Below, piece by piece: positions 1 through 64,000 of a stretch of 64,000 nucleotides of DNA (positions within the stretch are counted from its first letter, which is position 1; each line of letters begins with the position of its first letter). Source of the stretch: a virus; IMG/VR virus record IMGVR_UViG_3300043775_002552, positions 4,604-68,603 of that record. One strand, written 5' to 3'. Position numbers and translations under genes: made by a program. The notes under the pieces were generated by a model, which was given only the letters and a program-made list of their open reading frames with translations, had not been told where the DNA came from and did not search any database.

Positions 1-1317
1 GGTGTTAATAGTGGTGGAGGAACGACAACCACAACAACTGTACCAACGTTTAATTTAACATTTGAAAACGGATTATCTGATCAATTGGTTGTATTAAGTT
101 ATTTCACATTAGATAATGGTGGTGGTCATCATTTTAAACCTAGAAGAGGTCCTGGTGGTCATTTTGGACCATCAATCACCGAATACGGATCAATGGTAAC
201 AGACGAAAATGGACAAGTTGTATTTAACGGTTTACCAAATGATGGATCTAACTGGAAAATAGATGTTTATAACACATCACTTCAAGACGGAACGGTAGTT
301 TATACTACTGTGTTAGCATTAGAACCTTATGGACCTCAATTACATGAGGATACAACACTCACTAGAAATTTCTATAATGTTGATTTCTTAAATCAAGATG
401 ATAGTGGTATCCTAAGTGGTAAAGATGTTGATATTTATTATATTCCAAAATCATTATTAACTATGGATGTCGATATATTCCCAATTCTAATGTTTAGTGG
501 AACTACAGACGTTAATGGTACAATTAATACGTCTTTAAGTGATGGTTCTTATATTATCAGAACTTATGAAGATAATGGTGACCTATCTTGGGGTCAACGT
601 TTTTATGTTGAAGGTGGTACCGTTTCAATTTATAGACCATTATCTACAGATGTTGAAATTGTTGTTAACAACTTAGCAACAACGATTTGGAATAATATGG
701 TTCCAACAAATAACTCACCTGTAGAAGGTATAGATATTTATTATTATGATAATAGTTTTGAAGTTTATTCTTTTGACCCATCACAACCAATTGGAAATAA
801 TAGTTTCCAATTTGGAAATAATAATTCCCAAGTCATCCCACCTTTAACACTTCTAGGTCAAACTGACTCAAATGGACAATTATCAACAAACGGAACACCT
901 GTATCAATTGAATCGGGTTATATCGGTGTTGTTTGGGGATCAACTGATTCAGAAGGTAGACTATATGGTACCGGTAGAACAGAATCATTAATTAATGATT
1001 TAGGTGTTAATGGTAACGGGGTTAAAACAATTACACTAGATACCGATATTAACATTCGATGGGCCGAATGGCGTCCAGTAATCAACTTAAGTGGTAAAAG
1101 TGTGATATTGTCAAGATTTAATGGAAGTGAATGGGTACCTTTTGACTCATATACATCCATCGCTGATAACACCAATACTTCCTTTGGTTATTTAACTGGT
1201 GGTGTTGAGTATAAACTTGAAGTTTATAACACACAAACAACTGGTGATATAGGTTACAGTGAAACTTGGACTCCGACTTGGGGTGAAAGTAAAACAACCA
1301 ATGTTACTTTAAGTTAA
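1..1317 (+). CDS. 5'-truncated beta-sandwich repeat protein (putative virion surface/adhesin protein)
   Basis: Frame is open from base 1 (GVNSGGGTTTTTTVPT...), so the true start lies upstream of the window. Four TDx(N/E)G motifs (VTDENGQ, TTDVNGT, QTDSNGQ, STDSEGR) are typical of prealbumin/carboxypeptidase-regulatory-like folds. Confidence 0.55.
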   Translation, partial: GVNSGGGTTTTTTVPTFNLTFENGLSDQLVVLSYFTLDNGGGHHFKPRRGPGGHFGPSITEYGSMVTDENGQVVFNGLPNDGSNWKIDVYNTSLQDGTVVYTTVLALEPYGPQLHEDTTLTRNFYNVDFLNQDDSGILSGKDVDIYYIPKSLLTMDVDIFPILMFSGTTDVNGTINTSLSDGSYIIRTYEDNGDLSWGQRFYVEGGTVSIYRPLSTDVEIVVNNLATTIWNNMVPTNNSPVEGIDIYYYDNSFEVYSFDPSQPIGNNSFQFGNNNSQVIPPLTLLGQTDSNGQLSTNGTPVSIESGYIGVVWGSTDSEGRLYGTGRTESLINDLGVNGNGVKTITLDTDINIRWAEWRPVINLSGKSVILSRFNGSEWVPFDSYTSIADNTNTSFGYLTGGVEYKLEVYNTQTTGDIGYSETWTPTWGESKTTNVTLS

Positions 1318-1328
1318 TTAAAGATAAA

Positions 1329-1350
1329 GGGAGGATGAAATACTCCTCCC
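1329..1350. terminator. Hairpin, possible terminator
   Basis: GGGAGGA-TGAAATAC-TCCTCCC inverted repeat just after the stop. No U-tract on the + strand. Confidence 0.4.
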
Positions 1351-1371
1351 AATATCTAAAACAAAAAACTG

Positions 1372-1986
1372 ATGGAAATTAAAGTCTTAAATCTTAAAAC
1401 AGAAAAAAGAAGAAGAGAGTATATGGAGTCCCAATTATCAGGGACTCCACACTCCTTCTTTTATGCTTTATCTCCAAATGATATAGATGAAAAATTATTT
1501 GAAAATAAACCTCATCTATTATCAAAAGAAGCGGTAGCAACATTTGAATCACATAGAAAAATAATTGGATCTTGTGGTGATGAACCTATGTTAGTATTAG
1601 AAGATGATTCTACCCCATTTAAACCTGATTTTATGGAAAAAATAGAAGAACTTTTAAAAACAGAACATAAATGGGACATTATGATACTTGGATACTTCCC
1701 CGATTATAGAAAACTTGAAAGAAAAGACATATGTGATAAATTTGATAAACTATATAAGTTTATTGGAATGCATGCTTATATCATAAACCCATTAAGTGTT
1801 GATAAAATATTATCTCAACTCGGAGAACCAAATGTACACGTTGATTACAGAATCTCCGAACTAATTGAAGAAGATAAAATCATTGGTATATTCTCTAAAA
1901 TAAACATTTTTAGACAAAACAACTGGGACTTTAAAACCCAAATACCTAAAGCAAGAGACATTATAAAGAATGAGGAAAATAAATAA
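1372..1986 (+). CDS. Glycosyltransferase family 25
   Basis: N-terminal VLNL...RR..M, SH..I, LVLEDD and G.HAYII motifs, then HVD, all typical of GT25. Confidence 0.85.
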   Translation: MEIKVLNLKTEKRRREYMESQLSGTPHSFFYALSPNDIDEKLFENKPHLLSKEAVATFESHRKIIGSCGDEPMLVLEDDSTPFKPDFMEKIEELLKTEHKWDIMILGYFPDYRKLERKDICDKFDKLYKFIGMHAYIINPLSVDKILSQLGEPNVHVDYRISELIEEDKIIGIFSKINIFRQNNWDFKTQIPKARDIIKNEENK

Positions 1987-2536
1987 AATATTTCAAATAG
2001 GGTTTAACAAGTGTGGAACCGTATCCCTTTACCATTTTTTTGAAGATAACGGGTTAAAACCAATTCATTGGGATATGGGTATGTTAGCAACCACAATTAA
2101 ATATAACCATAATAACAATCTACCTCTTTTAAAAGGATATGAAAAATATGATGTTTTTACAGACATGGAAAATGTCCATCAAAACCTATATATCCACCTT
2201 ACACACTATAAAGAACTAGACAAACAATATCCAAACTCCAAATTTATTTTAAATCTAAGACCTATAGACAATTGGATCAAATCCAGAGTAAACCACCCAA
2301 ATTATCTTAATGTATTTAAACAAATGACAGGATTTGATGAGGAAGGTGTTATAAACTTATGGAAAAAACAATGGTACGACCATATAGAATCGGTTACAGA
2401 CCATTTTAAAGATAGAGCAAATGATTTATTGGTCTTTGACATTGAAACAGAACAACATAAATTAGTTGAGTTTATTTCTCAATATATTGAATTAAAATCA
2501 ACAGACTACGGTCATCATAACAAAACTGAAAAATAA
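1970..2536 (+). CDS. Sulfotransferase family protein (P-loop type)
   Basis: KIFQIGFNKCGTVSL (5'-PSB loop) and YPNSKFILNLRPIDNWIKS (3'-PB motif). Confidence 0.8.
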   Translation: MRKINKIFQIGFNKCGTVSLYHFFEDNGLKPIHWDMGMLATTIKYNHNNNLPLLKGYEKYDVFTDMENVHQNLYIHLTHYKELDKQYPNSKFILNLRPIDNWIKSRVNHPNYLNVFKQMTGFDEEGVINLWKKQWYDHIESVTDHFKDRANDLLVFDIETEQHKLVEFISQYIELKSTDYGHHNKTEK

Positions 2537-3189
2537 TGTTAGTATCTCATAAACACAAATTTATTTATATTAAAAGTATAAAGACTGCCGGAACAAGTAC
2601 TGAAATATTTCTAGAACCTTACTGTGTGACCAATGTATTGGAGAGTCATGGAAGAGAAATGATTCAAACCAATGAAGGTATAATCGGAACTAGAATGAAC
2701 CAACATCTAGCCGAAATTTCAGAATTCTATAACCATATGCCCCCATATAAAATAAAAAATAGCATAGGTGAAGAAACATTTAACTCTTATACTAAAATAA
2801 TCAACATCAGAAACCCATTTGATATGATGGTTAGTCATTACTATTTCAAACCAACATTTGATTTATATAGTAATAGTGAAATGTCTTTTGAAGATTATTT
2901 GTTAAAAACAAATGTCGTTGAGGATCTATCCAAAAAATATAGAGACTTAATGTATATAGAAGATGAGTTTATAGTTGATGAAATTGTAAGATTTGAAAAT
3001 TTAGAGGAAGATATTTTTAAACTATTAGACAAATTAGAGTTACCTTCCCCTAAAAGGGAATTGGGTGAGTATAAGAAAAATAAAAGAAGACCTGATAAAG
3101 ATTGGAAGAAAATGTATTCAAACGAAACAAAAGAATTAGTTGAAAAACATTTTAAATTTTATATGGATCTATTTAACTATTCATTTTAA
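2536..3189 (+). CDS. Sulfotransferase family 2 protein
   Basis: SHKHKFIYIKSIKTAGTS, RNPFDMMVSHY, IVRFENLEED and C-terminal D..LFNYSF. Confidence 0.85.
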   Translation: MLVSHKHKFIYIKSIKTAGTSTEIFLEPYCVTNVLESHGREMIQTNEGIIGTRMNQHLAEISEFYNHMPPYKIKNSIGEETFNSYTKIINIRNPFDMMVSHYYFKPTFDLYSNSEMSFEDYLLKTNVVEDLSKKYRDLMYIEDEFIVDEIVRFENLEEDIFKLLDKLELPSPKRELGEYKKNKRRPDKDWKKMYSNETKELVEKHFKFYMDLFNYSF

Positions 3190-3395
3190 TGAAAAATAAA
3201 AAAGAATATACCTTTTTGAAATATACCTTAAAAACAATAAGTTATAGAGTAATGGGTACATTAATCACCTTCTTAACTGCAATGTCATTAAATATCCCAT
3301 TTAAAATATCGGCAGTGTTAAGTTTAGGTGAATTGGTTATAAAACCTATATTTTATTTTTTACATGAGATGTTTTGGGATAAAAAATCATTTTGA
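3189..3395 (+). CDS. DUF2061-like small membrane protein
   Basis: LKTISYRVMGT...ELVIK..FYFLHEMFW pattern with two hydrophobic segments. Start overlaps the previous stop. Confidence 0.75.
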   Translation: MKNKKEYTFLKYTLKTISYRVMGTLITFLTAMSLNIPFKISAVLSLGELVIKPIFYFLHEMFWDKKSF

Positions 3396-4372
3396 ATAAA
3401 ATCTTTCATTATATCAATGTACTTTATAGTACAACTATTACTATCAATATAATCAAAATGATTTGGGTTCTCCTTTAATTTTTCAATTGGATTTACATTG
3501 ATGTATTCACCCTTATAGAACTTTGTTTTTTTCAAATTATCTGTAACACCAGCCATATGTAAAATAGGTGTTTGTTCATATCTAGATATTGTATCTGTTG
3601 CCCAAGAAAATTCAAGTTCCTTAACCACCTTTGTTTCAATACCAAACTTCCATATGTTCCATAACATTGACCACATCTCAGCAGTCCAAAATTGAATTTG
3701 TCCTGGATTGATCGGAAAACGTTTTTGATAGTCATTCATTTGGTCATACAACGGTGTACAATCAAGATATATTTTATCCCACAATTCAAAGTTAGTATTT
3801 TTTAAAAGATATTGTCCACCACCAGAATTTGGTTGATTCTCTTTAACAACATCTATATCAATTTCAACCACATCACACATCTCTTGTAGTAGTTGTAATT
3901 TTTCAGATGACGGATACTGTCTTTCATATCTATCACAACAATCTTTAATATAGTTATATCCAATATAACCAATGGTATCTGATAGATATGAAATCTCATC
4001 TTTTAATAAAGAATCAAAATCAGGTAATTCTCTAAAGATGATATCCGCATCGTGTAAAAATATTAACTTACCTAATTTAGGATAATCTTTTATCCACCTT
4101 GAAACAAGGTATGGTTTTATACTTGGGATGTATGATTTTTTATTTCTATTATCTTTATAGAAATGAATATTACACCCAAGATTATCTAATCGTTTTGAAC
4201 CTTCTGTCCTTTCTTTAGACCCGTTTGGTAAAGAAAAAATAACGTGAATCTGTTTTGGGTCTATCCCTAGAGATTTAAAATTATGAACATATAGTTCCAC
4301 TTGCCAATGAAAGTAGGGAACATCGGGTTGAGCGGTTACATAAATAATATCTTCCTTATTATAGGTTTTCAT
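3353..4372 (-). CDS. GT-A glycosyltransferase resembling plant/algal peptide O-glycosyltransferases (GT95 HPAT / GT96 SERGT-like)
   Basis: YFHWQ..L..HNF, Y.PSIKP....W, LHDADIIF (DxD) and WTAEMW motifs, collinear with the YFDWQ / YPAINKP / LDADM / WISEMY motifs recalled for GT96. Start moved to the ATG at 4372. Confidence 0.65.
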   Translation of the reverse strand: MKTYNKEDIIYVTAQPDVPYFHWQVELYVHNFKSLGIDPKQIHVIFSLPNGSKERTEGSKRLDNLGCNIHFYKDNRNKKSYIPSIKPYLVSRWIKDYPKLGKLIFLHDADIIFRELPDFDSLLKDEISYLSDTIGYIGYNYIKDCCDRYERQYPSSEKLQLLQEMCDVVEIDIDVVKENQPNSGGGQYLLKNTNFELWDKIYLDCTPLYDQMNDYQKRFPINPGQIQFWTAEMWSMLWNIWKFGIETKVVKELEFSWATDTISRYEQTPILHMAGVTDNLKKTKFYKGEYINVNPIEKLKENPNHFDYIDSNSCTIKYIDIMKDFIQNDFLSQNISCKK

Positions 4373-4376
4373 ATTA

Positions 4377-4384
4377 TATAAATA
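4377..4384 (-). promoter_or_regulatory. TATTTATA putative late promoter
   Basis: TATTTATA on the minus strand, 4 nt before the ATG at 4372. Motif recurs upstream of many genes. Confidence 0.55.
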
Positions 4385-4493
4385 TTTAAATATCACAAAC
4401 TACTAATTTATTAATGTAAATTACTAATTACTACCTATAAATATAGTTATGTGTTTGTTTTAAATTGTATTTATGTTTAGTTAGCTAACAAAA

Positions 4494-4501
4494 TATTTAT
4501 A
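4494..4501 (+). promoter_or_regulatory. TATTTATA putative late promoter
   Basis: Motif upstream of the fibre gene at 4583. A second TATTTAT lies at 4468-4474. Confidence 0.45.
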
Positions 4502-4582
4502 TCCTTATTAAAATTTATCGGTAAAGGGGTTTCTCCTAAATGGTATAAAGTTTACCATTAAACTTGCTAAAAAAAAATAAAA

Positions 4583-6526
4583 ATGGCAGAAACTAAAATC
4601 GTCTTAAATAGACAGTCCGATTTAATATTGGACAACGCACAAATCACAGCACCTGTTGGTATCGTAGTTGCAGATATTGATGGTTTACAATCCGTTGTAA
4701 CCTCAATTGATACAAACGTATCTGAACTATTATCAACTGAATTATCTAATCGTGTTGCTGGTGATGACTCTCTAGCTGCTGGACTTTCTACAGAAGTAGC
4801 TAACCGTGAATCAGATGTTAATGCTGAGGAATCAAGAGCTATCGTAGCAGAAACTTCATTACAAAACAACATTGAAGCTGAAGCTTCTTTAAGAGTTGTT
4901 GGTGATGAAAGTTTAGAAAACGCAATGATGGCGGCAGATAGTTCATTAGCTACTGACTTATCTTCTGAAACTGCTAGAGCAGAATCAGCTGAGGCTTCAT
5001 TGAACACTAAAGTTGATTTCGTAATCTCTAACACAGATCCTGCGGCTATTGACTCATTAACTGAGATCGTTGGTGCTTTCCAATCAGCTGATGGTGACCT
5101 AAATGGTGCTATTACATCTTTGGCTACTGCGGCAACATTGGCGGTTAATAACGAAGCATCTATCCGTTTGGCGGCTGATGACGTATTAACTTCTGACTTG
5201 TCAACTGAGGTTGCCAATCGTGAAGCTGCGGTATCTTTGGAGGAAGCTGCTCGTATCTCAGGTGATATGTCAGTTAATGCTGATTTGTCTACAGAAGTAG
5301 CAAACAGAGAAGCAGCAGTATCTACTGAAGCATCTGCTCGTGTTGCTGGTGACTCTTCATTGGAAACTAAAATTACAACAGACTTATCATTAGCTAATTC
5401 ATCTATTGATTCTGCTTTAAGTACTGAGACATCTAACAGAATTGCTGATGTTGATGCTGAGGAATCAAGAGCTATGTCTGTGGAGGCAGTATTGACTTCT
5501 GATTTATCTTCTGAGGTTGTTAACAGAACATCTGCAGTCTCTACTGAAGCGTCTTTACGTGGTGTTGCAATTGACAACGAAGCGTCAATTCGTTTGGTCG
5601 CTGATGATTCAATCGCTGCAGGTCTTTCTTCTGAACTTGTGGCTCGTGAATCTGCAGTATCTGCTGAAGCATCTTCAAGAGTATTAGGTGACTCATCTTT
5701 AGCTTCAGGACTTTCTTCTGAAGTGTCTAGAGCGGAATCTGCTGAGGGTTCATTGGCAACAACCATTGCTAATGTAATCTCTAACGCTGACCCAGCTGCT
5801 CTTGATTCACTTGTTGAAATTGTTAATGCATTCCAAAGTGCTGACGGTGACTTAAATGGTGCTATCACTTCATTGGCAACTGATTTATCTTCTGATATTT
5901 CTACTGAAGTTGATGCTAGAATGTCAGCAGATTTTTCGTTAGAATCTAATTTAACAAATTATATTTCTAATGAATATTATGGTCCTATGCAAACATTGTA
6001 CAGAGAGATATCTGACCGTGTATATATGGATCAGTCATTGGCTACGGATTTATCTACTGAAATTTCAAGAGCACAAGAGGCTGAAACATCATTAGAAACA
6101 GCGTTGTCAACTGAAGTATCTTACTTAATTGCTAACACAGACCTTACGGCAATTGATTCATTTGCTGAAGTATCTGCGACAATAGAACACACATACCACC
6201 AAGTATTACCTTTATGGTATGATGAGGCAAACCCATTACCTATAAGTCTAAATTACGGAGTTAATTTCAACCAAATAGATGGGTCTAATCCGGTATTTGT
6301 TACACAAACACCAATTAAAGTTGGTTCAGAAAACATCTATTTAAATGGTATGCTTTTGACTAGAGGTAAGGATTATAATACCGCATATATGCCTCACCAG
6401 ATGTCTATTATTGACAATCAGTTAAATGGTGTTAATACTTTTGCGTTTAGGTTTTTGTTCACCTCCCCACAACCAGGTGATACAATCACAATTTATGGTG
6501 TTTATGATAATAGAATGTTGCCTTAA
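4583..6526 (+). CDS. Coiled-coil repeat fibre protein (whisker/tail-fibre-like)
   Basis: Many LS(T/S)E(V/T)xxR / EASxRxxxD repeats. Two near-identical DPAA(I/L)DSLxEIVxAFQSADGDLNGAITSLAT units and a third degenerate one resemble phage fibre LDTLxE motifs. Globular C-terminus contains IYLNGMLL..G.DY. Confidence 0.7.
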   Translation: MAETKIVLNRQSDLILDNAQITAPVGIVVADIDGLQSVVTSIDTNVSELLSTELSNRVAGDDSLAAGLSTEVANRESDVNAEESRAIVAETSLQNNIEAEASLRVVGDESLENAMMAADSSLATDLSSETARAESAEASLNTKVDFVISNTDPAAIDSLTEIVGAFQSADGDLNGAITSLATAATLAVNNEASIRLAADDVLTSDLSTEVANREAAVSLEEAARISGDMSVNADLSTEVANREAAVSTEASARVAGDSSLETKITTDLSLANSSIDSALSTETSNRIADVDAEESRAMSVEAVLTSDLSSEVVNRTSAVSTEASLRGVAIDNEASIRLVADDSIAAGLSSELVARESAVSAEASSRVLGDSSLASGLSSEVSRAESAEGSLATTIANVISNADPAALDSLVEIVNAFQSADGDLNGAITSLATDLSSDISTEVDARMSADFSLESNLTNYISNEYYGPMQTLYREISDRVYMDQSLATDLSTEISRAQEAETSLETALSTEVSYLIANTDLTAIDSFAEVSATIEHTYHQVLPLWYDEANPLPISLNYGVNFNQIDGSNPVFVTQTPIKVGSENIYLNGMLLTRGKDYNTAYMPHQMSIIDNQLNGVNTFAFRFLFTSPQPGDTITIYGVYDNRMLP

Positions 6527-6548
6527 TATATTTTATAATTGTAACCAT

Positions 6549-6584
6549 AAAAAAAAGGGACTCAGAAATGAGTCCCCTTTTTTT
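6549..6584. terminator. Bidirectional intrinsic terminator
   Basis: A-tract, GGGACTCA-GAAA-TGAGTCCC, T-tract, located between convergent genes. Confidence 0.9.
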
Positions 6585-6599
6585 ATCAATAAATATAAT

Positions 6600-7832
6600 T
6601 TATATTTTATTATAAAGGTTTGTCTTTGGATTGTATTTTAACCCCTTATTTCCACCATTAAATAAGTTCTCAATCAATTTATCATAAGTACGAACAATAT
6701 CCATATTATCAGCGTGATAACGTTGTAGAACCTTATCATTTCTTTCATCATATGATTCAATATTCTTGTCGTGTTCTTTTAGGATATAATCAAGTTGTTT
6801 TGCCCCAGCAATGGTATCAGACCCTTCATAGTAATATCCAAGATCTTTACACATTGGTGCGTTATGTAAAACAGGATAACCTAAGAATACCGCATCCAAA
6901 TATAAATAATTTAATGGGTTCAAAATCTGATGACAAATCAAGACATCCAAATGTTGGGTTAACATATATGCGGTTTGATATCTACTTTCAGCAGATATTT
7001 TACCGTCCTTATATAAGTCAAATGTGGCAATCATTGCCAAAAATTCCTTATGTGATTTAACTTTTTCAGAGTTTGTAATACGTAGTTTATCAATATGTTC
7101 CTTACCAATTTCACCACGATAACATTCTTCAGCAATCATAGTTGGAATCAAACTAAACTTAACGATATTCAAGTTAGGTTCCATAATACCCAAGATTTTT
7201 TTATCTTTTCCAATCTCGTATTGCCAAGACTTTTTATAAGTCCCACGTTTAAATCCTTTTTCAATATCGGTTACACTTTCAAGTAAAAACTTATGGTGCC
7301 AAATGAAAGGAACGATAAGGGCGTTTGTACGATATAAAGTATGGTAATACCCACGATTAACCTCATCTTGTTGGGGTATGTACCATATCTCATCATACTG
7401 TTCATCAAACTGATATGACTTAGTGGGATTCTCACCAAAAAGAATATTTTCCATTGCGATTACATAGTTATTACCACATTTATAAGCAATAATCTTTTTA
7501 TGTTCACCTGATTTTTTAAATGAATCAATTTGGTGATTATGAATTTGAGCACCCATAACAACTAACATATCCATTTCCAAATACTTATCTTCAAAATAAC
7601 TAACATCAATATCATTTAGATAAGATGGTTTAGTTGAGAAATCGGCCTTTAATGTATTCAATAAATGAATTTCATAATTCTTTTCGGAATTTTTTAACAT
7701 ATGAATCATCATTAAAACGTTTTGTTTGATTCCATTTGTCCATATTGATTCTTTGTTATCCTTTAAACCTAAAGTGATTCCGATTTTAATTTTTTCGGTG
7801 TTAAACCCTTTTTTTGTTGTTTTTTTAGCCAT
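6600..7832 (-). CDS. DUF2827 family protein (putative glycosyltransferase-like)
   Basis: SIWTNGIKQN, CGNNYV, EIWYIPQ, VPFIW, EPNLNIVKFSLIP and HQILNPLNYLYLD...GYPVLHN motifs. Likely start is the ATG at 7832, overlapping the upstream stop. Confidence 0.8.
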   Translation of the reverse strand: MAKKTTKKGFNTEKIKIGITLGLKDNKESIWTNGIKQNVLMMIHMLKNSEKNYEIHLLNTLKADFSTKPSYLNDIDVSYFEDKYLEMDMLVVMGAQIHNHQIDSFKKSGEHKKIIAYKCGNNYVIAMENILFGENPTKSYQFDEQYDEIWYIPQQDEVNRGYYHTLYRTNALIVPFIWHHKFLLESVTDIEKGFKRGTYKKSWQYEIGKDKKILGIMEPNLNIVKFSLIPTMIAEECYRGEIGKEHIDKLRITNSEKVKSHKEFLAMIATFDLYKDGKISAESRYQTAYMLTQHLDVLICHQILNPLNYLYLDAVFLGYPVLHNAPMCKDLGYYYEGSDTIAGAKQLDYILKEHDKNIESYDERNDKVLQRYHADNMDIVRTYDKLIENLFNGGNKGLKYNPKTNLYNKI

Positions 7833-8400
7833 GTTTTTTAACAAATAATTCAATTAATTTATTTTTTTCTTCTTCAGTTTTTGCCATGTAGTATAACCAT
7901 ATAAAAGAAGCCTCAATACTTTTTAATTCATTTTTTTTCATTTCAATTAAAGCAATTAAAGTTCCCTTATCTTCAAAATCAATTTCAAAATCAATTGATA
8001 ATTGATCACATATTATAAATAGTTCCATAAGATTATATTCATCCGCAGCAATTGTAGCATTCATATAAAGATTTATTAACTCTTCAGAATTTGTCTTATC
8101 AGGGTGTGTTTTTTTAACTATTTCCCTATATAATTTTTTTACTTTATCTTTAACTGATTTATCTACCGAGTCAGGTTCAATTTTTGGTTTTTTTGGTAGA
8201 TTAACTTCTTCTTCCTTTTTTTCCGTTTTTGGTTCAGGATCGTTGTTAATACCAAGTTCGGATCTTAATTTTTGTGTTTTTTCTAAAAATTCAGGTCTAT
8301 TCTCTGAGATAACTTCTTTTTTAAATTCATCATCTAATAGTAAAAAATTATACTCCTGTATTAACTTTTTAATTTCTAATCTTTTAAGTTTATCCTCCAT
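7825..8400 (-). CDS. J-domain (DnaJ-like) protein
   Basis: VKKLYREIVKKTHPDK (helix II plus HPD) in the middle of a charged helical protein. ATG at 8400. Confidence 0.8.
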   Translation of the reverse strand: MEDKLKRLEIKKLIQEYNFLLLDDEFKKEVISENRPEFLEKTQKLRSELGINNDPEPKTEKKEEEVNLPKKPKIEPDSVDKSVKDKVKKLYREIVKKTHPDKTNSEELINLYMNATIAADEYNLMELFIICDQLSIDFEIDFEDKGTLIALIEMKKNELKSIEASFIWLYYMAKTEEEKNKLIELFVKKHG

Positions 8401-8404
8401 CAAT

Positions 8405-8435
8405 TATAAATATTAAACTTTAAGAGATATTTATA
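8405..8435. promoter_or_regulatory. Back-to-back TATTTATA elements (divergent promoter pair)
   Basis: Minus-strand TATTTATA at 8405-8412 lies 4 nt from the ATG at 8400. Plus-strand TATTTATA at 8428-8435 lies 5 nt from the ATG at 8441. Confidence 0.6.
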
Positions 8436-8440
8436 AGTAA

Positions 8441-8641
8441 ATGGTTAATATGAAAATTTTTAAACACATAATACATTTATTACCTGTCGTAGGTCTTGGT
8501 ATTGCTGGTTGTCTTTACCCTACTTGGATAAGAGATGGATACTTAGAGGATTGGTATCCAAGAATCGGAGCGTTCGTAGCAATTTATGGAGGTTTCGTCG
8601 GATCATTAATTTGGTATTTACAAAACAAAAAATATTTTTGA
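8441..8641 (+). CDS. Small two-TM membrane protein
   Basis: Two hydrophobic segments and a basic C-terminus. Stop overlaps the next ATG. Confidence 0.6.
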   Translation: MVNMKIFKHIIHLLPVVGLGIAGCLYPTWIRDGYLEDWYPRIGAFVAIYGGFVGSLIWYLQNKKYF

Positions 8642-9024
8642 TGGAATATATTGGATTTATATTATTTATATTGGCTGGTATGAGTGAAGGTGTTATGGAT
8701 ACCTTACAATTCCATTATAGTAATTCTATTTTTTATAGTTTAAAAAATAAATTATTTTGGAACCCCCAAATTTCTTGGCAAAATAAATATAAAAATGGAG
8801 ACCCGACAGATGGCGCAAAATTTCCTTTATCAACAAATTTACTTGTTGGTTTAACAGATGCTTGGCATTTATTTAAACTTTTAAGAACGTTTTTTATATT
8901 TGCTGGAATATTTTTTATGTTTATGTCTTGTCAAACTCCATTCCATTGTTTAATGGATGTTATGATAGCAAGAATAATATTTGGAGTGTCGTTTAGTTTA
9001 TCATACGATTATTTATTTAAATAA
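8641..9024 (+). CDS. Membrane protein of unknown function
   Basis: ATG at 8641 overlaps the previous TGA. Three hydrophobic segments, with MDTLQFHY...SWQNKYKNGD...TDAWHLFK motifs that look conserved. Confidence 0.65.
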   Translation: MEYIGFILFILAGMSEGVMDTLQFHYSNSIFYSLKNKLFWNPQISWQNKYKNGDPTDGAKFPLSTNLLVGLTDAWHLFKLLRTFFIFAGIFFMFMSCQTPFHCLMDVMIARIIFGVSFSLSYDYLFK

Positions 9025-9029
9025 TAACT

Positions 9030-9383
9030 ATGGAATTTTTTATTACAAAGGACTCATTACTACCGGTTTTAAAAATGGACGTTGTAAAAGACGGGAGAAC
9101 TGACATGCCAAAAAACTTCTATGAAAGTTTGGTTAACTCAAAAGTCAAATTCTCAATGAAAAGTGAGGAAAACGGAATACAAAAAATCTTCATGGAAGAT
9201 GCTATTTTTGCTAGAAAAACAAAATCAAATCCCGACTCCAACAACGAATACTATGTTATTTATAAATGGAAAAACAGGGACACAAAAACCAAAGGTAGAT
9301 ACGTAGGTGAATTTTTAATAACATTAGAAAGTGGAGAGTTAATTTCACCAATTAGAGAAAATCTTTATATCAATATCATTTGA
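9030..9383 (+). CDS. Small Ig-like virion protein (BppU N-terminal-like)
   Basis: F.I...S.LP.L...V.FSM...Y.W...DT...G.Y.GEF.I pattern. Confidence 0.5.
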   Translation: MEFFITKDSLLPVLKMDVVKDGRTDMPKNFYESLVNSKVKFSMKSEENGIQKIFMEDAIFARKTKSNPDSNNEYYVIYKWKNRDTKTKGRYVGEFLITLESGELISPIRENLYINII

Positions 9384-9408
9384 CAAGGGTAAATTTTACC
9401 ACTATATT
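9380..9408 (+). promoter_or_regulatory. Sigma70-type promoter of DNA polymerase with palindromic spacer
   Basis: TTGACA(9380)-17 nt-TATATT(9403). The spacer contains GGTAAA-T-TTTACC. Confidence 0.7.
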
Positions 9409-9471
9409 TAAGAACGAAGGTAAATGTTACGATTAAGTAACAGCAAATACACCAAACTTAAATAAATAATT

Positions 9472-12300
9472 ATGGTTCCACAAGAAGAGATTGAACGCTT
9501 TCTACTAGGCGAAGACGAAGAAAAATATATCGTAGCAATAGAATACGATTACAAATCAGATAAAATATTTAAAGTAATCCAAGATCCAATCAAAGGAAAA
9601 CTCCTTAGAATGGATACATTTATACCTTTTGCTTGGGTTGGAGATCTAAAAAACAAAAACTTTTATAAAGGAAGTAAGGAACTTCAAAAAAAGGCAATGT
9701 CTGAAAACGGCATCCTTATTGAGAAATTGGAGGATCACGGAGATGAAAGATTAAAAACAGGATTGACCTTTATGGTTAAAACCACCAAATCATATTCAAA
9801 CCTTGTTAACTTTTTTAAAGGTGGTGGACTTGATCCTTGGGGTAGAGACAACTCGGATGTTATATCCATTTTATCTCCAGTTGAACAATATTTAATTCAA
9901 AAAAACAAACGACTTTTTAAAGGTTTTGAAGAATACGATGAGATCCATAGATTTGTATTTGATATTGAGACCACAGGTTTGGATCCCAAGACAAGTAAAA
10001 TATTCCTTATTGGAATGAAAGACAATCGTGGTTTTATCAAACTTTTATCTGCTCAAAATGAGCAAGAGGAAAAGAAAATGATTGTTGAGTTTTTTGAAAC
10101 AATAGACCAATTAAAACCCTCACTTATTGGTGGTTATAACTCGGCATTCTTTGACTTCCCATTTATATTAAAAAGGGCCGAAATATTAAAACTTAATATT
10201 AAAAAAATTGCAAAAACTTTAAATCCCGATTATTCATTAAAACAAAAAGAAGGTATTCTAAAGTTAGCAAATGAAATGGAACCCTACACACAAACTCAAA
10301 TGTGGGGGTACAACATTGTGGATATTGCACATGCCGTTCGTAGAGCACAAGCAATTAACTCCGATATTAAAAGTTGGTCATTGAAGTATATTACCAAATT
10401 CATTGAAGCAGAAAAAGAAAACCGTGTATATGTAGAAGGAGATAAGATCGGTAAAATTTATTTTGACAATGATGACTATTGGATGAATAAAGAGAATGGT
10501 AACTACAAAAGAGTTGGAATTGATTCAAAAGTTGATGAAATCTGTCAAAGAAGATCCGATATATATGATAAAACAACAGGATCTAAAATTATAGAGGGAT
10601 ACTTGGACGATGACCTTTATGAAACTATGGTTGTTGATGAACAGTTCAACCAAGCAAACTTTCTTCTTTCAAAACTTGTCCCTACAACATATGAAAGGCT
10701 TTCAACAATGGGTACTGCAACACTATGGAAAATGATTATGTGTTCATGGTCTTATAAACATAAACTATCAATACCTAGAAAGTTAGAAAAGAGAAAATTC
10801 ACAGGAGGACTTTCAAGATTACTTCAAGTTGGATATTCAAGAAACGTATTAAAACTTGACTACTCTTCTCTTTATCCGTCAATTCAGCTCGTTCACGACG
10901 TGTTTCCTCAATGTGATGTGATGGGTGCAATGAAAAGTATGTTAAAGTATTTCCGTGATACTCGTATCAAATACAAAAATTTGGCGGGACAATACAAAAA
11001 ATCAGACCCAAAACTTGCCGTATCATACGATAGAAAACAATTACCAATTAAGATCTTTATTAACGCATTTTTTGGTTCCCTTTCTGCCCCTCACGTATTT
11101 CCTTGGGGTGATATTGATATGGGTGAACAAATTACTTGTACAGGAAGACAATATCTTCGTCAGATGATTATGTTTTTTATGAAAAGAGGTTATATTCCGT
11201 TGGTGCTTGATACTGATGGTGTGAACTTTGAAACTCCATCTGACAGGAATGAATATACTTACGTAGGTAAAGGACTTAATGGTCTTGTAGAAGAAGGTAA
11301 AGTATATGTCGGTGAAGAGGCGGATGTTGCCGAATACAATGACTTATTTATGAGAAATGAAATGGGTCTTGACATTGATGGTGTATGGCCAGCAACAATT
11401 AATGTGGCTCGTAAAAACTACGCACTTTTAACAGATAAAGGTAAAGTAAAACTTACGGGTAATACCATCAAATCTAAAAAACTTCAAACATATGTTGCTG
11501 AATTTTTGGATACAGGACTTAGAATGTTATTGGATGGTAGAGGTAGTGAATTTTTAGATTTTTATTATGAGTATGTTGATAAGATCTATAATAAACAAAT
11601 TCCTCTTGCAAAAATTGCAAACAAAGCTCGTGTTAAACAATCGGTAGAAGATTATAAAGTTCACGTTACAAAAAGGACAAAATCAGGTAATTTAATGTCC
11701 CGACAGGCACATATGGAACTTTTGTTAAAAGAAAATAAAACCGCAGGTCTTGGTGATACAATTTATTATGTAAATAATGGAACCAAAAAATCACACGGGG
11801 ATGTTCAAAAGAAAAAAGATGAAATAATACTAAACTGTTATTTAGTTGATGACAAGGAGTTTGAGTTAAACCCAGATATCATTGGTGAATATAATGTTCC
11901 TAGAACTTTATCGGCATTTAACAAAAGAATTGAACCATTACTTGTTGTGTTTAATCCAGAAATTAGAAACGATATTATAATTGAGGATCCCAAAGATAGA
12001 CCCATTTTTACGAAGTCACAAACAGAATTAACAAGGGGGTTCCCTTACAAAGAAAAAGATCAGGACGGATTAGATGAGTTATTAACTATATCAGACACTG
12101 AAATTGTTTTTTGGAAAAATGTTAATATTGACCCATATTATATGTATATTGACAACACGATTGAATTAGTTAATCACGAATATGTGGAAAAAAATAAAAC
12201 TTTAATGCAAAATGTTAACACCTCTAATTATAGGTTATCAGACGACGATGCGTATGAATTTGATACCGATGGGGATTTAATGTCCTTAGCGTTAGATTAA
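9472..12300 (+). CDS. Family B DNA polymerase with 3'-5' exonuclease
   Basis: FDIETTG (ExoI), GYNSAFFDFPFI (ExoII), LDYSSLYPS (motif A), KIFINAFFG (motif B), LDTDG (motif C). Confidence 0.97.
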   Translation: MVPQEEIERFLLGEDEEKYIVAIEYDYKSDKIFKVIQDPIKGKLLRMDTFIPFAWVGDLKNKNFYKGSKELQKKAMSENGILIEKLEDHGDERLKTGLTFMVKTTKSYSNLVNFFKGGGLDPWGRDNSDVISILSPVEQYLIQKNKRLFKGFEEYDEIHRFVFDIETTGLDPKTSKIFLIGMKDNRGFIKLLSAQNEQEEKKMIVEFFETIDQLKPSLIGGYNSAFFDFPFILKRAEILKLNIKKIAKTLNPDYSLKQKEGILKLANEMEPYTQTQMWGYNIVDIAHAVRRAQAINSDIKSWSLKYITKFIEAEKENRVYVEGDKIGKIYFDNDDYWMNKENGNYKRVGIDSKVDEICQRRSDIYDKTTGSKIIEGYLDDDLYETMVVDEQFNQANFLLSKLVPTTYERLSTMGTATLWKMIMCSWSYKHKLSIPRKLEKRKFTGGLSRLLQVGYSRNVLKLDYSSLYPSIQLVHDVFPQCDVMGAMKSMLKYFRDTRIKYKNLAGQYKKSDPKLAVSYDRKQLPIKIFINAFFGSLSAPHVFPWGDIDMGEQITCTGRQYLRQMIMFFMKRGYIPLVLDTDGVNFETPSDRNEYTYVGKGLNGLVEEGKVYVGEEADVAEYNDLFMRNEMGLDIDGVWPATINVARKNYALLTDKGKVKLTGNTIKSKKLQTYVAEFLDTGLRMLLDGRGSEFLDFYYEYVDKIYNKQIPLAKIANKARVKQSVEDYKVHVTKRTKSGNLMSRQAHMELLLKENKTAGLGDTIYYVNNGTKKSHGDVQKKKDEIILNCYLVDDKEFELNPDIIGEYNVPRTLSAFNKRIEPLLVVFNPEIRNDIIIEDPKDRPIFTKSQTELTRGFPYKEKDQDGLDELLTISDTEIVFWKNVNIDPYYMYIDNTIELVNHEYVEKNKTLMQNVNTSNYRLSDDDAYEFDTDGDLMSLALD

Positions 12301-13418
12301 ATAGGTGTGAAAGGACTATTAAATGGTCTAAACCTCAACAGTTTATTTAGATTTTCTGCTTGTAGTCCTTTCATTTCCATTAACTTATCAGGTCTCAACC
12401 TTTCAAGACGCAATTTTAATTCTTCCCAAAGAATTGCCTTTTCGTCTTTTGCTTCAGTAAATAATGATTGGTAATCCATAGTTAATTCAGAATCTGGTGT
12501 TTTTAAATTACCACTATACTTTCCTCTAACTCTACCAAGAGCCTCTTTACAATATGCCACAAACCATCTTCTGACCCAAGTTTGTGCAGGGCTATTTAAT
12601 TCGTCCCACCTCATCTCATCAATTGGAACATCAGAAGGTAATCTAACTATATCAGGGTTTTGTGCCAAACAAGTATCACGGTCATCGGTTTCATAATACC
12701 AATACCAAACCCTATACTGATGGAATTTAATCATACCAAAGTCAAATCTACCACCAGGAACATTCATTAAATGTACTGCTTTTTTTCCTTCAGGAAGTGC
12801 GGTTACTCTATACGTAAGATCTCCCGTTATGATTCTTCTTTTAATATTGATGTCTTGCATTCTTAAAAGAATGTCAAATGCTGGTGTGATAAAATAGTTT
12901 CCTGTTGTTCCCATTTGTGAAAAACCGGCACCACCACCAAGACCAATACCACCAAATCCACCAAATCCACCCATAAACGGATCAAAGTACGCAGCATCTA
13001 ATTCAGGACGAGAAAACCATAAAAGTTCATTTATTTCTCTTCCTGCAGGTATTTCATATATTTGTTGTCCGGGAACCAAATCAATATAATCCTTTTTTAA
13101 AACAGAATCTCCACCTGCCTGCAGCCCCACAATTTTAGAATAAGCATATGTGTATTGGGTTTCCCAATCCATACTTCTTGTGGTAAATGCCCTTGTTAAT
13201 GATTGTTCGTCCAAGTTCAATCCATTAAGGGACACCCATTGTGATTCTATTAACCAATCTTGTACGTATTGTGCATAATCTCCAATTGATAACTCAAGCA
13301 TAGAGTCCATCATTTCATCCTCAAGTTCAACCGAACGAAGTGGTGCACCCAAAAGGTGTTTTACTCTTTTATAGAGTTTTGATCTTTCAGGTTCTGTAAT
13401 TATTGATGTTGTTGGCAT
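12297..13418 (-). CDS. Neck / head-tail adaptor protein (T4 gp13-like)
   Basis: LLGAPLRSVEL.DE N-terminus and W.RRW..A..KE.LG.VRGKY C-terminal motif. Confidence 0.75.
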   Translation of the reverse strand: MPTTSIITEPERSKLYKRVKHLLGAPLRSVELEDEMMDSMLELSIGDYAQYVQDWLIESQWVSLNGLNLDEQSLTRAFTTRSMDWETQYTYAYSKIVGLQAGGDSVLKKDYIDLVPGQQIYEIPAGREINELLWFSRPELDAAYFDPFMGGFGGFGGIGLGGGAGFSQMGTTGNYFITPAFDILLRMQDINIKRRIITGDLTYRVTALPEGKKAVHLMNVPGGRFDFGMIKFHQYRVWYWYYETDDRDTCLAQNPDIVRLPSDVPIDEMRWDELNSPAQTWVRRWFVAYCKEALGRVRGKYSGNLKTPDSELTMDYQSLFTEAKDEKAILWEELKLRLERLRPDKLMEMKGLQAENLNKLLRFRPFNSPFTPI

Positions 13419-13430
13419 AAGATTTTTCTA

Positions 13431-13438
13431 TATAAATA
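13431..13438 (-). promoter_or_regulatory. TATTTATA putative late promoter
   Basis: Motif 12 nt upstream of the neck gene ATG. Confidence 0.55.
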
Positions 13439-13458
13439 TCTTTTGATATGTAAATAGT

Positions 13459-14178
13459 TTAGTTTGTCTTCTTTTTTGTTTGTCCCTCCAAACATTCATT
13501 AACAAATTCCCAATTTACAACCTTCCAAAAGTTATTCACATACTTGTCTCTTTCATTCTTATATTTTAAATAATAGGCATGTTCCCATAAATCTAACCCT
13601 AAAAGAGGAAACCCACCATTTGTTTCTGTATCCATAAGGGGGTTATCTTGGTTGGGGGTTGTCATAATTTTTAGTCTGCCGTTTTTTGTTAAAACAAGCC
13701 ATACCCAACCAGATCCAAAATTACTTTTTGCGGATTCTTCAAACTTTTCTTTAAATTTATCAAATGAACCAAAAGATGACTCAATTTTTTTAAGTATTGA
13801 CCCTGAAATTGTTTGTTTTTTAGGTGAAAGCATTCTCCAAAAAAGAGCGTGATTAAACGCACCCCCACCATTATTTTTTACCTTTTTATTATATTTTGAA
13901 ATTCTTTTTATAATATCTTCAAGTTCAACATCGTCCCCTTTTATCTTTTCAAGTTCCTTATTTAACTTTTCAACATACCCTTTATAGTGTTTTGAATAGT
14001 GGGTTTTCATTGTTTCTGAATCAACAAATCTTTCAAGTGAATCATAACTATATGGAAGTTTTTCAACACTAATTGATTTTATTTCAGAAATAATTGATTT
14101 GTTAGAAATTAAATTGACCCCAATAGATTCTTGGATTAATTCAATTTTTTTTAAAAGTGGATCATAAACGGATTTCAT
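13459..14178 (-). CDS. sodA: Fe/Mn superoxide dismutase (Mn-type signature) with N-terminal extension
   Basis: LPYSYDSLE, THYSKH, NNGGGAFNH, FGSGWVWL, TPNQDNP and DLWEHAYY. All four metal ligands are present. GGG and NQD suggest Mn or cambialistic type. Confidence 0.95.
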   Translation of the reverse strand: MKSVYDPLLKKIELIQESIGVNLISNKSIISEIKSISVEKLPYSYDSLERFVDSETMKTHYSKHYKGYVEKLNKELEKIKGDDVELEDIIKRISKYNKKVKNNGGGAFNHALFWRMLSPKKQTISGSILKKIESSFGSFDKFKEKFEESAKSNFGSGWVWLVLTKNGRLKIMTTPNQDNPLMDTETNGGFPLLGLDLWEHAYYLKYKNERDKYVNNFWKVVNWEFVNECLEGQTKKKTN

Positions 14179-14182
14179 AATA

Positions 14183-14190
14183 TATAAATA
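14183..14190 (-). promoter_or_regulatory. TATTTATA putative late promoter
   Basis: 4 nt before the SOD ATG at 14178. Confidence 0.55.
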
Positions 14191-14203
14191 TATGAAAAGT
14201 TGA

Positions 14204-15979
14204 TTATGATCTTTGGGATATTCTATTTAGGATTTCTTCTAATGTGTCTCCCATATCATCATCTATTTGATCACCCATAACAGTATTTATGATTTTTTTC
14301 TTTCTATTTAAAATATCATATATTGCACCTTCAATTGTGTTTTCAAATAATGGGTAATAAACAAGGACATTATTTTTTTGTCCATATCTATAAGCTCTAT
14401 CTTCTGCTTGTGCGTGTTCAGCAGGAACAAATGATAAGTCATTCATAATAACAACCTCTGCCGATGTTAATGTTAGCCCAACTCCCGCAGCTTTTAAATT
14501 TCCAATAAAAACATTAATTTTATCGTTTTCTTGAAATTGATCAACGGCAAATTGTCTTTGTACTTTTGAACAACTACCATCCAAATAAACAGATGATTTT
14601 CCAAAATGATTATGAAGTAGTTGTAATGTTTCGGTAAAGTTTGTAAATATGATTACTTTTTTTCCTTGTTCAATAATATTTTCAGCAATTTCAATTGTAT
14701 TATTTATTTTTTCATCTGCAATTACCTTTCTTACTTTCATTAGTTTTGAAAACTGAACGGTAAGCGATGATGATTCCTCACTTTTATTTTCATACCAATT
14801 AAAATACTCACCCATAAGGTCTTCGTATTCTTTTGATTTTAATCTTAAATAAATTGGGGTAATAATTTTATCAGGTAGATCTAACACGTCTTCTTTTAAT
14901 CTCCTAAGAATTTGTTTTGAAGTTCTTTCTCTTAACTCATCAAGATTTGAGGCTCCTTGAACGTTCCAAACTTTTCTTTTTCCCGCATTAAATTGATAAC
15001 CTTGACAATATCTAATGGCATATGCCATCCAGTTAGCGGCAACGGGGCTTTCAATAATATTTAAAATATTATAATAATTAATTGGTCTTGATGTCATTGG
15101 GGTTCCCGTCAATAACCAAACCCTTTCAATTTTTTTAACAAATGTATTTATGATTTTTGTTCTTTGAGCTTGCGGATTTGAGATCATATGCGCTTCATCA
15201 AGTATAACAAGATCAAAATTAGAAGTAGAAATTAAAGAATTGTCCTTATCTTTAATATCATAAAAGTTTTTTAATATATCGTAATTAATAATGGTAAATT
15301 CTTCGTCTGTTGAAAACTTTTTTCCTTCACATATATAAACACTTTTATCTGAATAGTTTTGTATTTCTCTTTGCCAGTTAATTTTAAGTGACGCTGGACA
15401 TATAATTAAAATCTTTTTTGCTCCTGTTTCTAATGCTGCTATAATTGTGGAGGTCGTTTTCCCGAGCCCCATATCGTCTGCCAAAATAAATCTTTTTGAC
15501 CCCGCAAGTTTTTCTATTGCTTCTTTTTGATGTGAAAGTGGAGGTCTATGATCGTATTTTGAATAATCAATATTAACTTTTTCTGTTGTGTGGGTTTTTA
15601 TAATTGCCGTTTTTGGAAGCCAAAAATCATAAAGAGTTTGACCACTAAACATCTTACCCCAAATATGATAGGACTTATCTTTTTCAACCAAAAGTTTTTC
15701 AACATAAATTTCTTTTGGTTCCGTAGGTAGAAGTTTTTCCTCCATCAATTTTTTTGAAAAATAAGAATCAACTTCAACCCATTTTTTTGCAACTTTTGGT
15801 ATTACGTTTTCGTAGTTAATTATGTATTCTGCTTGAGATCTTGTTATGACATAATTTTTATTTGTCAAACCTTTCTTTTTGATATTCAAAATATAATTGT
15901 TGGAACCTTCATAAGTTTCCAATATATTTTTTGCCCTAATTTCGGGTAAAGAATTTAAAGAGTCGGTGTCTTTACTCAC
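14204..15979 (-). CDS. SNF2-family helicase/ATPase
   Basis: ILADDMGLGKT, LDEAH, LTGTP, LRRLKEDVL, AAGVGLTL and QAEDRAYRYGQ. GTG start. Confidence 0.95.
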   Translation of the reverse strand: MSKDTDSLNSLPEIRAKNILETYEGSNNYILNIKKKGLTNKNYVITRSQAEYIINYENVIPKVAKKWVEVDSYFSKKLMEEKLLPTEPKEIYVEKLLVEKDKSYHIWGKMFSGQTLYDFWLPKTAIIKTHTTEKVNIDYSKYDHRPPLSHQKEAIEKLAGSKRFILADDMGLGKTTSTIIAALETGAKKILIICPASLKINWQREIQNYSDKSVYICEGKKFSTDEEFTIINYDILKNFYDIKDKDNSLISTSNFDLVILDEAHMISNPQAQRTKIINTFVKKIERVWLLTGTPMTSRPINYYNILNIIESPVAANWMAYAIRYCQGYQFNAGKRKVWNVQGASNLDELRERTSKQILRRLKEDVLDLPDKIITPIYLRLKSKEYEDLMGEYFNWYENKSEESSSLTVQFSKLMKVRKVIADEKINNTIEIAENIIEQGKKVIIFTNFTETLQLLHNHFGKSSVYLDGSCSKVQRQFAVDQFQENDKINVFIGNLKAAGVGLTLTSAEVVIMNDLSFVPAEHAQAEDRAYRYGQKNNVLVYYPLFENTIEGAIYDILNRKKKIINTVMGDQIDDDMGDTLEEILNRISQRS

Positions 15980-15993
15980 AATATTTTTTTTAT

Positions 15994-16022
15994 AATATAG
16001 TAAAATTTAATTAAAAAATCAA
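15994..16022 (-). promoter_or_regulatory. Sigma70-type promoter of SNF2 gene
   Basis: Minus strand TTGATT-17 nt-TATATT. Confidence 0.5.
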
Positions 16023-16028
16023 TTATGA

Positions 16029-16036
16029 TATTTATA
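16029..16036 (+). promoter_or_regulatory. TATTTATA putative late promoter
   Basis: 4 nt before the ATG at 16041. Confidence 0.55.
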
Positions 16037-16040
16037 TTAT

Positions 16041-16556
16041 ATGACACAAAATAGAGTACCAATAACAAGATTAAATAAATTTTTCTCGGCGGAAGATTTT
16101 GATTTAGATATAAATATGGGCGAAGAGTGGCTTCACGGCGACATGAATTTTACCTTAGTCCTTTATAGAATTGATAGGCAGCGCACCGACTCTGACGATG
16201 TATATGGTGAAACGTCAAGTGATTCTATACAATTTTTACCTCCTGTTGAATTTAAAGGATACGTTCAAATTGAGGCTCCAACCAATGTTGATTACGGATC
16301 ATCAAGATTATCACAAACAGAACCTGGTAACTTAAAAGTTGGGGTTTATCAAAAACAACTTGAAGAGTTGGGTATTGATATTAACTATGGTGATTATATC
16401 GGATACTATGAGACCGAAACAAGAGTTCGTTATTATAGTGTTGTTGATGATGGTCGTGTACTTAGTGATAATAAACACACATATGGAGGGTACAAACCAT
16501 TTTATCGTTCAATTAACGCTGCCCCTGTTACAGATAATGAATTTAGAGGAATTTAA
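16041..16556 (+). CDS. Head closure / neck protein (T4 gp14-like)
   Basis: DDVYGE motif, F.PPVE, I..GDYI. Located between the neck and tail completion genes. Confidence 0.6.
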   Translation: MTQNRVPITRLNKFFSAEDFDLDINMGEEWLHGDMNFTLVLYRIDRQRTDSDDVYGETSSDSIQFLPPVEFKGYVQIEAPTNVDYGSSRLSQTEPGNLKVGVYQKQLEELGIDINYGDYIGYYETETRVRYYSVVDDGRVLSDNKHTYGGYKPFYRSINAAPVTDNEFRGI

Positions 16557-16558
16557 TA

Positions 16559-17599
16559 ATGGCACTTCCAAAAAAAGAAAAAAAATATTTACCACTTACA
16601 CCAGTCAAAACTCTTTTAGAAAGAAGAGAAGAAATGGTTGATGAAATAATGGACGGAGGAACTTACCTACCAAAAGGGGTTTTACATGCAGATTTAGATA
16701 AAGGGATGCTTGATTTTGTTAAGGATTCTCTTAAAACGGTTGTTGAAGGAAAAGTTGTACCAAATATTGAAAGAATAATTACAAACCAAAATTGGGCTCA
16801 ATTTGTTACCTCTTGGAACTTTCAGGATTTAGATAAAAACGTTTCATTACCATTTATCACTACCGTTAGAATGCCTGAAGTAAAATACGGAACAAACCCA
16901 TCAACAAAATATAACATTCCTGATAGAAAAGAATTTTTATACGCGACAGTTCCAACTTGGGATGGACAAAGAAAGGGGGTTGATGTTTATAAAATACCTC
17001 AACCAGTTCCTGTAGATATTACTTACAATGTTAAATTTTTTGCAAATAGAATGAGAGAGATCAATGAGTTCAATAAAATTGTAATGCAAAAATTCACATC
17101 AAGACAAGCATATACACAAATAAAAGGAAACTATATTCCAATTATTTTAGAAGATGTTTCAGATGAGTCGGCAAAAGATCTTGAAAAAAGAAAGTATTAT
17201 ATTTCAAATTATAAGTTTTTAATGCAAGGTATTTTAATTGATGAAGAGGAATTTCAAGTATCTCCAGCAGTGACAAGACAAGTATCTATGTTTGAAGTTG
17301 ATTTTAAAACAAAGGCAAGATATGCAAAAGGAGAACCCGCAAGACCTAACTTTTTTGATTTAAATATTAATTTTATTTCAGGAGTTACACAATTAAGTGA
17401 AGTGTTTAGATATACTGCAGATTTAAAAGTCAATTCAACTGACAATGTTGATTCATATTCTGTTTATATAAATAACAATTATGTTGGTGATGATTTTTCA
17501 CCAATACAAGTAACTGATCATGATTTAGTAAGATTTGAAGTAGTGAAAATAGATAATAATCAGGAGGCGTTTATAAATACAACTGCATATCTTCAGTAG
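16559..17599 (+). CDS. Tail completion/terminator protein (T4 gp15-like)
   Basis: LPFI...R and PQPVPVDITYNV motifs. Lies directly upstream of the sheath gene. Confidence 0.65.
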   Translation: MALPKKEKKYLPLTPVKTLLERREEMVDEIMDGGTYLPKGVLHADLDKGMLDFVKDSLKTVVEGKVVPNIERIITNQNWAQFVTSWNFQDLDKNVSLPFITTVRMPEVKYGTNPSTKYNIPDRKEFLYATVPTWDGQRKGVDVYKIPQPVPVDITYNVKFFANRMREINEFNKIVMQKFTSRQAYTQIKGNYIPIILEDVSDESAKDLEKRKYYISNYKFLMQGILIDEEEFQVSPAVTRQVSMFEVDFKTKARYAKGEPARPNFFDLNINFISGVTQLSEVFRYTADLKVNSTDNVDSYSVYINNNYVGDDFSPIQVTDHDLVRFEVVKIDNNQEAFINTTAYLQ

Positions 17600-17749
17600 T
17601 TATTCTCCGTAGATGTCGGTTGTTTCTCTGCAAGATTCTTTAATTAAGGTTTCTAAAAACTTATAAATTTTTAATCCTTTTTTATCACAATACTTTTTAA
17701 GCTGATTATGGCTTTCTTCTGAAATCTTTATATTTTTAATTTTTTTCAT
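17600..17749 (-). CDS. 49-aa ribbon-helix-helix-like DNA-binding protein (not in ORF track)
   Basis: Translated by hand: MKKIKNIKISEESHNQLKKYCDKKGLKIYKFLETLIKESCRETTDIYGE. Alternating beta pattern, helix, G turn, helix. TATTTATC lies 4 nt upstream (17754-17761). Confidence 0.75.
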   Translation of the reverse strand: MKKIKNIKISEESHNQLKKYCDKKGLKIYKFLETLIKESCRETTDIYGE

Positions 17750-17847
17750 ATTAGATAAATAATTTAAAGGTGAGAAAAAAGGCAGAATTTTTTCATACTA
17801 CCCATAAAATATATTTCTGGCGGTCAGTTTTTTACGTTTTTTGTAAG

Positions 17848-17855
17848 TATTTATA
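17848..17855 (+). promoter_or_regulatory. TATTTATA putative late promoter
   Basis: Upstream of the tail sheath gene. Confidence 0.55.
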
Positions 17856-17887
17856 GTTAAAATAAAACTTAAAAGAACTTTTAAAAA

Positions 17888-20800
17888 ATGGCATCAAGTA
17901 ACAAAGTATTCGTTTCACCTGGAGTATACACTTCAGAGAGAGATTTAACATTTGTGGCACAAAGTGTAGGGGTTACAACATTAGGCATTGTTGGAGAAAC
18001 TCTACAAGGACCGGCTTTCGAACCAATATTCATCAGAAACTTTGATGAATTCCAAGTTTATTTCGGGGGTACAAGTCCTGAGAAATTTGTTAACACTCAA
18101 ATCCCAAAATATGAAGCAGCGTACATCGCTAAATCATATTTATCACAATCAAACCAATTATTCGTAACAAGAGTATTGGGCCTTTCAGGTTATGATGCGG
18201 GTCCATCATGGTCAATTAAAACCATAGGGAATATTGACCCAGCAACTTTAGGGGCAACAGGTAATACTGGTCCTGTGTATTTAAATTTTACAGGAACAAC
18301 AGGTAATAGTGGTAATGTTACAATAACTACGGTTCCTACTGCGTTATCATCAGTGTTTTATCAAACATATGAAACTAACACTAACACAACATCGTCAATT
18401 GATTATGACTTTAAAGTTGCGATTTCAGAACAACTTAATTTGGTTGCAACATCTGCATCAACTTCAGCTACAACCTCTTATTTTTGGGGTTCAGTTAGTG
18501 GAGGAACTTTATCAGATATTACAGGAGATTCTTTAAATACTGTTACTACTTTGTCAAATGTTTTAAGTGTTGATAATGTTAATTTAACAAATGCAGATTT
18601 GTCATCATACAAAAATGATGCATGGTACTACTCATTATTTAACTACGCATCAGGAGATTATTCAGGTTTTGGTTTTGGAGCATCTTTATCATCAATATCA
18701 GCTATAACGGCATCTGTTTATTCAGGTTCAATGGCTGTTTATTTAACAAATTATTCAGGTACCTCATACTCTGAATACGATAATTTAGTGGTTGCCACCC
18801 TTAGATCGAGAGGTATTTCACAATATACTAGTTCTCAAAAAGGACCGGCTTATGAAGTAACGGGAACTTCTGATGTTGTTTTAGTAACTAATGGTGTTTA
18901 TTCAGGAGTTTCCGAAAACCCACTTTCAACATTTGTGGTATCTGGGGTTTCTGCTGATGGAGACACATTTAATTTTGAAACAAGCCTTCAATCAACTGAT
19001 GTAAATTCATTAACAAATGTATTTGGAAGATCTAACTTTGGAAAAGATAGAGAAGAAGTTCCGTTATTTGTTGAAGAATGTTACTACTCTTTATTACTAA
19101 CAGGTTATAGAAATGGTAAAATTAGAGGTATAAATAATAGTTTAGTATCATTGCCGGGAGCAAGGTCTTTAGACGGTGATACTTTAGGTTTTTATCTTGA
19201 ACAATATCAAACACCAGAAACACCTTATGTTGTATCTGAATTAAGAGGTAATAAAACTTACAATTTATTTAAGTTTAAACTTATTTCTGATGGTAATGCA
19301 GCTAACAGATTGGTTAAAATTTCAATTGCTAACATGTCATTCAATAATGGAACATTTGATGTGTTCATTAGAGATTATTTTGATACAGATAGAAATGTTG
19401 TTGTTCTTGAAAGTTTTACAAATTGTTCAATGGATCCAACATTAAACAATTATGTGGCAAATAAAATAGGTACATCTAATGGTGAATTTGCACTTAAATC
19501 TAAATTTATAATGTTAGATATGAGTGAAGATGCTCCGGCAGACGCACTACCTTGTGGATTTGAGGGGTACATATCAAGAGAATATGAAAATGACACACCT
19601 CCGTTTGTGGTTTACAAAACTAAATATTTAAAGGCTGGTGATGTGATTTATAACCCACCGTTCGGAGCATCTTCAGGGGGAGACAATACGGTTATCTCAA
19701 GTGGAGAAAATCCAAGATTTGCATATTTAGGTATTTCAAACATCACGGGTTATGACTCTGATTTCTTCCAATATAAAGGTAAACAATTACCTGCTAATCT
19801 TGGAACCGATACTGTAGGAATAGATTGGGGTTATGTTACTAAAGGTTTCCACCTTGATAGTGGGGCGACTGTTGTGACAATTATTTCAGGTCCGACATCA
19901 GGACAATCGGCTTATGAAGTAGGTGTTGGGTCATTTAGAACCGAACCATCGGAAACTGACGATCCTTATTACAAACTTAACACTCGTAAATTTACATTAC
20001 TAGCTTACGGAGGGTTTGATGGATGGGATATTTATAGAGAATATAGAACTAACGATGACAGATTTATCTTAGGTGCTAGTGGTTTTAAGAATGGAGCTGA
20101 AGCGTCGATCACTTATCCTACAGCATCAGGATGGGGAGCGTTTAAACAAATTTCAGGACCTAACCAAGAAGTTTGGGCTAATACTGACTACTACGCTTAC
20201 CTTTTTGGACAAAAAACATTGGCTAATCCTGAGGCAGTTAACATTAACGTATTTGTTACTCCTGGTATTGACTACGTAAATAACTCAAACCTTGTGGAAG
20301 AAGCGGTTACTATGATTGAAACTGATAGAGCTGATTCAATTTACATCTGTACTACACCTGACTTTGATTTATTCTCACCAACTTTAGATCCGGTATTAAC
20401 TAACACAATCTACCCTCAAGAGGCTGTAGATAATTTAGAAGCAACAGGTTTAGATTCTAACTACACCGCAACTTACTATCCTTGGGTACTTACAAGAGAT
20501 AGTGTAAATAATACTCAAATCTACTTACCGGCAACGGCTGAAGTGACAAGAAACTTAGCGTTAACTGACAACATCGCATTCCCTTGGTTCGCATCAGCGG
20601 GTTACACAAGAGGTATTGTGAATTCAATTAAAGCACGTAAAACTTTAACTCAAGAAGATAGAGACACCCTTTACAAAGGAAGAATCAATCCAATTGCGAC
20701 TTTTAACGATGTGGGTACAGTAATTTGGGGTAACAAAACTCTTCAAGTTAGACAATCGGCACTTGATAGAATCAATGTTAGAAGATTGTTGTTACAAGCT

Positions 20801-21076
20801 CGTAAATTGATTTCAGCAGTTGCAGTTAGATTATTGTTTGAACAAAACGACAATAAAGTAAGACAAGATTTCTTGGATTCAGTTAACCCAATCTTAGATT
20901 CAATCAGAAGAGATAGAGGTTTAATTGATTTCCGTGTGACAGTTTCAAACACACCTGAGGATCTTGACTCAAACACTCTTACAGGTAAAATATTCTTGAA
21001 ACCGACAAGAGCACTTGAATTTATTGACATAGAGTTCATCATTACTCCAACAGGGGCATCGTTTGATAACATCTAA
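17888..21076 (+). CDS. Contractile tail sheath protein
   Basis: FVSPGVYTSERD N-terminus, PWFASAGYTRG, LYKGRINPI, IWGNKTL, RINVRRLL, LFEQND and IFLKPTRALEFIDIEF. Confidence 0.96.
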   Translation: MASSNKVFVSPGVYTSERDLTFVAQSVGVTTLGIVGETLQGPAFEPIFIRNFDEFQVYFGGTSPEKFVNTQIPKYEAAYIAKSYLSQSNQLFVTRVLGLSGYDAGPSWSIKTIGNIDPATLGATGNTGPVYLNFTGTTGNSGNVTITTVPTALSSVFYQTYETNTNTTSSIDYDFKVAISEQLNLVATSASTSATTSYFWGSVSGGTLSDITGDSLNTVTTLSNVLSVDNVNLTNADLSSYKNDAWYYSLFNYASGDYSGFGFGASLSSISAITASVYSGSMAVYLTNYSGTSYSEYDNLVVATLRSRGISQYTSSQKGPAYEVTGTSDVVLVTNGVYSGVSENPLSTFVVSGVSADGDTFNFETSLQSTDVNSLTNVFGRSNFGKDREEVPLFVEECYYSLLLTGYRNGKIRGINNSLVSLPGARSLDGDTLGFYLEQYQTPETPYVVSELRGNKTYNLFKFKLISDGNAANRLVKISIANMSFNNGTFDVFIRDYFDTDRNVVVLESFTNCSMDPTLNNYVANKIGTSNGEFALKSKFIMLDMSEDAPADALPCGFEGYISREYENDTPPFVVYKTKYLKAGDVIYNPPFGASSGGDNTVISSGENPRFAYLGISNITGYDSDFFQYKGKQLPANLGTDTVGIDWGYVTKGFHLDSGATVVTIISGPTSGQSAYEVGVGSFRTEPSETDDPYYKLNTRKFTLLAYGGFDGWDIYREYRTNDDRFILGASGFKNGAEASITYPTASGWGAFKQISGPNQEVWANTDYYAYLFGQKTLANPEAVNINVFVTPGIDYVNNSNLVEEAVTMIETDRADSIYICTTPDFDLFSPTLDPVLTNTIYPQEAVDNLEATGLDSNYTATYYPWVLTRDSVNNTQIYLPATAEVTRNLALTDNIAFPWFASAGYTRGIVNSIKARKTLTQEDRDTLYKGRINPIATFNDVGTVIWGNKTLQVRQSALDRINVRRLLLQARKLISAVAVRLLFEQNDNKVRQDFLDSVNPILDSIRRDRGLIDFRVTVSNTPEDLDSNTLTGKIFLKPTRALEFIDIEFIITPTGASFDNI

Positions 21077-21086
21077 TAATAAAAAT

Positions 21087-21112
21087 GTGGGGGTAGGAAA
21101 CTATCCCCACTT
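21087..21112 (+). terminator. Hairpin terminator after sheath gene
   Basis: GTGGGGGTAG-GAAA-CTATCCCCAC followed by a T-rich tract that includes a TATTTATA at 21114-21121. Confidence 0.7.
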
Positions 21113-21132
21113 ATATTTATAAAATAAAAGTT

Positions 21133-21270
21133 ATGAAAATTACAAAAAAATTAATTAAAGAATCTTTGGGTTATAAAAATGAGGGTAAAAAATCATACTC
21201 TGAAAAAAAACAAAACATTATTATAACTGAAAAACAACTTGAAAAACTTTTAGAATATTATAAGAAATAA
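21133..21270 (+). CDS. 45-aa basic hypothetical protein (not in ORF track)
   Basis: MKITKKLIKESLGYKNEGKKSYSEKKQNIIITEKQLEKLLEYYKK. Fills the gap, follows a TATTTATA and stops 2 nt before the next ATG. Confidence 0.7.
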   Translation: MKITKKLIKESLGYKNEGKKSYSEKKQNIIITEKQLEKLLEYYKK

Positions 21271-21272
21271 TT

Positions 21273-22139
21273 ATGAATTTAAAAAGACTAATTAGAAACG
21301 AAGTATTCAAGATTGTTAAAGAAGGTATTTCTGAAGAAGGAGTTCCTGATTTAAAATATTATGCTTTTGACTGGGACGACAATATTTTATTTATGCCGAC
21401 AACAATTATTGTTTTAGACGATAATGATGATGAGGTAAAAATGAGTACAGAAGATTTTGCTGAATATAGAGGTCAAATCGGTAATGAAAATTTTGAATAT
21501 AAAGGTAAAACTATTGTTGGTTACGCAAATAATCCTTATCGTAATTTTACAGTAGAGGGTGATAAAAACTTTTTAACTGATTGTATGTTAGCAAAAACAG
21601 GTCCGTCTTGGGGAGATTTTGTCGAATGTATAAACGGAGGATCAATTTTTGCAATAATTACAGCAAGAGGACATTCTCCCGAAGTGATGAAAGAAGCAAC
21701 ATATAATCTCATTATAAGCAATCATCAAGGAATTGATTCAAAAAGATGTGTTGAAAACTTAAAAAAATATATTGAACTTATAATGGATCAAGACGCAAGT
21801 GGTCTTTCAGATAAGGAAGTGATAGATGACTATTTAGAACTTTGTTATTTTGCTCCTGTTACAAATCCTGGTTTTGGAGGCGGTTCAGCATCAAATCCCG
21901 AAGAAGGGAAAATAATCGCTTTAAGATCGTTCATTTCGTATTGTAAAGAACTTTCAAATGAGATTGGAGTAAAAGGATTATTCAAAAATGATATGTTAAA
22001 TAAAGAACCAAAAATTGGGTTTTCAGACGATGACCCAAGAAACATAGAAAAGATATCGGGGTTTTTAGAAAAAGAATATCCAGAAAAACCAGTAGATATA
22101 TATTTAACTAAAGGAGGAGAAAAAAGAAAAGTTAATTAA
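21273..22139 (+). CDS. HAD-superfamily hydrolase
   Basis: Motif I AFDWDDNI, motif II IITARG, motif III K (EEGK), motif IV GFSDDD. Confidence 0.75.
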   Translation: MNLKRLIRNEVFKIVKEGISEEGVPDLKYYAFDWDDNILFMPTTIIVLDDNDDEVKMSTEDFAEYRGQIGNENFEYKGKTIVGYANNPYRNFTVEGDKNFLTDCMLAKTGPSWGDFVECINGGSIFAIITARGHSPEVMKEATYNLIISNHQGIDSKRCVENLKKYIELIMDQDASGLSDKEVIDDYLELCYFAPVTNPGFGGGSASNPEEGKIIALRSFISYCKELSNEIGVKGLFKNDMLNKEPKIGFSDDDPRNIEKISGFLEKEYPEKPVDIYLTKGGEKRKVN

Positions 22140-22218
22140 TATAATTATTTTCTAGTTTATATATAATATATAATTTTTAAAAACTAGAAAGTAAATAGAA
22201 AAAAATTAAACGAACTAA

Positions 22219-22226
22219 TATTTATA
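22219..22226 (+). promoter_or_regulatory. TATTTATA putative late promoter
   Basis: Upstream of the tail tube gene. Confidence 0.55.
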
Positions 22227-22257
22227 AATAAAATAAAATTTTTTAAAACAAATAGAC

Positions 22258-22746
22258 ATGGCTGACTTATTAATGAAAATGCCTTTACAGTACGAACCTA
22301 AAAGACAAAACAGGTTTATACTTTCTTTCCCAAATTCACTTGGGATTAACTCTTGGTATGTTGAATCAACTACTAGGCCTAAAATTAAAATCGCTGAAGT
22401 TCCAATTCCATTTTTAAATACTGAAACTTATGTTGCTGGCAAATTCAATTGGGAGCCAATGGATGTTACTTTCCGTGATCCAATTGGTCCTTCTGCGTCT
22501 CAAGCACTTATGGAATGGGTTCGTTTACATGCTGAATCTGTTACAGGTCGTATGGGTTATGCTGCAGGATACAAAAAAGACCTCACACTTGAAATGTTAG
22601 ACCCAACAGGTGTGGCCGTTGAAAAGTGGTTACTTATTGGTACATTTTTAACTGGTGTTGATTTTGACTCTTTAAGTTATGACTCAGATAAGTTAGTTAC
22701 CGTTAAGGCAACACTTAGACCTGATAGATGTATTTTGGTATACTAA
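22258..22746 (+). CDS. Tail tube protein (T4 gp19-like)
   Basis: YEPKRQNRF, YVAGK..W..M.VTF.D, EW, YKKD.TL.MLDP.G..VEKW.L.G.F. Size 162 aa. Confidence 0.9.
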   Translation: MADLLMKMPLQYEPKRQNRFILSFPNSLGINSWYVESTTRPKIKIAEVPIPFLNTETYVAGKFNWEPMDVTFRDPIGPSASQALMEWVRLHAESVTGRMGYAAGYKKDLTLEMLDPTGVAVEKWLLIGTFLTGVDFDSLSYDSDKLVTVKATLRPDRCILVY

Positions 22747-22768
22747 AATAAAATTAAATATTCAAGAG

Positions 22769-22795
22769 AATCCTACAGAAATGTGGGATTTTTTT
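22769..22795 (+). terminator. Intrinsic terminator
   Basis: AATCCTACA-GAAA-TGTGGGATT followed by a T-tract. Confidence 0.85.
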
Positions 22796-22837
22796 ATTTA
22801 CATACCTTTTAATTAAATTATTTTTAAAATAAAAACT

Positions 22838-23590
22838 ATGAGCGACGCAGCAATTTATGGACAAGAAATGTTTTCATTACCACATGATGTGGTGGTATTA
22901 CCATCAAAAGGTAAGTTTTATACACAAAAAAAAGAATCAATAAAAGTTGGTTATTTAACAGCGCAAGATGAAAATATACTCCTTTCACCTAACCAAACAA
23001 AAGACGGACTTATTAATACTCTTTTAAGAAATAAAATTTATGAACCGGGTTTTGACATAAACCAACTTATTGATGTTGACGTACAAGCAGTACTTATATT
23101 TTTAAGAAACACATCTTTTGGTCCTGAATATAATTTTAAAATAAAAGATCCCTCAACAGGAAGAGATTTTGAACAAGTTATTTTGTTAGAACAATTAAGT
23201 TATGTGGAACCTGAAATTGAACCTACCGAAGACGGACTTTTTACTTTTTCACTACCAAAAAGTAATGTACAAGTAAAATGTAAAATTTTAAATTTAGGGG
23301 ACCAAAAAGAGTTGGATAAATTAAAAGACTTTTATCCTCCAAATATGACAATTCCTGTTGTTACAAAAAAATTAGAAAAACAAATTGTAGAATTGGATGG
23401 TAGTAGAGATAGAGAAAAAATAGCACAGTTCATATCACAAATGCCAATTGCAGATTCAAAACACATAAGAAACACCCTTACTAAATGTGAGCCAAGATTA
23501 GATTTAGAAAGAACAATTATAGCCCCGTCAGGAGAAAAGGTAACTATTGATGTTTCCTTTGGGGCTGAATTTTTTCGTCCTTTCTTTTGA
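22838..23590 (+). CDS. Baseplate hub/tail assembly chaperone (T4 gp26-like)
   Basis: V.LPSKG.FY, LTAQDENIL, D..A.LIFLR..SFG.EY, LPKS, and C-terminal FFRP. Confidence 0.75.
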   Translation: MSDAAIYGQEMFSLPHDVVVLPSKGKFYTQKKESIKVGYLTAQDENILLSPNQTKDGLINTLLRNKIYEPGFDINQLIDVDVQAVLIFLRNTSFGPEYNFKIKDPSTGRDFEQVILLEQLSYVEPEIEPTEDGLFTFSLPKSNVQVKCKILNLGDQKELDKLKDFYPPNMTIPVVTKKLEKQIVELDGSRDREKIAQFISQMPIADSKHIRNTLTKCEPRLDLERTIIAPSGEKVTIDVSFGAEFFRPFF

Positions 23591-23729
23591 GTATAAGAAA
23601 ATACTTTTGGACGAAATTTATTATTTATCAAAATATGCGAATTTTTCATATTCCGATATTTTGAATATACCAACCTACGAAAGAAAATACTTTGTTGATA
23701 AGCTTGTTGAAGAGTTTTCCAAAAAATAA
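23586..23729 (+). CDS. Second chaperone ORF (T4 gp51-like), probably reached by +1 frameshift or from TTG 23607
   Basis: FEYKKILLDEIYYLSKYANFSYSDILNIPTYERKYFVDKL matches the 'FS..D...MP..ER' pattern. It is in the +1 frame relative to the upstream ORF and has no ATG near its coding-like part. Confidence 0.7.
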   Translation, partial: FEYKKILLDEIYYLSKYANFSYSDILNIPTYERKYFVDKLVEEFSKK

Positions 23730-23739
23730 GGTTTCATTC

Positions 23740-23747
23740 TATTTATA
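23740..23747 (+). promoter_or_regulatory. TATTTATA putative late promoter
   Basis: Upstream of the tape measure gene. Confidence 0.55.
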
Positions 23748-23763
23748 AAATAAAATAATTATT

Positions 23764-25737
23764 ATGATGTTTTTACAATCAACACCGTCCTCTGCCGGTT
23801 TTGGAACCGATGAAACTGGTGAAAATTTAGGTCTTTCACAATGGGTTACAGACACAAAAGAGGCTATAAAAGATGCCTTTAGTATTGATCGTTTTGTAAC
23901 CTTTTTTTCTAAACTTGAAGATACTGCGATTAAAACTAACAGAACTGTTTCTGCAGGATTTAAAGATTACGGGGTACAAATGGAAAAATCAATGTACAAC
24001 GTTTTTATTGCTACCCAAAGTATTGGAGGTGAAATAACAGATACTAGTGATTATTTATCTTCTTTAGCTGCTACAATGGGAACTTTACCGTCAATTCAAG
24101 AAGATGTTATTACAAATGCAATTTCATTTTCAAAATTAAGTGGGATGGCATTGAAAGATGTTGCTCAGTATGTTGGAGAATATACCCATATTGGTTTAGG
24201 TCAAAAAGATGCATTAGATAGATTAAATAAAATTTATACAAATGCGAAAAAATTCGGAGTGGACGCTAATAAATTAACTAAATCGGTAAATGAGAATTTA
24301 TTAAAATCAAATTCTTACGGATTCAAAGGGGGTGTTGAAGGTCTTACTAAAATGGCAATTCAGGCACAAAAATTAGGAATGTCTATGAGTAGTGTATTTC
24401 AAATTGCTGATAAGGCCTTAGACCCTGAAAAGGCGATTGAAATGGCAGCAGAAATGCAAATGTTAGGTGGTAACGTTGGGGCGTTGGCGGACCCATTTAG
24501 GTTAATGTATTTAGCGCAAAACGATGTAAAAGGATTACAAGATGAATTTGTAAAGGCCGCTGAATCATCTGCAATATTTAACGAACAAACGGGGGAGTTT
24601 CAAATAACGGGGGAACAAATGAGAAGGTTAAGGGCACAGGCAGAACAACTTGGTGTTTCTTATGATGAAATTGCGGAAACGGCGATAAGAGCAAAAAAGG
24701 AACAAATGGTGATGTCAAAAGTACCGATGAATTTAAAAGTATCTGACGAAACAAAAGGAATAATTTCAAGCTTAGCCGAAATTAAAGGAGGTAAAGTACA
24801 AATTCAAATACCGGGAACTCAAAATATGGTTGATGTTGCAAACCTTACTCAAAATCAAATAAAAGAGATTGAGCAGATGGGTGTTGATGCAAAAACTGCC
24901 GAAACAAAAGGGGCTACGGACCTATTAGGTACTGCAAGGGCACAATTATCAGCGGCAGAAAAGCAAACAGTTGCAATGAATCAGATGAGAGACGCTGTGG
25001 TGACAATGACAGGAGCGTTTACCACTGGAAAAAATATTTTAGATTATGCTGCTAGTTTAGCTAAGGCTGCCGGTGGTAAAGGTAACGACGAAGGTGTTGG
25101 TGTTATACAAGATGAAGCTAATAAATTAGGTGTGTTGGGTAAATTAGATACAGGGCTGGCAAATACTGTCGCAGGAATGAAACAATATATTGCAGACCCT
25201 ATGGAGGGGTTACGTAAAGACCTTAATAAATTGAGTCAAAGTATGAGTGGGAAATCAAACACGGACTTTAAAATTCATGATGCTACTTTTCCTTCGGGAG
25301 GAGCTCCTACTGTTATGTCAGAAGGTAAAGTGTATAAAGGTATTGTTGGGGATCAAGTGATTGTTGGTACTGAATTAGATAAAGCGTTTAAAATTTCACA
25401 AGAACAAATGCAAAAGGCTAAAGATATCGCAAACGCTCTTGGAACTAATTTGGAATATATGGGAAATCCATTTTCTATGATGGCAAATGCTACCGTACAA
25501 AATAAAATGGGATCTCCGACATCAAAACTTCAAGAAATGTCAACAACAACAAATAACAATATTAATATAAGTGGAGGTGCAAATGTAAGCGGATCGGTTG
25601 AAGTTAAAGTTAATGGAAGTGGAATAAATATGGACGACCCAAAACTATCATCTTTGATTACCGCAAAAGTTTCGGCAATGATTGAAGAAAGATTAAGTAA
25701 AGGTTGGAATCAAAAACAAGGTAACGTTGTATCTTAA
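23764..25737 (+). CDS. Tape measure-like protein
   Basis: A/G/M/Q-rich, predicted helical, positioned after the tube and chaperone genes. Confidence 0.7.
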   Translation: MMFLQSTPSSAGFGTDETGENLGLSQWVTDTKEAIKDAFSIDRFVTFFSKLEDTAIKTNRTVSAGFKDYGVQMEKSMYNVFIATQSIGGEITDTSDYLSSLAATMGTLPSIQEDVITNAISFSKLSGMALKDVAQYVGEYTHIGLGQKDALDRLNKIYTNAKKFGVDANKLTKSVNENLLKSNSYGFKGGVEGLTKMAIQAQKLGMSMSSVFQIADKALDPEKAIEMAAEMQMLGGNVGALADPFRLMYLAQNDVKGLQDEFVKAAESSAIFNEQTGEFQITGEQMRRLRAQAEQLGVSYDEIAETAIRAKKEQMVMSKVPMNLKVSDETKGIISSLAEIKGGKVQIQIPGTQNMVDVANLTQNQIKEIEQMGVDAKTAETKGATDLLGTARAQLSAAEKQTVAMNQMRDAVVTMTGAFTTGKNILDYAASLAKAAGGKGNDEGVGVIQDEANKLGVLGKLDTGLANTVAGMKQYIADPMEGLRKDLNKLSQSMSGKSNTDFKIHDATFPSGGAPTVMSEGKVYKGIVGDQVIVGTELDKAFKISQEQMQKAKDIANALGTNLEYMGNPFSMMANATVQNKMGSPTSKLQEMSTTTNNNINISGGANVSGSVEVKVNGSGINMDDPKLSSLITAKVSAMIEERLSKGWNQKQGNVVS

Positions 25738-25758
25738 TAAAAAAAACCTAAAACCCGC

Positions 25759-25766
25759 TATTTATA
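25759..25766 (+). promoter_or_regulatory. TATTTATA putative late promoter
   Basis: Upstream of the 1996-aa gene. Confidence 0.55.
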
Positions 25767-25783
25767 TAAAAAATATAAATTGA

Positions 25784-28700
25784 ATGGAAAGCCCATTATC
25801 GTTTGACTCGTCAGAGAATTTTAGAAAAAAATTATTAGTAAGAAATCTTAAACCTTACAGTGTAGATCAATCTTTTAATTCTTCTGATGTACCTGGAATT
25901 AGTGACATTACACTAATTGATTATTCAGTTATTGATTCACCATCAATAGATGAAATAGGTCAAAAACAAGAAGGCATACTTTATGTACAAAATCAATATG
26001 CACCAAATGATCAAAAAGAACTTTATGGGAATGTTGTAAACATCAACTTAAATCAAAATACAAAATCTAATGATGGAATATATGATTTTTCTAAAACAAT
26101 AGGAAGTCAGTTAGAAACAAGAGGTAATAGTCAAGAAATGTTACTTTATGTTAATAATTTATATGGACCAAATGGTGACGATAAATTTGGTAATACAGTT
26201 AACATAAATGAAAATTTACAAACAAATGGTAATTTAGGTGAGTACAATTTAAATTTTACAAACCAAAGTAAATTAGAACTTTTTGGAAATCAACAAGAAA
26301 TATTTTTATATACCAATAATATTTATGGTCCACAAAATAATAATAGTTATGGAGAAACCGTAGATATAAATCAAAATTTACAATTAACAACTAATGTCGG
26401 TGAATATGATTTTACTGATAGTATTGGAAGTAAATTAGAATCAATTGGTAATTTTCAAGAACAAGTATTATATACAAATAACATTTATGGTCCTTCAGAT
26501 AACACAAGTTATGGTGACTCAGTAAATATTAATCAAAACAAACAATTTACGGCGAATGTTGGTGAATACGGACCTACAACAGGTACCAATCCAAAAACAA
26601 CAGATCAATCAAGAAATGATTCATATGTTTTAAACGAATATGGTCCTGAAGATAATGATGGTTATGGTACTGACATAAACCCAGTCATTGAATCAAACCT
26701 ACAAACAACTTCAAATAGAGGTTTTTATGATAGTAATATTGGTTTATATGGTGATGATTTATCTTTAACTTTAACGCCAACACCAAAAACACCAAGTCAA
26801 TATAGAGATGACCTTTACGTAGTAAACGAATATGGTCCTGACAATATTGATGGTTATGGTTTTGATGTAAATCCAAGATTTGGTGCAAACCTACAAACAA
26901 CATCAAATCAAGGACCATATAATGAAGGTGCTAGTTCAGGTCCCGAATTAACTAGTGACCAATCAAGAACATTTGCATATGTTAAAAATGAGTATGGACC
27001 AGAATCTGACAATGGATACGGGGATCAAATAAATTCAATCATTGACACCAATTTACAAACAACATCAAATCAAGGAGAATATGATTATGTTTTATCACCT
27101 TTACCTTTAACTTCTACACAATCACAAGCAGAAGCATATGGTGATAACAAATATGTTAATGGTGATGGTAGTTATGAAGAAGTGACCATTTCAGATTTAA
27201 CTGAAATTATTGAAAGAACATTCTTACCATATGCTGAAAGTGAAACAACATTCATTTTTGTCCCTTCCATTTACACTCCTTTTGAAATATTAGAAAAACA
27301 AAACCCACAAGGAAGTGATGGATCGTTGTCACAAGATTCAAGTTTGGCACAATTAGGTGCTGAAAGATTACAAAAAGAATTTAAAGCAAGAGTTGCGTTA
27401 GAACTATTACAACAAACAGTAAATAGAGTTAATGCGTTTGATACGTCAATTAATACCGATACAGGAAATGTGTCTGTAAAACCAAATACTGATCCATTTA
27501 ACGTGATTGGTATTGTTTCTGGAAATATTCCATTACTTGCAAGAGATTTTACAGTAACAAGACCTGATTTATTTTTAGGTCAGGGTATTAACTTCGCAGC
27601 TAAATTGGCGGGTCTTTATTCTCCATATTCTTACATTCCGGGAGAATATTTTGATTACCCTAAAAAAAGATTGGTAAATCAAGCACTTGAAAATCCTATT
27701 GGTGCCGCAACACAGGCAATAGCTGGATTAGTAAATAAAGTTACAAGTTTAAATATTGAAAATGGTTCTGAATTGTTTTTGGCAAATACGTCACAGGCGA
27801 CAAGTGATTTATTATTTGAACAACTATCATATAACCCGTATAGACCAGATTATAGAGGTAATTCATTAAGAGATCCTAATTTATTGGCACCAAAACCAAT
27901 ATATTATATTGGTGATAGAAAATCACTTCTTAAAAGTATAACACCAATAAATCAACAACCTGAAAACAGATTTGGAGATATTACTGATGCTGCGGTTTTT
28001 GGACACGGAGGGTTAGGTACTGATTATGAAACTTATAAAGAAAGAAGTGTTGGTAAAAACTTTTTATTTGGTTTAAATTCAAGAGGTTATTATGATGGGG
28101 CAAATAACCCAAATGGTACGGATGCCGGAACTATATATGGTGGGTTTACTTGGGGTTCGTCAGATAGTGGTACGATTGGTAAAAAAATAGGATATAACAA
28201 CGAGGTTTATGGAGAGGCAGGTCAAGATGAGGTTTTACTTTCAGGTCTTAGAGGAACTTTAGCTGGTGATTACGGTAGTTTTAGACCCGACTCAATATTA
28301 GACGTTACAAATAAATTAGTTTTAAAATCCGAAGAAGCGAGCGGTCTTTACAAACAAAGACACGTAGGTAATGCTATTAGTCAAGTAAGTAAAGTTTTTA
28401 ATGACGGAAATATAGAATTAACAAAAGGATCAAGAGTTATTAGATATTCAACACCTACTTCAAAAAATAGTGAAAACGCAAATGATGTTGTTGGGTATGA
28501 GTATTGTCGAGTATTTACAAAAGATAACCCATATTACCTATATAGTAATTTACAAAAAACGGCAAAAAATATTAGAGGATTTGACAATTCAGTTTTAACT
28601 AACACATATAATTTAAATATTGCACCGACTTCCGACTTTAATTCATCAACGATTGATTATGCCAATAGAAAAGTAAAAAAGTATATGTTTTCACTTGAAA

Positions 28701-31700
28701 ATTTAGCATGGAGAACATCTAATAGTCCTGGATTTACCGTTGAAGATTTGCCAGTTTCAGAAATAGGTCCAAATGGTGGAAGGATTATGTGGTTTCCTCC
28801 GTATGATTTAACTTTTAGTGAAGACGTTAAAACCAATTGGACCGATCACACATTCTTAGGTAGAACAGAACCTATATATACATATGGTAGTACATCAAGA
28901 TCAGGAAGTATAGGTTTTAAGATTTTAGTCGATCACCCATCTATTTTAAATACAATAGTTAAAAAAGAATTAGCGAAGACATCACCTGAATCTAAATTAA
29001 CAAAAGTTGTAGATTCATTTTTTGCGGGATGTACTCAATACGATATATACGATTTACTTAAAAAGTTTGCTGAATTTTCAATAAGTGATGTTTATGCGGT
29101 TAGACAAGAGTTAGGTGATATCGCATCTGGTGCCGGTGTTCCTGAAACGACACAAGAAACAAAATCAGGTGATTTTTCAGTATATTTTAATAAGGTTTCT
29201 TTATTTTTTGATAACAATTCACCTACAGATGATACAACAAGTTATGATACTTTATTGACTGAGTATAAAAATAAAATTGATGGGGAATATCAAACAAGAT
29301 GTAAAAATATTTTTATAAACTATAGTAATAAAGATTACGAAGCGGATATCGTGGCTCAAAAACAAGATGTTAACTTTTTTGAAGATACTATTGATGCAAC
29401 GGTTGCGGGTATAAATGATTTTAAAAAATATATAGAAAGTAATTACGATACTTTTAACACTAAACTTTTAAAAGATATTAAGGGCTTTTTAAAACAAAAA
29501 GAAGGTAATGAACTAACTTTAGAAGTTAAAGGTAATGCATTACCATATCTTTCAAAAAGTGATAATAAAAAGTTGTCAGAAAAAAGATTTAACTCACTAA
29601 AAGAATATCTTAAAAAAGACAAAGATATTGGAAAATTAGTTGATAAACAATTTATAATTGTCGATAAGTCAGATGGAAAACCAATATTTTCATTAAACAA
29701 CGAAAATAATTATGATAAGATAGATTGTAATACTCCGTTTAAAGGTCAAGATGCCGATAAAGAAACTGGGGTTTATTCTGTAAATGCGATGTTTTGTAGA
29801 TCACTACAGATAACAAATATTTTATTAAAAGAAAACAACAAACCAAACGGAGATAATCCCGATAGTGAAAATACAAGTACACTACCTGAAAATGGAATAG
29901 AACAAAAAGAAGGTACCGAAACGACACCTCAAGAAATTAAACCACAAATACCACCAAACACTAGAAAAGACATTGTTAAAAGGTTATTAAGAAAATTATT
30001 AAAAGAATCTGATTATTTTGAAATGATTCAAGAAAATGAACCAATGTTGTATGATGGCATAAAACAAAAACTTAGGCATTTTGATCCCGCGTTTCACTCA
30101 ATGACACCTGAAGGATTAAACTCAAGGCTTACATTTTTACAACAATGTATGAGACCTGGAGATACCATACCAACCGTTAAAAATGTTGAAGGAGAAACGA
30201 CCAAACTTGATTATAGTGATGCTTTCAATAGTGCGTTTGGATCCCCTCCAATTTGTATTTTAAGGATTGGTGATTTTTATCATACAAAAATTGTTATAGA
30301 TAGTTTAGGGTTTACATATGATGATGTTGCTTTTGATTTAAATCCAGAAGGGATTGGAGTACAGCCAATGATTGTTGATGTAAAAATGAGTTTTAATTTC
30401 ATTGGTGGACAAGGGTTAAGAGAGCCAATAGAAAAATTACAAAACGCTTTAAGTTTTAATTATTATGCAAATACAGAAATGTATGATGAAAGAGCAGATG
30501 AAACAGAACCTGTAAGTGATAAATTAACTGCTGAACTTATTGCTTTAGGTCAAGAGGCTCTTGGAATTAGAACAAATACCACAACAAAACCAAATACGGA
30601 TGGTGGAGATCCTATTGGTACTATTGTAAATCAAATTGTAGATCCAAATAATGGTGCAGTTACAGGGGACATCTTTTATGAAAAACCTTTCAACGATTAC
30701 GTTAACACAACTAAAAATTATTTTGAATCTGTAATCGATGGATTGTCACAAATAAATAATGATTTTTTATATGGTGGATTAATATTGGCAACAAAAGAAA
30801 GAAATTATGTTGAGGGTACAATTAGAGGTGGAGGTACAGGAGCAACCGAAACTAAACTATTTGGTCACAATGTAAACTTACAACAAAAAGTTGATACTCT
30901 ATTTGAAAAAACAAATAAAGACGTGAAAGATGATGTTTCACCTTTACTTGAAGATATAAATACTAAAAACTTTAAAAATTCTGATATTCGTGACTATAAG
31001 AAAAAAATAGAAGAGTTGTTAAATACAAAACAACAAGATTATTTATCAAATTTAAAAAAATCACTTCTTAAATCAGACCAAGAACAATTAAATCTTATAA
31101 AATTAATAGATAAATTAAGTTTTGTTTCTGGAGATAAAGATGGTTATAAAACAAGTAAAGGGGTTGCTGTTATTTATCAAATATCAGGAAAAACAGAAGG
31201 GGGTACAACAAACACTTTAGTTGATTATAAAAAAGATATGGATACCATAATTGGGGATACCCAAAAATTTTATAGCACACTATACAAATATAAATTGATA
31301 CCATCAGGTACAACTGAAGAGTATAATGAAAATTTTGATTTTGAAATACCTTTCTTTCCTTATACTAATGTTGATACAACAAAACCGGTAGAAAATAGAT
31401 TATATATGACATTAGGGGTTGATATTATAGACAAAAAAATTGATGTGATAAATAATTTATATTCTTCTGTTGAAAATTCAGATAATAGTGCCGATTGGAA
31501 ACTATATATTGAAAATACGGTAAATAAATTAAGTACAAAATATATTAAATGTAGTAGTGATTTTGCAATTTCTAATAATAAATTTATAAATGACGAATTT
31601 ATTTTATCGATTAAAACAAATTATAGAAAAGATTTAACAAGTAAGAAAAGGACTATGAATTATTCTGTTCAAACACCGACAAACACAACGGACGGAAATA

Positions 31701-31774
31701 ATTTAATTAAATTATACCAAGCAAAAGGGGAGAATGGTCCTAAATATAATTTTGTAAAAGATTTTAGAGGATAG
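25784..31774 (+). CDS. Giant baseplate/tube-initiator-like protein with N-terminal repeats and OmpA-like insertion
   Basis: W....FLGRTEPIYTY..TSRSG.I.F and PPICILRIGDFY..K.VI.SL...Y...PMIVDV.MSF are the two halves of a tube-like fold. About 7 NxYGP repeats. Adjacent to the LysM and hub genes. Confidence 0.6.
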   Translation: MESPLSFDSSENFRKKLLVRNLKPYSVDQSFNSSDVPGISDITLIDYSVIDSPSIDEIGQKQEGILYVQNQYAPNDQKELYGNVVNINLNQNTKSNDGIYDFSKTIGSQLETRGNSQEMLLYVNNLYGPNGDDKFGNTVNINENLQTNGNLGEYNLNFTNQSKLELFGNQQEIFLYTNNIYGPQNNNSYGETVDINQNLQLTTNVGEYDFTDSIGSKLESIGNFQEQVLYTNNIYGPSDNTSYGDSVNINQNKQFTANVGEYGPTTGTNPKTTDQSRNDSYVLNEYGPEDNDGYGTDINPVIESNLQTTSNRGFYDSNIGLYGDDLSLTLTPTPKTPSQYRDDLYVVNEYGPDNIDGYGFDVNPRFGANLQTTSNQGPYNEGASSGPELTSDQSRTFAYVKNEYGPESDNGYGDQINSIIDTNLQTTSNQGEYDYVLSPLPLTSTQSQAEAYGDNKYVNGDGSYEEVTISDLTEIIERTFLPYAESETTFIFVPSIYTPFEILEKQNPQGSDGSLSQDSSLAQLGAERLQKEFKARVALELLQQTVNRVNAFDTSINTDTGNVSVKPNTDPFNVIGIVSGNIPLLARDFTVTRPDLFLGQGINFAAKLAGLYSPYSYIPGEYFDYPKKRLVNQALENPIGAATQAIAGLVNKVTSLNIENGSELFLANTSQATSDLLFEQLSYNPYRPDYRGNSLRDPNLLAPKPIYYIGDRKSLLKSITPINQQPENRFGDITDAAVFGHGGLGTDYETYKERSVGKNFLFGLNSRGYYDGANNPNGTDAGTIYGGFTWGSSDSGTIGKKIGYNNEVYGEAGQDEVLLSGLRGTLAGDYGSFRPDSILDVTNKLVLKSEEASGLYKQRHVGNAISQVSKVFNDGNIELTKGSRVIRYSTPTSKNSENANDVVGYEYCRVFTKDNPYYLYSNLQKTAKNIRGFDNSVLTNTYNLNIAPTSDFNSSTIDYANRKVKKYMFSLENLAWRTSNSPGFTVEDLPVSEIGPNGGRIMWFPPYDLTFSEDVKTNWTDHTFLGRTEPIYTYGSTSRSGSIGFKILVDHPSILNTIVKKELAKTSPESKLTKVVDSFFAGCTQYDIYDLLKKFAEFSISDVYAVRQELGDIASGAGVPETTQETKSGDFSVYFNKVSLFFDNNSPTDDTTSYDTLLTEYKNKIDGEYQTRCKNIFINYSNKDYEADIVAQKQDVNFFEDTIDATVAGINDFKKYIESNYDTFNTKLLKDIKGFLKQKEGNELTLEVKGNALPYLSKSDNKKLSEKRFNSLKEYLKKDKDIGKLVDKQFIIVDKSDGKPIFSLNNENNYDKIDCNTPFKGQDADKETGVYSVNAMFCRSLQITNILLKENNKPNGDNPDSENTSTLPENGIEQKEGTETTPQEIKPQIPPNTRKDIVKRLLRKLLKESDYFEMIQENEPMLYDGIKQKLRHFDPAFHSMTPEGLNSRLTFLQQCMRPGDTIPTVKNVEGETTKLDYSDAFNSAFGSPPICILRIGDFYHTKIVIDSLGFTYDDVAFDLNPEGIGVQPMIVDVKMSFNFIGGQGLREPIEKLQNALSFNYYANTEMYDERADETEPVSDKLTAELIALGQEALGIRTNTTTKPNTDGGDPIGTIVNQIVDPNNGAVTGDIFYEKPFNDYVNTTKNYFESVIDGLSQINNDFLYGGLILATKERNYVEGTIRGGGTGATETKLFGHNVNLQQKVDTLFEKTNKDVKDDVSPLLEDINTKNFKNSDIRDYKKKIEELLNTKQQDYLSNLKKSLLKSDQEQLNLIKLIDKLSFVSGDKDGYKTSKGVAVIYQISGKTEGGTTNTLVDYKKDMDTIIGDTQKFYSTLYKYKLIPSGTTEEYNENFDFEIPFFPYTNVDTTKPVENRLYMTLGVDIIDKKIDVINNLYSSVENSDNSADWKLYIENTVNKLSTKYIKCSSDFAISNNKFINDEFILSIKTNYRKDLTSKKRTMNYSVQTPTNTTDGNNLIKLYQAKGENGPKYNFVKDFRG
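25979..27160 (+). repeat. Seven-plus tandem ~52-64 aa coding repeats
   Basis: Y.xN.YGP....YG..(V/I)N...NLQT..N.G.Y unit repeated seven times plus a partial copy. Confidence 0.85.
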
Positions 31775-31778
31775 TATT

Positions 31779-32096
31779 ATGCAGTATTATGATAGATATG
31801 GGAATTTTTTAATAAATGGGCAACAAAGTGTTGTCCCTTATGTAACGTTACCATTAAAAGCCACAGACCAAAGATATGTATATCGAACTAATAGAAGTCG
31901 ATTAGACAAAATAAGTTTTGAAAAATACGGAACACCATCATTTGGGTGGTTAATTTTACAGGCCAATCCAATTTATGGTGGATTAGAAAGTAATATACCT
32001 GATGGAACAAATTTAATTATACCATTTCCTTTAATCTCTTCTCTTCAAGACTACAAATCGGCAATAGATAACTATATATTTTATTATGGCAGGTAA
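31779..32096 (+). CDS. LysM-like baseplate protein (P2 gpX / T4 gp53-like)
   Basis: RLDKIS...YG....GWLILQANP...I..G..L.IP. Confidence 0.8.
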   Translation: MQYYDRYGNFLINGQQSVVPYVTLPLKATDQRYVYRTNRSRLDKISFEKYGTPSFGWLILQANPIYGGLESNIPDGTNLIIPFPLISSLQDYKSAIDNYIFYYGR

Positions 32097-35000
32097 GATT
32101 CAAACAAAAAATGTATACGTAGATACTGAATATGATAATATAATCATTATAGATCCAAATCTAATTAGAGAGGCTGATGGGTCACCATCAAAAAGATTAG
32201 TTGATCACGAAGATTTAGTTTACTATGCGAATTTAGAAACCAAAGTGGTTCCTAGAACTAAATTTGCGGCTGGAGAAGATTTAGAGCTGGTTAATACCGG
32301 TATTGCAAGTTTTATTGGAGGTAATTCTAACGAGTCATTAAATTTTTTACAACCAAAAAAAAATTTAGGAGAAAACGAAAGAAATTATTTTGACACTAGT
32401 TGGTCTGATCAGTTAACGGGAAAAGGATCAAGAAATCAACAAGGGGCTAATCAAACGGTTTCCAACACGTCATTTAATGATGTTACCGATGCGTTAGGAA
32501 ATAAAACAATAAAAGAAAAAACAACTCGTACTGTTGCAAATTATAAAGACACACAAACTTTAGGTATAAAGTCAATAAAAGTAACCGTAAATGCCGCTGG
32601 AGTACCAAGTGTCGATATGACTTTAGTTGATATACAAGGTAGAACTCTTTTTGAACAAGGAGAAAATTCACTATATTCAGTATTTTTTAATTTACCATAT
32701 CCTGCGTTTTATTTAACCCTTAAAGGTTATTATGGTAAGGCAATTAGATACCAACTGGCATTAATATCATTTAATGCTAAATTAGATTCAAGTAACGGAA
32801 ATTTTGATATAAGTTTAAAACTTATAGGTAGACCAAGTGCTCTTTTATTTGACACACTTTTAACTTATGGTAAAACTTTACCAAAAATGTATAAAAAAGA
32901 AATTGTTCAAAATGGGAAAACTTTCACAAGTGACCAAGTTGGTACTGGATCACAAGGTCAAAGAAATGTAGATTACAGCCTTGGACGACAATATTTAGAA
33001 TCAACGTATGCATATTACGAGTCAAAAGGATTAATACCTGAAGGTTTCCCAAGATTGGGTATAGAAGATTTTACAATGAAAGTAGAGTCTTTTAGTGAGT
33101 GGTTAAAACAAGAAACGGGTAAAGGTAATTTTAATGTTTTATCCGATGTTTATAAATTTAGAACTGATCTTTTAGGTTTAAAAACTGAAGTATATGACTT
33201 AGCTATATCAAAATATTTGGATTTAAATAATCCTTTTGTTATAAACGACGAAATATATTATCCATTTCTTAGTGGTATCAATGAGACAACACAAAAGGCG
33301 TTTAATTCTCAAGTTAGAAGTGCAATCACACAATATAAGGCAGATTTAGAAGCAAACCCATCACTTGGGAAAGGTGGAGTAATCCAAGTTTATAAAGATC
33401 CGAAAAAGGTAAATAGTACACCAACAAGAATTGGAGAAATAAAAATAACAATTGATGATGATATCATACAAGAAAGAGAATTTTCAACAGCACCTTTAAC
33501 ACAAAAAGATTATGAACAAACATATACCCAAAGATTTGGAAAAAACCCAAGTGAAAACCCAAATGATTTTAGTGAGTTTGTAATAAATCTTACAAATCAA
33601 ATACAAGCGGTTGGATACAAAATTGAAAACGGAAAATTAGTGGCTAAACCTTTTTATTTTTACAAATACGGAACAAAAGATAAGTTTGGCAACCTATTAG
33701 TTGAAACACCAAAACCCGGATTTTTAAAAAAATGGAAGGACATTAATGCAGAACTTGATATAAAAGAAATAGAAATAGAAGAAGAACTAGGTACTTTTAT
33801 AGCCAAAACGGCTTCTGTTGACACAACAAACGGTTTAGGGTTTGTTCCGTCCATAAGAAATATTTTTGCAGTTTTATTTGCCGGAGTTGATTCTTTTTAT
33901 CGTTTAATGGATAAAACACATAGGGATGCTTGGAATTTAAGGGAAAACGCAAAAAGATTAGAAACAATACAAGAAGGAAAAAGTAAATTCATAGGTAACG
34001 ATAGAATTATTTATCCTTGGCCATTATATTATGCCGAAGAGTTTGATTCGAAAAATAATAAAAAATCATATGTAGTACAATATATTGGAGACCCAAAATA
34101 CACAAGTTTAACTAACGGTACTAACTACACGGTATGGCCTGAGGTAGAATTTACCGAAGAGTTTTTAACCGGTATGGCTAGTAAACTTGTAAGTAAACCA
34201 TCAAATGCTGGTAACCCAACAACAGTAGTTAAAAAAAATCAAGTAAATTCAATTTACAATAAAGATTTTGCGTATCCTACAAACACTACCGCAAACTTTT
34301 TAACTGAATTTTTAGAAAGATCATATATAAATGCACATTACGGGAAATTCAACTCAGACAAGTTACAAAATATTATTAAAATTCAAATGGCTGATTTGGA
34401 GGGTGAAAACATAAAAGAAAGTGTTAATGGAGATTTTGAAATAATTGATTTTTTTCAAAACCAAGTAAAAAATGCTTCCGATTTTTATACGTTTATGGAA
34501 AGAACTTTTCCAAATAGTACGTGGTTCAGGTATAAAAATAATATTTTCTCAACAAATTATTTAGTTAATCAATTAAGTACTGGAGGTACTCAAACAATAT
34601 TAAGTACCGATTATATTAGTTCTATAACGGTAGATACTACTGCCGATTTAAGAGATAAAGTTTCTGAATATTTAGAAGACACTATTTCAAATGAAAAATC
34701 ATTATTGGACCTATATCCATTTACCGAAAATAGTTGGATGATAAAAAACATGGGTAATAGTGTTGTTGGTGGGTTTAAAGAGACAACAAAAATTTACACA
34801 ATAGAGGATAATATAGAAAAAATAATCAGAGACAGTAAAGATAAAAACGGAAACGAAATAAACCTTATTACTAATAGTAGGGTATTTGTAAACGCACTAA
34901 ATAATATATCAAACCCAACAAATGGTGGGGAAGTTGCAGTTAAGGATGCTCAGTCATTAAAACAATTTTTTGATAATAGAGTTACTGATGTTGAGCAAAG

Positions 35001-38000
35001 AGATTTCTTTTTAACTGAGTCAGTAATAAATTATGGTGCATCATATAGTGGTCAGGTTCAAACAAAAAAACAAACAAATACAATATTAAATACGCCATAT
35101 TTTGTTAATGCGATAAGTAAAGGGGTTGAGTTAGAAAAAATTAGCGGTGATACTCCATATGCAACTTTAGGTTATTTATTTCTTAATTCTTTACCACTTA
35201 TAACAACAAGAGAAAGATTAAAAAATAGAGTATTAGGTGACCAAGAAGATTTAGATTATTTATCTACATCATTTAATAAAATATCAGCTTACCATAAATT
35301 ACCATATGCTTGGGTTTTAAAATATGGATCAATTTGGCATAGATATAAAAGATACGTTGAAGATCAAGTTGATATTTTAGACGACGTATGGAAAGATTTG
35401 GATTATGCAAAAAATTATGACCCAATAACAAATGATAAAACAAAAACATATCAATTAAAGTTAACCAGTTTAACAGGCACAAGTAGTGTAATGTTACAAA
35501 ACATTATAACACCACCAATTCCGTTGTCTAATACGAACAATTATAATGTGGGGTTTTATCCAAAAATTATTAACGATGTTTATTATTACTTTTCTAAAAA
35601 AGATCTTTTTGTTGACCCTACAACAAAAAAATTTGACGTTACAGATGCAACAATACTTTCTGCTCAGAATGACAAAAATTTAGAAATAAATAAAAATAGT
35701 AAGTCATCATATTTAATTGCGCCTTTAGATGTTAATGGAAATCAACAATATTTGGTTAATACATTTTACTCCACGATGAGAGTAAATGGTAATACAGATT
35801 TACCATTTTACACTGAAGATTTAACTTTACTATTCCCGTCTATGGGGTCATTTGGAATTAATTTTACAGGTAACACATCATTCAATCAATCACTGTTTGA
35901 ATGTTTTGACGATCAAAAGAAAAATAAAATTTCTTTAACAGATAATCCGGCATTTTATAATGGAACCGTAAGGTCGCTATGGAAAGGACCAAATTTTGGT
36001 TATTTTGATAATAGTAATATTAAAAAACCACAACCATATGAGTACATGAAAAAAGTCAAATCGTTGGTTGAAATACAAAGTTCTTATGATTTATTAAATT
36101 ACGACGAAGATTATTCTACAATTGAAGAAATATTTGGAATTTTTAATAAAGAAACATTGGATTTGTTTGAAAAGTATTTTTTATTATTTGTTTCACCTGT
36201 CGCATCTAACGAAGGTATTGTATTAGAAAACGAATTGTTTGGAGCTACATTAGAGAGTCCACCTGTAAATATCCCCGTTCAGTCAAGAAGATTATTTTAT
36301 TATATGAAATCATTGTTCTGTGTGGAACAAATAGGTTCTGATTACACAAATAGACAAATGGAGACATTCACTTCAAATATACTGTTTTTATTTCAAAACG
36401 TATTATTTAGAAATGGAAATCCAGGAAACTTTAACAGAAAATTGTTTAATGACTTTTCAGAATCAACAAATTATGCAACACAGGCTGAATTTTTAAAAAC
36501 AACACCTGATCCGTATTTAAATAACTTACCGCCAAGTATAACAATACAAACATCTAAATCGTCATACCCCGATGAATGGAAAACCCTTCAACTATATGTT
36601 GGGTTTTCAACTATTAATAATATGTCCTATAGTGCTCAATCATATATTACGGATTTCTTTAGTGATAATAATATTGGATTTAATGAAAATAACATTATAA
36701 AATATGCGCCACTTATAAAATTATACGCAACGTATAAATTAGACGACCCAACATTTAATAATATTAAATTCAAAACAATAATTCTTGATTTTTTAAATTC
36801 AACACAAAAATATCAAGATGATATGATTACAGAAACAATAAGGTATTTGAAAAAAAATCTACCTTCTGTAACACCTGTAAGCGCAGTTAACCCAATTTCA
36901 ACAGTTAGTGGTAACGTTATAAAATTAGAAACATATTCAACACTTAAGACATTAAACGATAAATGGATTGCCGGAAGTGACTTTCAAACTAAAACATTGT
37001 TTGAGGATTTCTTATTTATGGATAGGGCAAATAACGACATTGGGGATAAATTCACAATAGATTTATTTGCGGTTAAGAGTCTTATAGAAAATAACGATAA
37101 GGCGACCATGATGGATATTGTAAGTAAAATATTAGGAGACAACAACTTTATATTTTTTGCAATGCCGGCGTACATAAACTTTTATAACTTACAAAAGTCG
37201 GTAAGAGACAATGAAGAAATACCATATGACATACCTAATTCACTTTTTGGTACTTATCTTAATGTGGACTATATAAATTCGAAACCAAAGTTTTTATGTA
37301 TGTACACTGGTAAAGGATCTGAGAACTTACCAAGTGATGCAGAATTTAATAAGTTTGATAGTGACTCAATGGATTTAACAAAACCTGCACAACAAACAGT
37401 TTCTTCAAGTAATGTTAATTTAGATAAAGAAAAGTCAAATGTATTGGTCGGGTTTAATGTTGATTTTGGAATCCAACACCAAAACATTTTTAAAGATTTA
37501 TCATTAGATATGTCTGAAAATAAAAATACCGCTGAGACATTTAAAATACAATCACAAATTGCAAATTCGGCATCGGGAGATAAAGTTGCTCAACAATCAA
37601 CATCATTATATAGTATATATAGAACAAGATCATATACTTGTGGTGTTAATTCTATGGGTAATGTAATGATACAACCCACTATGTATTTTAACCTTAGACA
37701 CGTTCCTCTTTTTAGAGGTGCTTATTGGATACAGGAAGTGTCTCATGACATTAACGACAAAGAATTTAAAACGGACTTTAAAGGAATTAGAATGCCAATA
37801 TTTAGTTTTCCTGATCCTGATAGTTATACTGCGTCGATTAATAAAAGTTTAGTTGAAAGAATAAAACCTGACGCAATTGCTACTGGAACTACAAATTGGC
37901 CTATGGGTGCTGGTTTTAAAAGAGACCCTGACGCGACATTAAACAATACACCATTAAAAAGTACAGAACAGGAATGTAAAGATAATTTAAATGCTGCTTA

Positions 38001-38598
38001 TAGTACTTATTCAGGTATACCTGCTGAAACAAGAATTATAAGTGGGGATGATTTGAAAAATAAACTTAGTGCGTACACAGTAAACTTAAAAGCTTTACTA
38101 TATGGTACTGCGATGAGAAACCCCTCAAATAGAAGAAACGGAGACAACCAAGAACAAATCAGCACATTTAATTACAACATATTTGGTTTTGATCTTAAAA
38201 ATAAATACGGAGGAAGTATTGCAACCGCATACCTAAATGCATCTTATGCTTGTGTTGCCATTGAAAATATAACAACACCGATCGTTAACTTCAAAAGTTA
38301 CAAACAGTGTATTGAAATGGCAAATGCATTATATGGTACATGGATTGCAATAATACCTGACGTTGCGGCATTAAGTACTGAAACCACACCTGAAAGAAAA
38401 ACGGCAGATGCCCTTGCGAGATTTTATATAACATTAATTGAAAATAAATGGACAAAAAATACTGCACCAACTAAAAATGATATATATAATAATAGTGATG
38501 TTATACAGACAACTCAGGCTTACGGACCTGACCAGCCAAATGGGGCATTAGATGCGTATATTGACGTTTTTGAGTATGCGTTGAAAAAAGTTTCTTAA
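32086..38598 (+). CDS. Giant baseplate hub protein (gp27/gpD-like) with large insertions
   Basis: N-terminal GIKSIKV...V.MTLVD..G. C-terminal SYTC.V.SMGN..IQP..YF.L...P.F.GAY.I.EVSH.I....F.T.F.G.R hub motif. Confidence 0.65.
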   Translation: MAGKIQTKNVYVDTEYDNIIIIDPNLIREADGSPSKRLVDHEDLVYYANLETKVVPRTKFAAGEDLELVNTGIASFIGGNSNESLNFLQPKKNLGENERNYFDTSWSDQLTGKGSRNQQGANQTVSNTSFNDVTDALGNKTIKEKTTRTVANYKDTQTLGIKSIKVTVNAAGVPSVDMTLVDIQGRTLFEQGENSLYSVFFNLPYPAFYLTLKGYYGKAIRYQLALISFNAKLDSSNGNFDISLKLIGRPSALLFDTLLTYGKTLPKMYKKEIVQNGKTFTSDQVGTGSQGQRNVDYSLGRQYLESTYAYYESKGLIPEGFPRLGIEDFTMKVESFSEWLKQETGKGNFNVLSDVYKFRTDLLGLKTEVYDLAISKYLDLNNPFVINDEIYYPFLSGINETTQKAFNSQVRSAITQYKADLEANPSLGKGGVIQVYKDPKKVNSTPTRIGEIKITIDDDIIQEREFSTAPLTQKDYEQTYTQRFGKNPSENPNDFSEFVINLTNQIQAVGYKIENGKLVAKPFYFYKYGTKDKFGNLLVETPKPGFLKKWKDINAELDIKEIEIEEELGTFIAKTASVDTTNGLGFVPSIRNIFAVLFAGVDSFYRLMDKTHRDAWNLRENAKRLETIQEGKSKFIGNDRIIYPWPLYYAEEFDSKNNKKSYVVQYIGDPKYTSLTNGTNYTVWPEVEFTEEFLTGMASKLVSKPSNAGNPTTVVKKNQVNSIYNKDFAYPTNTTANFLTEFLERSYINAHYGKFNSDKLQNIIKIQMADLEGENIKESVNGDFEIIDFFQNQVKNASDFYTFMERTFPNSTWFRYKNNIFSTNYLVNQLSTGGTQTILSTDYISSITVDTTADLRDKVSEYLEDTISNEKSLLDLYPFTENSWMIKNMGNSVVGGFKETTKIYTIEDNIEKIIRDSKDKNGNEINLITNSRVFVNALNNISNPTNGGEVAVKDAQSLKQFFDNRVTDVEQRDFFLTESVINYGASYSGQVQTKKQTNTILNTPYFVNAISKGVELEKISGDTPYATLGYLFLNSLPLITTRERLKNRVLGDQEDLDYLSTSFNKISAYHKLPYAWVLKYGSIWHRYKRYVEDQVDILDDVWKDLDYAKNYDPITNDKTKTYQLKLTSLTGTSSVMLQNIITPPIPLSNTNNYNVGFYPKIINDVYYYFSKKDLFVDPTTKKFDVTDATILSAQNDKNLEINKNSKSSYLIAPLDVNGNQQYLVNTFYSTMRVNGNTDLPFYTEDLTLLFPSMGSFGINFTGNTSFNQSLFECFDDQKKNKISLTDNPAFYNGTVRSLWKGPNFGYFDNSNIKKPQPYEYMKKVKSLVEIQSSYDLLNYDEDYSTIEEIFGIFNKETLDLFEKYFLLFVSPVASNEGIVLENELFGATLESPPVNIPVQSRRLFYYMKSLFCVEQIGSDYTNRQMETFTSNILFLFQNVLFRNGNPGNFNRKLFNDFSESTNYATQAEFLKTTPDPYLNNLPPSITIQTSKSSYPDEWKTLQLYVGFSTINNMSYSAQSYITDFFSDNNIGFNENNIIKYAPLIKLYATYKLDDPTFNNIKFKTIILDFLNSTQKYQDDMITETIRYLKKNLPSVTPVSAVNPISTVSGNVIKLETYSTLKTLNDKWIAGSDFQTKTLFEDFLFMDRANNDIGDKFTIDLFAVKSLIENNDKATMMDIVSKILGDNNFIFFAMPAYINFYNLQKSVRDNEEIPYDIPNSLFGTYLNVDYINSKPKFLCMYTGKGSENLPSDAEFNKFDSDSMDLTKPAQQTVSSSNVNLDKEKSNVLVGFNVDFGIQHQNIFKDLSLDMSENKNTAETFKIQSQIANSASGDKVAQQSTSLYSIYRTRSYTCGVNSMGNVMIQPTMYFNLRHVPLFRGAYWIQEVSHDINDKEFKTDFKGIRMPIFSFPDPDSYTASINKSLVERIKPDAIATGTTNWPMGAGFKRDPDATLNNTPLKSTEQECKDNLNAAYSTYSGIPAETRIISGDDLKNKLSAYTVNLKALLYGTAMRNPSNRRNGDNQEQISTFNYNIFGFDLKNKYGGSIATAYLNASYACVAIENITTPIVNFKSYKQCIEMANALYGTWIAIIPDVAALSTETTPERKTADALARFYITLIENKWTKNTAPTKNDIYNNSDVIQTTQAYGPDQPNGALDAYIDVFEYALKKVS

Positions 38599-38635
38599 TT
38601 TATTCAACTATTATGATATTTATTATTAAAAGATT

Positions 38636-38860
38636 ATGGATATGAAAAATTTATTAGATAATTATTTGAAAAAAGATACACGTATTTCAGAAAAACAAAT
38701 TGAAAATGGGTATAAAGAAGTGTGCGATCTTGATACAGGTGATTGCTACACAGTAAGAATGAAGGATGGTCTTATTGAAAGAGTTGATAACACCAAAAAT
38801 GTTAATAGAACATTAAGAGTTGAAACACCTACGGGAGTTAAAACATTATTAAACGGATAA
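38636..38860 (+). CDS. Hypothetical protein
   Basis: Clean ORF after TATTTAT (38617-38623). Contains CDLDTGDC. Confidence 0.7.
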   Translation: MDMKNLLDNYLKKDTRISEKQIENGYKEVCDLDTGDCYTVRMKDGLIERVDNTKNVNRTLRVETPTGVKTLLNG

Positions 38861-38870
38861 AAATAAAGAT

Positions 38871-39560
38871 ATGTCTATAGATAAAAAAATATTAGAAGAA
38901 TTAAAAAGGTTTAATCAAATTAACACTTATGTTCTTAAAGAACAGGCAGAAGATGTACCACCTCCACCTGACGCGGCGGGAGGGTTACCTACTGATTTGC
39001 CTCCACCACCGGCAGATGCTGCAGGTGATATTCCTCCACCACCGGCAGATGCGGCTGCAGGGGCACCACCAGCAGATGCTGCGGCAACTGAGGTTCCTGA
39101 ACCTGTTGATGTTGAAAACGATCCTGATGTTGACGTTGTTGACGATAAAAAAGAAGATGAGGGTGAAGGTGATACTGAGGAATTAGATATTACTGATTTG
39201 GTAACCACACAACAAGAAATTAGAGATAAACAAGACGAGTTTATGGATAATATCTTTTCTAAATTAGACGATTTACAAGGTAAATTGGAAGCAATGGACG
39301 GTATACTTCAAAAAATAGACGGTTTAGAATCTAAGATTGAAAAAATGAGACCAAAAACTCCTGAAGAAAAATTGGAACTTAGAAGTTTAGATTCTGGTCC
39401 ATTCAAACAAAAATTAAGTGATTTTTTTGATGAGAAAAAAAGTGAAATGGAAGAAACAGGAAAAAATGAATATGTTTTAACTTCTGACGAAGTTGAAAGT
39501 TTTTCACCATCCGAAATCAAAAAAACATTTAATAAGTATGATATAGAAGAAGAGTTATAA
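38871..39560 (+). CDS. Acidic, proline-rich coiled-coil protein (possible head scaffold/internal protein)
   Basis: PPP(A)DAA repeats, acidic linker, heptad region and N-terminal VLKEQ. Confidence 0.55.
   Translation: MSIDKKILEELKRFNQINTYVLKEQAEDVPPPPDAAGGLPTDLPPPPADAAGDIPPPPADAAAGAPPADAAATEVPEPVDVENDPDVDVVDDKKEDEGEGDTEELDITDLVTTQQEIRDKQDEFMDNIFSKLDDLQGKLEAMDGILQKIDGLESKIEKMRPKTPEEKLELRSLDSGPFKQKLSDFFDEKKSEMEETGKNEYVLTSDEVESFSPSEIKKTFNKYDIEEEL
38958..39087 (+). repeat. Four coding PPP(A)DAA(G) repeats
   Basis: CCTCCACCACCGGCAGATGC occurs twice exactly, plus two variants. Confidence 0.8.
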
Positions 39561-39581
39561 TTATTTTTTAAATAATAAATT

Positions 39582-39606
39582 AAGGGGTTTTTTAACCCCT
39601 TTTTTT
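39582..39606 (+). terminator. Intrinsic terminator
   Basis: AAGGGGTT-TTTT-AACCCCTT followed by a T-tract. Confidence 0.85.
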
Positions 39607-39617
39607 GTTTTATCAAT

Positions 39618-39645
39618 TTGACAATTTAAGAAAATCACTTATAAT
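39618..39645 (+). promoter_or_regulatory. Sigma70-type promoter of replication operon
   Basis: TTGACA-16 nt-TATAAT upstream of the SSB gene. Confidence 0.7.
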
Positions 39646-39683
39646 TGTATAAAGATAAAAGAGTAATAATTAAAAATTAATTT

Positions 39684-40538
39684 ATGGCAAATTCAGTATT
39701 AGATTCAGTACTTGCGCAGTACGAAAAGAATTCAAATCCTACGGGAAACTCAACACCAAGAATGTCTGAACAAGACAGATTAAAAAGGTATTTCACAACC
39801 CTTTTAGGTAAAAACGAAAAATCAGGACAAAAAAGAGTTAGAATCCTACCAACTAAAGACGGATCATCACCATTTGTTGAAGTATGGTATCACGAAGTTT
39901 TGGTTGATGGTAAATGGCAAAAACTTTATGATCCGGGAAAAAACGACGGAGAAAGATCACCACTTAATGAAGTTTATGAAGAACTTATGTCAACAGGTAA
40001 AGACAGTGATAAAAAGTTGGCGTCTGAATACAGATCAAGATTGTTTTATATTGTAAAATTAGTTGACCGTGACAACGAACAAGACGGACCTAAGTTTTGG
40101 CGTTTTAAACACAACTATAAGCAAGAAGGTATCTTGGATAAGATCCTACCTATTTGGAAAGCTAAAGGAAATGTAACAGACGCTGAAAATGGTAGAGACC
40201 TTATCATTGAATTATCAAAGGCAAAAACACCACAAGGTAAAGAGTACACAGTTGTTCAAACTATTATGTATGACGATCCCGCACCACTACACACTGACAA
40301 TGGTCAAATGAAAGAGTGGGTGGGCGATGAAACAACTTGGAATGATGTTTACGCTAAAAAACCTGTAGAATATTTAGAGGCAATTGCAAGTGGACAAACA
40401 CCAATTTGGAACTCTGAACTTAAAAAGTATGTTTATGGTGAAAACGCTGAAATTTCTTTAGGTGGATCTAAAACTGAAGAATTGGTAATTGTTGACCCAC
40501 AGGCTAACGACGAGGCAGACGAGGAACTTCCTTTCTAA
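39684..40538 (+). CDS. Single-stranded DNA-binding protein (T4 gp32-like)
   Basis: VRILP....SPF....YH, V.LVDR....GPKFW.F, D..NGRDL.I and acidic tail ending DEELPF. Confidence 0.85.
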   Translation: MANSVLDSVLAQYEKNSNPTGNSTPRMSEQDRLKRYFTTLLGKNEKSGQKRVRILPTKDGSSPFVEVWYHEVLVDGKWQKLYDPGKNDGERSPLNEVYEELMSTGKDSDKKLASEYRSRLFYIVKLVDRDNEQDGPKFWRFKHNYKQEGILDKILPIWKAKGNVTDAENGRDLIIELSKAKTPQGKEYTVVQTIMYDDPAPLHTDNGQMKEWVGDETTWNDVYAKKPVEYLEAIASGQTPIWNSELKKYVYGENAEISLGGSKTEELVIVDPQANDEADEELPF

Positions 40539-40548
40539 AAAAAACATT

Positions 40549-40579
40549 TGGGCATTGAGTTGATTAATGCCCATTTTTT
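40549..40579 (+). terminator. Intrinsic terminator
   Basis: TGGGCATTGA-GTTGA-TTAATGCCCA followed by a T-tract. Confidence 0.75.
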
Positions 40580-40602
40580 ATTTAATTTTTTAAAAAAACA
40601 AT

Positions 40603-40899
40603 ATGAATAAAATATCAGAAAAAATGTATGAAGCATTGATCTTAAAATATAGATCAGAAATGGCGGAAGCCGAAGCAACACTTCTTGTTTATTTTAACAA
40701 CCCTGTGGGTATTGGAGAACACCCACAACATTTGGAAGAAATGGATAAAATGGTTGAAAAAATGACAACAGCTAAAGATAAACTTGATATGCTTGAAACA
40801 GTATATAGGTATAACCTTAAAAAGGATAGTGAGTTTTTGGTTACCGAAGATATGTTGAAAATAATTAACGAACAAAACAGAGAAGAAAATGGCAATTAA
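40603..40899 (+). CDS. Phage hypothetical protein
   Basis: Y..NPVGIGEHP...EE.DK motif, recalled from large T4-like phages. Confidence 0.7.
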   Translation: MNKISEKMYEALILKYRSEMAEAEATLLVYFNNPVGIGEHPQHLEEMDKMVEKMTTAKDKLDMLETVYRYNLKKDSEFLVTEDMLKIINEQNREENGN

Positions 40900-41896
40900 G
40901 AAGAGTGACTTCGGTTCATTAAAAAAGAAATTCTCCACATCGGCAAAATATAAACCACAAAGATTTTTTGATCTTGGTGAACCATTTTTGGATGCGGTTG
41001 GTCTTCCGGGACCTGCGATGGGACATATAAATATGTTTCTTGGACATTCAGATACGGGTAAGACAACGGCACTTGTAAAAACGGCAGTTGACGCGCAAAA
41101 GAAAGGTATTCTACCTGTGTTTATTATTACAGAACAAAAATGGAGTTTTGAACATGCCAAACTTATGGGTTTTGAATGTGAAGAAGTTGTTGATACAGAA
41201 ACTGGTGAATTAGAGTGGGATGGCTTTTACATCTTTAATAATAACTTTGATTACATTGAACAAATTACAGATTACATTAATGAATTATTAGATGCTCAAG
41301 AAAAAGGTGATTTAGATTATTCATTATGTATTATGTGGGATTCTGTTGGATCCGTACCTTGTAAAATGACTTATGAAGGTAAAGGTGGAAAACAACACAA
41401 TGCTAGTGTTTTAGCGGACAAAATTGGTATGGGAATCAACCAAAGAATATCGGGATCACGTAAATCTGATTCTAAATTTGAAAACACCCTGATCATTGTT
41501 AATCAGCCTTGGGTGGAATTACCTGACAATCCTTTTGGACAACCAAAGATTAAGGCAAAAGGTGGTGAAGCAATTTGGTTAAACTCATCATTGGTATTTT
41601 TATTTGGAAATCAAAAAGGTGCTGGCACAACTAAGATTACCGCAACAAAAGACAAACGAACAGTTAAGTTTGCATCAAGAACAAAAGTGTCTGTAATGAA
41701 AAATCACATTAACGGACTTGGGTTTGAAGATGGTAAGATCATTGTAACACCACACGGGTTTTTGCCGGGTAAAGAAGCTGCTGAAGAAAAGGTATCAATT
41801 GAACAATACAAAAAAGATTATGCCGAATATTGGAAAGAAATTATTGGAGTTGACGGTGACTTTGATTTGAAAGCGGAAAAAGAAGAAGTTGAGTAG
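40889..41896 (+). CDS. RecA/UvsX-like recombinase
   Basis: Walker A GHSDTGKT, Walker B IMWDSVG, IIVNQ, KGG.A and V.KNH. Confidence 0.9.
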   Translation: MAIKKSDFGSLKKKFSTSAKYKPQRFFDLGEPFLDAVGLPGPAMGHINMFLGHSDTGKTTALVKTAVDAQKKGILPVFIITEQKWSFEHAKLMGFECEEVVDTETGELEWDGFYIFNNNFDYIEQITDYINELLDAQEKGDLDYSLCIMWDSVGSVPCKMTYEGKGGKQHNASVLADKIGMGINQRISGSRKSDSKFENTLIIVNQPWVELPDNPFGQPKIKAKGGEAIWLNSSLVFLFGNQKGAGTTKITATKDKRTVKFASRTKVSVMKNHINGLGFEDGKIIVTPHGFLPGKEAAEEKVSIEQYKKDYAEYWKEIIGVDGDFDLKAEKEEVE

Positions 41897-41917
41897 AAAC
41901 CTTATAAGAAAAAATTA

Positions 41918-42928
41918 ATGACTAAAACTTTATTAGTCGATGGGAACAATTTATTAAAAATTGGATTTCACGGAGTTAAAGATTATTTTAATGGAACGGA
42001 GCATGTGGGTGGTATTTGGCACTTTTTAAATACCATCCGCAAGTTTTTAGAAGAAACCAATTATAATAAGGTTGTGGTCTTTTGGGATGGAGAATTATCA
42101 ACCGCACAAAGAAGAGTCCTGTACCCAAAATACAAACTTAACAGAAAAGGGGTAACTGAAGATTTTAAAGAAGAATCATTTGGTAAACAAAAACAACGGG
42201 TTAAACAATATTTGGAAGAAATGTTTGTTAGACAAGTTGAGTTTGAAAATTCAGAAGCTGACGACCTAATCGCATATTATTGCAAAATTTCAAAAAACGA
42301 ACACAAAACAATTTTTAGTGGTGATAGAGACCTTACACAACTTATTTCTGAAGATGTGACCATCTATTCGCCAAACACAAAAAAGTACTATAAGAACGGA
42401 GATAAGATCAAATTAAAAGAAATTGAAATTCCCCATTATAATGTAAAGACCTATAAAATAATAGCCGGTGATATGTCGGATAATATTGATGGTATATATT
42501 ATTTGGGTGAGAAAACAATAGTTAAATTATTTCCTGAGATACTTGAAAAAGAAATATCTTTTGACGATATTTTAAAAAAGGGTGAAGAACTATTAAAAGA
42601 ACAAAAAGATAATGTAGCCTTGAAAAATCTTCTTACTGGTAAAACTAAAGAAGGGATATTTGGAGAAGAATTCTTTGTCATTAACAAAAAAATCGTAGAT
42701 TTGTCCGAACCACTAATTAGTGACGAGGGAAAAGAATTGGTTGAACTATATTACTCTGAGTCATTGGATCCTGACGGAAGAGGGTATAAGAATCTGATTA
42801 AAATGATGATGGAGGATGGACTTTTTAAATATCTACCTAAAAGTGATGATCAGTGGGTTTATTTTTTAAGACCATTTTTAAAGTTAACAAGAAAAGAAAA
42901 ATCAAAATTTAAAAACAAAAAAGTATGA
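41918..42928 (+). CDS. 5'-3' exonuclease / flap endonuclease (T4 RNase H-like)
   Basis: LLVDGNNL, VFWDG, YPKYKLNR, EADDLIA, SGDRDLTQL and GDMSDNIDG...GEKT. Confidence 0.95.
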   Translation: MTKTLLVDGNNLLKIGFHGVKDYFNGTEHVGGIWHFLNTIRKFLEETNYNKVVVFWDGELSTAQRRVLYPKYKLNRKGVTEDFKEESFGKQKQRVKQYLEEMFVRQVEFENSEADDLIAYYCKISKNEHKTIFSGDRDLTQLISEDVTIYSPNTKKYYKNGDKIKLKEIEIPHYNVKTYKIIAGDMSDNIDGIYYLGEKTIVKLFPEILEKEISFDDILKKGEELLKEQKDNVALKNLLTGKTKEGIFGEEFFVINKKIVDLSEPLISDEGKELVELYYSESLDPDGRGYKNLIKMMMEDGLFKYLPKSDDQWVYFLRPFLKLTRKEKSKFKNKKV

Positions 42929-43377
42929 AAGAACAAAATGACGTAACAAAGGTTGAATTTTTGATCACATTAAATGATAATTTTGTGGTACAAAGATTTT
43001 TCAATGTTAAAGGGTATAACCCAAACGTTAAAAATAGTGTTGATCTTTATGATTTGATGTGTGAGATATCAAATGACGTAAAAAGGATATTAAGAAACAA
43101 AACGGTAGATTACATGCTGGATAATCAATATGTAATTGAGTCAGACCCTACGGCTCTTGAAACCTCAAATACTGATGGTCCAGAGCTATTTAACATTTAT
43201 TTAAAGGCCGAAAATGAGACAATTTATCATAGAGTGATTGATGCCAAGTTATACCCGCCAAAGATAAGATACACTCTGGATACCCGCCCAATCCTAAAAT
43301 CGGTATTGAAGAACCTAACTGACATTTTGTCAGAGAAAAAAATTACTACAAAATATCTTGAATATACACTAGCTTAA
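42925..43377 (+). CDS. Hypothetical protein
   Basis: ATGA overlap with the exonuclease gene. No recognisable motif. Confidence 0.7.
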   Translation: MKEQNDVTKVEFLITLNDNFVVQRFFNVKGYNPNVKNSVDLYDLMCEISNDVKRILRNKTVDYMLDNQYVIESDPTALETSNTDGPELFNIYLKAENETIYHRVIDAKLYPPKIRYTLDTRPILKSVLKNLTDILSEKKITTKYLEYTLA

Positions 43378-43415
43378 AGATATTTATTAAAAACAGGAAA
43401 CAAACTTAAAACTAT

Positions 43416-44795
43416 ATGTCAGACAAGAAAAATTTCGGTTATTTAGGGAACACATTTCAGATCCAATTACTTAACAATATTATACTTTACAAAGATTTCT
43501 CAAACACAATTATTGATGTAATTGACCCTCACTATTTTGATAACCAATACTTTCGTCTGATTTGTCAAATGATTAAAGAGTATTATACAAAGTACGAACA
43601 CACACCTACTTTTGATACTTTAGAACAACTCGCAAAATCTGAGATTACATCACCTATGGCACAAAAAAGTGTCTTGGATATGGTAGAACAAATTAAATCA
43701 ACTCCTGATGATGGGTATGAGTTTGTTCAAGAAAAATCATTAAAATTTTGTAAACAACAAGAACTTCAAAAAGTAATGGGTAAGGCTCAAAAAATCATTG
43801 ACAAAGGTGATTTTGAAAGTTATGACAGATTGGAAGAAATGGTTAGAGGCGCACTTCAAGTTGGGGAAGTGGATAAAGGGACTAACGATGTGTTTTACGA
43901 TTTAGACGAAGTATTAAATGAAGATTATAGACACCCAATTCCAATTGGGGTTGCAGGAATTGACAATCTACTTAAAGGTGGTTTGGCGAAAGGAGAGATA
44001 GGAGTAATATTAGCACCAACAGGGGTTGGAAAAAGTACGTTTACAACAAAGATCGCAAACCACGCTTTTAATTTAGGTTACAATGTTTTACAGATTTTCT
44101 TTGAAGACAACCCAAAAATTATTCAAAGAAAACATTTTACTTTATGGACAGGAATTGCACCTGACGATTTATCAGACCATAAAGATGAGGTAATGGAAAC
44201 GGTTAAACAAATTCAAAAACAAAGAAAAAACAAATTAATTTTGAAAAAATTACCGTCTGATACCGTAACAATGAATCAAATAAAAAATCAGGTAAGAAAA
44301 ATGATTGCGGATGGGACAAGAATTGATATGATTATTTTGGATTATATTGATTGTGTCGTTCCTGACAAAATGCTTGGAGATGAATGGAAGAGTGAGGGAT
44401 CTGTTATGAGATCATTTGAAGCTCTATGTCACGAATTAAATATTGCCGGATGGACAGCAACACAAGGTAACAGAAACTCTATATCTTCTGAAGTTGTAAC
44501 AACCGATCAAATGGGTGGATCCATTAAAAAAGCACAAGTAGGTCACGTTATCATTACTGTCGCGAAATCATTACAACAAAAAGAAATGAATTTAGCAACT
44601 ATTGCGATTACAAAATCAAGAATTGGAAAAGATGGTATCATCTTTGAAAATTGTAAATTTGACAACGGAATGTTAGAAATTGACACGGAACAAAGTGTTA
44701 CATTTTTAGGGCATGAAGAGCAAAAAGAAGAAAAAAATCGTAATAGAATCAAAGAACTTCTTGAACAAAGAAGACAAAGAGAAAATCAAGTTTAA
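43416..44795 (+). CDS. DnaB-like replicative helicase (T4 gp41-like)
   Basis: GGL.KGE.G.ILAPTGVGKS, IILDYID, WTATQGNR and KSRIG. Confidence 0.92.
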   Translation: MSDKKNFGYLGNTFQIQLLNNIILYKDFSNTIIDVIDPHYFDNQYFRLICQMIKEYYTKYEHTPTFDTLEQLAKSEITSPMAQKSVLDMVEQIKSTPDDGYEFVQEKSLKFCKQQELQKVMGKAQKIIDKGDFESYDRLEEMVRGALQVGEVDKGTNDVFYDLDEVLNEDYRHPIPIGVAGIDNLLKGGLAKGEIGVILAPTGVGKSTFTTKIANHAFNLGYNVLQIFFEDNPKIIQRKHFTLWTGIAPDDLSDHKDEVMETVKQIQKQRKNKLILKKLPSDTVTMNQIKNQVRKMIADGTRIDMIILDYIDCVVPDKMLGDEWKSEGSVMRSFEALCHELNIAGWTATQGNRNSISSEVVTTDQMGGSIKKAQVGHVIITVAKSLQQKEMNLATIAITKSRIGKDGIIFENCKFDNGMLEIDTEQSVTFLGHEEQKEEKNRNRIKELLEQRRQRENQV

Positions 44796-44822
44796 CAAAT
44801 AAATTTAATAAATTAATACAAA

Positions 44823-46682
44823 ATGGATATTTCGCAAAAAATATTAAGTGACATCACTGTCTTTATGAAATACGCTAAGTTTCAACCTGAATTGAACAGA
44901 AGAGAGACTTGGGAGGAGTTGGTTACTCGTAATAAAGAAATGCACCAAAAGAAATACCCTCAAATTAAAAATGAGATTGAGGAAGTATATAAAATGGTGT
45001 ATGACAAAAAAGTTTTACCGTCAATGAGATCGTTACAATTTGGTGGAAAACCAATTGAGATTTCACCAAACAGAATTTACAATTGTGCGTATATGCCAAT
45101 TGATCACGTAGATGCATTTTCTGAAACAATGTTTCTTTTATTAGGTGGTACGGGTGTTGGTTATTCAGTTCAAAAACATCACGTTGAAAAATTGCCAGAC
45201 ATTAAAAAACCAAATGCTGAAAGAACAAGACGTTATCTAATTGGAGATTCTATTGAAGGATGGGCAGATGCGATCAAAGTACTTATGGAGTCTTATTTAG
45301 GGTACAAATCATCAACACCTATTTTTGATTTTTCAGATATTAGACACAAGGGGGCAAATCTTGTAACATCAGGAGGAAAGGCGCCGGGTCCCCAACCATT
45401 AAAAGATTGTATTCATAACATTACAAAAGTGTTGGATAACAAAAAAGATGGTGAAAAATTAACACCAATTGAAACTCACGATATCGTATGCCATGTTGCT
45501 GATGCGGTACTAGCGGGTGGTATTAGAAGAGCTGCACTTATTTCATTATTCTCTGCCGACGATGAAGAAATGATTTCTTGTAAATCTGGATCTTGGTGGG
45601 AACAAAACCCACAAAGAGGTAGAGCAAATAACTCAGCAGTACTTCTTCGTCACAAAATCACAAAAGAATTCTTTATGGGTCTTTGGAAACGTATTGAACT
45701 TTCAGGAGCAGGAGAGCCAGGAATCTACTTATCTAACGATAAAGATTGGGGAACAAACCCTTGTTGTGAGATTGCACTTAGACCTTTCCAATTCTGTAAC
45801 TTGTGTGAGGTTAATGCTTCTGATATTGAATCACAAGAAGATTTTGACGCAAGAGTTAAGGCAGCATCATTCATCGGTACACTACAGGCGGGATATACTG
45901 ACTTCCATTATTTAAGAGATATTTGGAAAAGAACAACTGAAAAAGACGCACTTATCGGTGTAGGTATGACAGGAATTGGTTCAGGTGTTGTACTTGGTTA
46001 TGATATGAAAAAGGCGGCTAAAGCAGTTAAAGAAGAAAATGAAAGAGTTGCTGGTCTTATTGGAATTAACAAATCTGCAAGAACAACAACAGTTAAACCA
46101 TCAGGTACTTCATCATTGGTATTGGGTACGTCATCAGGAATCCACGCATGGCATAATGATTACTACTTAAGAAGAATACGTGTTGGTAAAAATGAATCAA
46201 TCTACTCTTATCTTGCAATTTACCATCCTGAACTTATTGAAGATGAGTTTTTCCGTCCTCATGATACTGCGGTAATTACAATCCCACAAAAGGCACCTGA
46301 AGGGTCTATTGTTAGACACGAGTCAGTATTCCAAATGTTGGAACGAGTTAAAAAAGTATCTCAAGAATGGATTAAGTCTGGTCATAGAAATGGTCAAAAT
46401 ACCCACAACGTATCTGCAACTGTTTCAATTAAAGAAGACGAATGGGATCTAGTTGGTGATTGGATGTGGAATAACAGAGATTTTTATAACGGACTTTCAG
46501 TATTACCATATAATGGAGGGACATATACACAAGCACCTTTTGAAGATTGTACAAAAGAAGACTTTGAAAAATTGGTTAAAACATTAACAGATGTTGATCT
46601 TACAAAAGTTATTGAGTTACAAGATAATACCGATTTAAGAGGTGAAGCTGCGTGTGCGGGAGGTGCTTGTGAAATAGTATAG
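44823..46682 (+). CDS. nrdJ: Class II (adenosylcobalamin-dependent) ribonucleotide reductase
   Basis: LPSMR, YNC, GGIRRAA, RANNS, TNPCCEI, FCNL, TTVKPSGT, Y.QAPFE and C-terminal CAGGAC. No beta subunit gene nearby. Confidence 0.9.
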   Translation: MDISQKILSDITVFMKYAKFQPELNRRETWEELVTRNKEMHQKKYPQIKNEIEEVYKMVYDKKVLPSMRSLQFGGKPIEISPNRIYNCAYMPIDHVDAFSETMFLLLGGTGVGYSVQKHHVEKLPDIKKPNAERTRRYLIGDSIEGWADAIKVLMESYLGYKSSTPIFDFSDIRHKGANLVTSGGKAPGPQPLKDCIHNITKVLDNKKDGEKLTPIETHDIVCHVADAVLAGGIRRAALISLFSADDEEMISCKSGSWWEQNPQRGRANNSAVLLRHKITKEFFMGLWKRIELSGAGEPGIYLSNDKDWGTNPCCEIALRPFQFCNLCEVNASDIESQEDFDARVKAASFIGTLQAGYTDFHYLRDIWKRTTEKDALIGVGMTGIGSGVVLGYDMKKAAKAVKEENERVAGLIGINKSARTTTVKPSGTSSLVLGTSSGIHAWHNDYYLRRIRVGKNESIYSYLAIYHPELIEDEFFRPHDTAVITIPQKAPEGSIVRHESVFQMLERVKKVSQEWIKSGHRNGQNTHNVSATVSIKEDEWDLVGDWMWNNRDFYNGLSVLPYNGGTYTQAPFEDCTKEDFEKLVKTLTDVDLTKVIELQDNTDLRGEAACAGGACEIV

Positions 46683-46685
46683 GTT

Positions 46686-46766
46686 ATGAAAGTACAATGG
46701 GGAAATAATATAACGCTAACATACCAAGTTTTGTTAGCGTTCTATAACCAAAGAAAAACAAACTAA
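46686..46766 (+). CDS. Possible 26-aa peptide overlapping a hairpin
   Basis: MKVQWGNNITLTYQVLLAFYNQRKTN fits the gap exactly (3 nt after the nrdJ stop, 1 nt before the next ATG). Confidence 0.35.
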   Translation: MKVQWGNNITLTYQVLLAFYNQRKTN

Positions 46767-46767
46767 A

Positions 46768-46989
46768 ATGAATGTAAATGCATCAAAAGATTGGGTACAA
46801 GAGTTATTTGTGAGGGAGTTTATGTCACCAAAACTCCTTCCAACTGACTTTTATTATGATAGGGATGGTCGTATGGTTATGACTGAATCATATCATAAAA
46901 GACGAGGAAGATGTTGTGGAAATGGATGTTTACATTGTCCGTATGAACCAAAACATGAAAGAGGAACAACTAAATTAGAAAATCACTGA
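46768..46989 (+). CDS. DUF5522-like Cys-rich protein
   Basis: DFY....G..VMTE.YH.RRG.CCGNGC.HCPY. Confidence 0.8.
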   Translation: MNVNASKDWVQELFVREFMSPKLLPTDFYYDRDGRMVMTESYHKRRGRCCGNGCLHCPYEPKHERGTTKLENH

Positions 46990-47008
46990 GAAATCAGTGA
47001 TTTTTTTT
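46979..47008 (+). terminator. Intrinsic terminator
   Basis: AAAATCACTGA-GAAA-TCAGTGATTTT followed by a T-tract. Confidence 0.9.
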
Positions 47009-47033
47009 ATTTATATAAAATATCATAAGAATA

Positions 47034-47041
47034 TATTTATG
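47034..47041 (+). promoter_or_regulatory. TATTTAT putative late promoter
   Basis: TATTTATG lies 4 nt before the ATG at 47046. Another TATTTATA lies at 47008-47015. Confidence 0.55.
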
Positions 47042-47045
47042 TTAT

Positions 47046-47510
47046 ATGGCAAATGGTGTGACTTTTGGAATTATTTACCCTTTTAGGGAAACTACTAAGG
47101 GTACGTATTTTAAGTTATCTGAATTTCCTTCTGATGAAATAAGAAGTAATTTACTTCATTTAATTTTAACAAGAAGGGGTAGTAGGTATTATTTACCTGA
47201 CTTTGGAACAAGAATATATGAATATATATTTGAACCATTGGATGGATTGACTTTTGAGTCAATAAAATCCGAAATTGAAGAACAAGTAAATAAGTTTATT
47301 CCAAATGTTACTATAAATAACATAACGGTAGAGCCATATATTGATAGTGAAGAAGCGGAAGGTAAAATTAATACTGATCTTTTAGGTACTGCAGATATCT
47401 ATAAAATCCCTGGTTTAGCCACTCAAGAATATACTGCTAAACTAAAAATTGATTATACTGATAATACAAATGGTTTTGGATCAAGTCAATTTATAATAAT
47501 TAACATTTAA
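47046..47510 (+). CDS. Baseplate wedge / sheath initiator (gp25/GPW-like)
   Basis: IRSNL..LILTRRGSR...PDFGT.I..YIFEP. Confidence 0.92.
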   Translation: MANGVTFGIIYPFRETTKGTYFKLSEFPSDEIRSNLLHLILTRRGSRYYLPDFGTRIYEYIFEPLDGLTFESIKSEIEEQVNKFIPNVTINNITVEPYIDSEEAEGKINTDLLGTADIYKIPGLATQEYTAKLKIDYTDNTNGFGSSQFIIINI

Positions 47511-47514
47511 AAAA

Positions 47515-49356
47515 ATGGCAAATAAAAAAATATCATATACTGAAAGGGAATTTGCAGGACTAAGACAAGACCTAATAAATTATACGCAACAGTATTATCC
47601 CGATTTAATCAACAACTTCAACGACGCTTCAATATTTTCAGTTTTGATGGATTTAAATGCAGCAATTGGAGACAATTTAAATTACCATATTGATCGAAGT
47701 ATACAAGAAACTGTTTTACAATACGCTCAACAAAGAATTTCAGTATTTAACATTGCAAGAACATATGGATTAAAAATACCGGGTTATCGACCCTCAGTTA
47801 CTGTATTGAATTTATCGATTACGGTAAATGCGGTTAATGGAGATAAAGAAGATACTCAATATTTGGGAGTGTTAAGGGCAGGATCACAATTTTTAGGTGC
47901 TGGTACGGTTTTTGAAAATTTATATGATGTTGATTTTTCATCAGAATATAGTGCCTTAGGGTTTCAAAATAGAATTAAAATACCCATTAAAAATTCCCAA
48001 AACACAACTGTTGCATATAGAATAACAAAACAAGAAGTAGTAGTTAATGGTACGACTAAAGTATTTAAAAAACCTATTAATAGTATCGATGTTGTCCCTT
48101 TCTATAATTTATTCCTTCCTGAAAGAAATATATTAAATGTTTCTGCTATTATACAAAAAGAGGGGACCAACTACCAAACAGTACCCGGATACTCGGATTT
48201 CATTAATTCAACAAGTAAATGGTACGAAGTTGATGCATTGGCGCAGGATACTGTATTTTTAGAAGACCCAACAAAACCCGTCGACAATACAGGAATTAAG
48301 GTTGGTAAATATTTTAGAACCGATAATAGATTTATAACAGAATACACACCAGAAGGGTTTATGAGAGTTCAATTTGGAGGAGGTACAACAACCCCTAATG
48401 AACAATTAAAAGAATTTACAAGAATAGGAATACCCCTTAACATTCAAAACTTTCAAAATAATATAGGTTTAGGTTTAACTGTACAACCAAATACAACATT
48501 ATTTATTCAGTATAGGGTTGGTGGAGGATTGGCGTCTAACGTCGGTGTCGGAGCAATCAATCAAGTTGGTACTATAGATTTTGTAGTAAACGGACAATCA
48601 AATACTGAAAACCAAAAAGTAATACAATCTTTAACCGTAAATAATGTAACTGCAGCGATTGGAGGGGCTAATCCACCTACAATAGAAGAAATAAGAAATA
48701 TGGTTACATTTAACTTTGCTGCACAAAAAAGGGCAGTAACTATAAATGATTATAAATCAATAATAGATACAATGCCTGGTAAATTTGGCGCACCATCTAA
48801 AGCTGCTGTTTCAGAAAAAGACAATAAAATATTAGTAAAAGTTTTGTCATTAGATAGTGGAAAAAAATTAACACAAACGGTTTCATCTAATTTGATTAAA
48901 AATATTGCAACATATTTGTCAAATTATAGAATGATAAATGACTACGTTTCAGTTGAGGTTGCAAAAGTTATTGATTTAGAATTTGAAATATTTGTAGTTT
49001 TAGAAGGGGGGGTTAATCAAGGACAAGTTATAACACAAGTCATTAATTCAGTGTCGGACTATATGCAGCCAAGTAATAGGGAAATGGGTCAAAACTTAAA
49101 TGTTTCAGATATTAGAAGATTAATACAAAATGTGGCAGGTGTGTCTACATTGGCTAATTTAAACATATATAATAAAGTTGGGGGTCAATACTCATCATCT
49201 GAAACATCACAGAGATATATTGATCCTGAGGCCAAACAAATTGAAATTATAGACGATACTATTTTTGCTGAACCCGATCAAATTTATCAAATAAGATTTG
49301 ATAACGTTGATATTAAAGTTAGAGTAAAAAATTTAAACTCAGTCAATTTTTCATAG
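47515..49356 (+). CDS. Baseplate wedge protein (T4 gp6 / baseplate J-like)
   Basis: Y..REF...R..L..Y, S...IA..YG, FGGG, YRVGGG...N, GGA....IEEIR and QKRAVT..DY. Confidence 0.9.
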   Translation: MANKKISYTEREFAGLRQDLINYTQQYYPDLINNFNDASIFSVLMDLNAAIGDNLNYHIDRSIQETVLQYAQQRISVFNIARTYGLKIPGYRPSVTVLNLSITVNAVNGDKEDTQYLGVLRAGSQFLGAGTVFENLYDVDFSSEYSALGFQNRIKIPIKNSQNTTVAYRITKQEVVVNGTTKVFKKPINSIDVVPFYNLFLPERNILNVSAIIQKEGTNYQTVPGYSDFINSTSKWYEVDALAQDTVFLEDPTKPVDNTGIKVGKYFRTDNRFITEYTPEGFMRVQFGGGTTTPNEQLKEFTRIGIPLNIQNFQNNIGLGLTVQPNTTLFIQYRVGGGLASNVGVGAINQVGTIDFVVNGQSNTENQKVIQSLTVNNVTAAIGGANPPTIEEIRNMVTFNFAAQKRAVTINDYKSIIDTMPGKFGAPSKAAVSEKDNKILVKVLSLDSGKKLTQTVSSNLIKNIATYLSNYRMINDYVSVEVAKVIDLEFEIFVVLEGGVNQGQVITQVINSVSDYMQPSNREMGQNLNVSDIRRLIQNVAGVSTLANLNIYNKVGGQYSSSETSQRYIDPEAKQIEIIDDTIFAEPDQIYQIRFDNVDIKVRVKNLNSVNFS

Positions 49357-49429
49357 CATTATTTATTTTGGGGGTTTATTCTTTATCTTATTAAAAATAA
49401 GATCATAACTATTTATTTTAAAAGAATTC

Positions 49430-52400
49430 ATGTCCAAAAGTTATAGGCTTCGCACAAAACCAGGTGTCGATCAAAACATAAGAATTAACATAAATCAAGA
49501 TTTTGACTTTCTTGAAATTTTATCATTAAAATTAAAACAAGAGGACGTATATACAAGATTTTGTGCTGACTACGGAGTTGTTGTTGGTAGGGTTATTGCT
49601 AACGGAGGGTTTGGAATACCAAACGCAAATGTCTCAATTTTTGTACCATTAAGTAATATTGATGAAAACGATCCTGTTATATCGACACTTTACCCATATA
49701 AGTTTTTAGAGCAAAAAAACGAAGACGGTTATAGATATAATCTGTTACCATACGTTCAAGAATATAATGGACATACACCTACCGGAACATTCCCATCAAG
49801 AGAAGATGTTTTAACAAGAAAAGAAGTATTAGAGATTTACGAAAAATATTATAAATACACCGTAAAAACTAACGAAAGCGGTGATTTTATGATTGTAGGG
49901 GTACCATTGGGAAGTCAAAAAATAGTTTTGGATTTAGACCTTTCAAATATGGGATGTTTTTCTCTACGTCCTGCAGATCTAATTAGAATGGGTAGGGGAA
50001 CACCCGAACAATTTAACGGACAAAGATTTAAGTCATCTGAAGATTTAGCATCACTACCACAAATATTAAATGCGGCAAAAGATATTGACGTTGCACCTTT
50101 TTGGGGACAAGATGAAATTTGTAATATTGGAATAACTAGAACTGATTTTGATCTTAGAGATTATAATATAGATATCAAACCACAGGCAACATTTATGGGG
50201 TCTATTTTTTCTTCATCAGAAGAAGATTATTTAAGAACAAATTGTAAACCAAAAAATGATGTAGGAAATCTTTGTGATCTAGTAACGGGGCCAGGTCGTA
50301 TTTTAGCAATAAGACAAACAAAAGATTACGATGTTGATGGAAGACCCGTCTTAGAACAATATAATTTAGAAGAAGGGGGTAATGTAATCGATGAAAATGG
50401 TGCTTGGCTTGTAGAAGTACCGATGAACTTAGATTATGTCACAACAAATGAATTTGGAGAACAAGTGTTATCTGCAGACCCAAAAGTCGGAGTACCAACA
50501 AAAGGTAAGTACAGATTCAGAATTAAATATCAAAACGAGTCAGGGTTGGCATCACCAATTCAAAGAGCCGATTATTTGGTACCTAATGTAAAAGAATGGG
50601 GATGGACTGGATCTTCAGAAAACACAACTTCAGCACCACCACTTGATACCGTTACACAATTAAAAAACTATGCGTTTAGTTTAGATTGGGCAGATTATGG
50701 TAATACCGGAACTACTCTTGGCCTTGCAATGATACAAGAAGCAATTGAGTGTAAAGATAGATTTTATGAATTTAATTATAATAAAGTTTATACCGTTGCG
50801 TCTTTTATTGATAGATGGAAGTGGGGTTATGGTAGAGCAAGACACTTGGGGATAAAAGAAATCACAGATAGATCTTGTTTAACATCAACAAATAGATTTC
50901 CTGTTAATGATGGTGTAAGAAATTTTGATTTTATTTTTTTCCTATTTAACTTGTTTATATCTATTTCTGCATTGATTATATATCCTCTTTTGGTTTTGAT
51001 GCATGTTTTGGCGTCTTTATATCCGATTTTAAGAGTTATTGTTAATATAATAATATGGATTATAAACGTTATTGTTTATGCGATATGTGTTGTTGTCGCA
51101 GCTCTTAGCTCAAAACTTAAAAAGGAAGATTGTAAAAAATCAACAATAAAGCCATTGTCTGAGGATAACCCTTTTAAAAGGTTATCATTTCCAATGATAT
51201 CATATCCTGATTGTGAGGCGTGTGCTTGTGAGGCATCAGATTTAACAACCGATGGTGGTGATTTTGCACAGCAAGCATCTACAACTGTTTCATCTGTTAA
51301 TGTTTCACTTTTGTCTGATATTAATTCGGTGGCATCTTTTAATAGAGATTTTTATGCCGTTGAAGGAGGAATAGGTAATAGTGTTAATTATAATACAGGG
51401 GCCAACCAACTTTTTTCTGGATACCAAAGACAAGGGACTTCTGCGAGTAGAGATAAATTAGTTAAATTACCTTTAGTTGAGGTGCCGGAGCAGGGAGGTG
51501 GTGATTTATATTTAGGTGCTGATGTGACATTATCGCAATCATTAAATTTAATGAATTTAAGATCTCGTTATTTTAGTGGTACCGGACCAAACAGAATAAA
51601 AACGATAGTTTATAATAATAACCCAGTAACTAATGTTCCTGAACCATCACAACCATTTGAGGATAGTATTTTAATTATTCTTTGTGATCCGGGAACTTTA
51701 AGTAATTTAACGCCAGGACAAATACTTAGTTTCAACAATCCGGCAAGTATAAATGACCCAAATATTACAGGTTTAACTGTTGCAAATCAGTTTAATACTA
51801 ATTCAATTACAGGTACCACGCCATATAATGCAACCCAATTAGTTACTAAAACAATAAGTAGTATAGGTCCTAATTCGATTATCACGACTTCAACACTAAA
51901 ACTTAAAATAAGTGAAAACGGAAAACAATACAAGTTTAAATCAGGTATAGAATATTTCCAAGTATTAACAGGAGACACATATGTAAATTACCAAAACTTA
52001 GTAAGTCAAGCCGTTACGGGTTCGGGTGGTGCGGCAAGATGGAACTCAATTTTAAATGAATATTTGTTTAAAAAAATACAATCCGTTAGATATTCAACGG
52101 TGGGATATCCGTCTGCAGGTGCAGGGTTTAGAATAAATGATTACTCAACGGAATATTTAGAGGGTAGGGATGACTATGAAATAATATTTTTAACGAGAGG
52201 TGTTGATCCATATACCGAAAAACAAAAAATAAAATACGATTTATCAAAAATATTTGGGTATAATTATGGATCAGGTCCAATAATTGAGGGTGATTATTAT
52301 TTAAATATACCAATACAACCTAACACAGGATCCGGTAACTGGTATAATAATTTGTTAACTCCTGAATCTCACGATGTTAGTAATAACACCAATACAAAGT

Positions 52401-54391
52401 TATATCACGAACCATTTGGTTTTAATGTGGACACCTCAGCATTTACGGCATTTACAAATAATTCACCACATTATTACAACTCAACGGATAAATCAAGATC
52501 AAATCACGTTGCGTATAATGGAGATATAATAACGTTGGGACAAATAACATCCCCAGCAAATCCGTCGAATGGAGGAATATCAACAAGTAATAATAAACTA
52601 TGGTTTCAAGTTTATTATGTTCCACCAACAGGAGGGGCCGGATATGATATAAATAAACAACAAGGTTTAATAGAAGGAGGTTCTTTACAGGCTAGTACGT
52701 TTGTTCCTGATTTAAATATTGATCAAGCAATAAATTCAGTAGAATTACCACCAAACAACATTTTAAGAACTTATTCGCCAGCATATCATTTAGAAACGCT
52801 CAATAATCCAAATATAACAATAACTGCAAATAATAGATTGGTGTTTAGATCTGATCGTTTACCTACTTCTGATATTACTGAGGTTTATGGAAACACATCT
52901 TTTTCATTACATTTAAATGATAACTTTGGATTTTATTTAATAGATGATACTGGTGGATTTACAACTCCTGCAATGTCAAATAATGCTACTGACAACACAG
53001 GTTCTGCCGCAAACTTTGCAGAAGATGGGGGAGCATTTACCGATGTTGTGGATTCTCTTTCTTGTGAAAATATGGTACCACTTGGTTGTTACGAAGGGTC
53101 TGGAACCAATTTTGGAATTAATGAAGATTGTGATGAAAACAAAATGGGTAAAGATGATACGAACCGAAGAGTTGTTGGTGGTTGTTATTATTTTGTTGAC
53201 AATCCATTAATTTTTTCTTTACCTAAAGATATTAAAGCATTTGAAGAATGGAAAAGTAGATTTAGATTTCAGTTTGCCGCGTGTAGAGGAGTAATAAGTC
53301 ACGTTTTTCAAAACAATTGGGTTAATGGATCGTTATATATGTTTTCATTTAAAAACGCAAAAAGATTTACAATACTTGGGGATTTAAAAAGATATAAATA
53401 TTGTGGAGACCCATTAAGTGTTAGACCGAGTCAGGGACCATTAATTTTTACATTTGGAACCACTAATTCGTTTTTTTATAGGGCAACTCCGTACTATTAC
53501 CAAACAGATAAATTTATTGGTCAATTACCCAAAAAGATTGATGTCAATCCTATTTTAAATGATCCTTGGGAAAGTGCTGATAACTACGGAGGAATGAACA
53601 CAAAGAATATTTTCTTCCCTACAACCGTTATGGATTTAGGACCAAGAGATGAATTTACAAAAGAAATTTGTTTTAATCCCCAATTTGAAGGTTATTTAGT
53701 CGATACAATAAGAACAACGTCGTTTAATGATGGATCGGACATACTTCAGTTATTTATCTTATCTAGACTTATAAATTCAAACTTTTGGGGACAAGCATTG
53801 GCGTTGGGTGACGCATCAATTAATAGAATATTTAGTAGAAGTGAAGATAGAGTTGATGGTGATTTTGCACAAACAATGAGTATTAATTCAGAATATGGTG
53901 TTGAAGGGTTTAGTAGTGATGATTATGATCAAAATGATATATATGTAGAAAATAGTGGAGGTGATCCATTATTTGGTATTTTATTTTCTTCTGATACTGC
54001 AAGTAGACAATTACTATCCCCTGGTAAAACAAGTTATACAAATTTTGGATACCCTAAGACGCAAGTTGTACCATTATATAAATGGAAAAGTCAAAGTCAG
54101 ACAACAATTTTTGGAAAAGACACAAATGAATGGGTAACGGGAGGGTCAAACTTTTATTCTCAACCATACCAATCAATGGATTTTACACAAACAGAATATT
54201 TTAAACCAGGAAATGGAGAAAAATTGGGATACATCTATAATAGAACATCAGGATTAGTTCCTACGGTTACTTGGCCAAACGGACAACCAACATCATATGT
54301 TGTTGGTGCTCCTTATCACTTCTATTTTGGGTTAACAAAAGGGGCAAGTGCCATGAATAGATACATAACTAAATATATTTTTAATCAATAA
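49430..54391 (+). CDS. Large baseplate-region protein with central transmembrane-like hairpin
   Basis: N-terminal GVVVGRV....G.GIPNA.VS and TN.SGDFMI.GVP.G (carboxypeptidase-regulatory-like). About 60-aa hydrophobic stretch and Cys clusters. TATTTAT at 49410. Confidence 0.6.
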   Translation: MSKSYRLRTKPGVDQNIRININQDFDFLEILSLKLKQEDVYTRFCADYGVVVGRVIANGGFGIPNANVSIFVPLSNIDENDPVISTLYPYKFLEQKNEDGYRYNLLPYVQEYNGHTPTGTFPSREDVLTRKEVLEIYEKYYKYTVKTNESGDFMIVGVPLGSQKIVLDLDLSNMGCFSLRPADLIRMGRGTPEQFNGQRFKSSEDLASLPQILNAAKDIDVAPFWGQDEICNIGITRTDFDLRDYNIDIKPQATFMGSIFSSSEEDYLRTNCKPKNDVGNLCDLVTGPGRILAIRQTKDYDVDGRPVLEQYNLEEGGNVIDENGAWLVEVPMNLDYVTTNEFGEQVLSADPKVGVPTKGKYRFRIKYQNESGLASPIQRADYLVPNVKEWGWTGSSENTTSAPPLDTVTQLKNYAFSLDWADYGNTGTTLGLAMIQEAIECKDRFYEFNYNKVYTVASFIDRWKWGYGRARHLGIKEITDRSCLTSTNRFPVNDGVRNFDFIFFLFNLFISISALIIYPLLVLMHVLASLYPILRVIVNIIIWIINVIVYAICVVVAALSSKLKKEDCKKSTIKPLSEDNPFKRLSFPMISYPDCEACACEASDLTTDGGDFAQQASTTVSSVNVSLLSDINSVASFNRDFYAVEGGIGNSVNYNTGANQLFSGYQRQGTSASRDKLVKLPLVEVPEQGGGDLYLGADVTLSQSLNLMNLRSRYFSGTGPNRIKTIVYNNNPVTNVPEPSQPFEDSILIILCDPGTLSNLTPGQILSFNNPASINDPNITGLTVANQFNTNSITGTTPYNATQLVTKTISSIGPNSIITTSTLKLKISENGKQYKFKSGIEYFQVLTGDTYVNYQNLVSQAVTGSGGAARWNSILNEYLFKKIQSVRYSTVGYPSAGAGFRINDYSTEYLEGRDDYEIIFLTRGVDPYTEKQKIKYDLSKIFGYNYGSGPIIEGDYYLNIPIQPNTGSGNWYNNLLTPESHDVSNNTNTKLYHEPFGFNVDTSAFTAFTNNSPHYYNSTDKSRSNHVAYNGDIITLGQITSPANPSNGGISTSNNKLWFQVYYVPPTGGAGYDINKQQGLIEGGSLQASTFVPDLNIDQAINSVELPPNNILRTYSPAYHLETLNNPNITITANNRLVFRSDRLPTSDITEVYGNTSFSLHLNDNFGFYLIDDTGGFTTPAMSNNATDNTGSAANFAEDGGAFTDVVDSLSCENMVPLGCYEGSGTNFGINEDCDENKMGKDDTNRRVVGGCYYFVDNPLIFSLPKDIKAFEEWKSRFRFQFAACRGVISHVFQNNWVNGSLYMFSFKNAKRFTILGDLKRYKYCGDPLSVRPSQGPLIFTFGTTNSFFYRATPYYYQTDKFIGQLPKKIDVNPILNDPWESADNYGGMNTKNIFFPTTVMDLGPRDEFTKEICFNPQFEGYLVDTIRTTSFNDGSDILQLFILSRLINSNFWGQALALGDASINRIFSRSEDRVDGDFAQTMSINSEYGVEGFSSDDYDQNDIYVENSGGDPLFGILFSSDTASRQLLSPGKTSYTNFGYPKTQVVPLYKWKSQSQTTIFGKDTNEWVTGGSNFYSQPYQSMDFTQTEYFKPGNGEKLGYIYNRTSGLVPTVTWPNGQPTSYVVGAPYHFYFGLTKGASAMNRYITKYIFNQ

Positions 54392-54393
54392 GA

Positions 54394-56106
54394 ATGAGTC
54401 AGGAAAGTGAAGTTAGAATAGTTTTAGGATCAAAAAGAAATGCAACAACACCAAATAGGGATGTAGAATTACAAGTACCACTTTTTGGTGACCAAAATTC
54501 TTATACAGAAAATGACAGAACGGTACTTATAAATTTACAAGAAAGATTTAATCTTGAAAGACAAAAAAGCGATAAAATTAGATTGTCAGGTAAACTTGTA
54601 AATTTATTTGATAACACTTTAAGTGGTAAAACTAATTACACTCCTTTTAAAAACAATCTTTATTACTTAAATCCTGAAGAATCTATAGTAACTAATGTGT
54701 GGCAAGGTTTTCCACAATATAGTGAATTTACTTTTGGTAGATCACAAGGAATAGAAGGTCATATTCCATTTGTTCCTAAAAGTGCAAATACGTATAATTG
54801 GACCGTTTATGCTTCATATGCGTATTCTAGTACTACCGCGCAAACAATGTCATATACTGATGAAAGAAATGGTGTCACAATTAATAGTTTTCTTTGTTCT
54901 GATGGAATACCTTTTGTTATAAAAAAAGGAAGTTATAATGGAAAAAAAGTTATTTATTTTTATTGTGGAACTAACCATAATTTATCGGTTGGTCAGTGGG
55001 TAGAGTTGTCATCTCCGATAAATAATAAAACGGTTTTTAGTGTTTTTGGTTTAGGGGATGGAACATATGGATCTGAAAATAAAGTATTTTATATTTTCAA
55101 TTTAAAGTTTTCTAATTTAAACGTATATAATGGAAAATCAGGAACATTTAAAAGAATAACAAATTTACAAAATAGTGGGGAAACAAAATCTAGATACTAT
55201 GTTAGATTACATAAAATTTTAACAGATGTTGATGAAGTAAATCTGACAAAAATTGCATTTGAAAATAACCCATTTGGTATTAAGAAAAAATTAGAATATT
55301 CTGGATTAACACCAAACCAAACACAGAGAGTTTCAATAAAGGAAGATTCACAATCTTTTTCTTTTACGTTTAATAAAGATATACAGGTTAACCCTTTGGT
55401 TGATAATAATGGAAAACCGGTAACAGAGCTTTTTGTGACAATTTTAAACAAAGGTTATATGGGTTGGTTTAATAAACCGGGATATGATCAAAAAGCGATT
55501 GACATTGGGTGGGAGTTTAATTTTTTAAAAGATAGCGTTGATAATTGGTGGAACCATACCTCCATAAATAATAAAGATAATATACCAACAGGTAGTTATA
55601 ATTTTAATGGAAATACTTTTTTCTATAATAGAGATCTTAAAACAGGTAGTGTTATAAAAGGTGATTTTTGTGAGTTTAATGATATGGAACAAAAAGAATA
55701 TGTGATATCAAAACTTTATCATAAATACTCTTTTAATCCCATTTTATTTCTTGACAATTCACCATTTAATTTACCTGCAGGGTATTGTTATATTCCACAT
55801 CATTCAATACCAATAAGACAATATAGTGATTATATTGAAAGTTATACTCAAGAAGGTACAACAAATTTACCTGTAGTAGATATACCTAATTATTCTTGGT
55901 ATTCAGATTATGAAAAAAATTGGTATTGGAGGGATATATATGATTATGGGTTTATTGATGCCGAAAATAGAGGTATTGACTTTCCTTTTACAAATGACGC
56001 ACATTACCCATTTACGACAATAAATTTTTTACAGACGCCAATAAAACGAATTACTTATGTTGAAACAACTTTAGTCAATTCACCAATATTTGATAATTGT
56101 GAGTAG
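54394..56106 (+). CDS. Putative baseplate/structural protein
   Basis: Long ORF within the baseplate operon. Beta-rich composition. Confidence 0.55.
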   Translation: MSQESEVRIVLGSKRNATTPNRDVELQVPLFGDQNSYTENDRTVLINLQERFNLERQKSDKIRLSGKLVNLFDNTLSGKTNYTPFKNNLYYLNPEESIVTNVWQGFPQYSEFTFGRSQGIEGHIPFVPKSANTYNWTVYASYAYSSTTAQTMSYTDERNGVTINSFLCSDGIPFVIKKGSYNGKKVIYFYCGTNHNLSVGQWVELSSPINNKTVFSVFGLGDGTYGSENKVFYIFNLKFSNLNVYNGKSGTFKRITNLQNSGETKSRYYVRLHKILTDVDEVNLTKIAFENNPFGIKKKLEYSGLTPNQTQRVSIKEDSQSFSFTFNKDIQVNPLVDNNGKPVTELFVTILNKGYMGWFNKPGYDQKAIDIGWEFNFLKDSVDNWWNHTSINNKDNIPTGSYNFNGNTFFYNRDLKTGSVIKGDFCEFNDMEQKEYVISKLYHKYSFNPILFLDNSPFNLPAGYCYIPHHSIPIRQYSDYIESYTQEGTTNLPVVDIPNYSWYSDYEKNWYWRDIYDYGFIDAENRGIDFPFTNDAHYPFTTINFLQTPIKRITYVETTLVNSPIFDNCE

Positions 56107-56935
56107 TAATTATTATAGATATAAAATAGACGGACCGCCAAAAACGGCATACATCAATATCCCAATTCAAATTACTTTTGATAATTTAGGTAGAGAAGAT
56201 GGTATTAAAGAATTTGAAGAAGAGGTTATTGAAGATATAATAAATCCAATATCTGATTTTGAAACCACAAGATTTGCACATGCCACTTGGGGGACTGATT
56301 CTGAAACTAATATAAATTATAATTTTTATTTTTATAATGGGGGTTCTTCACAAACGGTAACTGCGACCACCAACGCAAACAATTGGGTTATAGATTACGA
56401 GGCTGCCGGATTTTTAGATAAAGAAATATATTATTTTGCAAATTCATTTAAAGGGAGTTTTTTCAAGCTTGATTTTTATGATAGTAGTTCACCAACAGAA
56501 CAAAAAATATTATTTAGTTTAATATTGCCGACACAACAAGGACTTTTAGAAGACGGTTTTATCGGACCAAGTGTAAACCAAACTCCAGTGAAAGTTAAAA
56601 GACCTAAATTCGTATTAGATTATACGGGAGCAGATAAAGAAGGTTTTTTTATTTATTGGTTAAAAAATATTTCGTATTTGGATCAAAAAGAATTTTATAT
56701 GAGCGCAAAATTTTTTGATGCAAAAATTGGTCAGTTTGTTAGAATGATTAACAAACCGCAAGGGTTATTGTTTAACAAATTTAATTTTGATAAAAAATAT
56801 CTTTTTTATTATAAATGTGTTTTGGATTATAATAATTATGAATATAAGATATATTTAGAAAATACAACAGGAGGACTAACAAGGGTTGGAACAACGTCAA
56901 GTCCGATAAAATGGTATGAATACGTCAACCCATAA
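56099..56935 (+). CDS. Putative structural protein
   Basis: Likely GTG start at 56099 overlapping the previous gene. Operon context. Confidence 0.55.
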   Translation: MSSNYYRYKIDGPPKTAYINIPIQITFDNLGREDGIKEFEEEVIEDIINPISDFETTRFAHATWGTDSETNINYNFYFYNGGSSQTVTATTNANNWVIDYEAAGFLDKEIYYFANSFKGSFFKLDFYDSSSPTEQKILFSLILPTQQGLLEDGFIGPSVNQTPVKVKRPKFVLDYTGADKEGFFIYWLKNISYLDQKEFYMSAKFFDAKIGQFVRMINKPQGLLFNKFNFDKKYLFYYKCVLDYNNYEYKIYLENTTGGLTRVGTTSSPIKWYEYVNP

Positions 56936-58065
56936 TGGATGCTATCAAATATTCAATTGTCATATCTCCAGAAAATGTAAAAGGAGATTTAGTATTTTTA
57001 CCATATAGTGGTACGTACTATTCAGAGCAGTGTGGTATACCGACAGATGAGGACAAAGTTTTTAACTTTGGTCTTTATTCTGCATTCACAGAAGTCATTA
57101 GTTCAGGACCCAACGGGAGTTCATCATTAACAGGTCTCACAATACCAATATTATTTACTCAATCAATAAATGATATTGGGTATTATTCAGAATTTGACGG
57201 ATTTATTTTACAAAAAGACGTTGCTTGTAATTTTGTATATACGGGAAACACTTCAAATAGTTACAACATAACATTATATAATAAATCAGGAAGTTTATTT
57301 CAAAGTTTTTTACAACTTTCAAACTACGAAGTTAATTGGGGGGATGGTACACCCGCATCAACCTTCAATCAAGGAGATGCGATTTTAAATCATACTTATC
57401 CTTCCTTACCATCAGGATACACAATAACGTTAAAACAGATAAATCCTTGGGGAATAACAACCATTAATAAAAAAGTTAAGATCCCTTTTACAGGTGTCAC
57501 GGTAGATAACCAACAAGGTGAAATATTTTTCACACCACAAGGTGGGAGTTGGTCGGGGATACCGTTAAGTTATGATTATATTTTTACAGGTGATTCAGGA
57601 TATGATATATCCCAATATTTAAGTGAAAACTATACTGACGTTCCTTTTGTTGTTTCAGGTTACACTAAATCTAAACTAATTGACTTAAAAAAATATGGAC
57701 CAACACCATATACGATCGGATATATAAAATATTCTAAAGGGATCCCTGTTGGACAAATAAATGAAATTACTCAATTATATACCGCATATACAATAAATAG
57801 CGTACAATATTACGACTTCAGCGATGGTACAACTTTCTTTATGGCAGAATCATCAGGGATTACAAGTAATGAATTTGTCGTTTCAGCGCTTACTAAAAAC
57901 GAATATTTGTTAGATTTTGTTATGGCACCTGAAATAAACTCAAATGTTTATATAGAAAGAGGAAAGTTTTCGGCCTATGAACCATTACAAAGATTAGGTG
58001 AAGTTGATAACATTGGAGATTTGGTGAGGTACGGATATGGTTATTATAAAATAAATGTAATATAA
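56935..58065 (+). CDS. Putative structural protein with PKD-like domain
   Basis: VNWGDGT...HTY....YTITL...NPWG, a PKD-type motif. Confidence 0.6.
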   Translation: MDAIKYSIVISPENVKGDLVFLPYSGTYYSEQCGIPTDEDKVFNFGLYSAFTEVISSGPNGSSSLTGLTIPILFTQSINDIGYYSEFDGFILQKDVACNFVYTGNTSNSYNITLYNKSGSLFQSFLQLSNYEVNWGDGTPASTFNQGDAILNHTYPSLPSGYTITLKQINPWGITTINKKVKIPFTGVTVDNQQGEIFFTPQGGSWSGIPLSYDYIFTGDSGYDISQYLSENYTDVPFVVSGYTKSKLIDLKKYGPTPYTIGYIKYSKGIPVGQINEITQLYTAYTINSVQYYDFSDGTTFFMAESSGITSNEFVVSALTKNEYLLDFVMAPEINSNVYIERGKFSAYEPLQRLGEVDNIGDLVRYGYGYYKINVI

Positions 58066-58079
58066 AAAATAGGATAAAC

Positions 58080-58087
58080 TATTTATA
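58080..58087 (+). promoter_or_regulatory. TATTTATA putative late promoter
   Basis: 10 nt upstream of the ATG at 58098. Confidence 0.55.
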
Positions 58088-58097
58088 AAATAAAAAT

Positions 58098-59006
58098 ATG
58101 GCTTTAGGAACTTACGGAATAAATAGACCTGCAGACGTATCACCACAAGATGTTGAGATACTTTTACATTACACCCCATCAAGGGACGTGACTAATAATT
58201 TTATTTTAAAAAAATTAGACGCTTCAACCATTTTAACTCCGTATTTTCATAATGACAATACTGGAGGTAATGCAAACGTTGAAATATTAGGTGGTCTTTA
58301 CAACTTAAAACTCCCATCATCAGAATTTAATAATTTGGGAATATACACTCTTTACATTAGACCTGCGGAAATAAGAACAACTATTCTTGATTGTGGGGTT
58401 TTGTCTGCACTTCCAAATGTTAAAGGTATTGTAATAGATATAAATCAAGTACCATCACAATATCGTAATAAATTTATAAATCAAGGCCTTGTAGGATTCA
58501 GAGTTGAATATTTAAATGCTGATGGAACAAAAATACCTAATTTTTATAGAATAATTACCTCGTCTTTTTATTGCGAGCCGGTACTTACAAATCAAACAAA
58601 TACATCACAAAAGGCGATTAGATATCGTTATGTTAATTCAGGGTCGGATTTAATATTTTGCACACTTTCACCATCCGCATCCCCAACAAACAAACCAAAC
58701 GCATTACCATTTATTGGGCAACCTGATCAAAGTATTATTATTACAAATACCTTTTTCAATCCAATTACGATAGACATTCAAATGGCAGAACACGACATTG
58801 ATACATTAGCGATTGCCCTTTATGGTAATCAAACTAAAAGTATCGACGATGGTATTTATACACTTTACGATAGTTCGGGTAATATCTATAAACAATACAA
58901 CTTGTTTGAAATTAGAGATAACTTTAATGAGTTACTTTATGAGGTTAGACAAGATAGAGGTTCTTCTATCGACTTCAGTAAGAACTTTACAAATATTATT
59001 AGTTAA
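58098..59006 (+). CDS. Putative baseplate/structural protein
   Basis: Clean ORF between structural genes. Confidence 0.55.
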   Translation: MALGTYGINRPADVSPQDVEILLHYTPSRDVTNNFILKKLDASTILTPYFHNDNTGGNANVEILGGLYNLKLPSSEFNNLGIYTLYIRPAEIRTTILDCGVLSALPNVKGIVIDINQVPSQYRNKFINQGLVGFRVEYLNADGTKIPNFYRIITSSFYCEPVLTNQTNTSQKAIRYRYVNSGSDLIFCTLSPSASPTNKPNALPFIGQPDQSIIITNTFFNPITIDIQMAEHDIDTLAIALYGNQTKSIDDGIYTLYDSSGNIYKQYNLFEIRDNFNELLYEVRQDRGSSIDFSKNFTNIIS

Positions 59007-61978
59007 TGGCTAGAAAGAAGTTTTTTTATCCACCTGTACCTCCTGTAGGATCACAAACGTTTTCTGATAATTTAGTCGGTCTTCAGTTAGTGCAAGGTGG
59101 GGGGTTAACTCTCGGTACTTTTGAGTTTACAAGTGCGATATTTGAAAAAAGTAATCGTAATTTCGATACGGGAATATTTTCACAACCGTATAATTTAACA
59201 AATCTTGACATAAGTAGTGTTGAAGAGAGTAAGTTATTAGTTCAAAAGAACTTTCAGGTTTATCCTAATTTTGACATTTCACAAATTACAAGTTTTTCAC
59301 TTTATGGGTCTTTACAAAAAAGGTTAGAGGTTTCAATAACAAAATCCATTAATTATTTTCCGGCGGCTATTATAGCTAAAAAAAATATAGGTACTGGCTA
59401 TAGTGCAATAACAGCGAATAATATTATATACGATCAAATTGGAGATGAAACCACGTTTGAAATTGATGTAAAATATTTAACAAATCCATTTGATATTGAT
59501 TATAGTGTAAACGCGACTAGTAATTTGGTTCAAAGCCCAATGTCTATTAGTGAATTTAGAAATTTAACAAAAGAGTTTAAAAAATATGCAATTTATATTG
59601 GTAGTACGGATAATGAAGAATACAATCTTACAGATTTTACAGCATCCCCAAGTTTAACTGGAGGTACTATAACAATAACTGTACAAGGTAAACCTTTTTC
59701 AGGGTTAACATCATTTACTGAAACAATTATAATCAAACCAAACAATATTACAACTGAAAAAATATTTAGTGATAGTTTCGATGAGGTTGAAGATTTTTTA
59801 CTAAATAGAAATGTCAGTCCTAAATATACTGCAACATTTACATATCCTGAATATGATGATGATGGTACATATATTTTAAATTCTAAAAGTGTAACTTGGC
59901 CTTTATCGGATGAATGGAATATAGATATTAGATCGTTAGGTTTTGAAAATTACATTAACGAAGTTAAAACAATTGCGGAGTTACTCGATAGTTATAAAAC
60001 TAATTTAATATCAAGATTTTTAATTACTGGATCCCTAAAAGATTTTGACACACCAGACCAAAAATTAGAAAAAGTATTACAAATATATGGTAGAAGTTTT
60101 GATGAAACTAAAAAATTTATTGATGCGTTAGCGAACATTAATTCAGTTAATTATATAGTTGGAAATGATATTCCGTCACAGTTATTGGTAAATTTGGCAC
60201 AAACCGTCGGATTTGACCCTAATGTTTCACCAATAACTAATGAGGATTTTTTAAATAGTATTTTTACAACATCTAATGAGTCCGACTACGGAGGAATGTC
60301 AAAACCAATGACACCAACCGAGCTTAATTACCAATTTTATAGAAATTTAATTCTTAACTCGGCATATCTATTTAAATCTAAAGGTACAAGAAAATCCATA
60401 GAGTTTGTAATGAGAATGGTTGGTGCGCCTGATGCTCTTATTGAATTTAATGAAAATGTTTATTTAGCGGATGGCCCAATAAACTTTAATGATTTTAGAG
60501 ATCAATATGTTTGTTTATCGGGTAGTACTCTATTATTAGATACGCCGGCATTTGATACTACGAACACATTTACAATACAAGGGATATTATATACTGGATT
60601 TACAACAGTTAACACATTACAGACGGTTACTGCAACATTTGAAGATTTCCCAATTTATGAAGACGGATACCCAAAGGCAGTTGAGGACTCACCTGATTAT
60701 TTTTTCCAAAAAGGGGCTGGGTGGTTTGAACAAACACCTGAACATACATCATTAGAGGTTGTTGATGAAGAAAACTCAATATTTAGTGGGAATACCGTTT
60801 CTTTGGTTACAAAATTTAAGCCATTTACGTATGGTCAAGATTGGCTTGATAGATTTAGAAAGTTTCCATTTATGACAAACGTTGGTTACAATTTAGTTAG
60901 AACGGTGGATAATACTAAATCATGGCCAAAAACCGAAGTCGGAATTAGAAGAAATCAATCACCAAATTCGCCAACATACTATAGAGTGGATGACGACAGG
61001 TTAGTTATAAATGTTAAAAACATTGATCTGTATTTAAATATGGGTCAGGGGATTACTTATGACGTTTGGGAACAATCCGTATTGTATAACTATCCAATAC
61101 CAAATTCCGGATTAACGGCTCCTTACCCAACACCTGGTGATACTGATTGGACTGTCATAAACCCTAAACCCGATCAAAAAACGTTTTTTGAATTTGCTCA
61201 AACATTTTATAATAATTTAATTAACGTTAGAAACAGACAATATATAAGTGACGGTAAAACAGGAGGGTATCCTGCATTACAATCAATTTTTTGGAAGTAC
61301 TTACAAAGCGACGAAGCGATCAATATTCCGACCAATAAATTTACTTATCAAAAAATGATTGATTTTACATTAGCACTTGGTGATTATTGGGTGAGACTTG
61401 TAGAACAATTTGTTCCTGCCACTACTATTTGGAATACGGGTCAAAAAATGGATAATAGTATTTTCCATAGACAAAAGTTTGTTTGGAGAAGACAACGTGG
61501 ATGTGAATTTATACCCGTTAATTGTATTCCTTGTACGTTTAATGGTCAACCATTTGGTTATGATTGTATTGATCAAACGTTAATCTGTAGTTTAGATATT
61601 GGACAGAATTATGGTGCCACTACGTTAAGTGAAGCGTTAAATAATTTGATTAGTGAACAAGGATATATTCAAAATCAGTGTGACTTAAACGGAATGAAAA
61701 GTTATTGGTATATTGATGTAAGACTTGATGATGTGACTCTAATTCAAGAACAATTTTATACTGGTTATGGGAGTGTGGACTATCCGACACAATCAACTAT
61801 TTTTAATTCAATAAACGAAAAACTTGAAGGTTTATATGTTTATGGGTTAAACTATTATTTTGCGGGTAGCTCATTAGTTATTAGTAATAGTAGTTGTTAC
61901 GATGAATTTACAAATAAAAAACTGTATTTAAATATTGGGATTATGATTGATATAAACTGTAATAATGACGGAGAATAA
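59006..61978 (+). CDS. Baseplate wedge protein (T4 gp7 / P2 gpI-like)
   Basis: L...A...G and YRNLILNSAYLFKSKGTRKSIE....G motif. C-terminal L.EQFVPATT. Confidence 0.65.
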   Translation: MARKKFFYPPVPPVGSQTFSDNLVGLQLVQGGGLTLGTFEFTSAIFEKSNRNFDTGIFSQPYNLTNLDISSVEESKLLVQKNFQVYPNFDISQITSFSLYGSLQKRLEVSITKSINYFPAAIIAKKNIGTGYSAITANNIIYDQIGDETTFEIDVKYLTNPFDIDYSVNATSNLVQSPMSISEFRNLTKEFKKYAIYIGSTDNEEYNLTDFTASPSLTGGTITITVQGKPFSGLTSFTETIIIKPNNITTEKIFSDSFDEVEDFLLNRNVSPKYTATFTYPEYDDDGTYILNSKSVTWPLSDEWNIDIRSLGFENYINEVKTIAELLDSYKTNLISRFLITGSLKDFDTPDQKLEKVLQIYGRSFDETKKFIDALANINSVNYIVGNDIPSQLLVNLAQTVGFDPNVSPITNEDFLNSIFTTSNESDYGGMSKPMTPTELNYQFYRNLILNSAYLFKSKGTRKSIEFVMRMVGAPDALIEFNENVYLADGPINFNDFRDQYVCLSGSTLLLDTPAFDTTNTFTIQGILYTGFTTVNTLQTVTATFEDFPIYEDGYPKAVEDSPDYFFQKGAGWFEQTPEHTSLEVVDEENSIFSGNTVSLVTKFKPFTYGQDWLDRFRKFPFMTNVGYNLVRTVDNTKSWPKTEVGIRRNQSPNSPTYYRVDDDRLVINVKNIDLYLNMGQGITYDVWEQSVLYNYPIPNSGLTAPYPTPGDTDWTVINPKPDQKTFFEFAQTFYNNLINVRNRQYISDGKTGGYPALQSIFWKYLQSDEAINIPTNKFTYQKMIDFTLALGDYWVRLVEQFVPATTIWNTGQKMDNSIFHRQKFVWRRQRGCEFIPVNCIPCTFNGQPFGYDCIDQTLICSLDIGQNYGATTLSEALNNLISEQGYIQNQCDLNGMKSYWYIDVRLDDVTLIQEQFYTGYGSVDYPTQSTIFNSINEKLEGLYVYGLNYYFAGSSLVISNSSCYDEFTNKKLYLNIGIMIDINCNNDGE

Positions 61979-64000
61979 TGGCTTGTGTTTCAGGTTTAAC
62001 AAATGGGGTATTTAGTTACGTTGATTGCTGTGGGATATTACAGACCGGAGTATCTTTAGGTCAAAGCATATGTTTAGACGAAGCATTTACTGGTACTTCA
62101 TTTGGTGTTTATATCGCTTCAGGGCAATCTTGTACTCAAAACTGTAACCAGGGTACGTTAAGTTATAGTTTTCAAGTTACGGGTGTTTGTGATACATCTT
62201 ACGGGCAGATAATATTTACACCTTCTGGTGGTATACCTCCATATACGATAGATCCTGTAACACCTACCGGAACTACATTAACTGCACAAACAAGTAGTGG
62301 GGATATCACCTTTACTGGTTTAACAGGTGGGACTTATGTTTTCCGTCTAAATGATTCACAAGGGTTACAAAACAATGAATTATATATTAATACAATAATA
62401 TCAAATTGTTTTGAAGCTAACGTATATGGGGTTTCAGGATCAACTTGTGGTTTAAGTAATGGATATATTAACATAACCGCAACGACAAGCGCGTCTCCAT
62501 ATACTATTATTGTTTATAAAGACGGAGGTGTATTTAATGTATCAACAGAGGCGACATTACCTGTAACATATTCTAATTTACCTTCAGGAATTTATTATGC
62601 GACGGTTTTTGATTATGGGTCAGTGACGGCAAATACTGAAAATTTTGTAATAGATGAAAGTGTTGGGGTTGATTTTGGTTTTTGGAAAGTTAACACATCG
62701 ACTTGTGTTATTGATAAAGGTAAACTTGCGGTAACGGGATTAACGGGTACTGGTCCGTATACTTTTTTATGGAGTAATAATGAAACAACCCAATTAGTTA
62801 CGGGGCTTACACAAGGTACATATAGTGTTACTGTGACGGATGCGTTAGGATGTTCAACCACAAAGTCTGAACTTATTGGAACTGCAGACCCTATAGGTCT
62901 TGGGTTTTTGACTGCAGTTAATCCGTCTTGTTTCTCAAATGATGGGTCTTTAACTTTTACAATAACAGGAGGTACGGTTCCTTTTTATTATTCTGCTTCT
63001 ACCTATGAAGTGGGGTATACATTATCTGATACGTTTACAATATCTAATTTGGCTGGTGGGGCGTACCAAGTATTGGTAAGAGATGCTAATTTTTGTGAAG
63101 TTATTTTAAATGGTACCATAAATACCGTTAATGGTTTTAATGTTGTTGAAATTGCAACTACACAATCATCTTGTAATCAGACTAGTGGAAAGATTGGAGT
63201 AACTATAGAAGGTGCGAACAATTTTTATACGTACGCAATTTCAGGATTAACCACAAATTACACCAATGGAATAACCACTCAAAGTCAAACACATAACTTT
63301 ACTAATTTATCAAACGACACTTATTTATTAGTTATATCAGGATCGGGTACAAATTGTAGTTATAGTGAATTTGTTACAATCGCTTCAGTTGATAAGTTTC
63401 AAGTAAATTATACTGCAACAACCGCAAGTTGTGGGTTAAATAACGGGGTTATTAGTGTTGAGGTAGGGACTGGTTATACGGGAGTATTAGATTATGTTTT
63501 AAGTGACGGACAATCAATTATAGATACGCCATCTACCGCTTACACATTTAGTAATTTAGTTGAGGGTCAATATACGTTAAGTGTTACCGATAATGAAAAC
63601 TGTACGGTATCTAAAGATTTTGAAATAACAACAACAGGGGAATTAGCCTTTATGGTTAATGCTGTTGATTGTACTGGGGTAAATGATGGGTCGGCAAGTG
63701 TTTTAATAAATAAAGGGGAACCTACATTTGCATATGAATGGTCCGACAATGTGCCAGGAAACCCAACAGGGTCTACGGTTACAGGTTTATCGGGGGGTAC
63801 ATATTCGGTAATAGTTACGGATAGTAGTGGGTGTAGTAATAAACAAATATTTGATATATTGTGTGGAAATAGTAATATTGTTTCTTATCAAATTGTCAAT
63901 CTTTGTGTTAATGAGTTTAATACCCAATCAGGAAATAAAAGAGGTTTTTCTGAAATGTTAAATGAAGGGTTTTTAGATTTAACAAATGAATACACAAATT
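61978..64000 (+). CDS. 3'-truncated SprB-like repeat protein (putative tail fibre/adhesin; not in ORF track)
   Basis: ATG overlaps the previous TAA and the frame appears open to the window end. Repeats include SCFSNDGSLTFTITGGTVPFYY and GPYTFLWSNNETTQLVTGLTQGTYSVTVTDALGC. Confidence 0.8.
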   Translation, partial: MACVSGLTNGVFSYVDCCGILQTGVSLGQSICLDEAFTGTSFGVYIASGQSCTQNCNQGTLSYSFQVTGVCDTSYGQIIFTPSGGIPPYTIDPVTPTGTTLTAQTSSGDITFTGLTGGTYVFRLNDSQGLQNNELYINTIISNCFEANVYGVSGSTCGLSNGYINITATTSASPYTIIVYKDGGVFNVSTEATLPVTYSNLPSGIYYATVFDYGSVTANTENFVIDESVGVDFGFWKVNTSTCVIDKGKLAVTGLTGTGPYTFLWSNNETTQLVTGLTQGTYSVTVTDALGCSTTKSELIGTADPIGLGFLTAVNPSCFSNDGSLTFTITGGTVPFYYSASTYEVGYTLSDTFTISNLAGGAYQVLVRDANFCEVILNGTINTVNGFNVVEIATTQSSCNQTSGKIGVTIEGANNFYTYAISGLTTNYTNGITTQSQTHNFTNLSNDTYLLVISGSGTNCSYSEFVTIASVDKFQVNYTATTASCGLNNGVISVEVGTGYTGVLDYVLSDGQSIIDTPSTAYTFSNLVEGQYTLSVTDNENCTVSKDFEITTTGELAFMVNAVDCTGVNDGSASVLINKGEPTFAYEWSDNVPGNPTGSTVTGLSGGTYSVIVTDSSGCSNKQIFDILCGNSNIVSYQIVNLCVNEFNTQSGNKRGFSEMLNEGFLDLTNEYTN

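Follow-up and report, generated by a model that had tools for sequence, protein, structure and literature searches.

Genes of the locus and the proteins that bear the motif

The window, i.e., the whole 64,000-nucleotide stretch of IMG/VR virus record IMGVR_UViG_3300043775_002552 that was analyzed, encodes virion proteins in which the tetrapeptide [ST][GA]x[ST] recurs, and a separate island of glycan-related genes at positions 1-9024 (GT25, two sulfotransferases, the phrog_4417 ORF, and DUF2827). The features are collected in Table 1. Motif copies in the window's proteins were compared with a per-protein expectation drawn from 1000 whole-protein shuffles, and the per-protein counts of a preliminary description, made by eye, were all reproduced.

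Table 1. Features of the window, with coordinates, strand, and basis of assignment
Feature	Coordinates	Strand	Basis
GT25 glycosyltransferase and two sulfotransferases, accessory island	1372..3189	+	PF01755 E 5e-12, PF17784 E 6e-12, PF03567 E 2e-5
647-aa coiled-coil fibre-like protein, between phrog_4417 ORF and DUF2827	4583..6526	+	repeated 'DLSTEVANRE...' heptad-like units
DUF2827 protein, predicted cytoplasmic glycosyltransferase	6600..7853	-	PF10933 E 1.6e-98
Tail sheath, 1062 aa, 17 motif copies	17888..21076	+	phrog_23 E 9e-55
Motif-dense, expanded non-core sheath region, aa 118-365, 13 copies	18240..18980	+	motif positions
1653-aa protein in gp7 position, after gp25-like and gp6-like genes, mildly enriched	49430..54391	+	
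570-aa baseplate-module protein, 5 copies	54394..56106	+	no family match
376-aa protein, 10 copies, PKD-like segment at about aa 110-190	56935..58065	+	
990-aa protein, 8 copies	59006..61978	+	no family match
SprB-repeat fibre-like protein, 23 copies, runs past the 3' end of the window	61978..63999	+	PF13573 SprB E 3.3e-14

The C-terminal core of the sheath (aa 717-1062) aligns to residues 301-653 of T4 gp18, and profile matches in the PDB included 9mkb and 3j2m, and the gp18 structures matched with E values between 1e-31 and 1e-33; by these alignments, the core is a homologue of the T4-type tail sheath gp18. The sheath exceeded its expectation of 5.9 copies (p at most 0.007), and the estimate of about 13 copies in an insertion was matched by the number that start in aa 118-365. 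No Pfam family was found in this motif-dense region, even at E up to 1, and by analogy with T4 gp18 it probably lies on the outside of the tail. The 376-aa protein (1.5 copies expected; p at most 0.007) contained exactly the ten tetrapeptides that had been listed, nine of them ending in T. It had no Pfam match at E up to 0.01, and the PKD domain PF00801 fell below its gathering cut-off, but several signs point to a PKD-like, if not filed, PKD segment: a match to 1wgo at E 0.1, Atlas leads that were all below 0.9, giant tandem-repeat proteins that match positions 105-185 of the 376-aa profile, and PF00801 as precomputed on two homologues. A tblastn search of GenBank phages with this protein gave no match.

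The SprB-like ORF scored 52.7 bits with PF13573 (cut-off 28) over three stretches and is, by this match, a true SprB-repeat protein; its tblastn search of GenBank phages returned one weak match. Its copies far exceeded the 6.4 expected (p at most 0.007), and about half of them, by reading of positions, coincide with 'SGGT' and 'TGLT.G.Y', which belong to the repeat itself. Unlike these SprB (PF13573) and PKD (PF00801) segments, most of the enriched regions matched no family, among them the insertion of the sheath and the proteins of 570 and 990 aa. Expectations were 1.1 copies for the 570-aa protein (p 0.003) and 2.4 for the 990-aa protein (p 0.007), the latter having a weak, below-cut-off match to DUF7784 (E 0.003). 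The 990-aa protein had been described as 'gp7-like' with six copies; the six are present among its eight, while the label found no family match to rest on. The five copies listed for the 1653-aa protein were likewise found, among eight against 4.8 expected (p 0.12), and in its orthologues, at the 7 of 9 loci that hold the gene, the hydrophobic-prefixed form of the motif occurred 3-5 times against 0.7-1.1 expected.

Enrichment of the motif and its controls

Over the 17 structural ORFs, the motif was observed 89 times where 39.7 copies were expected (z 8.2), and its form hydrophobic-[ST][GA]xT 42 times against 7.0; the 21 non-structural ORFs held 13 copies against 7.7 (z 1.9, 1.7x). The DNA polymerase PolB holds only the two copies that were reported for it, TGLT and TGNT. 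The enrichment was confined to 5 of the 17 structural ORFs: the sheath, where it sits in the putatively outer insertion, the SprB-repeat fibre, and the three proteins of 570, 376, and 990 aa. The remaining 12 held 26 copies against 22.6 (z 0.7). No enrichment was seen in the 1996-aa (3 vs. 5.3), 657-aa (2 vs. 2.7), gp6-like (0 vs. 1.3), and 302-aa (0 vs. 0.7) ORFs.

In an unbiased scan of 1991 reduced-alphabet patterns, the motif ranked first. When the ORFs from position 17888 onward were pooled, 95 copies were found against 43-47 expected (z 8.0-8.2), a z that 20- and 40-residue block shuffles left unchanged, while rearranging the residue classes in the 11 other possible orders gave z of only -1.3 to 3.6. 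With the SprB-like ORF left out, the count was still 72 against 37-39. The narrower [ST]G.T was found 43 times against 12.9, while both half-motifs were flat ([^ST]G.T, 0.99x; [ST]G.[^ST], 0.91x); the signal is, therefore, a higher-order one. A motif at the DNA level was rejected, as codon usage within the motif equaled background and the five other reading frames gave 0.84-1.49x, and N-x-[ST] was rejected as an enriched sequon (0.92x). An all-against-all BLASTP of the motif proteins produced a single match (E 0.064), comparison of the 376-aa and sheath families by hhalign gave a probability of 0.6%, and the 376-aa protein had no internal self-match in BLASTP (E<0.1). Distances between copies were aperiodic, apart from a slight excess at 5-7 residues. 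The enrichment survived all controls run.

Conservation and distribution among relatives

The carriers are a large group of uncultured, T4-related jumbo phages of about 290-310 kb, with 532 confirmed loci in IMG/VR and more than 1100 clustered homologues of one group protein. All 120 related IMG/VR loci were enriched for the motif, and the N-terminal part of the relatives' capsid protein also bears it; in the G028/L161 lineage, the enrichment was weak (1.4x). Between the window and a relative of 58% identity, 51 of 86 motif sites (59%) were retained, compared with 24-41% for permuted or composition-matched tetrapeptides. With the first rank in the scan and no detectable mutual homology of the proteins, this retention upholds the earlier suggestion that the motif is under selection in non-homologous proteins.

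Individual families bore this out in detail. The 56 homologues of the 376-aa protein carry 6-13 copies each where 1.55 would be expected. The copies recur at 12 sites, of which the TGLT site was kept in all 56. In 41 sheath homologues, 12-18 copies were found (median 15; 6.0 expected), 469 of the 620 instances lay in aa 110-360, and five sites were kept in every homologue. Orthologues of the 570-aa protein had 3-5 copies in the 8 of 9 loci where the gene is whole, and the cut gene copy of locus L009 had 3. In 18 more distant homologues (24-33% identity), the Gly of site 241 or the Thr of site 317 was kept where the flanking Ser/Thr was lost; these residues, therefore, serve a structural role in their own right. 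Three proteins (P0364, P0336, P0360) share the fold of their motif-rich homologues with only 0-3 copies, whereas other distant homologues have 10-15 copies at partly different positions; thus, density is maintained with turnover of sites. It is to be noted that the nearest IMG/VR relatives of P0364, which itself has no copy, are all enriched (40-47% identity). Residues that replace the motif at recurrent sites followed no clear acceptor-like or cap-like pattern. Some proteins of the relatives resemble short cryptic beta-solenoid repeats, e.g., at 121361-122086 of the relative G001.

Outside this lineage, the enrichment was absent or weak. In 24 proteins of T4 it occurred 43 times against 45.9 (0.94x) and ranked 1144 of 1937 patterns, with 1 copy against 3.3 in Hoc; Mel-JY01 had 34 against 27.2 (1.25x, not significant), and the baseplate module of P-SSM2 was weakly enriched (1.5x). 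Ten giant proteins with 8-42 PKD-like repeats gave about 1.0x (e.g., 51 vs. 50.1, 88 vs. 89.3), and a bacterial (Flavobacteriaceae) SprB-like protein had 26 copies against 21.3 over its whole length. The enrichment is, in all, limited to the virion proteins of one lineage.

A possible structural turn or a possible glycosylation signal

These results show that the motif is enriched, that its residue order is specific, that it arises at the level of the protein, and that its positions are conserved and under purifying selection. Hydrophobic-[S/T]-[G/A]-x-T is a genuine element, selected in the protein sequence of predicted outer virion modules. As to its context, position -1 was hydrophobic in 62% of the copies against a background of 34%; in the 376-aa family, x was hydrophobic at 8 of the 12 recurrent sites and position +4 was often I or V. 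By a crude Chou-Fasman estimate, beta propensity was raised on both flanks relative to 1.03, to 1.10 on one (p 3e-4) and 1.08 on the other (p 3e-3). SGYT aligns with the PKD domain of SorCS2 at its 'PG.Y.V' turn-plus-strand, and the Flavobacteriaceae SprB-like protein shares the 'SGGT.PY' and 'TGLTAG.Y' positions with the phage SprB-like ORF, although such turn positions of known folds account for a minority of the copies. This context fits embedded beta structure rather than flexible linkers.

We, therefore, narrowly prefer, at a probability of roughly 40%, to regard the motif as a selected strand-turn structural element, its strand-turn-strand geometry and surface location being inferred. 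A beta-strand would end on the hydrophobic residue before the motif; the Ser/Thr-Gly pair would form a tight turn or bulge, in which the hydroxyl caps the backbone and Gly adopts an unusual backbone angle; and the motif Thr would open the next strand. The many small beta-rich surface modules of this lineage may reuse this one solution in the sheath insertion, in fibre and peripheral baseplate proteins, and in the N-terminal part of the relatives' capsid protein. ST-turns and beta-bulge or hairpin turns are indeed known with Ser/Thr-Gly at the strand end, a hydrophobic residue before it, and a beta-branched residue opening the next strand; these signatures resemble the motif but are generic, and leave a 2-6x enrichment in one lineage's virion proteins unexplained. 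In favor of the strand-turn element are the weaker bias outside the lineage's virion set (in the non-structural ORFs and in P-SSM2), the strong positional conservation, and the independence of the motif from accessory glycosyltransferase genes. Against it, generic beta-rich virion proteins, as in T4 and Mel-JY01, and the PKD-repeat giants show no bias, density kept with turnover would be expected of a recognition motif more than of a fixed requirement of structure, and a purely structural role leaves the lineage and five-protein specificity unexplained. In the PKD and SprB domains, some motif copies are the domain's own turn residues, but cellular SprB-like and PKD-repeat proteins differ in having no enrichment over their whole length. 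If structural, the motif marks unannotated surface modules with a common building rule and would help to identify the outer proteins of virions in a highly abundant group of uncultured phages.

A slightly less probable reading is that the motif is a fold-embedded sequon for a cytoplasmic GT2-family enzyme of the group core, on whose first sugar the variable islands would elaborate (fucosyl, sulfated, and others), producing strain-specific coats on sheath, fibres, and capsid. The preliminary description had suggested O-glycosylation by the phage's own glycosyltransferases and a possible link to the 'GT96-like' or DUF2827 genes; its case for selection across non-homologous proteins stands, but the link to these genes does not. 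The 'GT96-like' label had no Pfam or PDB match (in the PDB sequence search, the phrog_4417 ORF gave chance-level matches, E 0.4, and DUF2827 none). DUF2827 was present in only 1 of 22 related records, the window's own, and GT25 in 3 of 22, yet all 86 loci examined for this were enriched. The 99%-complete, syntenic relative G001 has no homologue of the whole 1-9024 island and is equally enriched, an outcome that the preliminary description had named as refuting its proposal; GT25 and DUF2827 were accordingly rejected as the motif enzymes. The glycan island of G001 carries a GT10 fucosyltransferase, GDP-mannose 4,6-dehydratase, Glyco_transf_7C, and GT2_4, while that of G000 carries GT25, two sulfotransferases, and DUF2827.

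What speaks for a sequon is that the motif as such is selected, that it is restricted to one lineage's virion proteins with its density held despite turnover, and that related genomes differ in multi-enzyme glycan islands. Moreover, a 269-aa GT2 and a Glyco_tranf_2_5 protein occurred in 4 of 4 related records at least 52% complete, and in sister clades; as neither had a match in 50,697 GenBank phage records (tblastn), they are missing from T4, Mel-JY01, and P-SSM2. Two GT2-type genes are thus core to the group, which leaves room for glycosylation in general. However, no lineage examined lacks them, not even the weakly enriched G028/L161, so that the sole contrast is the group against three outgroups, a single phylogenetic event; their neighbors, a dUTPase/dCTP-deaminase-like gene and an exonuclease, suit modification of DNA or host glycans equally; the replacements at motif sites bear no clear acceptor signature; and the accessory glycosyltransferases do not follow the motif. 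Autotransporter heptosylation provides a precedent for acceptor residues that lie within a beta fold. The general O-glycosylation sequon of Bacteroidota, D-[S/T]-[A/I/L/V/M/T], is similarly short and Ser/Thr-centered, and the phylum may include the host, the sole cellular relative found for the fibre being from a Flavobacteriaceae MAG. However, this sequon is used in the periplasm, a compartment closed to the structural proteins of phages, and D[ST][AILVMT] was not enriched in 280 ORFs of the relative G006 (254 vs. 294.1). The literature searched contained no sequon like the motif of the window, and to our knowledge [ST]-G-x-T is not known from virion glycosylation in mycobacteriophages. In that system, virions are reported to be glycosylated by phage-encoded glycosyltransferases (Freeman et al. 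2023, Cell Host Microbe, as cited in PMC12582341); the likeness lies in glycosyltransferases in the phage genome with virion proteins as proposed substrates, while the modification considered here is a putative one. If the sequon were true, the virions of tailed phages would have their first glycosylation code defined by sequence, glycosylated virion proteins could be predicted from metagenomes, and the fast-changing sugar-synthesis islands of these phages would be explained. Such a system would parallel, among phages, O-antigen variation as well as the glycosylation that chloroviruses and mimiviruses encode, and would be carried by abundant aquatic jumbo phages of about 300 kb with hypervariable glycan islands.

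Improbably, the motif may be read by another shared factor or confer a shared surface property, such as recognition by a chaperone that assembles beta-rich fibres, a Ser/Thr modification of another kind, or a patch on the surface that is uncharged and rich in hydroxyls; the same selection and lineage specificity would be accounted for with no specific tie to sugars, but the proposal is unspecific and has no candidate factor. Least credible is an artefact of S/T/G-rich composition, hidden homology, cryptic internal repeats, or a DNA-level motif, for which the repeat signature in the SprB-like count and beta-solenoid-like repeats in some relatives' proteins could speak, but which the block shuffles, flat permuted orders, SprB-free count, codon and frame controls, and lack of similarity between the proteins have already largely refuted.

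As for the accessory island, DUF2827 cannot explain a group-wide motif, since it is an accessory gene of one record. DUF2827 proteins are described as predicted cytoplasmic glycosyltransferases that adjoin trimeric autotransporter adhesins (bioRxiv 10.64898/2026.01.22.700529), a pairing that is echoed in the window, where DUF2827 adjoins the coiled-coil fibre-like gene. The 647-aa product of that gene is not enriched for the motif (6 vs. 5.4) and is a candidate substrate of the island enzymes.

Enrichment of the tetrapeptide in the window

The tetrapeptide [S/T]-[G/A]-x-[S/T] had been picked out by eye in the preliminary description as recurring across virion proteins, and on recount all of its motif counts were reproduced. 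Against a per-protein expectation from 1000 shuffles, five ORFs were indeed enriched (see the table), whereas the remaining 12 structural ORFs, when pooled, showed no enrichment (26 versus 22.6), so that only five of the seventeen structural ORFs stand behind the phrase 'across virion proteins'. All ORFs from 17888 onward together contained 95 copies versus about 45 expected (z of about 8), and the non-structural ORFs 13 versus 7.7. The pooled excess was the same when shuffling was confined to blocks of 20 or 40 residues, and therefore local richness in Ser, Thr and Gly was rejected as its explanation. A signal at the DNA level was also rejected, as codon usage was the same inside the motif as outside it, and the remaining five reading frames scored at 0.84-1.49 times expectation.

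Since the pattern had originally been chosen by eye, 1991 three-class patterns were scanned without bias; [ST][GA]x[ST] topped it with a z of 8.2, followed by a runner-up at 5.1, and several of the runners-up were pieces of the same extended motif. None of 11 alternative orderings of the same residue classes rose above a z of 3.6. The signal is a three-way dependence: [ST]G.T occurred at 3.3 times expectation, G.T lacking the preceding Ser/Thr at 0.99, and [ST]G lacking the following Ser/Thr at 0.91, while dipeptide biases were small (1.15-1.4 times). Thr was favored in the last position of the Ala form ([ST]A.T, 23 versus 7.7 expected; [ST]A.S, 2 versus 7.0), and [ST]G.T preceded by a hydrophobic residue was found 29 times versus 4.4. 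Overall, the motif is confirmed, and is firmer than the preliminary description could tell.

Features of the window and of the related jumbo phage record G001 (window positions unless stated; motif counts are observed versus expected from shuffles)
Feature	Coordinates	Strand	Motif	Remarks
Accessory island	1-9024			with positions 1502-5920 of the window's record (= L137:1502-5920)
GT25 and two sulfotransferases	in accessory island
phrog_4417 ORF	in accessory island
647-aa coiled-coil fibre-like protein	in accessory island
DUF2827 and DnaJ-like ORF	in accessory island
1472-aa LRR protein	end in accessory island			17 LRR stretches
Fe/Mn superoxide dismutase	13459-14178	-		Sod_Fe_C, E 2e-43
Tail sheath	17888-21076		17 vs 5.9	annotation
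1996-aa giant ORF	25784-31774		3 vs 5.3	the two giants flank a gp25/baseplate-wedge-like 105-aa ORF
2170-aa giant ORF	32086-38598
SSB, UvsX, exonuclease, DnaB, ribonucleotide reductase	39684-46682			annotation
gp25-like and gp6-like wedge proteins	47046-49356			annotation
570-aa protein	54394-56106		5 vs 1.1
376-aa protein	56935-58065		10 vs 1.5
990-aa protein	59006-61978		8 vs 2.4
SprB-like ORF	61978-63999		23 vs 6.4	SprB-repeat protein crossing the window end; last of a series of large proteins without family match
Family-B DNA polymerase; SNF2 helicase; gp19-like tube; T4 baseplate protein	in window			annotation
G001 glycan island	G001 131.5-139.4 kb (L021:11504-19385)			methyltransferase, GT2_4, Glyco_transf_7C, GT10 fucosyltransferase, GDP-mannose 4,6-dehydratase
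G001 2919-aa ORF	G001 181308-190067 (L024)	-		mostly collagen-like GTS/GTN triplet repeats

The phage group and the spread of the motif

The record is 68,603 bp long (22% complete by CheckV estimate), and the window, which covers its positions 4604-68603 at about 31% G+C, is by its gene content that of a distant T4-type myovirus. No close cultured phage was found: the best sheath matches in GenBank were 31-35% identical, and the 376-aa protein had no match among GenBank phages. The phage is a member of a very large uncultured group: in IMG/VR, at least 532 of its loci were confirmed by tblastn, and the 376-aa protein has 1168 clustered homologues, the sheath insertion 1335. Complete relatives measure 292-310 kb, namely G001 and G006 (each 99% complete) and G026 (100%, with terminal repeats). 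The superoxide dismutase is conserved in G001 at 69% identity, and the two giant ORFs, which matched no Pfam or PHROG family, are 39-47% identical to their G001 orthologues; the 1996-aa giant is not enriched in the motif. The sole cellular relative of the SprB-like fibre (30% identity) lies in a Flavobacteriaceae MAG and thus gives a weak hint that the host may be a Flavobacteriaceae. An 88%-identical fibre is encoded on a 4522-bp contig (CAYGYN010000032.1) filed under a 'Candidatus Woesearchaeota' MAG; the contig is probably a wrongly binned piece of phage DNA.

Around orthologues of the 376-aa protein, each of 86 loci was enriched (4679 copies versus 1794.5 in sum; ratio 1.67-4.38, median 2.63), the form with a preceding hydrophobic residue and a final Thr reaching a median of 7.7 times. 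In sister lineages that are more distant, the same held for 34 of 34 loci (1.33-4.63 times). In the tail and baseplate ORFs of G001 the motif numbered 175 versus 71.9 (z 12.6), ranking fourth among patterns, with only Pro/Thr-linker patterns above it. Twenty-two of the 302 G001 ORFs reached p<=0.02, and these include the fibre module, the sheath, a gp23-like capsid protein (hydrophobic-prefixed form, 4 versus 0.5) and several unknown proteins; in the rest of the ORFs, this form was without excess (29 versus 27.8). It is to be noted that Pro/Ser/Thr linker patterns ([ST]P.P, P.P[ST], P[ST]P) were the most over-represented in the tail and fibre ORFs at 54-112 kb of G001 (z 13-15); in other systems, linkers of this kind are classic substrates of O-glycosylation.

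Outside the lineage, 24 structural proteins of T4 showed no excess (43 versus 45.9; rank 1144 of 1937 patterns), 17 CDS of Microcystis phage Mel-JY01 contained 34 versus 27.2, and the baseplate module of Prochlorococcus phage P-SSM2 had a mild excess (86 versus 57.9, rank 15). Because this module and the non-structural ORFs of the window both show a mild excess, a weak general tendency toward the motif exists; the 2-6-fold enrichment is specific to this lineage.

Glycosyltransferase genes

The motif had been proposed to be an O-glycosylation site of the phage's own enzymes, specifically a 'GT96-like' protein and a DUF2827 protein, both of the accessory island. Neither Pfam nor PDB supported the 'GT96-like' label, which had been given to the phrog_4417 ORF. 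Synteny between the window and G001 holds from 9030 onward, and the island before it has no homologue in the 99%-complete G001, yet motif enrichment in G001 equals that of the window. DUF2827 was present in only one of 22 related records, in a search whose positive control worked, and GT25 in three, G001 not among them. By the criterion that the preliminary description had set, the link to the named genes is therefore refuted.

The group is nevertheless well supplied with sugar enzymes. Each of the four records with a completeness of 52% or more has a conserved 269-aa GT2 (G001 142564-143373) and a conserved Glyco_tranf_2_5 protein whose C-terminus varies (G001 129270-130733), and both recur in sister clades at 42-50% identity; neither is on the window's record, a 22% fragment, and no homologue of either was found in 50,697 GenBank phage records. 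Since G001 has an island of its own that G006 lacks, related phages carry different glycan-building islands around these shared enzymes, and the sugar-synthesis islands look hypervariable. A virion with a glycan coat would fit such an arrangement, but modification of DNA or of the host surface fits it equally well, because the core genes adjoin dUTPase/dCTP-deaminase-like and exonuclease genes. This group has the core enzymes and is enriched, whereas T4, Mel-JY01 and P-SSM2 lack them and show little or no enrichment; this is the one contrast at hand, and it represents a single phylogenetic event. The DUF2827 gene of the window adjoins a fibre gene, echoing the pairing in a preprint that proposes DUF2827 proteins as cytoplasmic glycosyltransferases adjoining trimeric autotransporter adhesins (bioRxiv 10.64898/2026.01.22.700529).

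The collagen-like ORF of G001 may be set beside the GT25 of the window's record; the GT25 family includes collagen galactosyltransferases.

Conservation and nature of the motif

Across 56 members of the 376-aa family (51-80% identical), each sequence carried 6-13 copies versus 1.55 expected, at 12 recurrent sites, of which TGLT was invariant; sheath homologues carried 12-18 versus 6.0, mostly within aa 110-360. Among 14 orthologous structural pairs of the window and G001 (58% identical overall), 51 of 86 motif sites were kept, as opposed to 24-41% for 11 permuted patterns. Selection on a shared short motif, as the preliminary description had supposed, is thus upheld, although its assignment to the named glycosyltransferases is not. 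In 18 more distant homologues (24-33% identity), 138 site-instances could be aligned, and only 25 of them kept the full motif. YTGYT, found in 13 of the 18, is among the old sites; other sites became complete in this clade, around a Gly or Thr that was already in place, as in the changes from 'FGKSR' to 'SGYTKSK' and from 'MLTRNE' to 'SALTKNE'. Many of these homologues carry 9-15 copies elsewhere and a few carry 0-3; in most lineages, motif density is thus maintained while its positions turn over, and the motif is not strictly required by the fold.

Two readings were weighed. A structural role, to which we assign a probability of roughly 0.4, is close to the alternative but ahead of it: the motif lies in strand-like sequence, some copies are turn residues of recognizable PKD-like and SprB repeats shared with cellular homologues, and the part conserved in distant homologues is often one Gly or Thr alone. 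That the motif is an enzyme recognition site (a sequon) is slightly less likely, considering its ordered beta context and the failure of the named accessory enzymes to track it. Nonetheless, enrichment is specific both to this lineage and, within it, to proteins of the virion, PKD-repeat giants do without it (e.g., 51 versus 50.1), a bacterial SprB-like protein has only 26 versus 21.3, and the same fold manages without a motif whose density persists through positional turnover. The beta context also leaves room for glycosylation, since other systems have acceptors that lie within folded beta structure. The sheath insertion probably lies on the outside, as the core corresponds to aa 717-1062 in the gp18 alignment. 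A full-text literature search found no description of an [ST]-G-x-[ST] phage sequon; mycobacteriophage virion glycosylation is the subject of a paper cited in PMC12582341. The motif is a worthwhile experimental lead rather than a demonstrated system.

Several giant proteins (P0246, P0296 and others) are 2000-7300 aa long and carry 8-42 tandem copies of the PKD-like segment of the 376-aa protein, and are unenriched.
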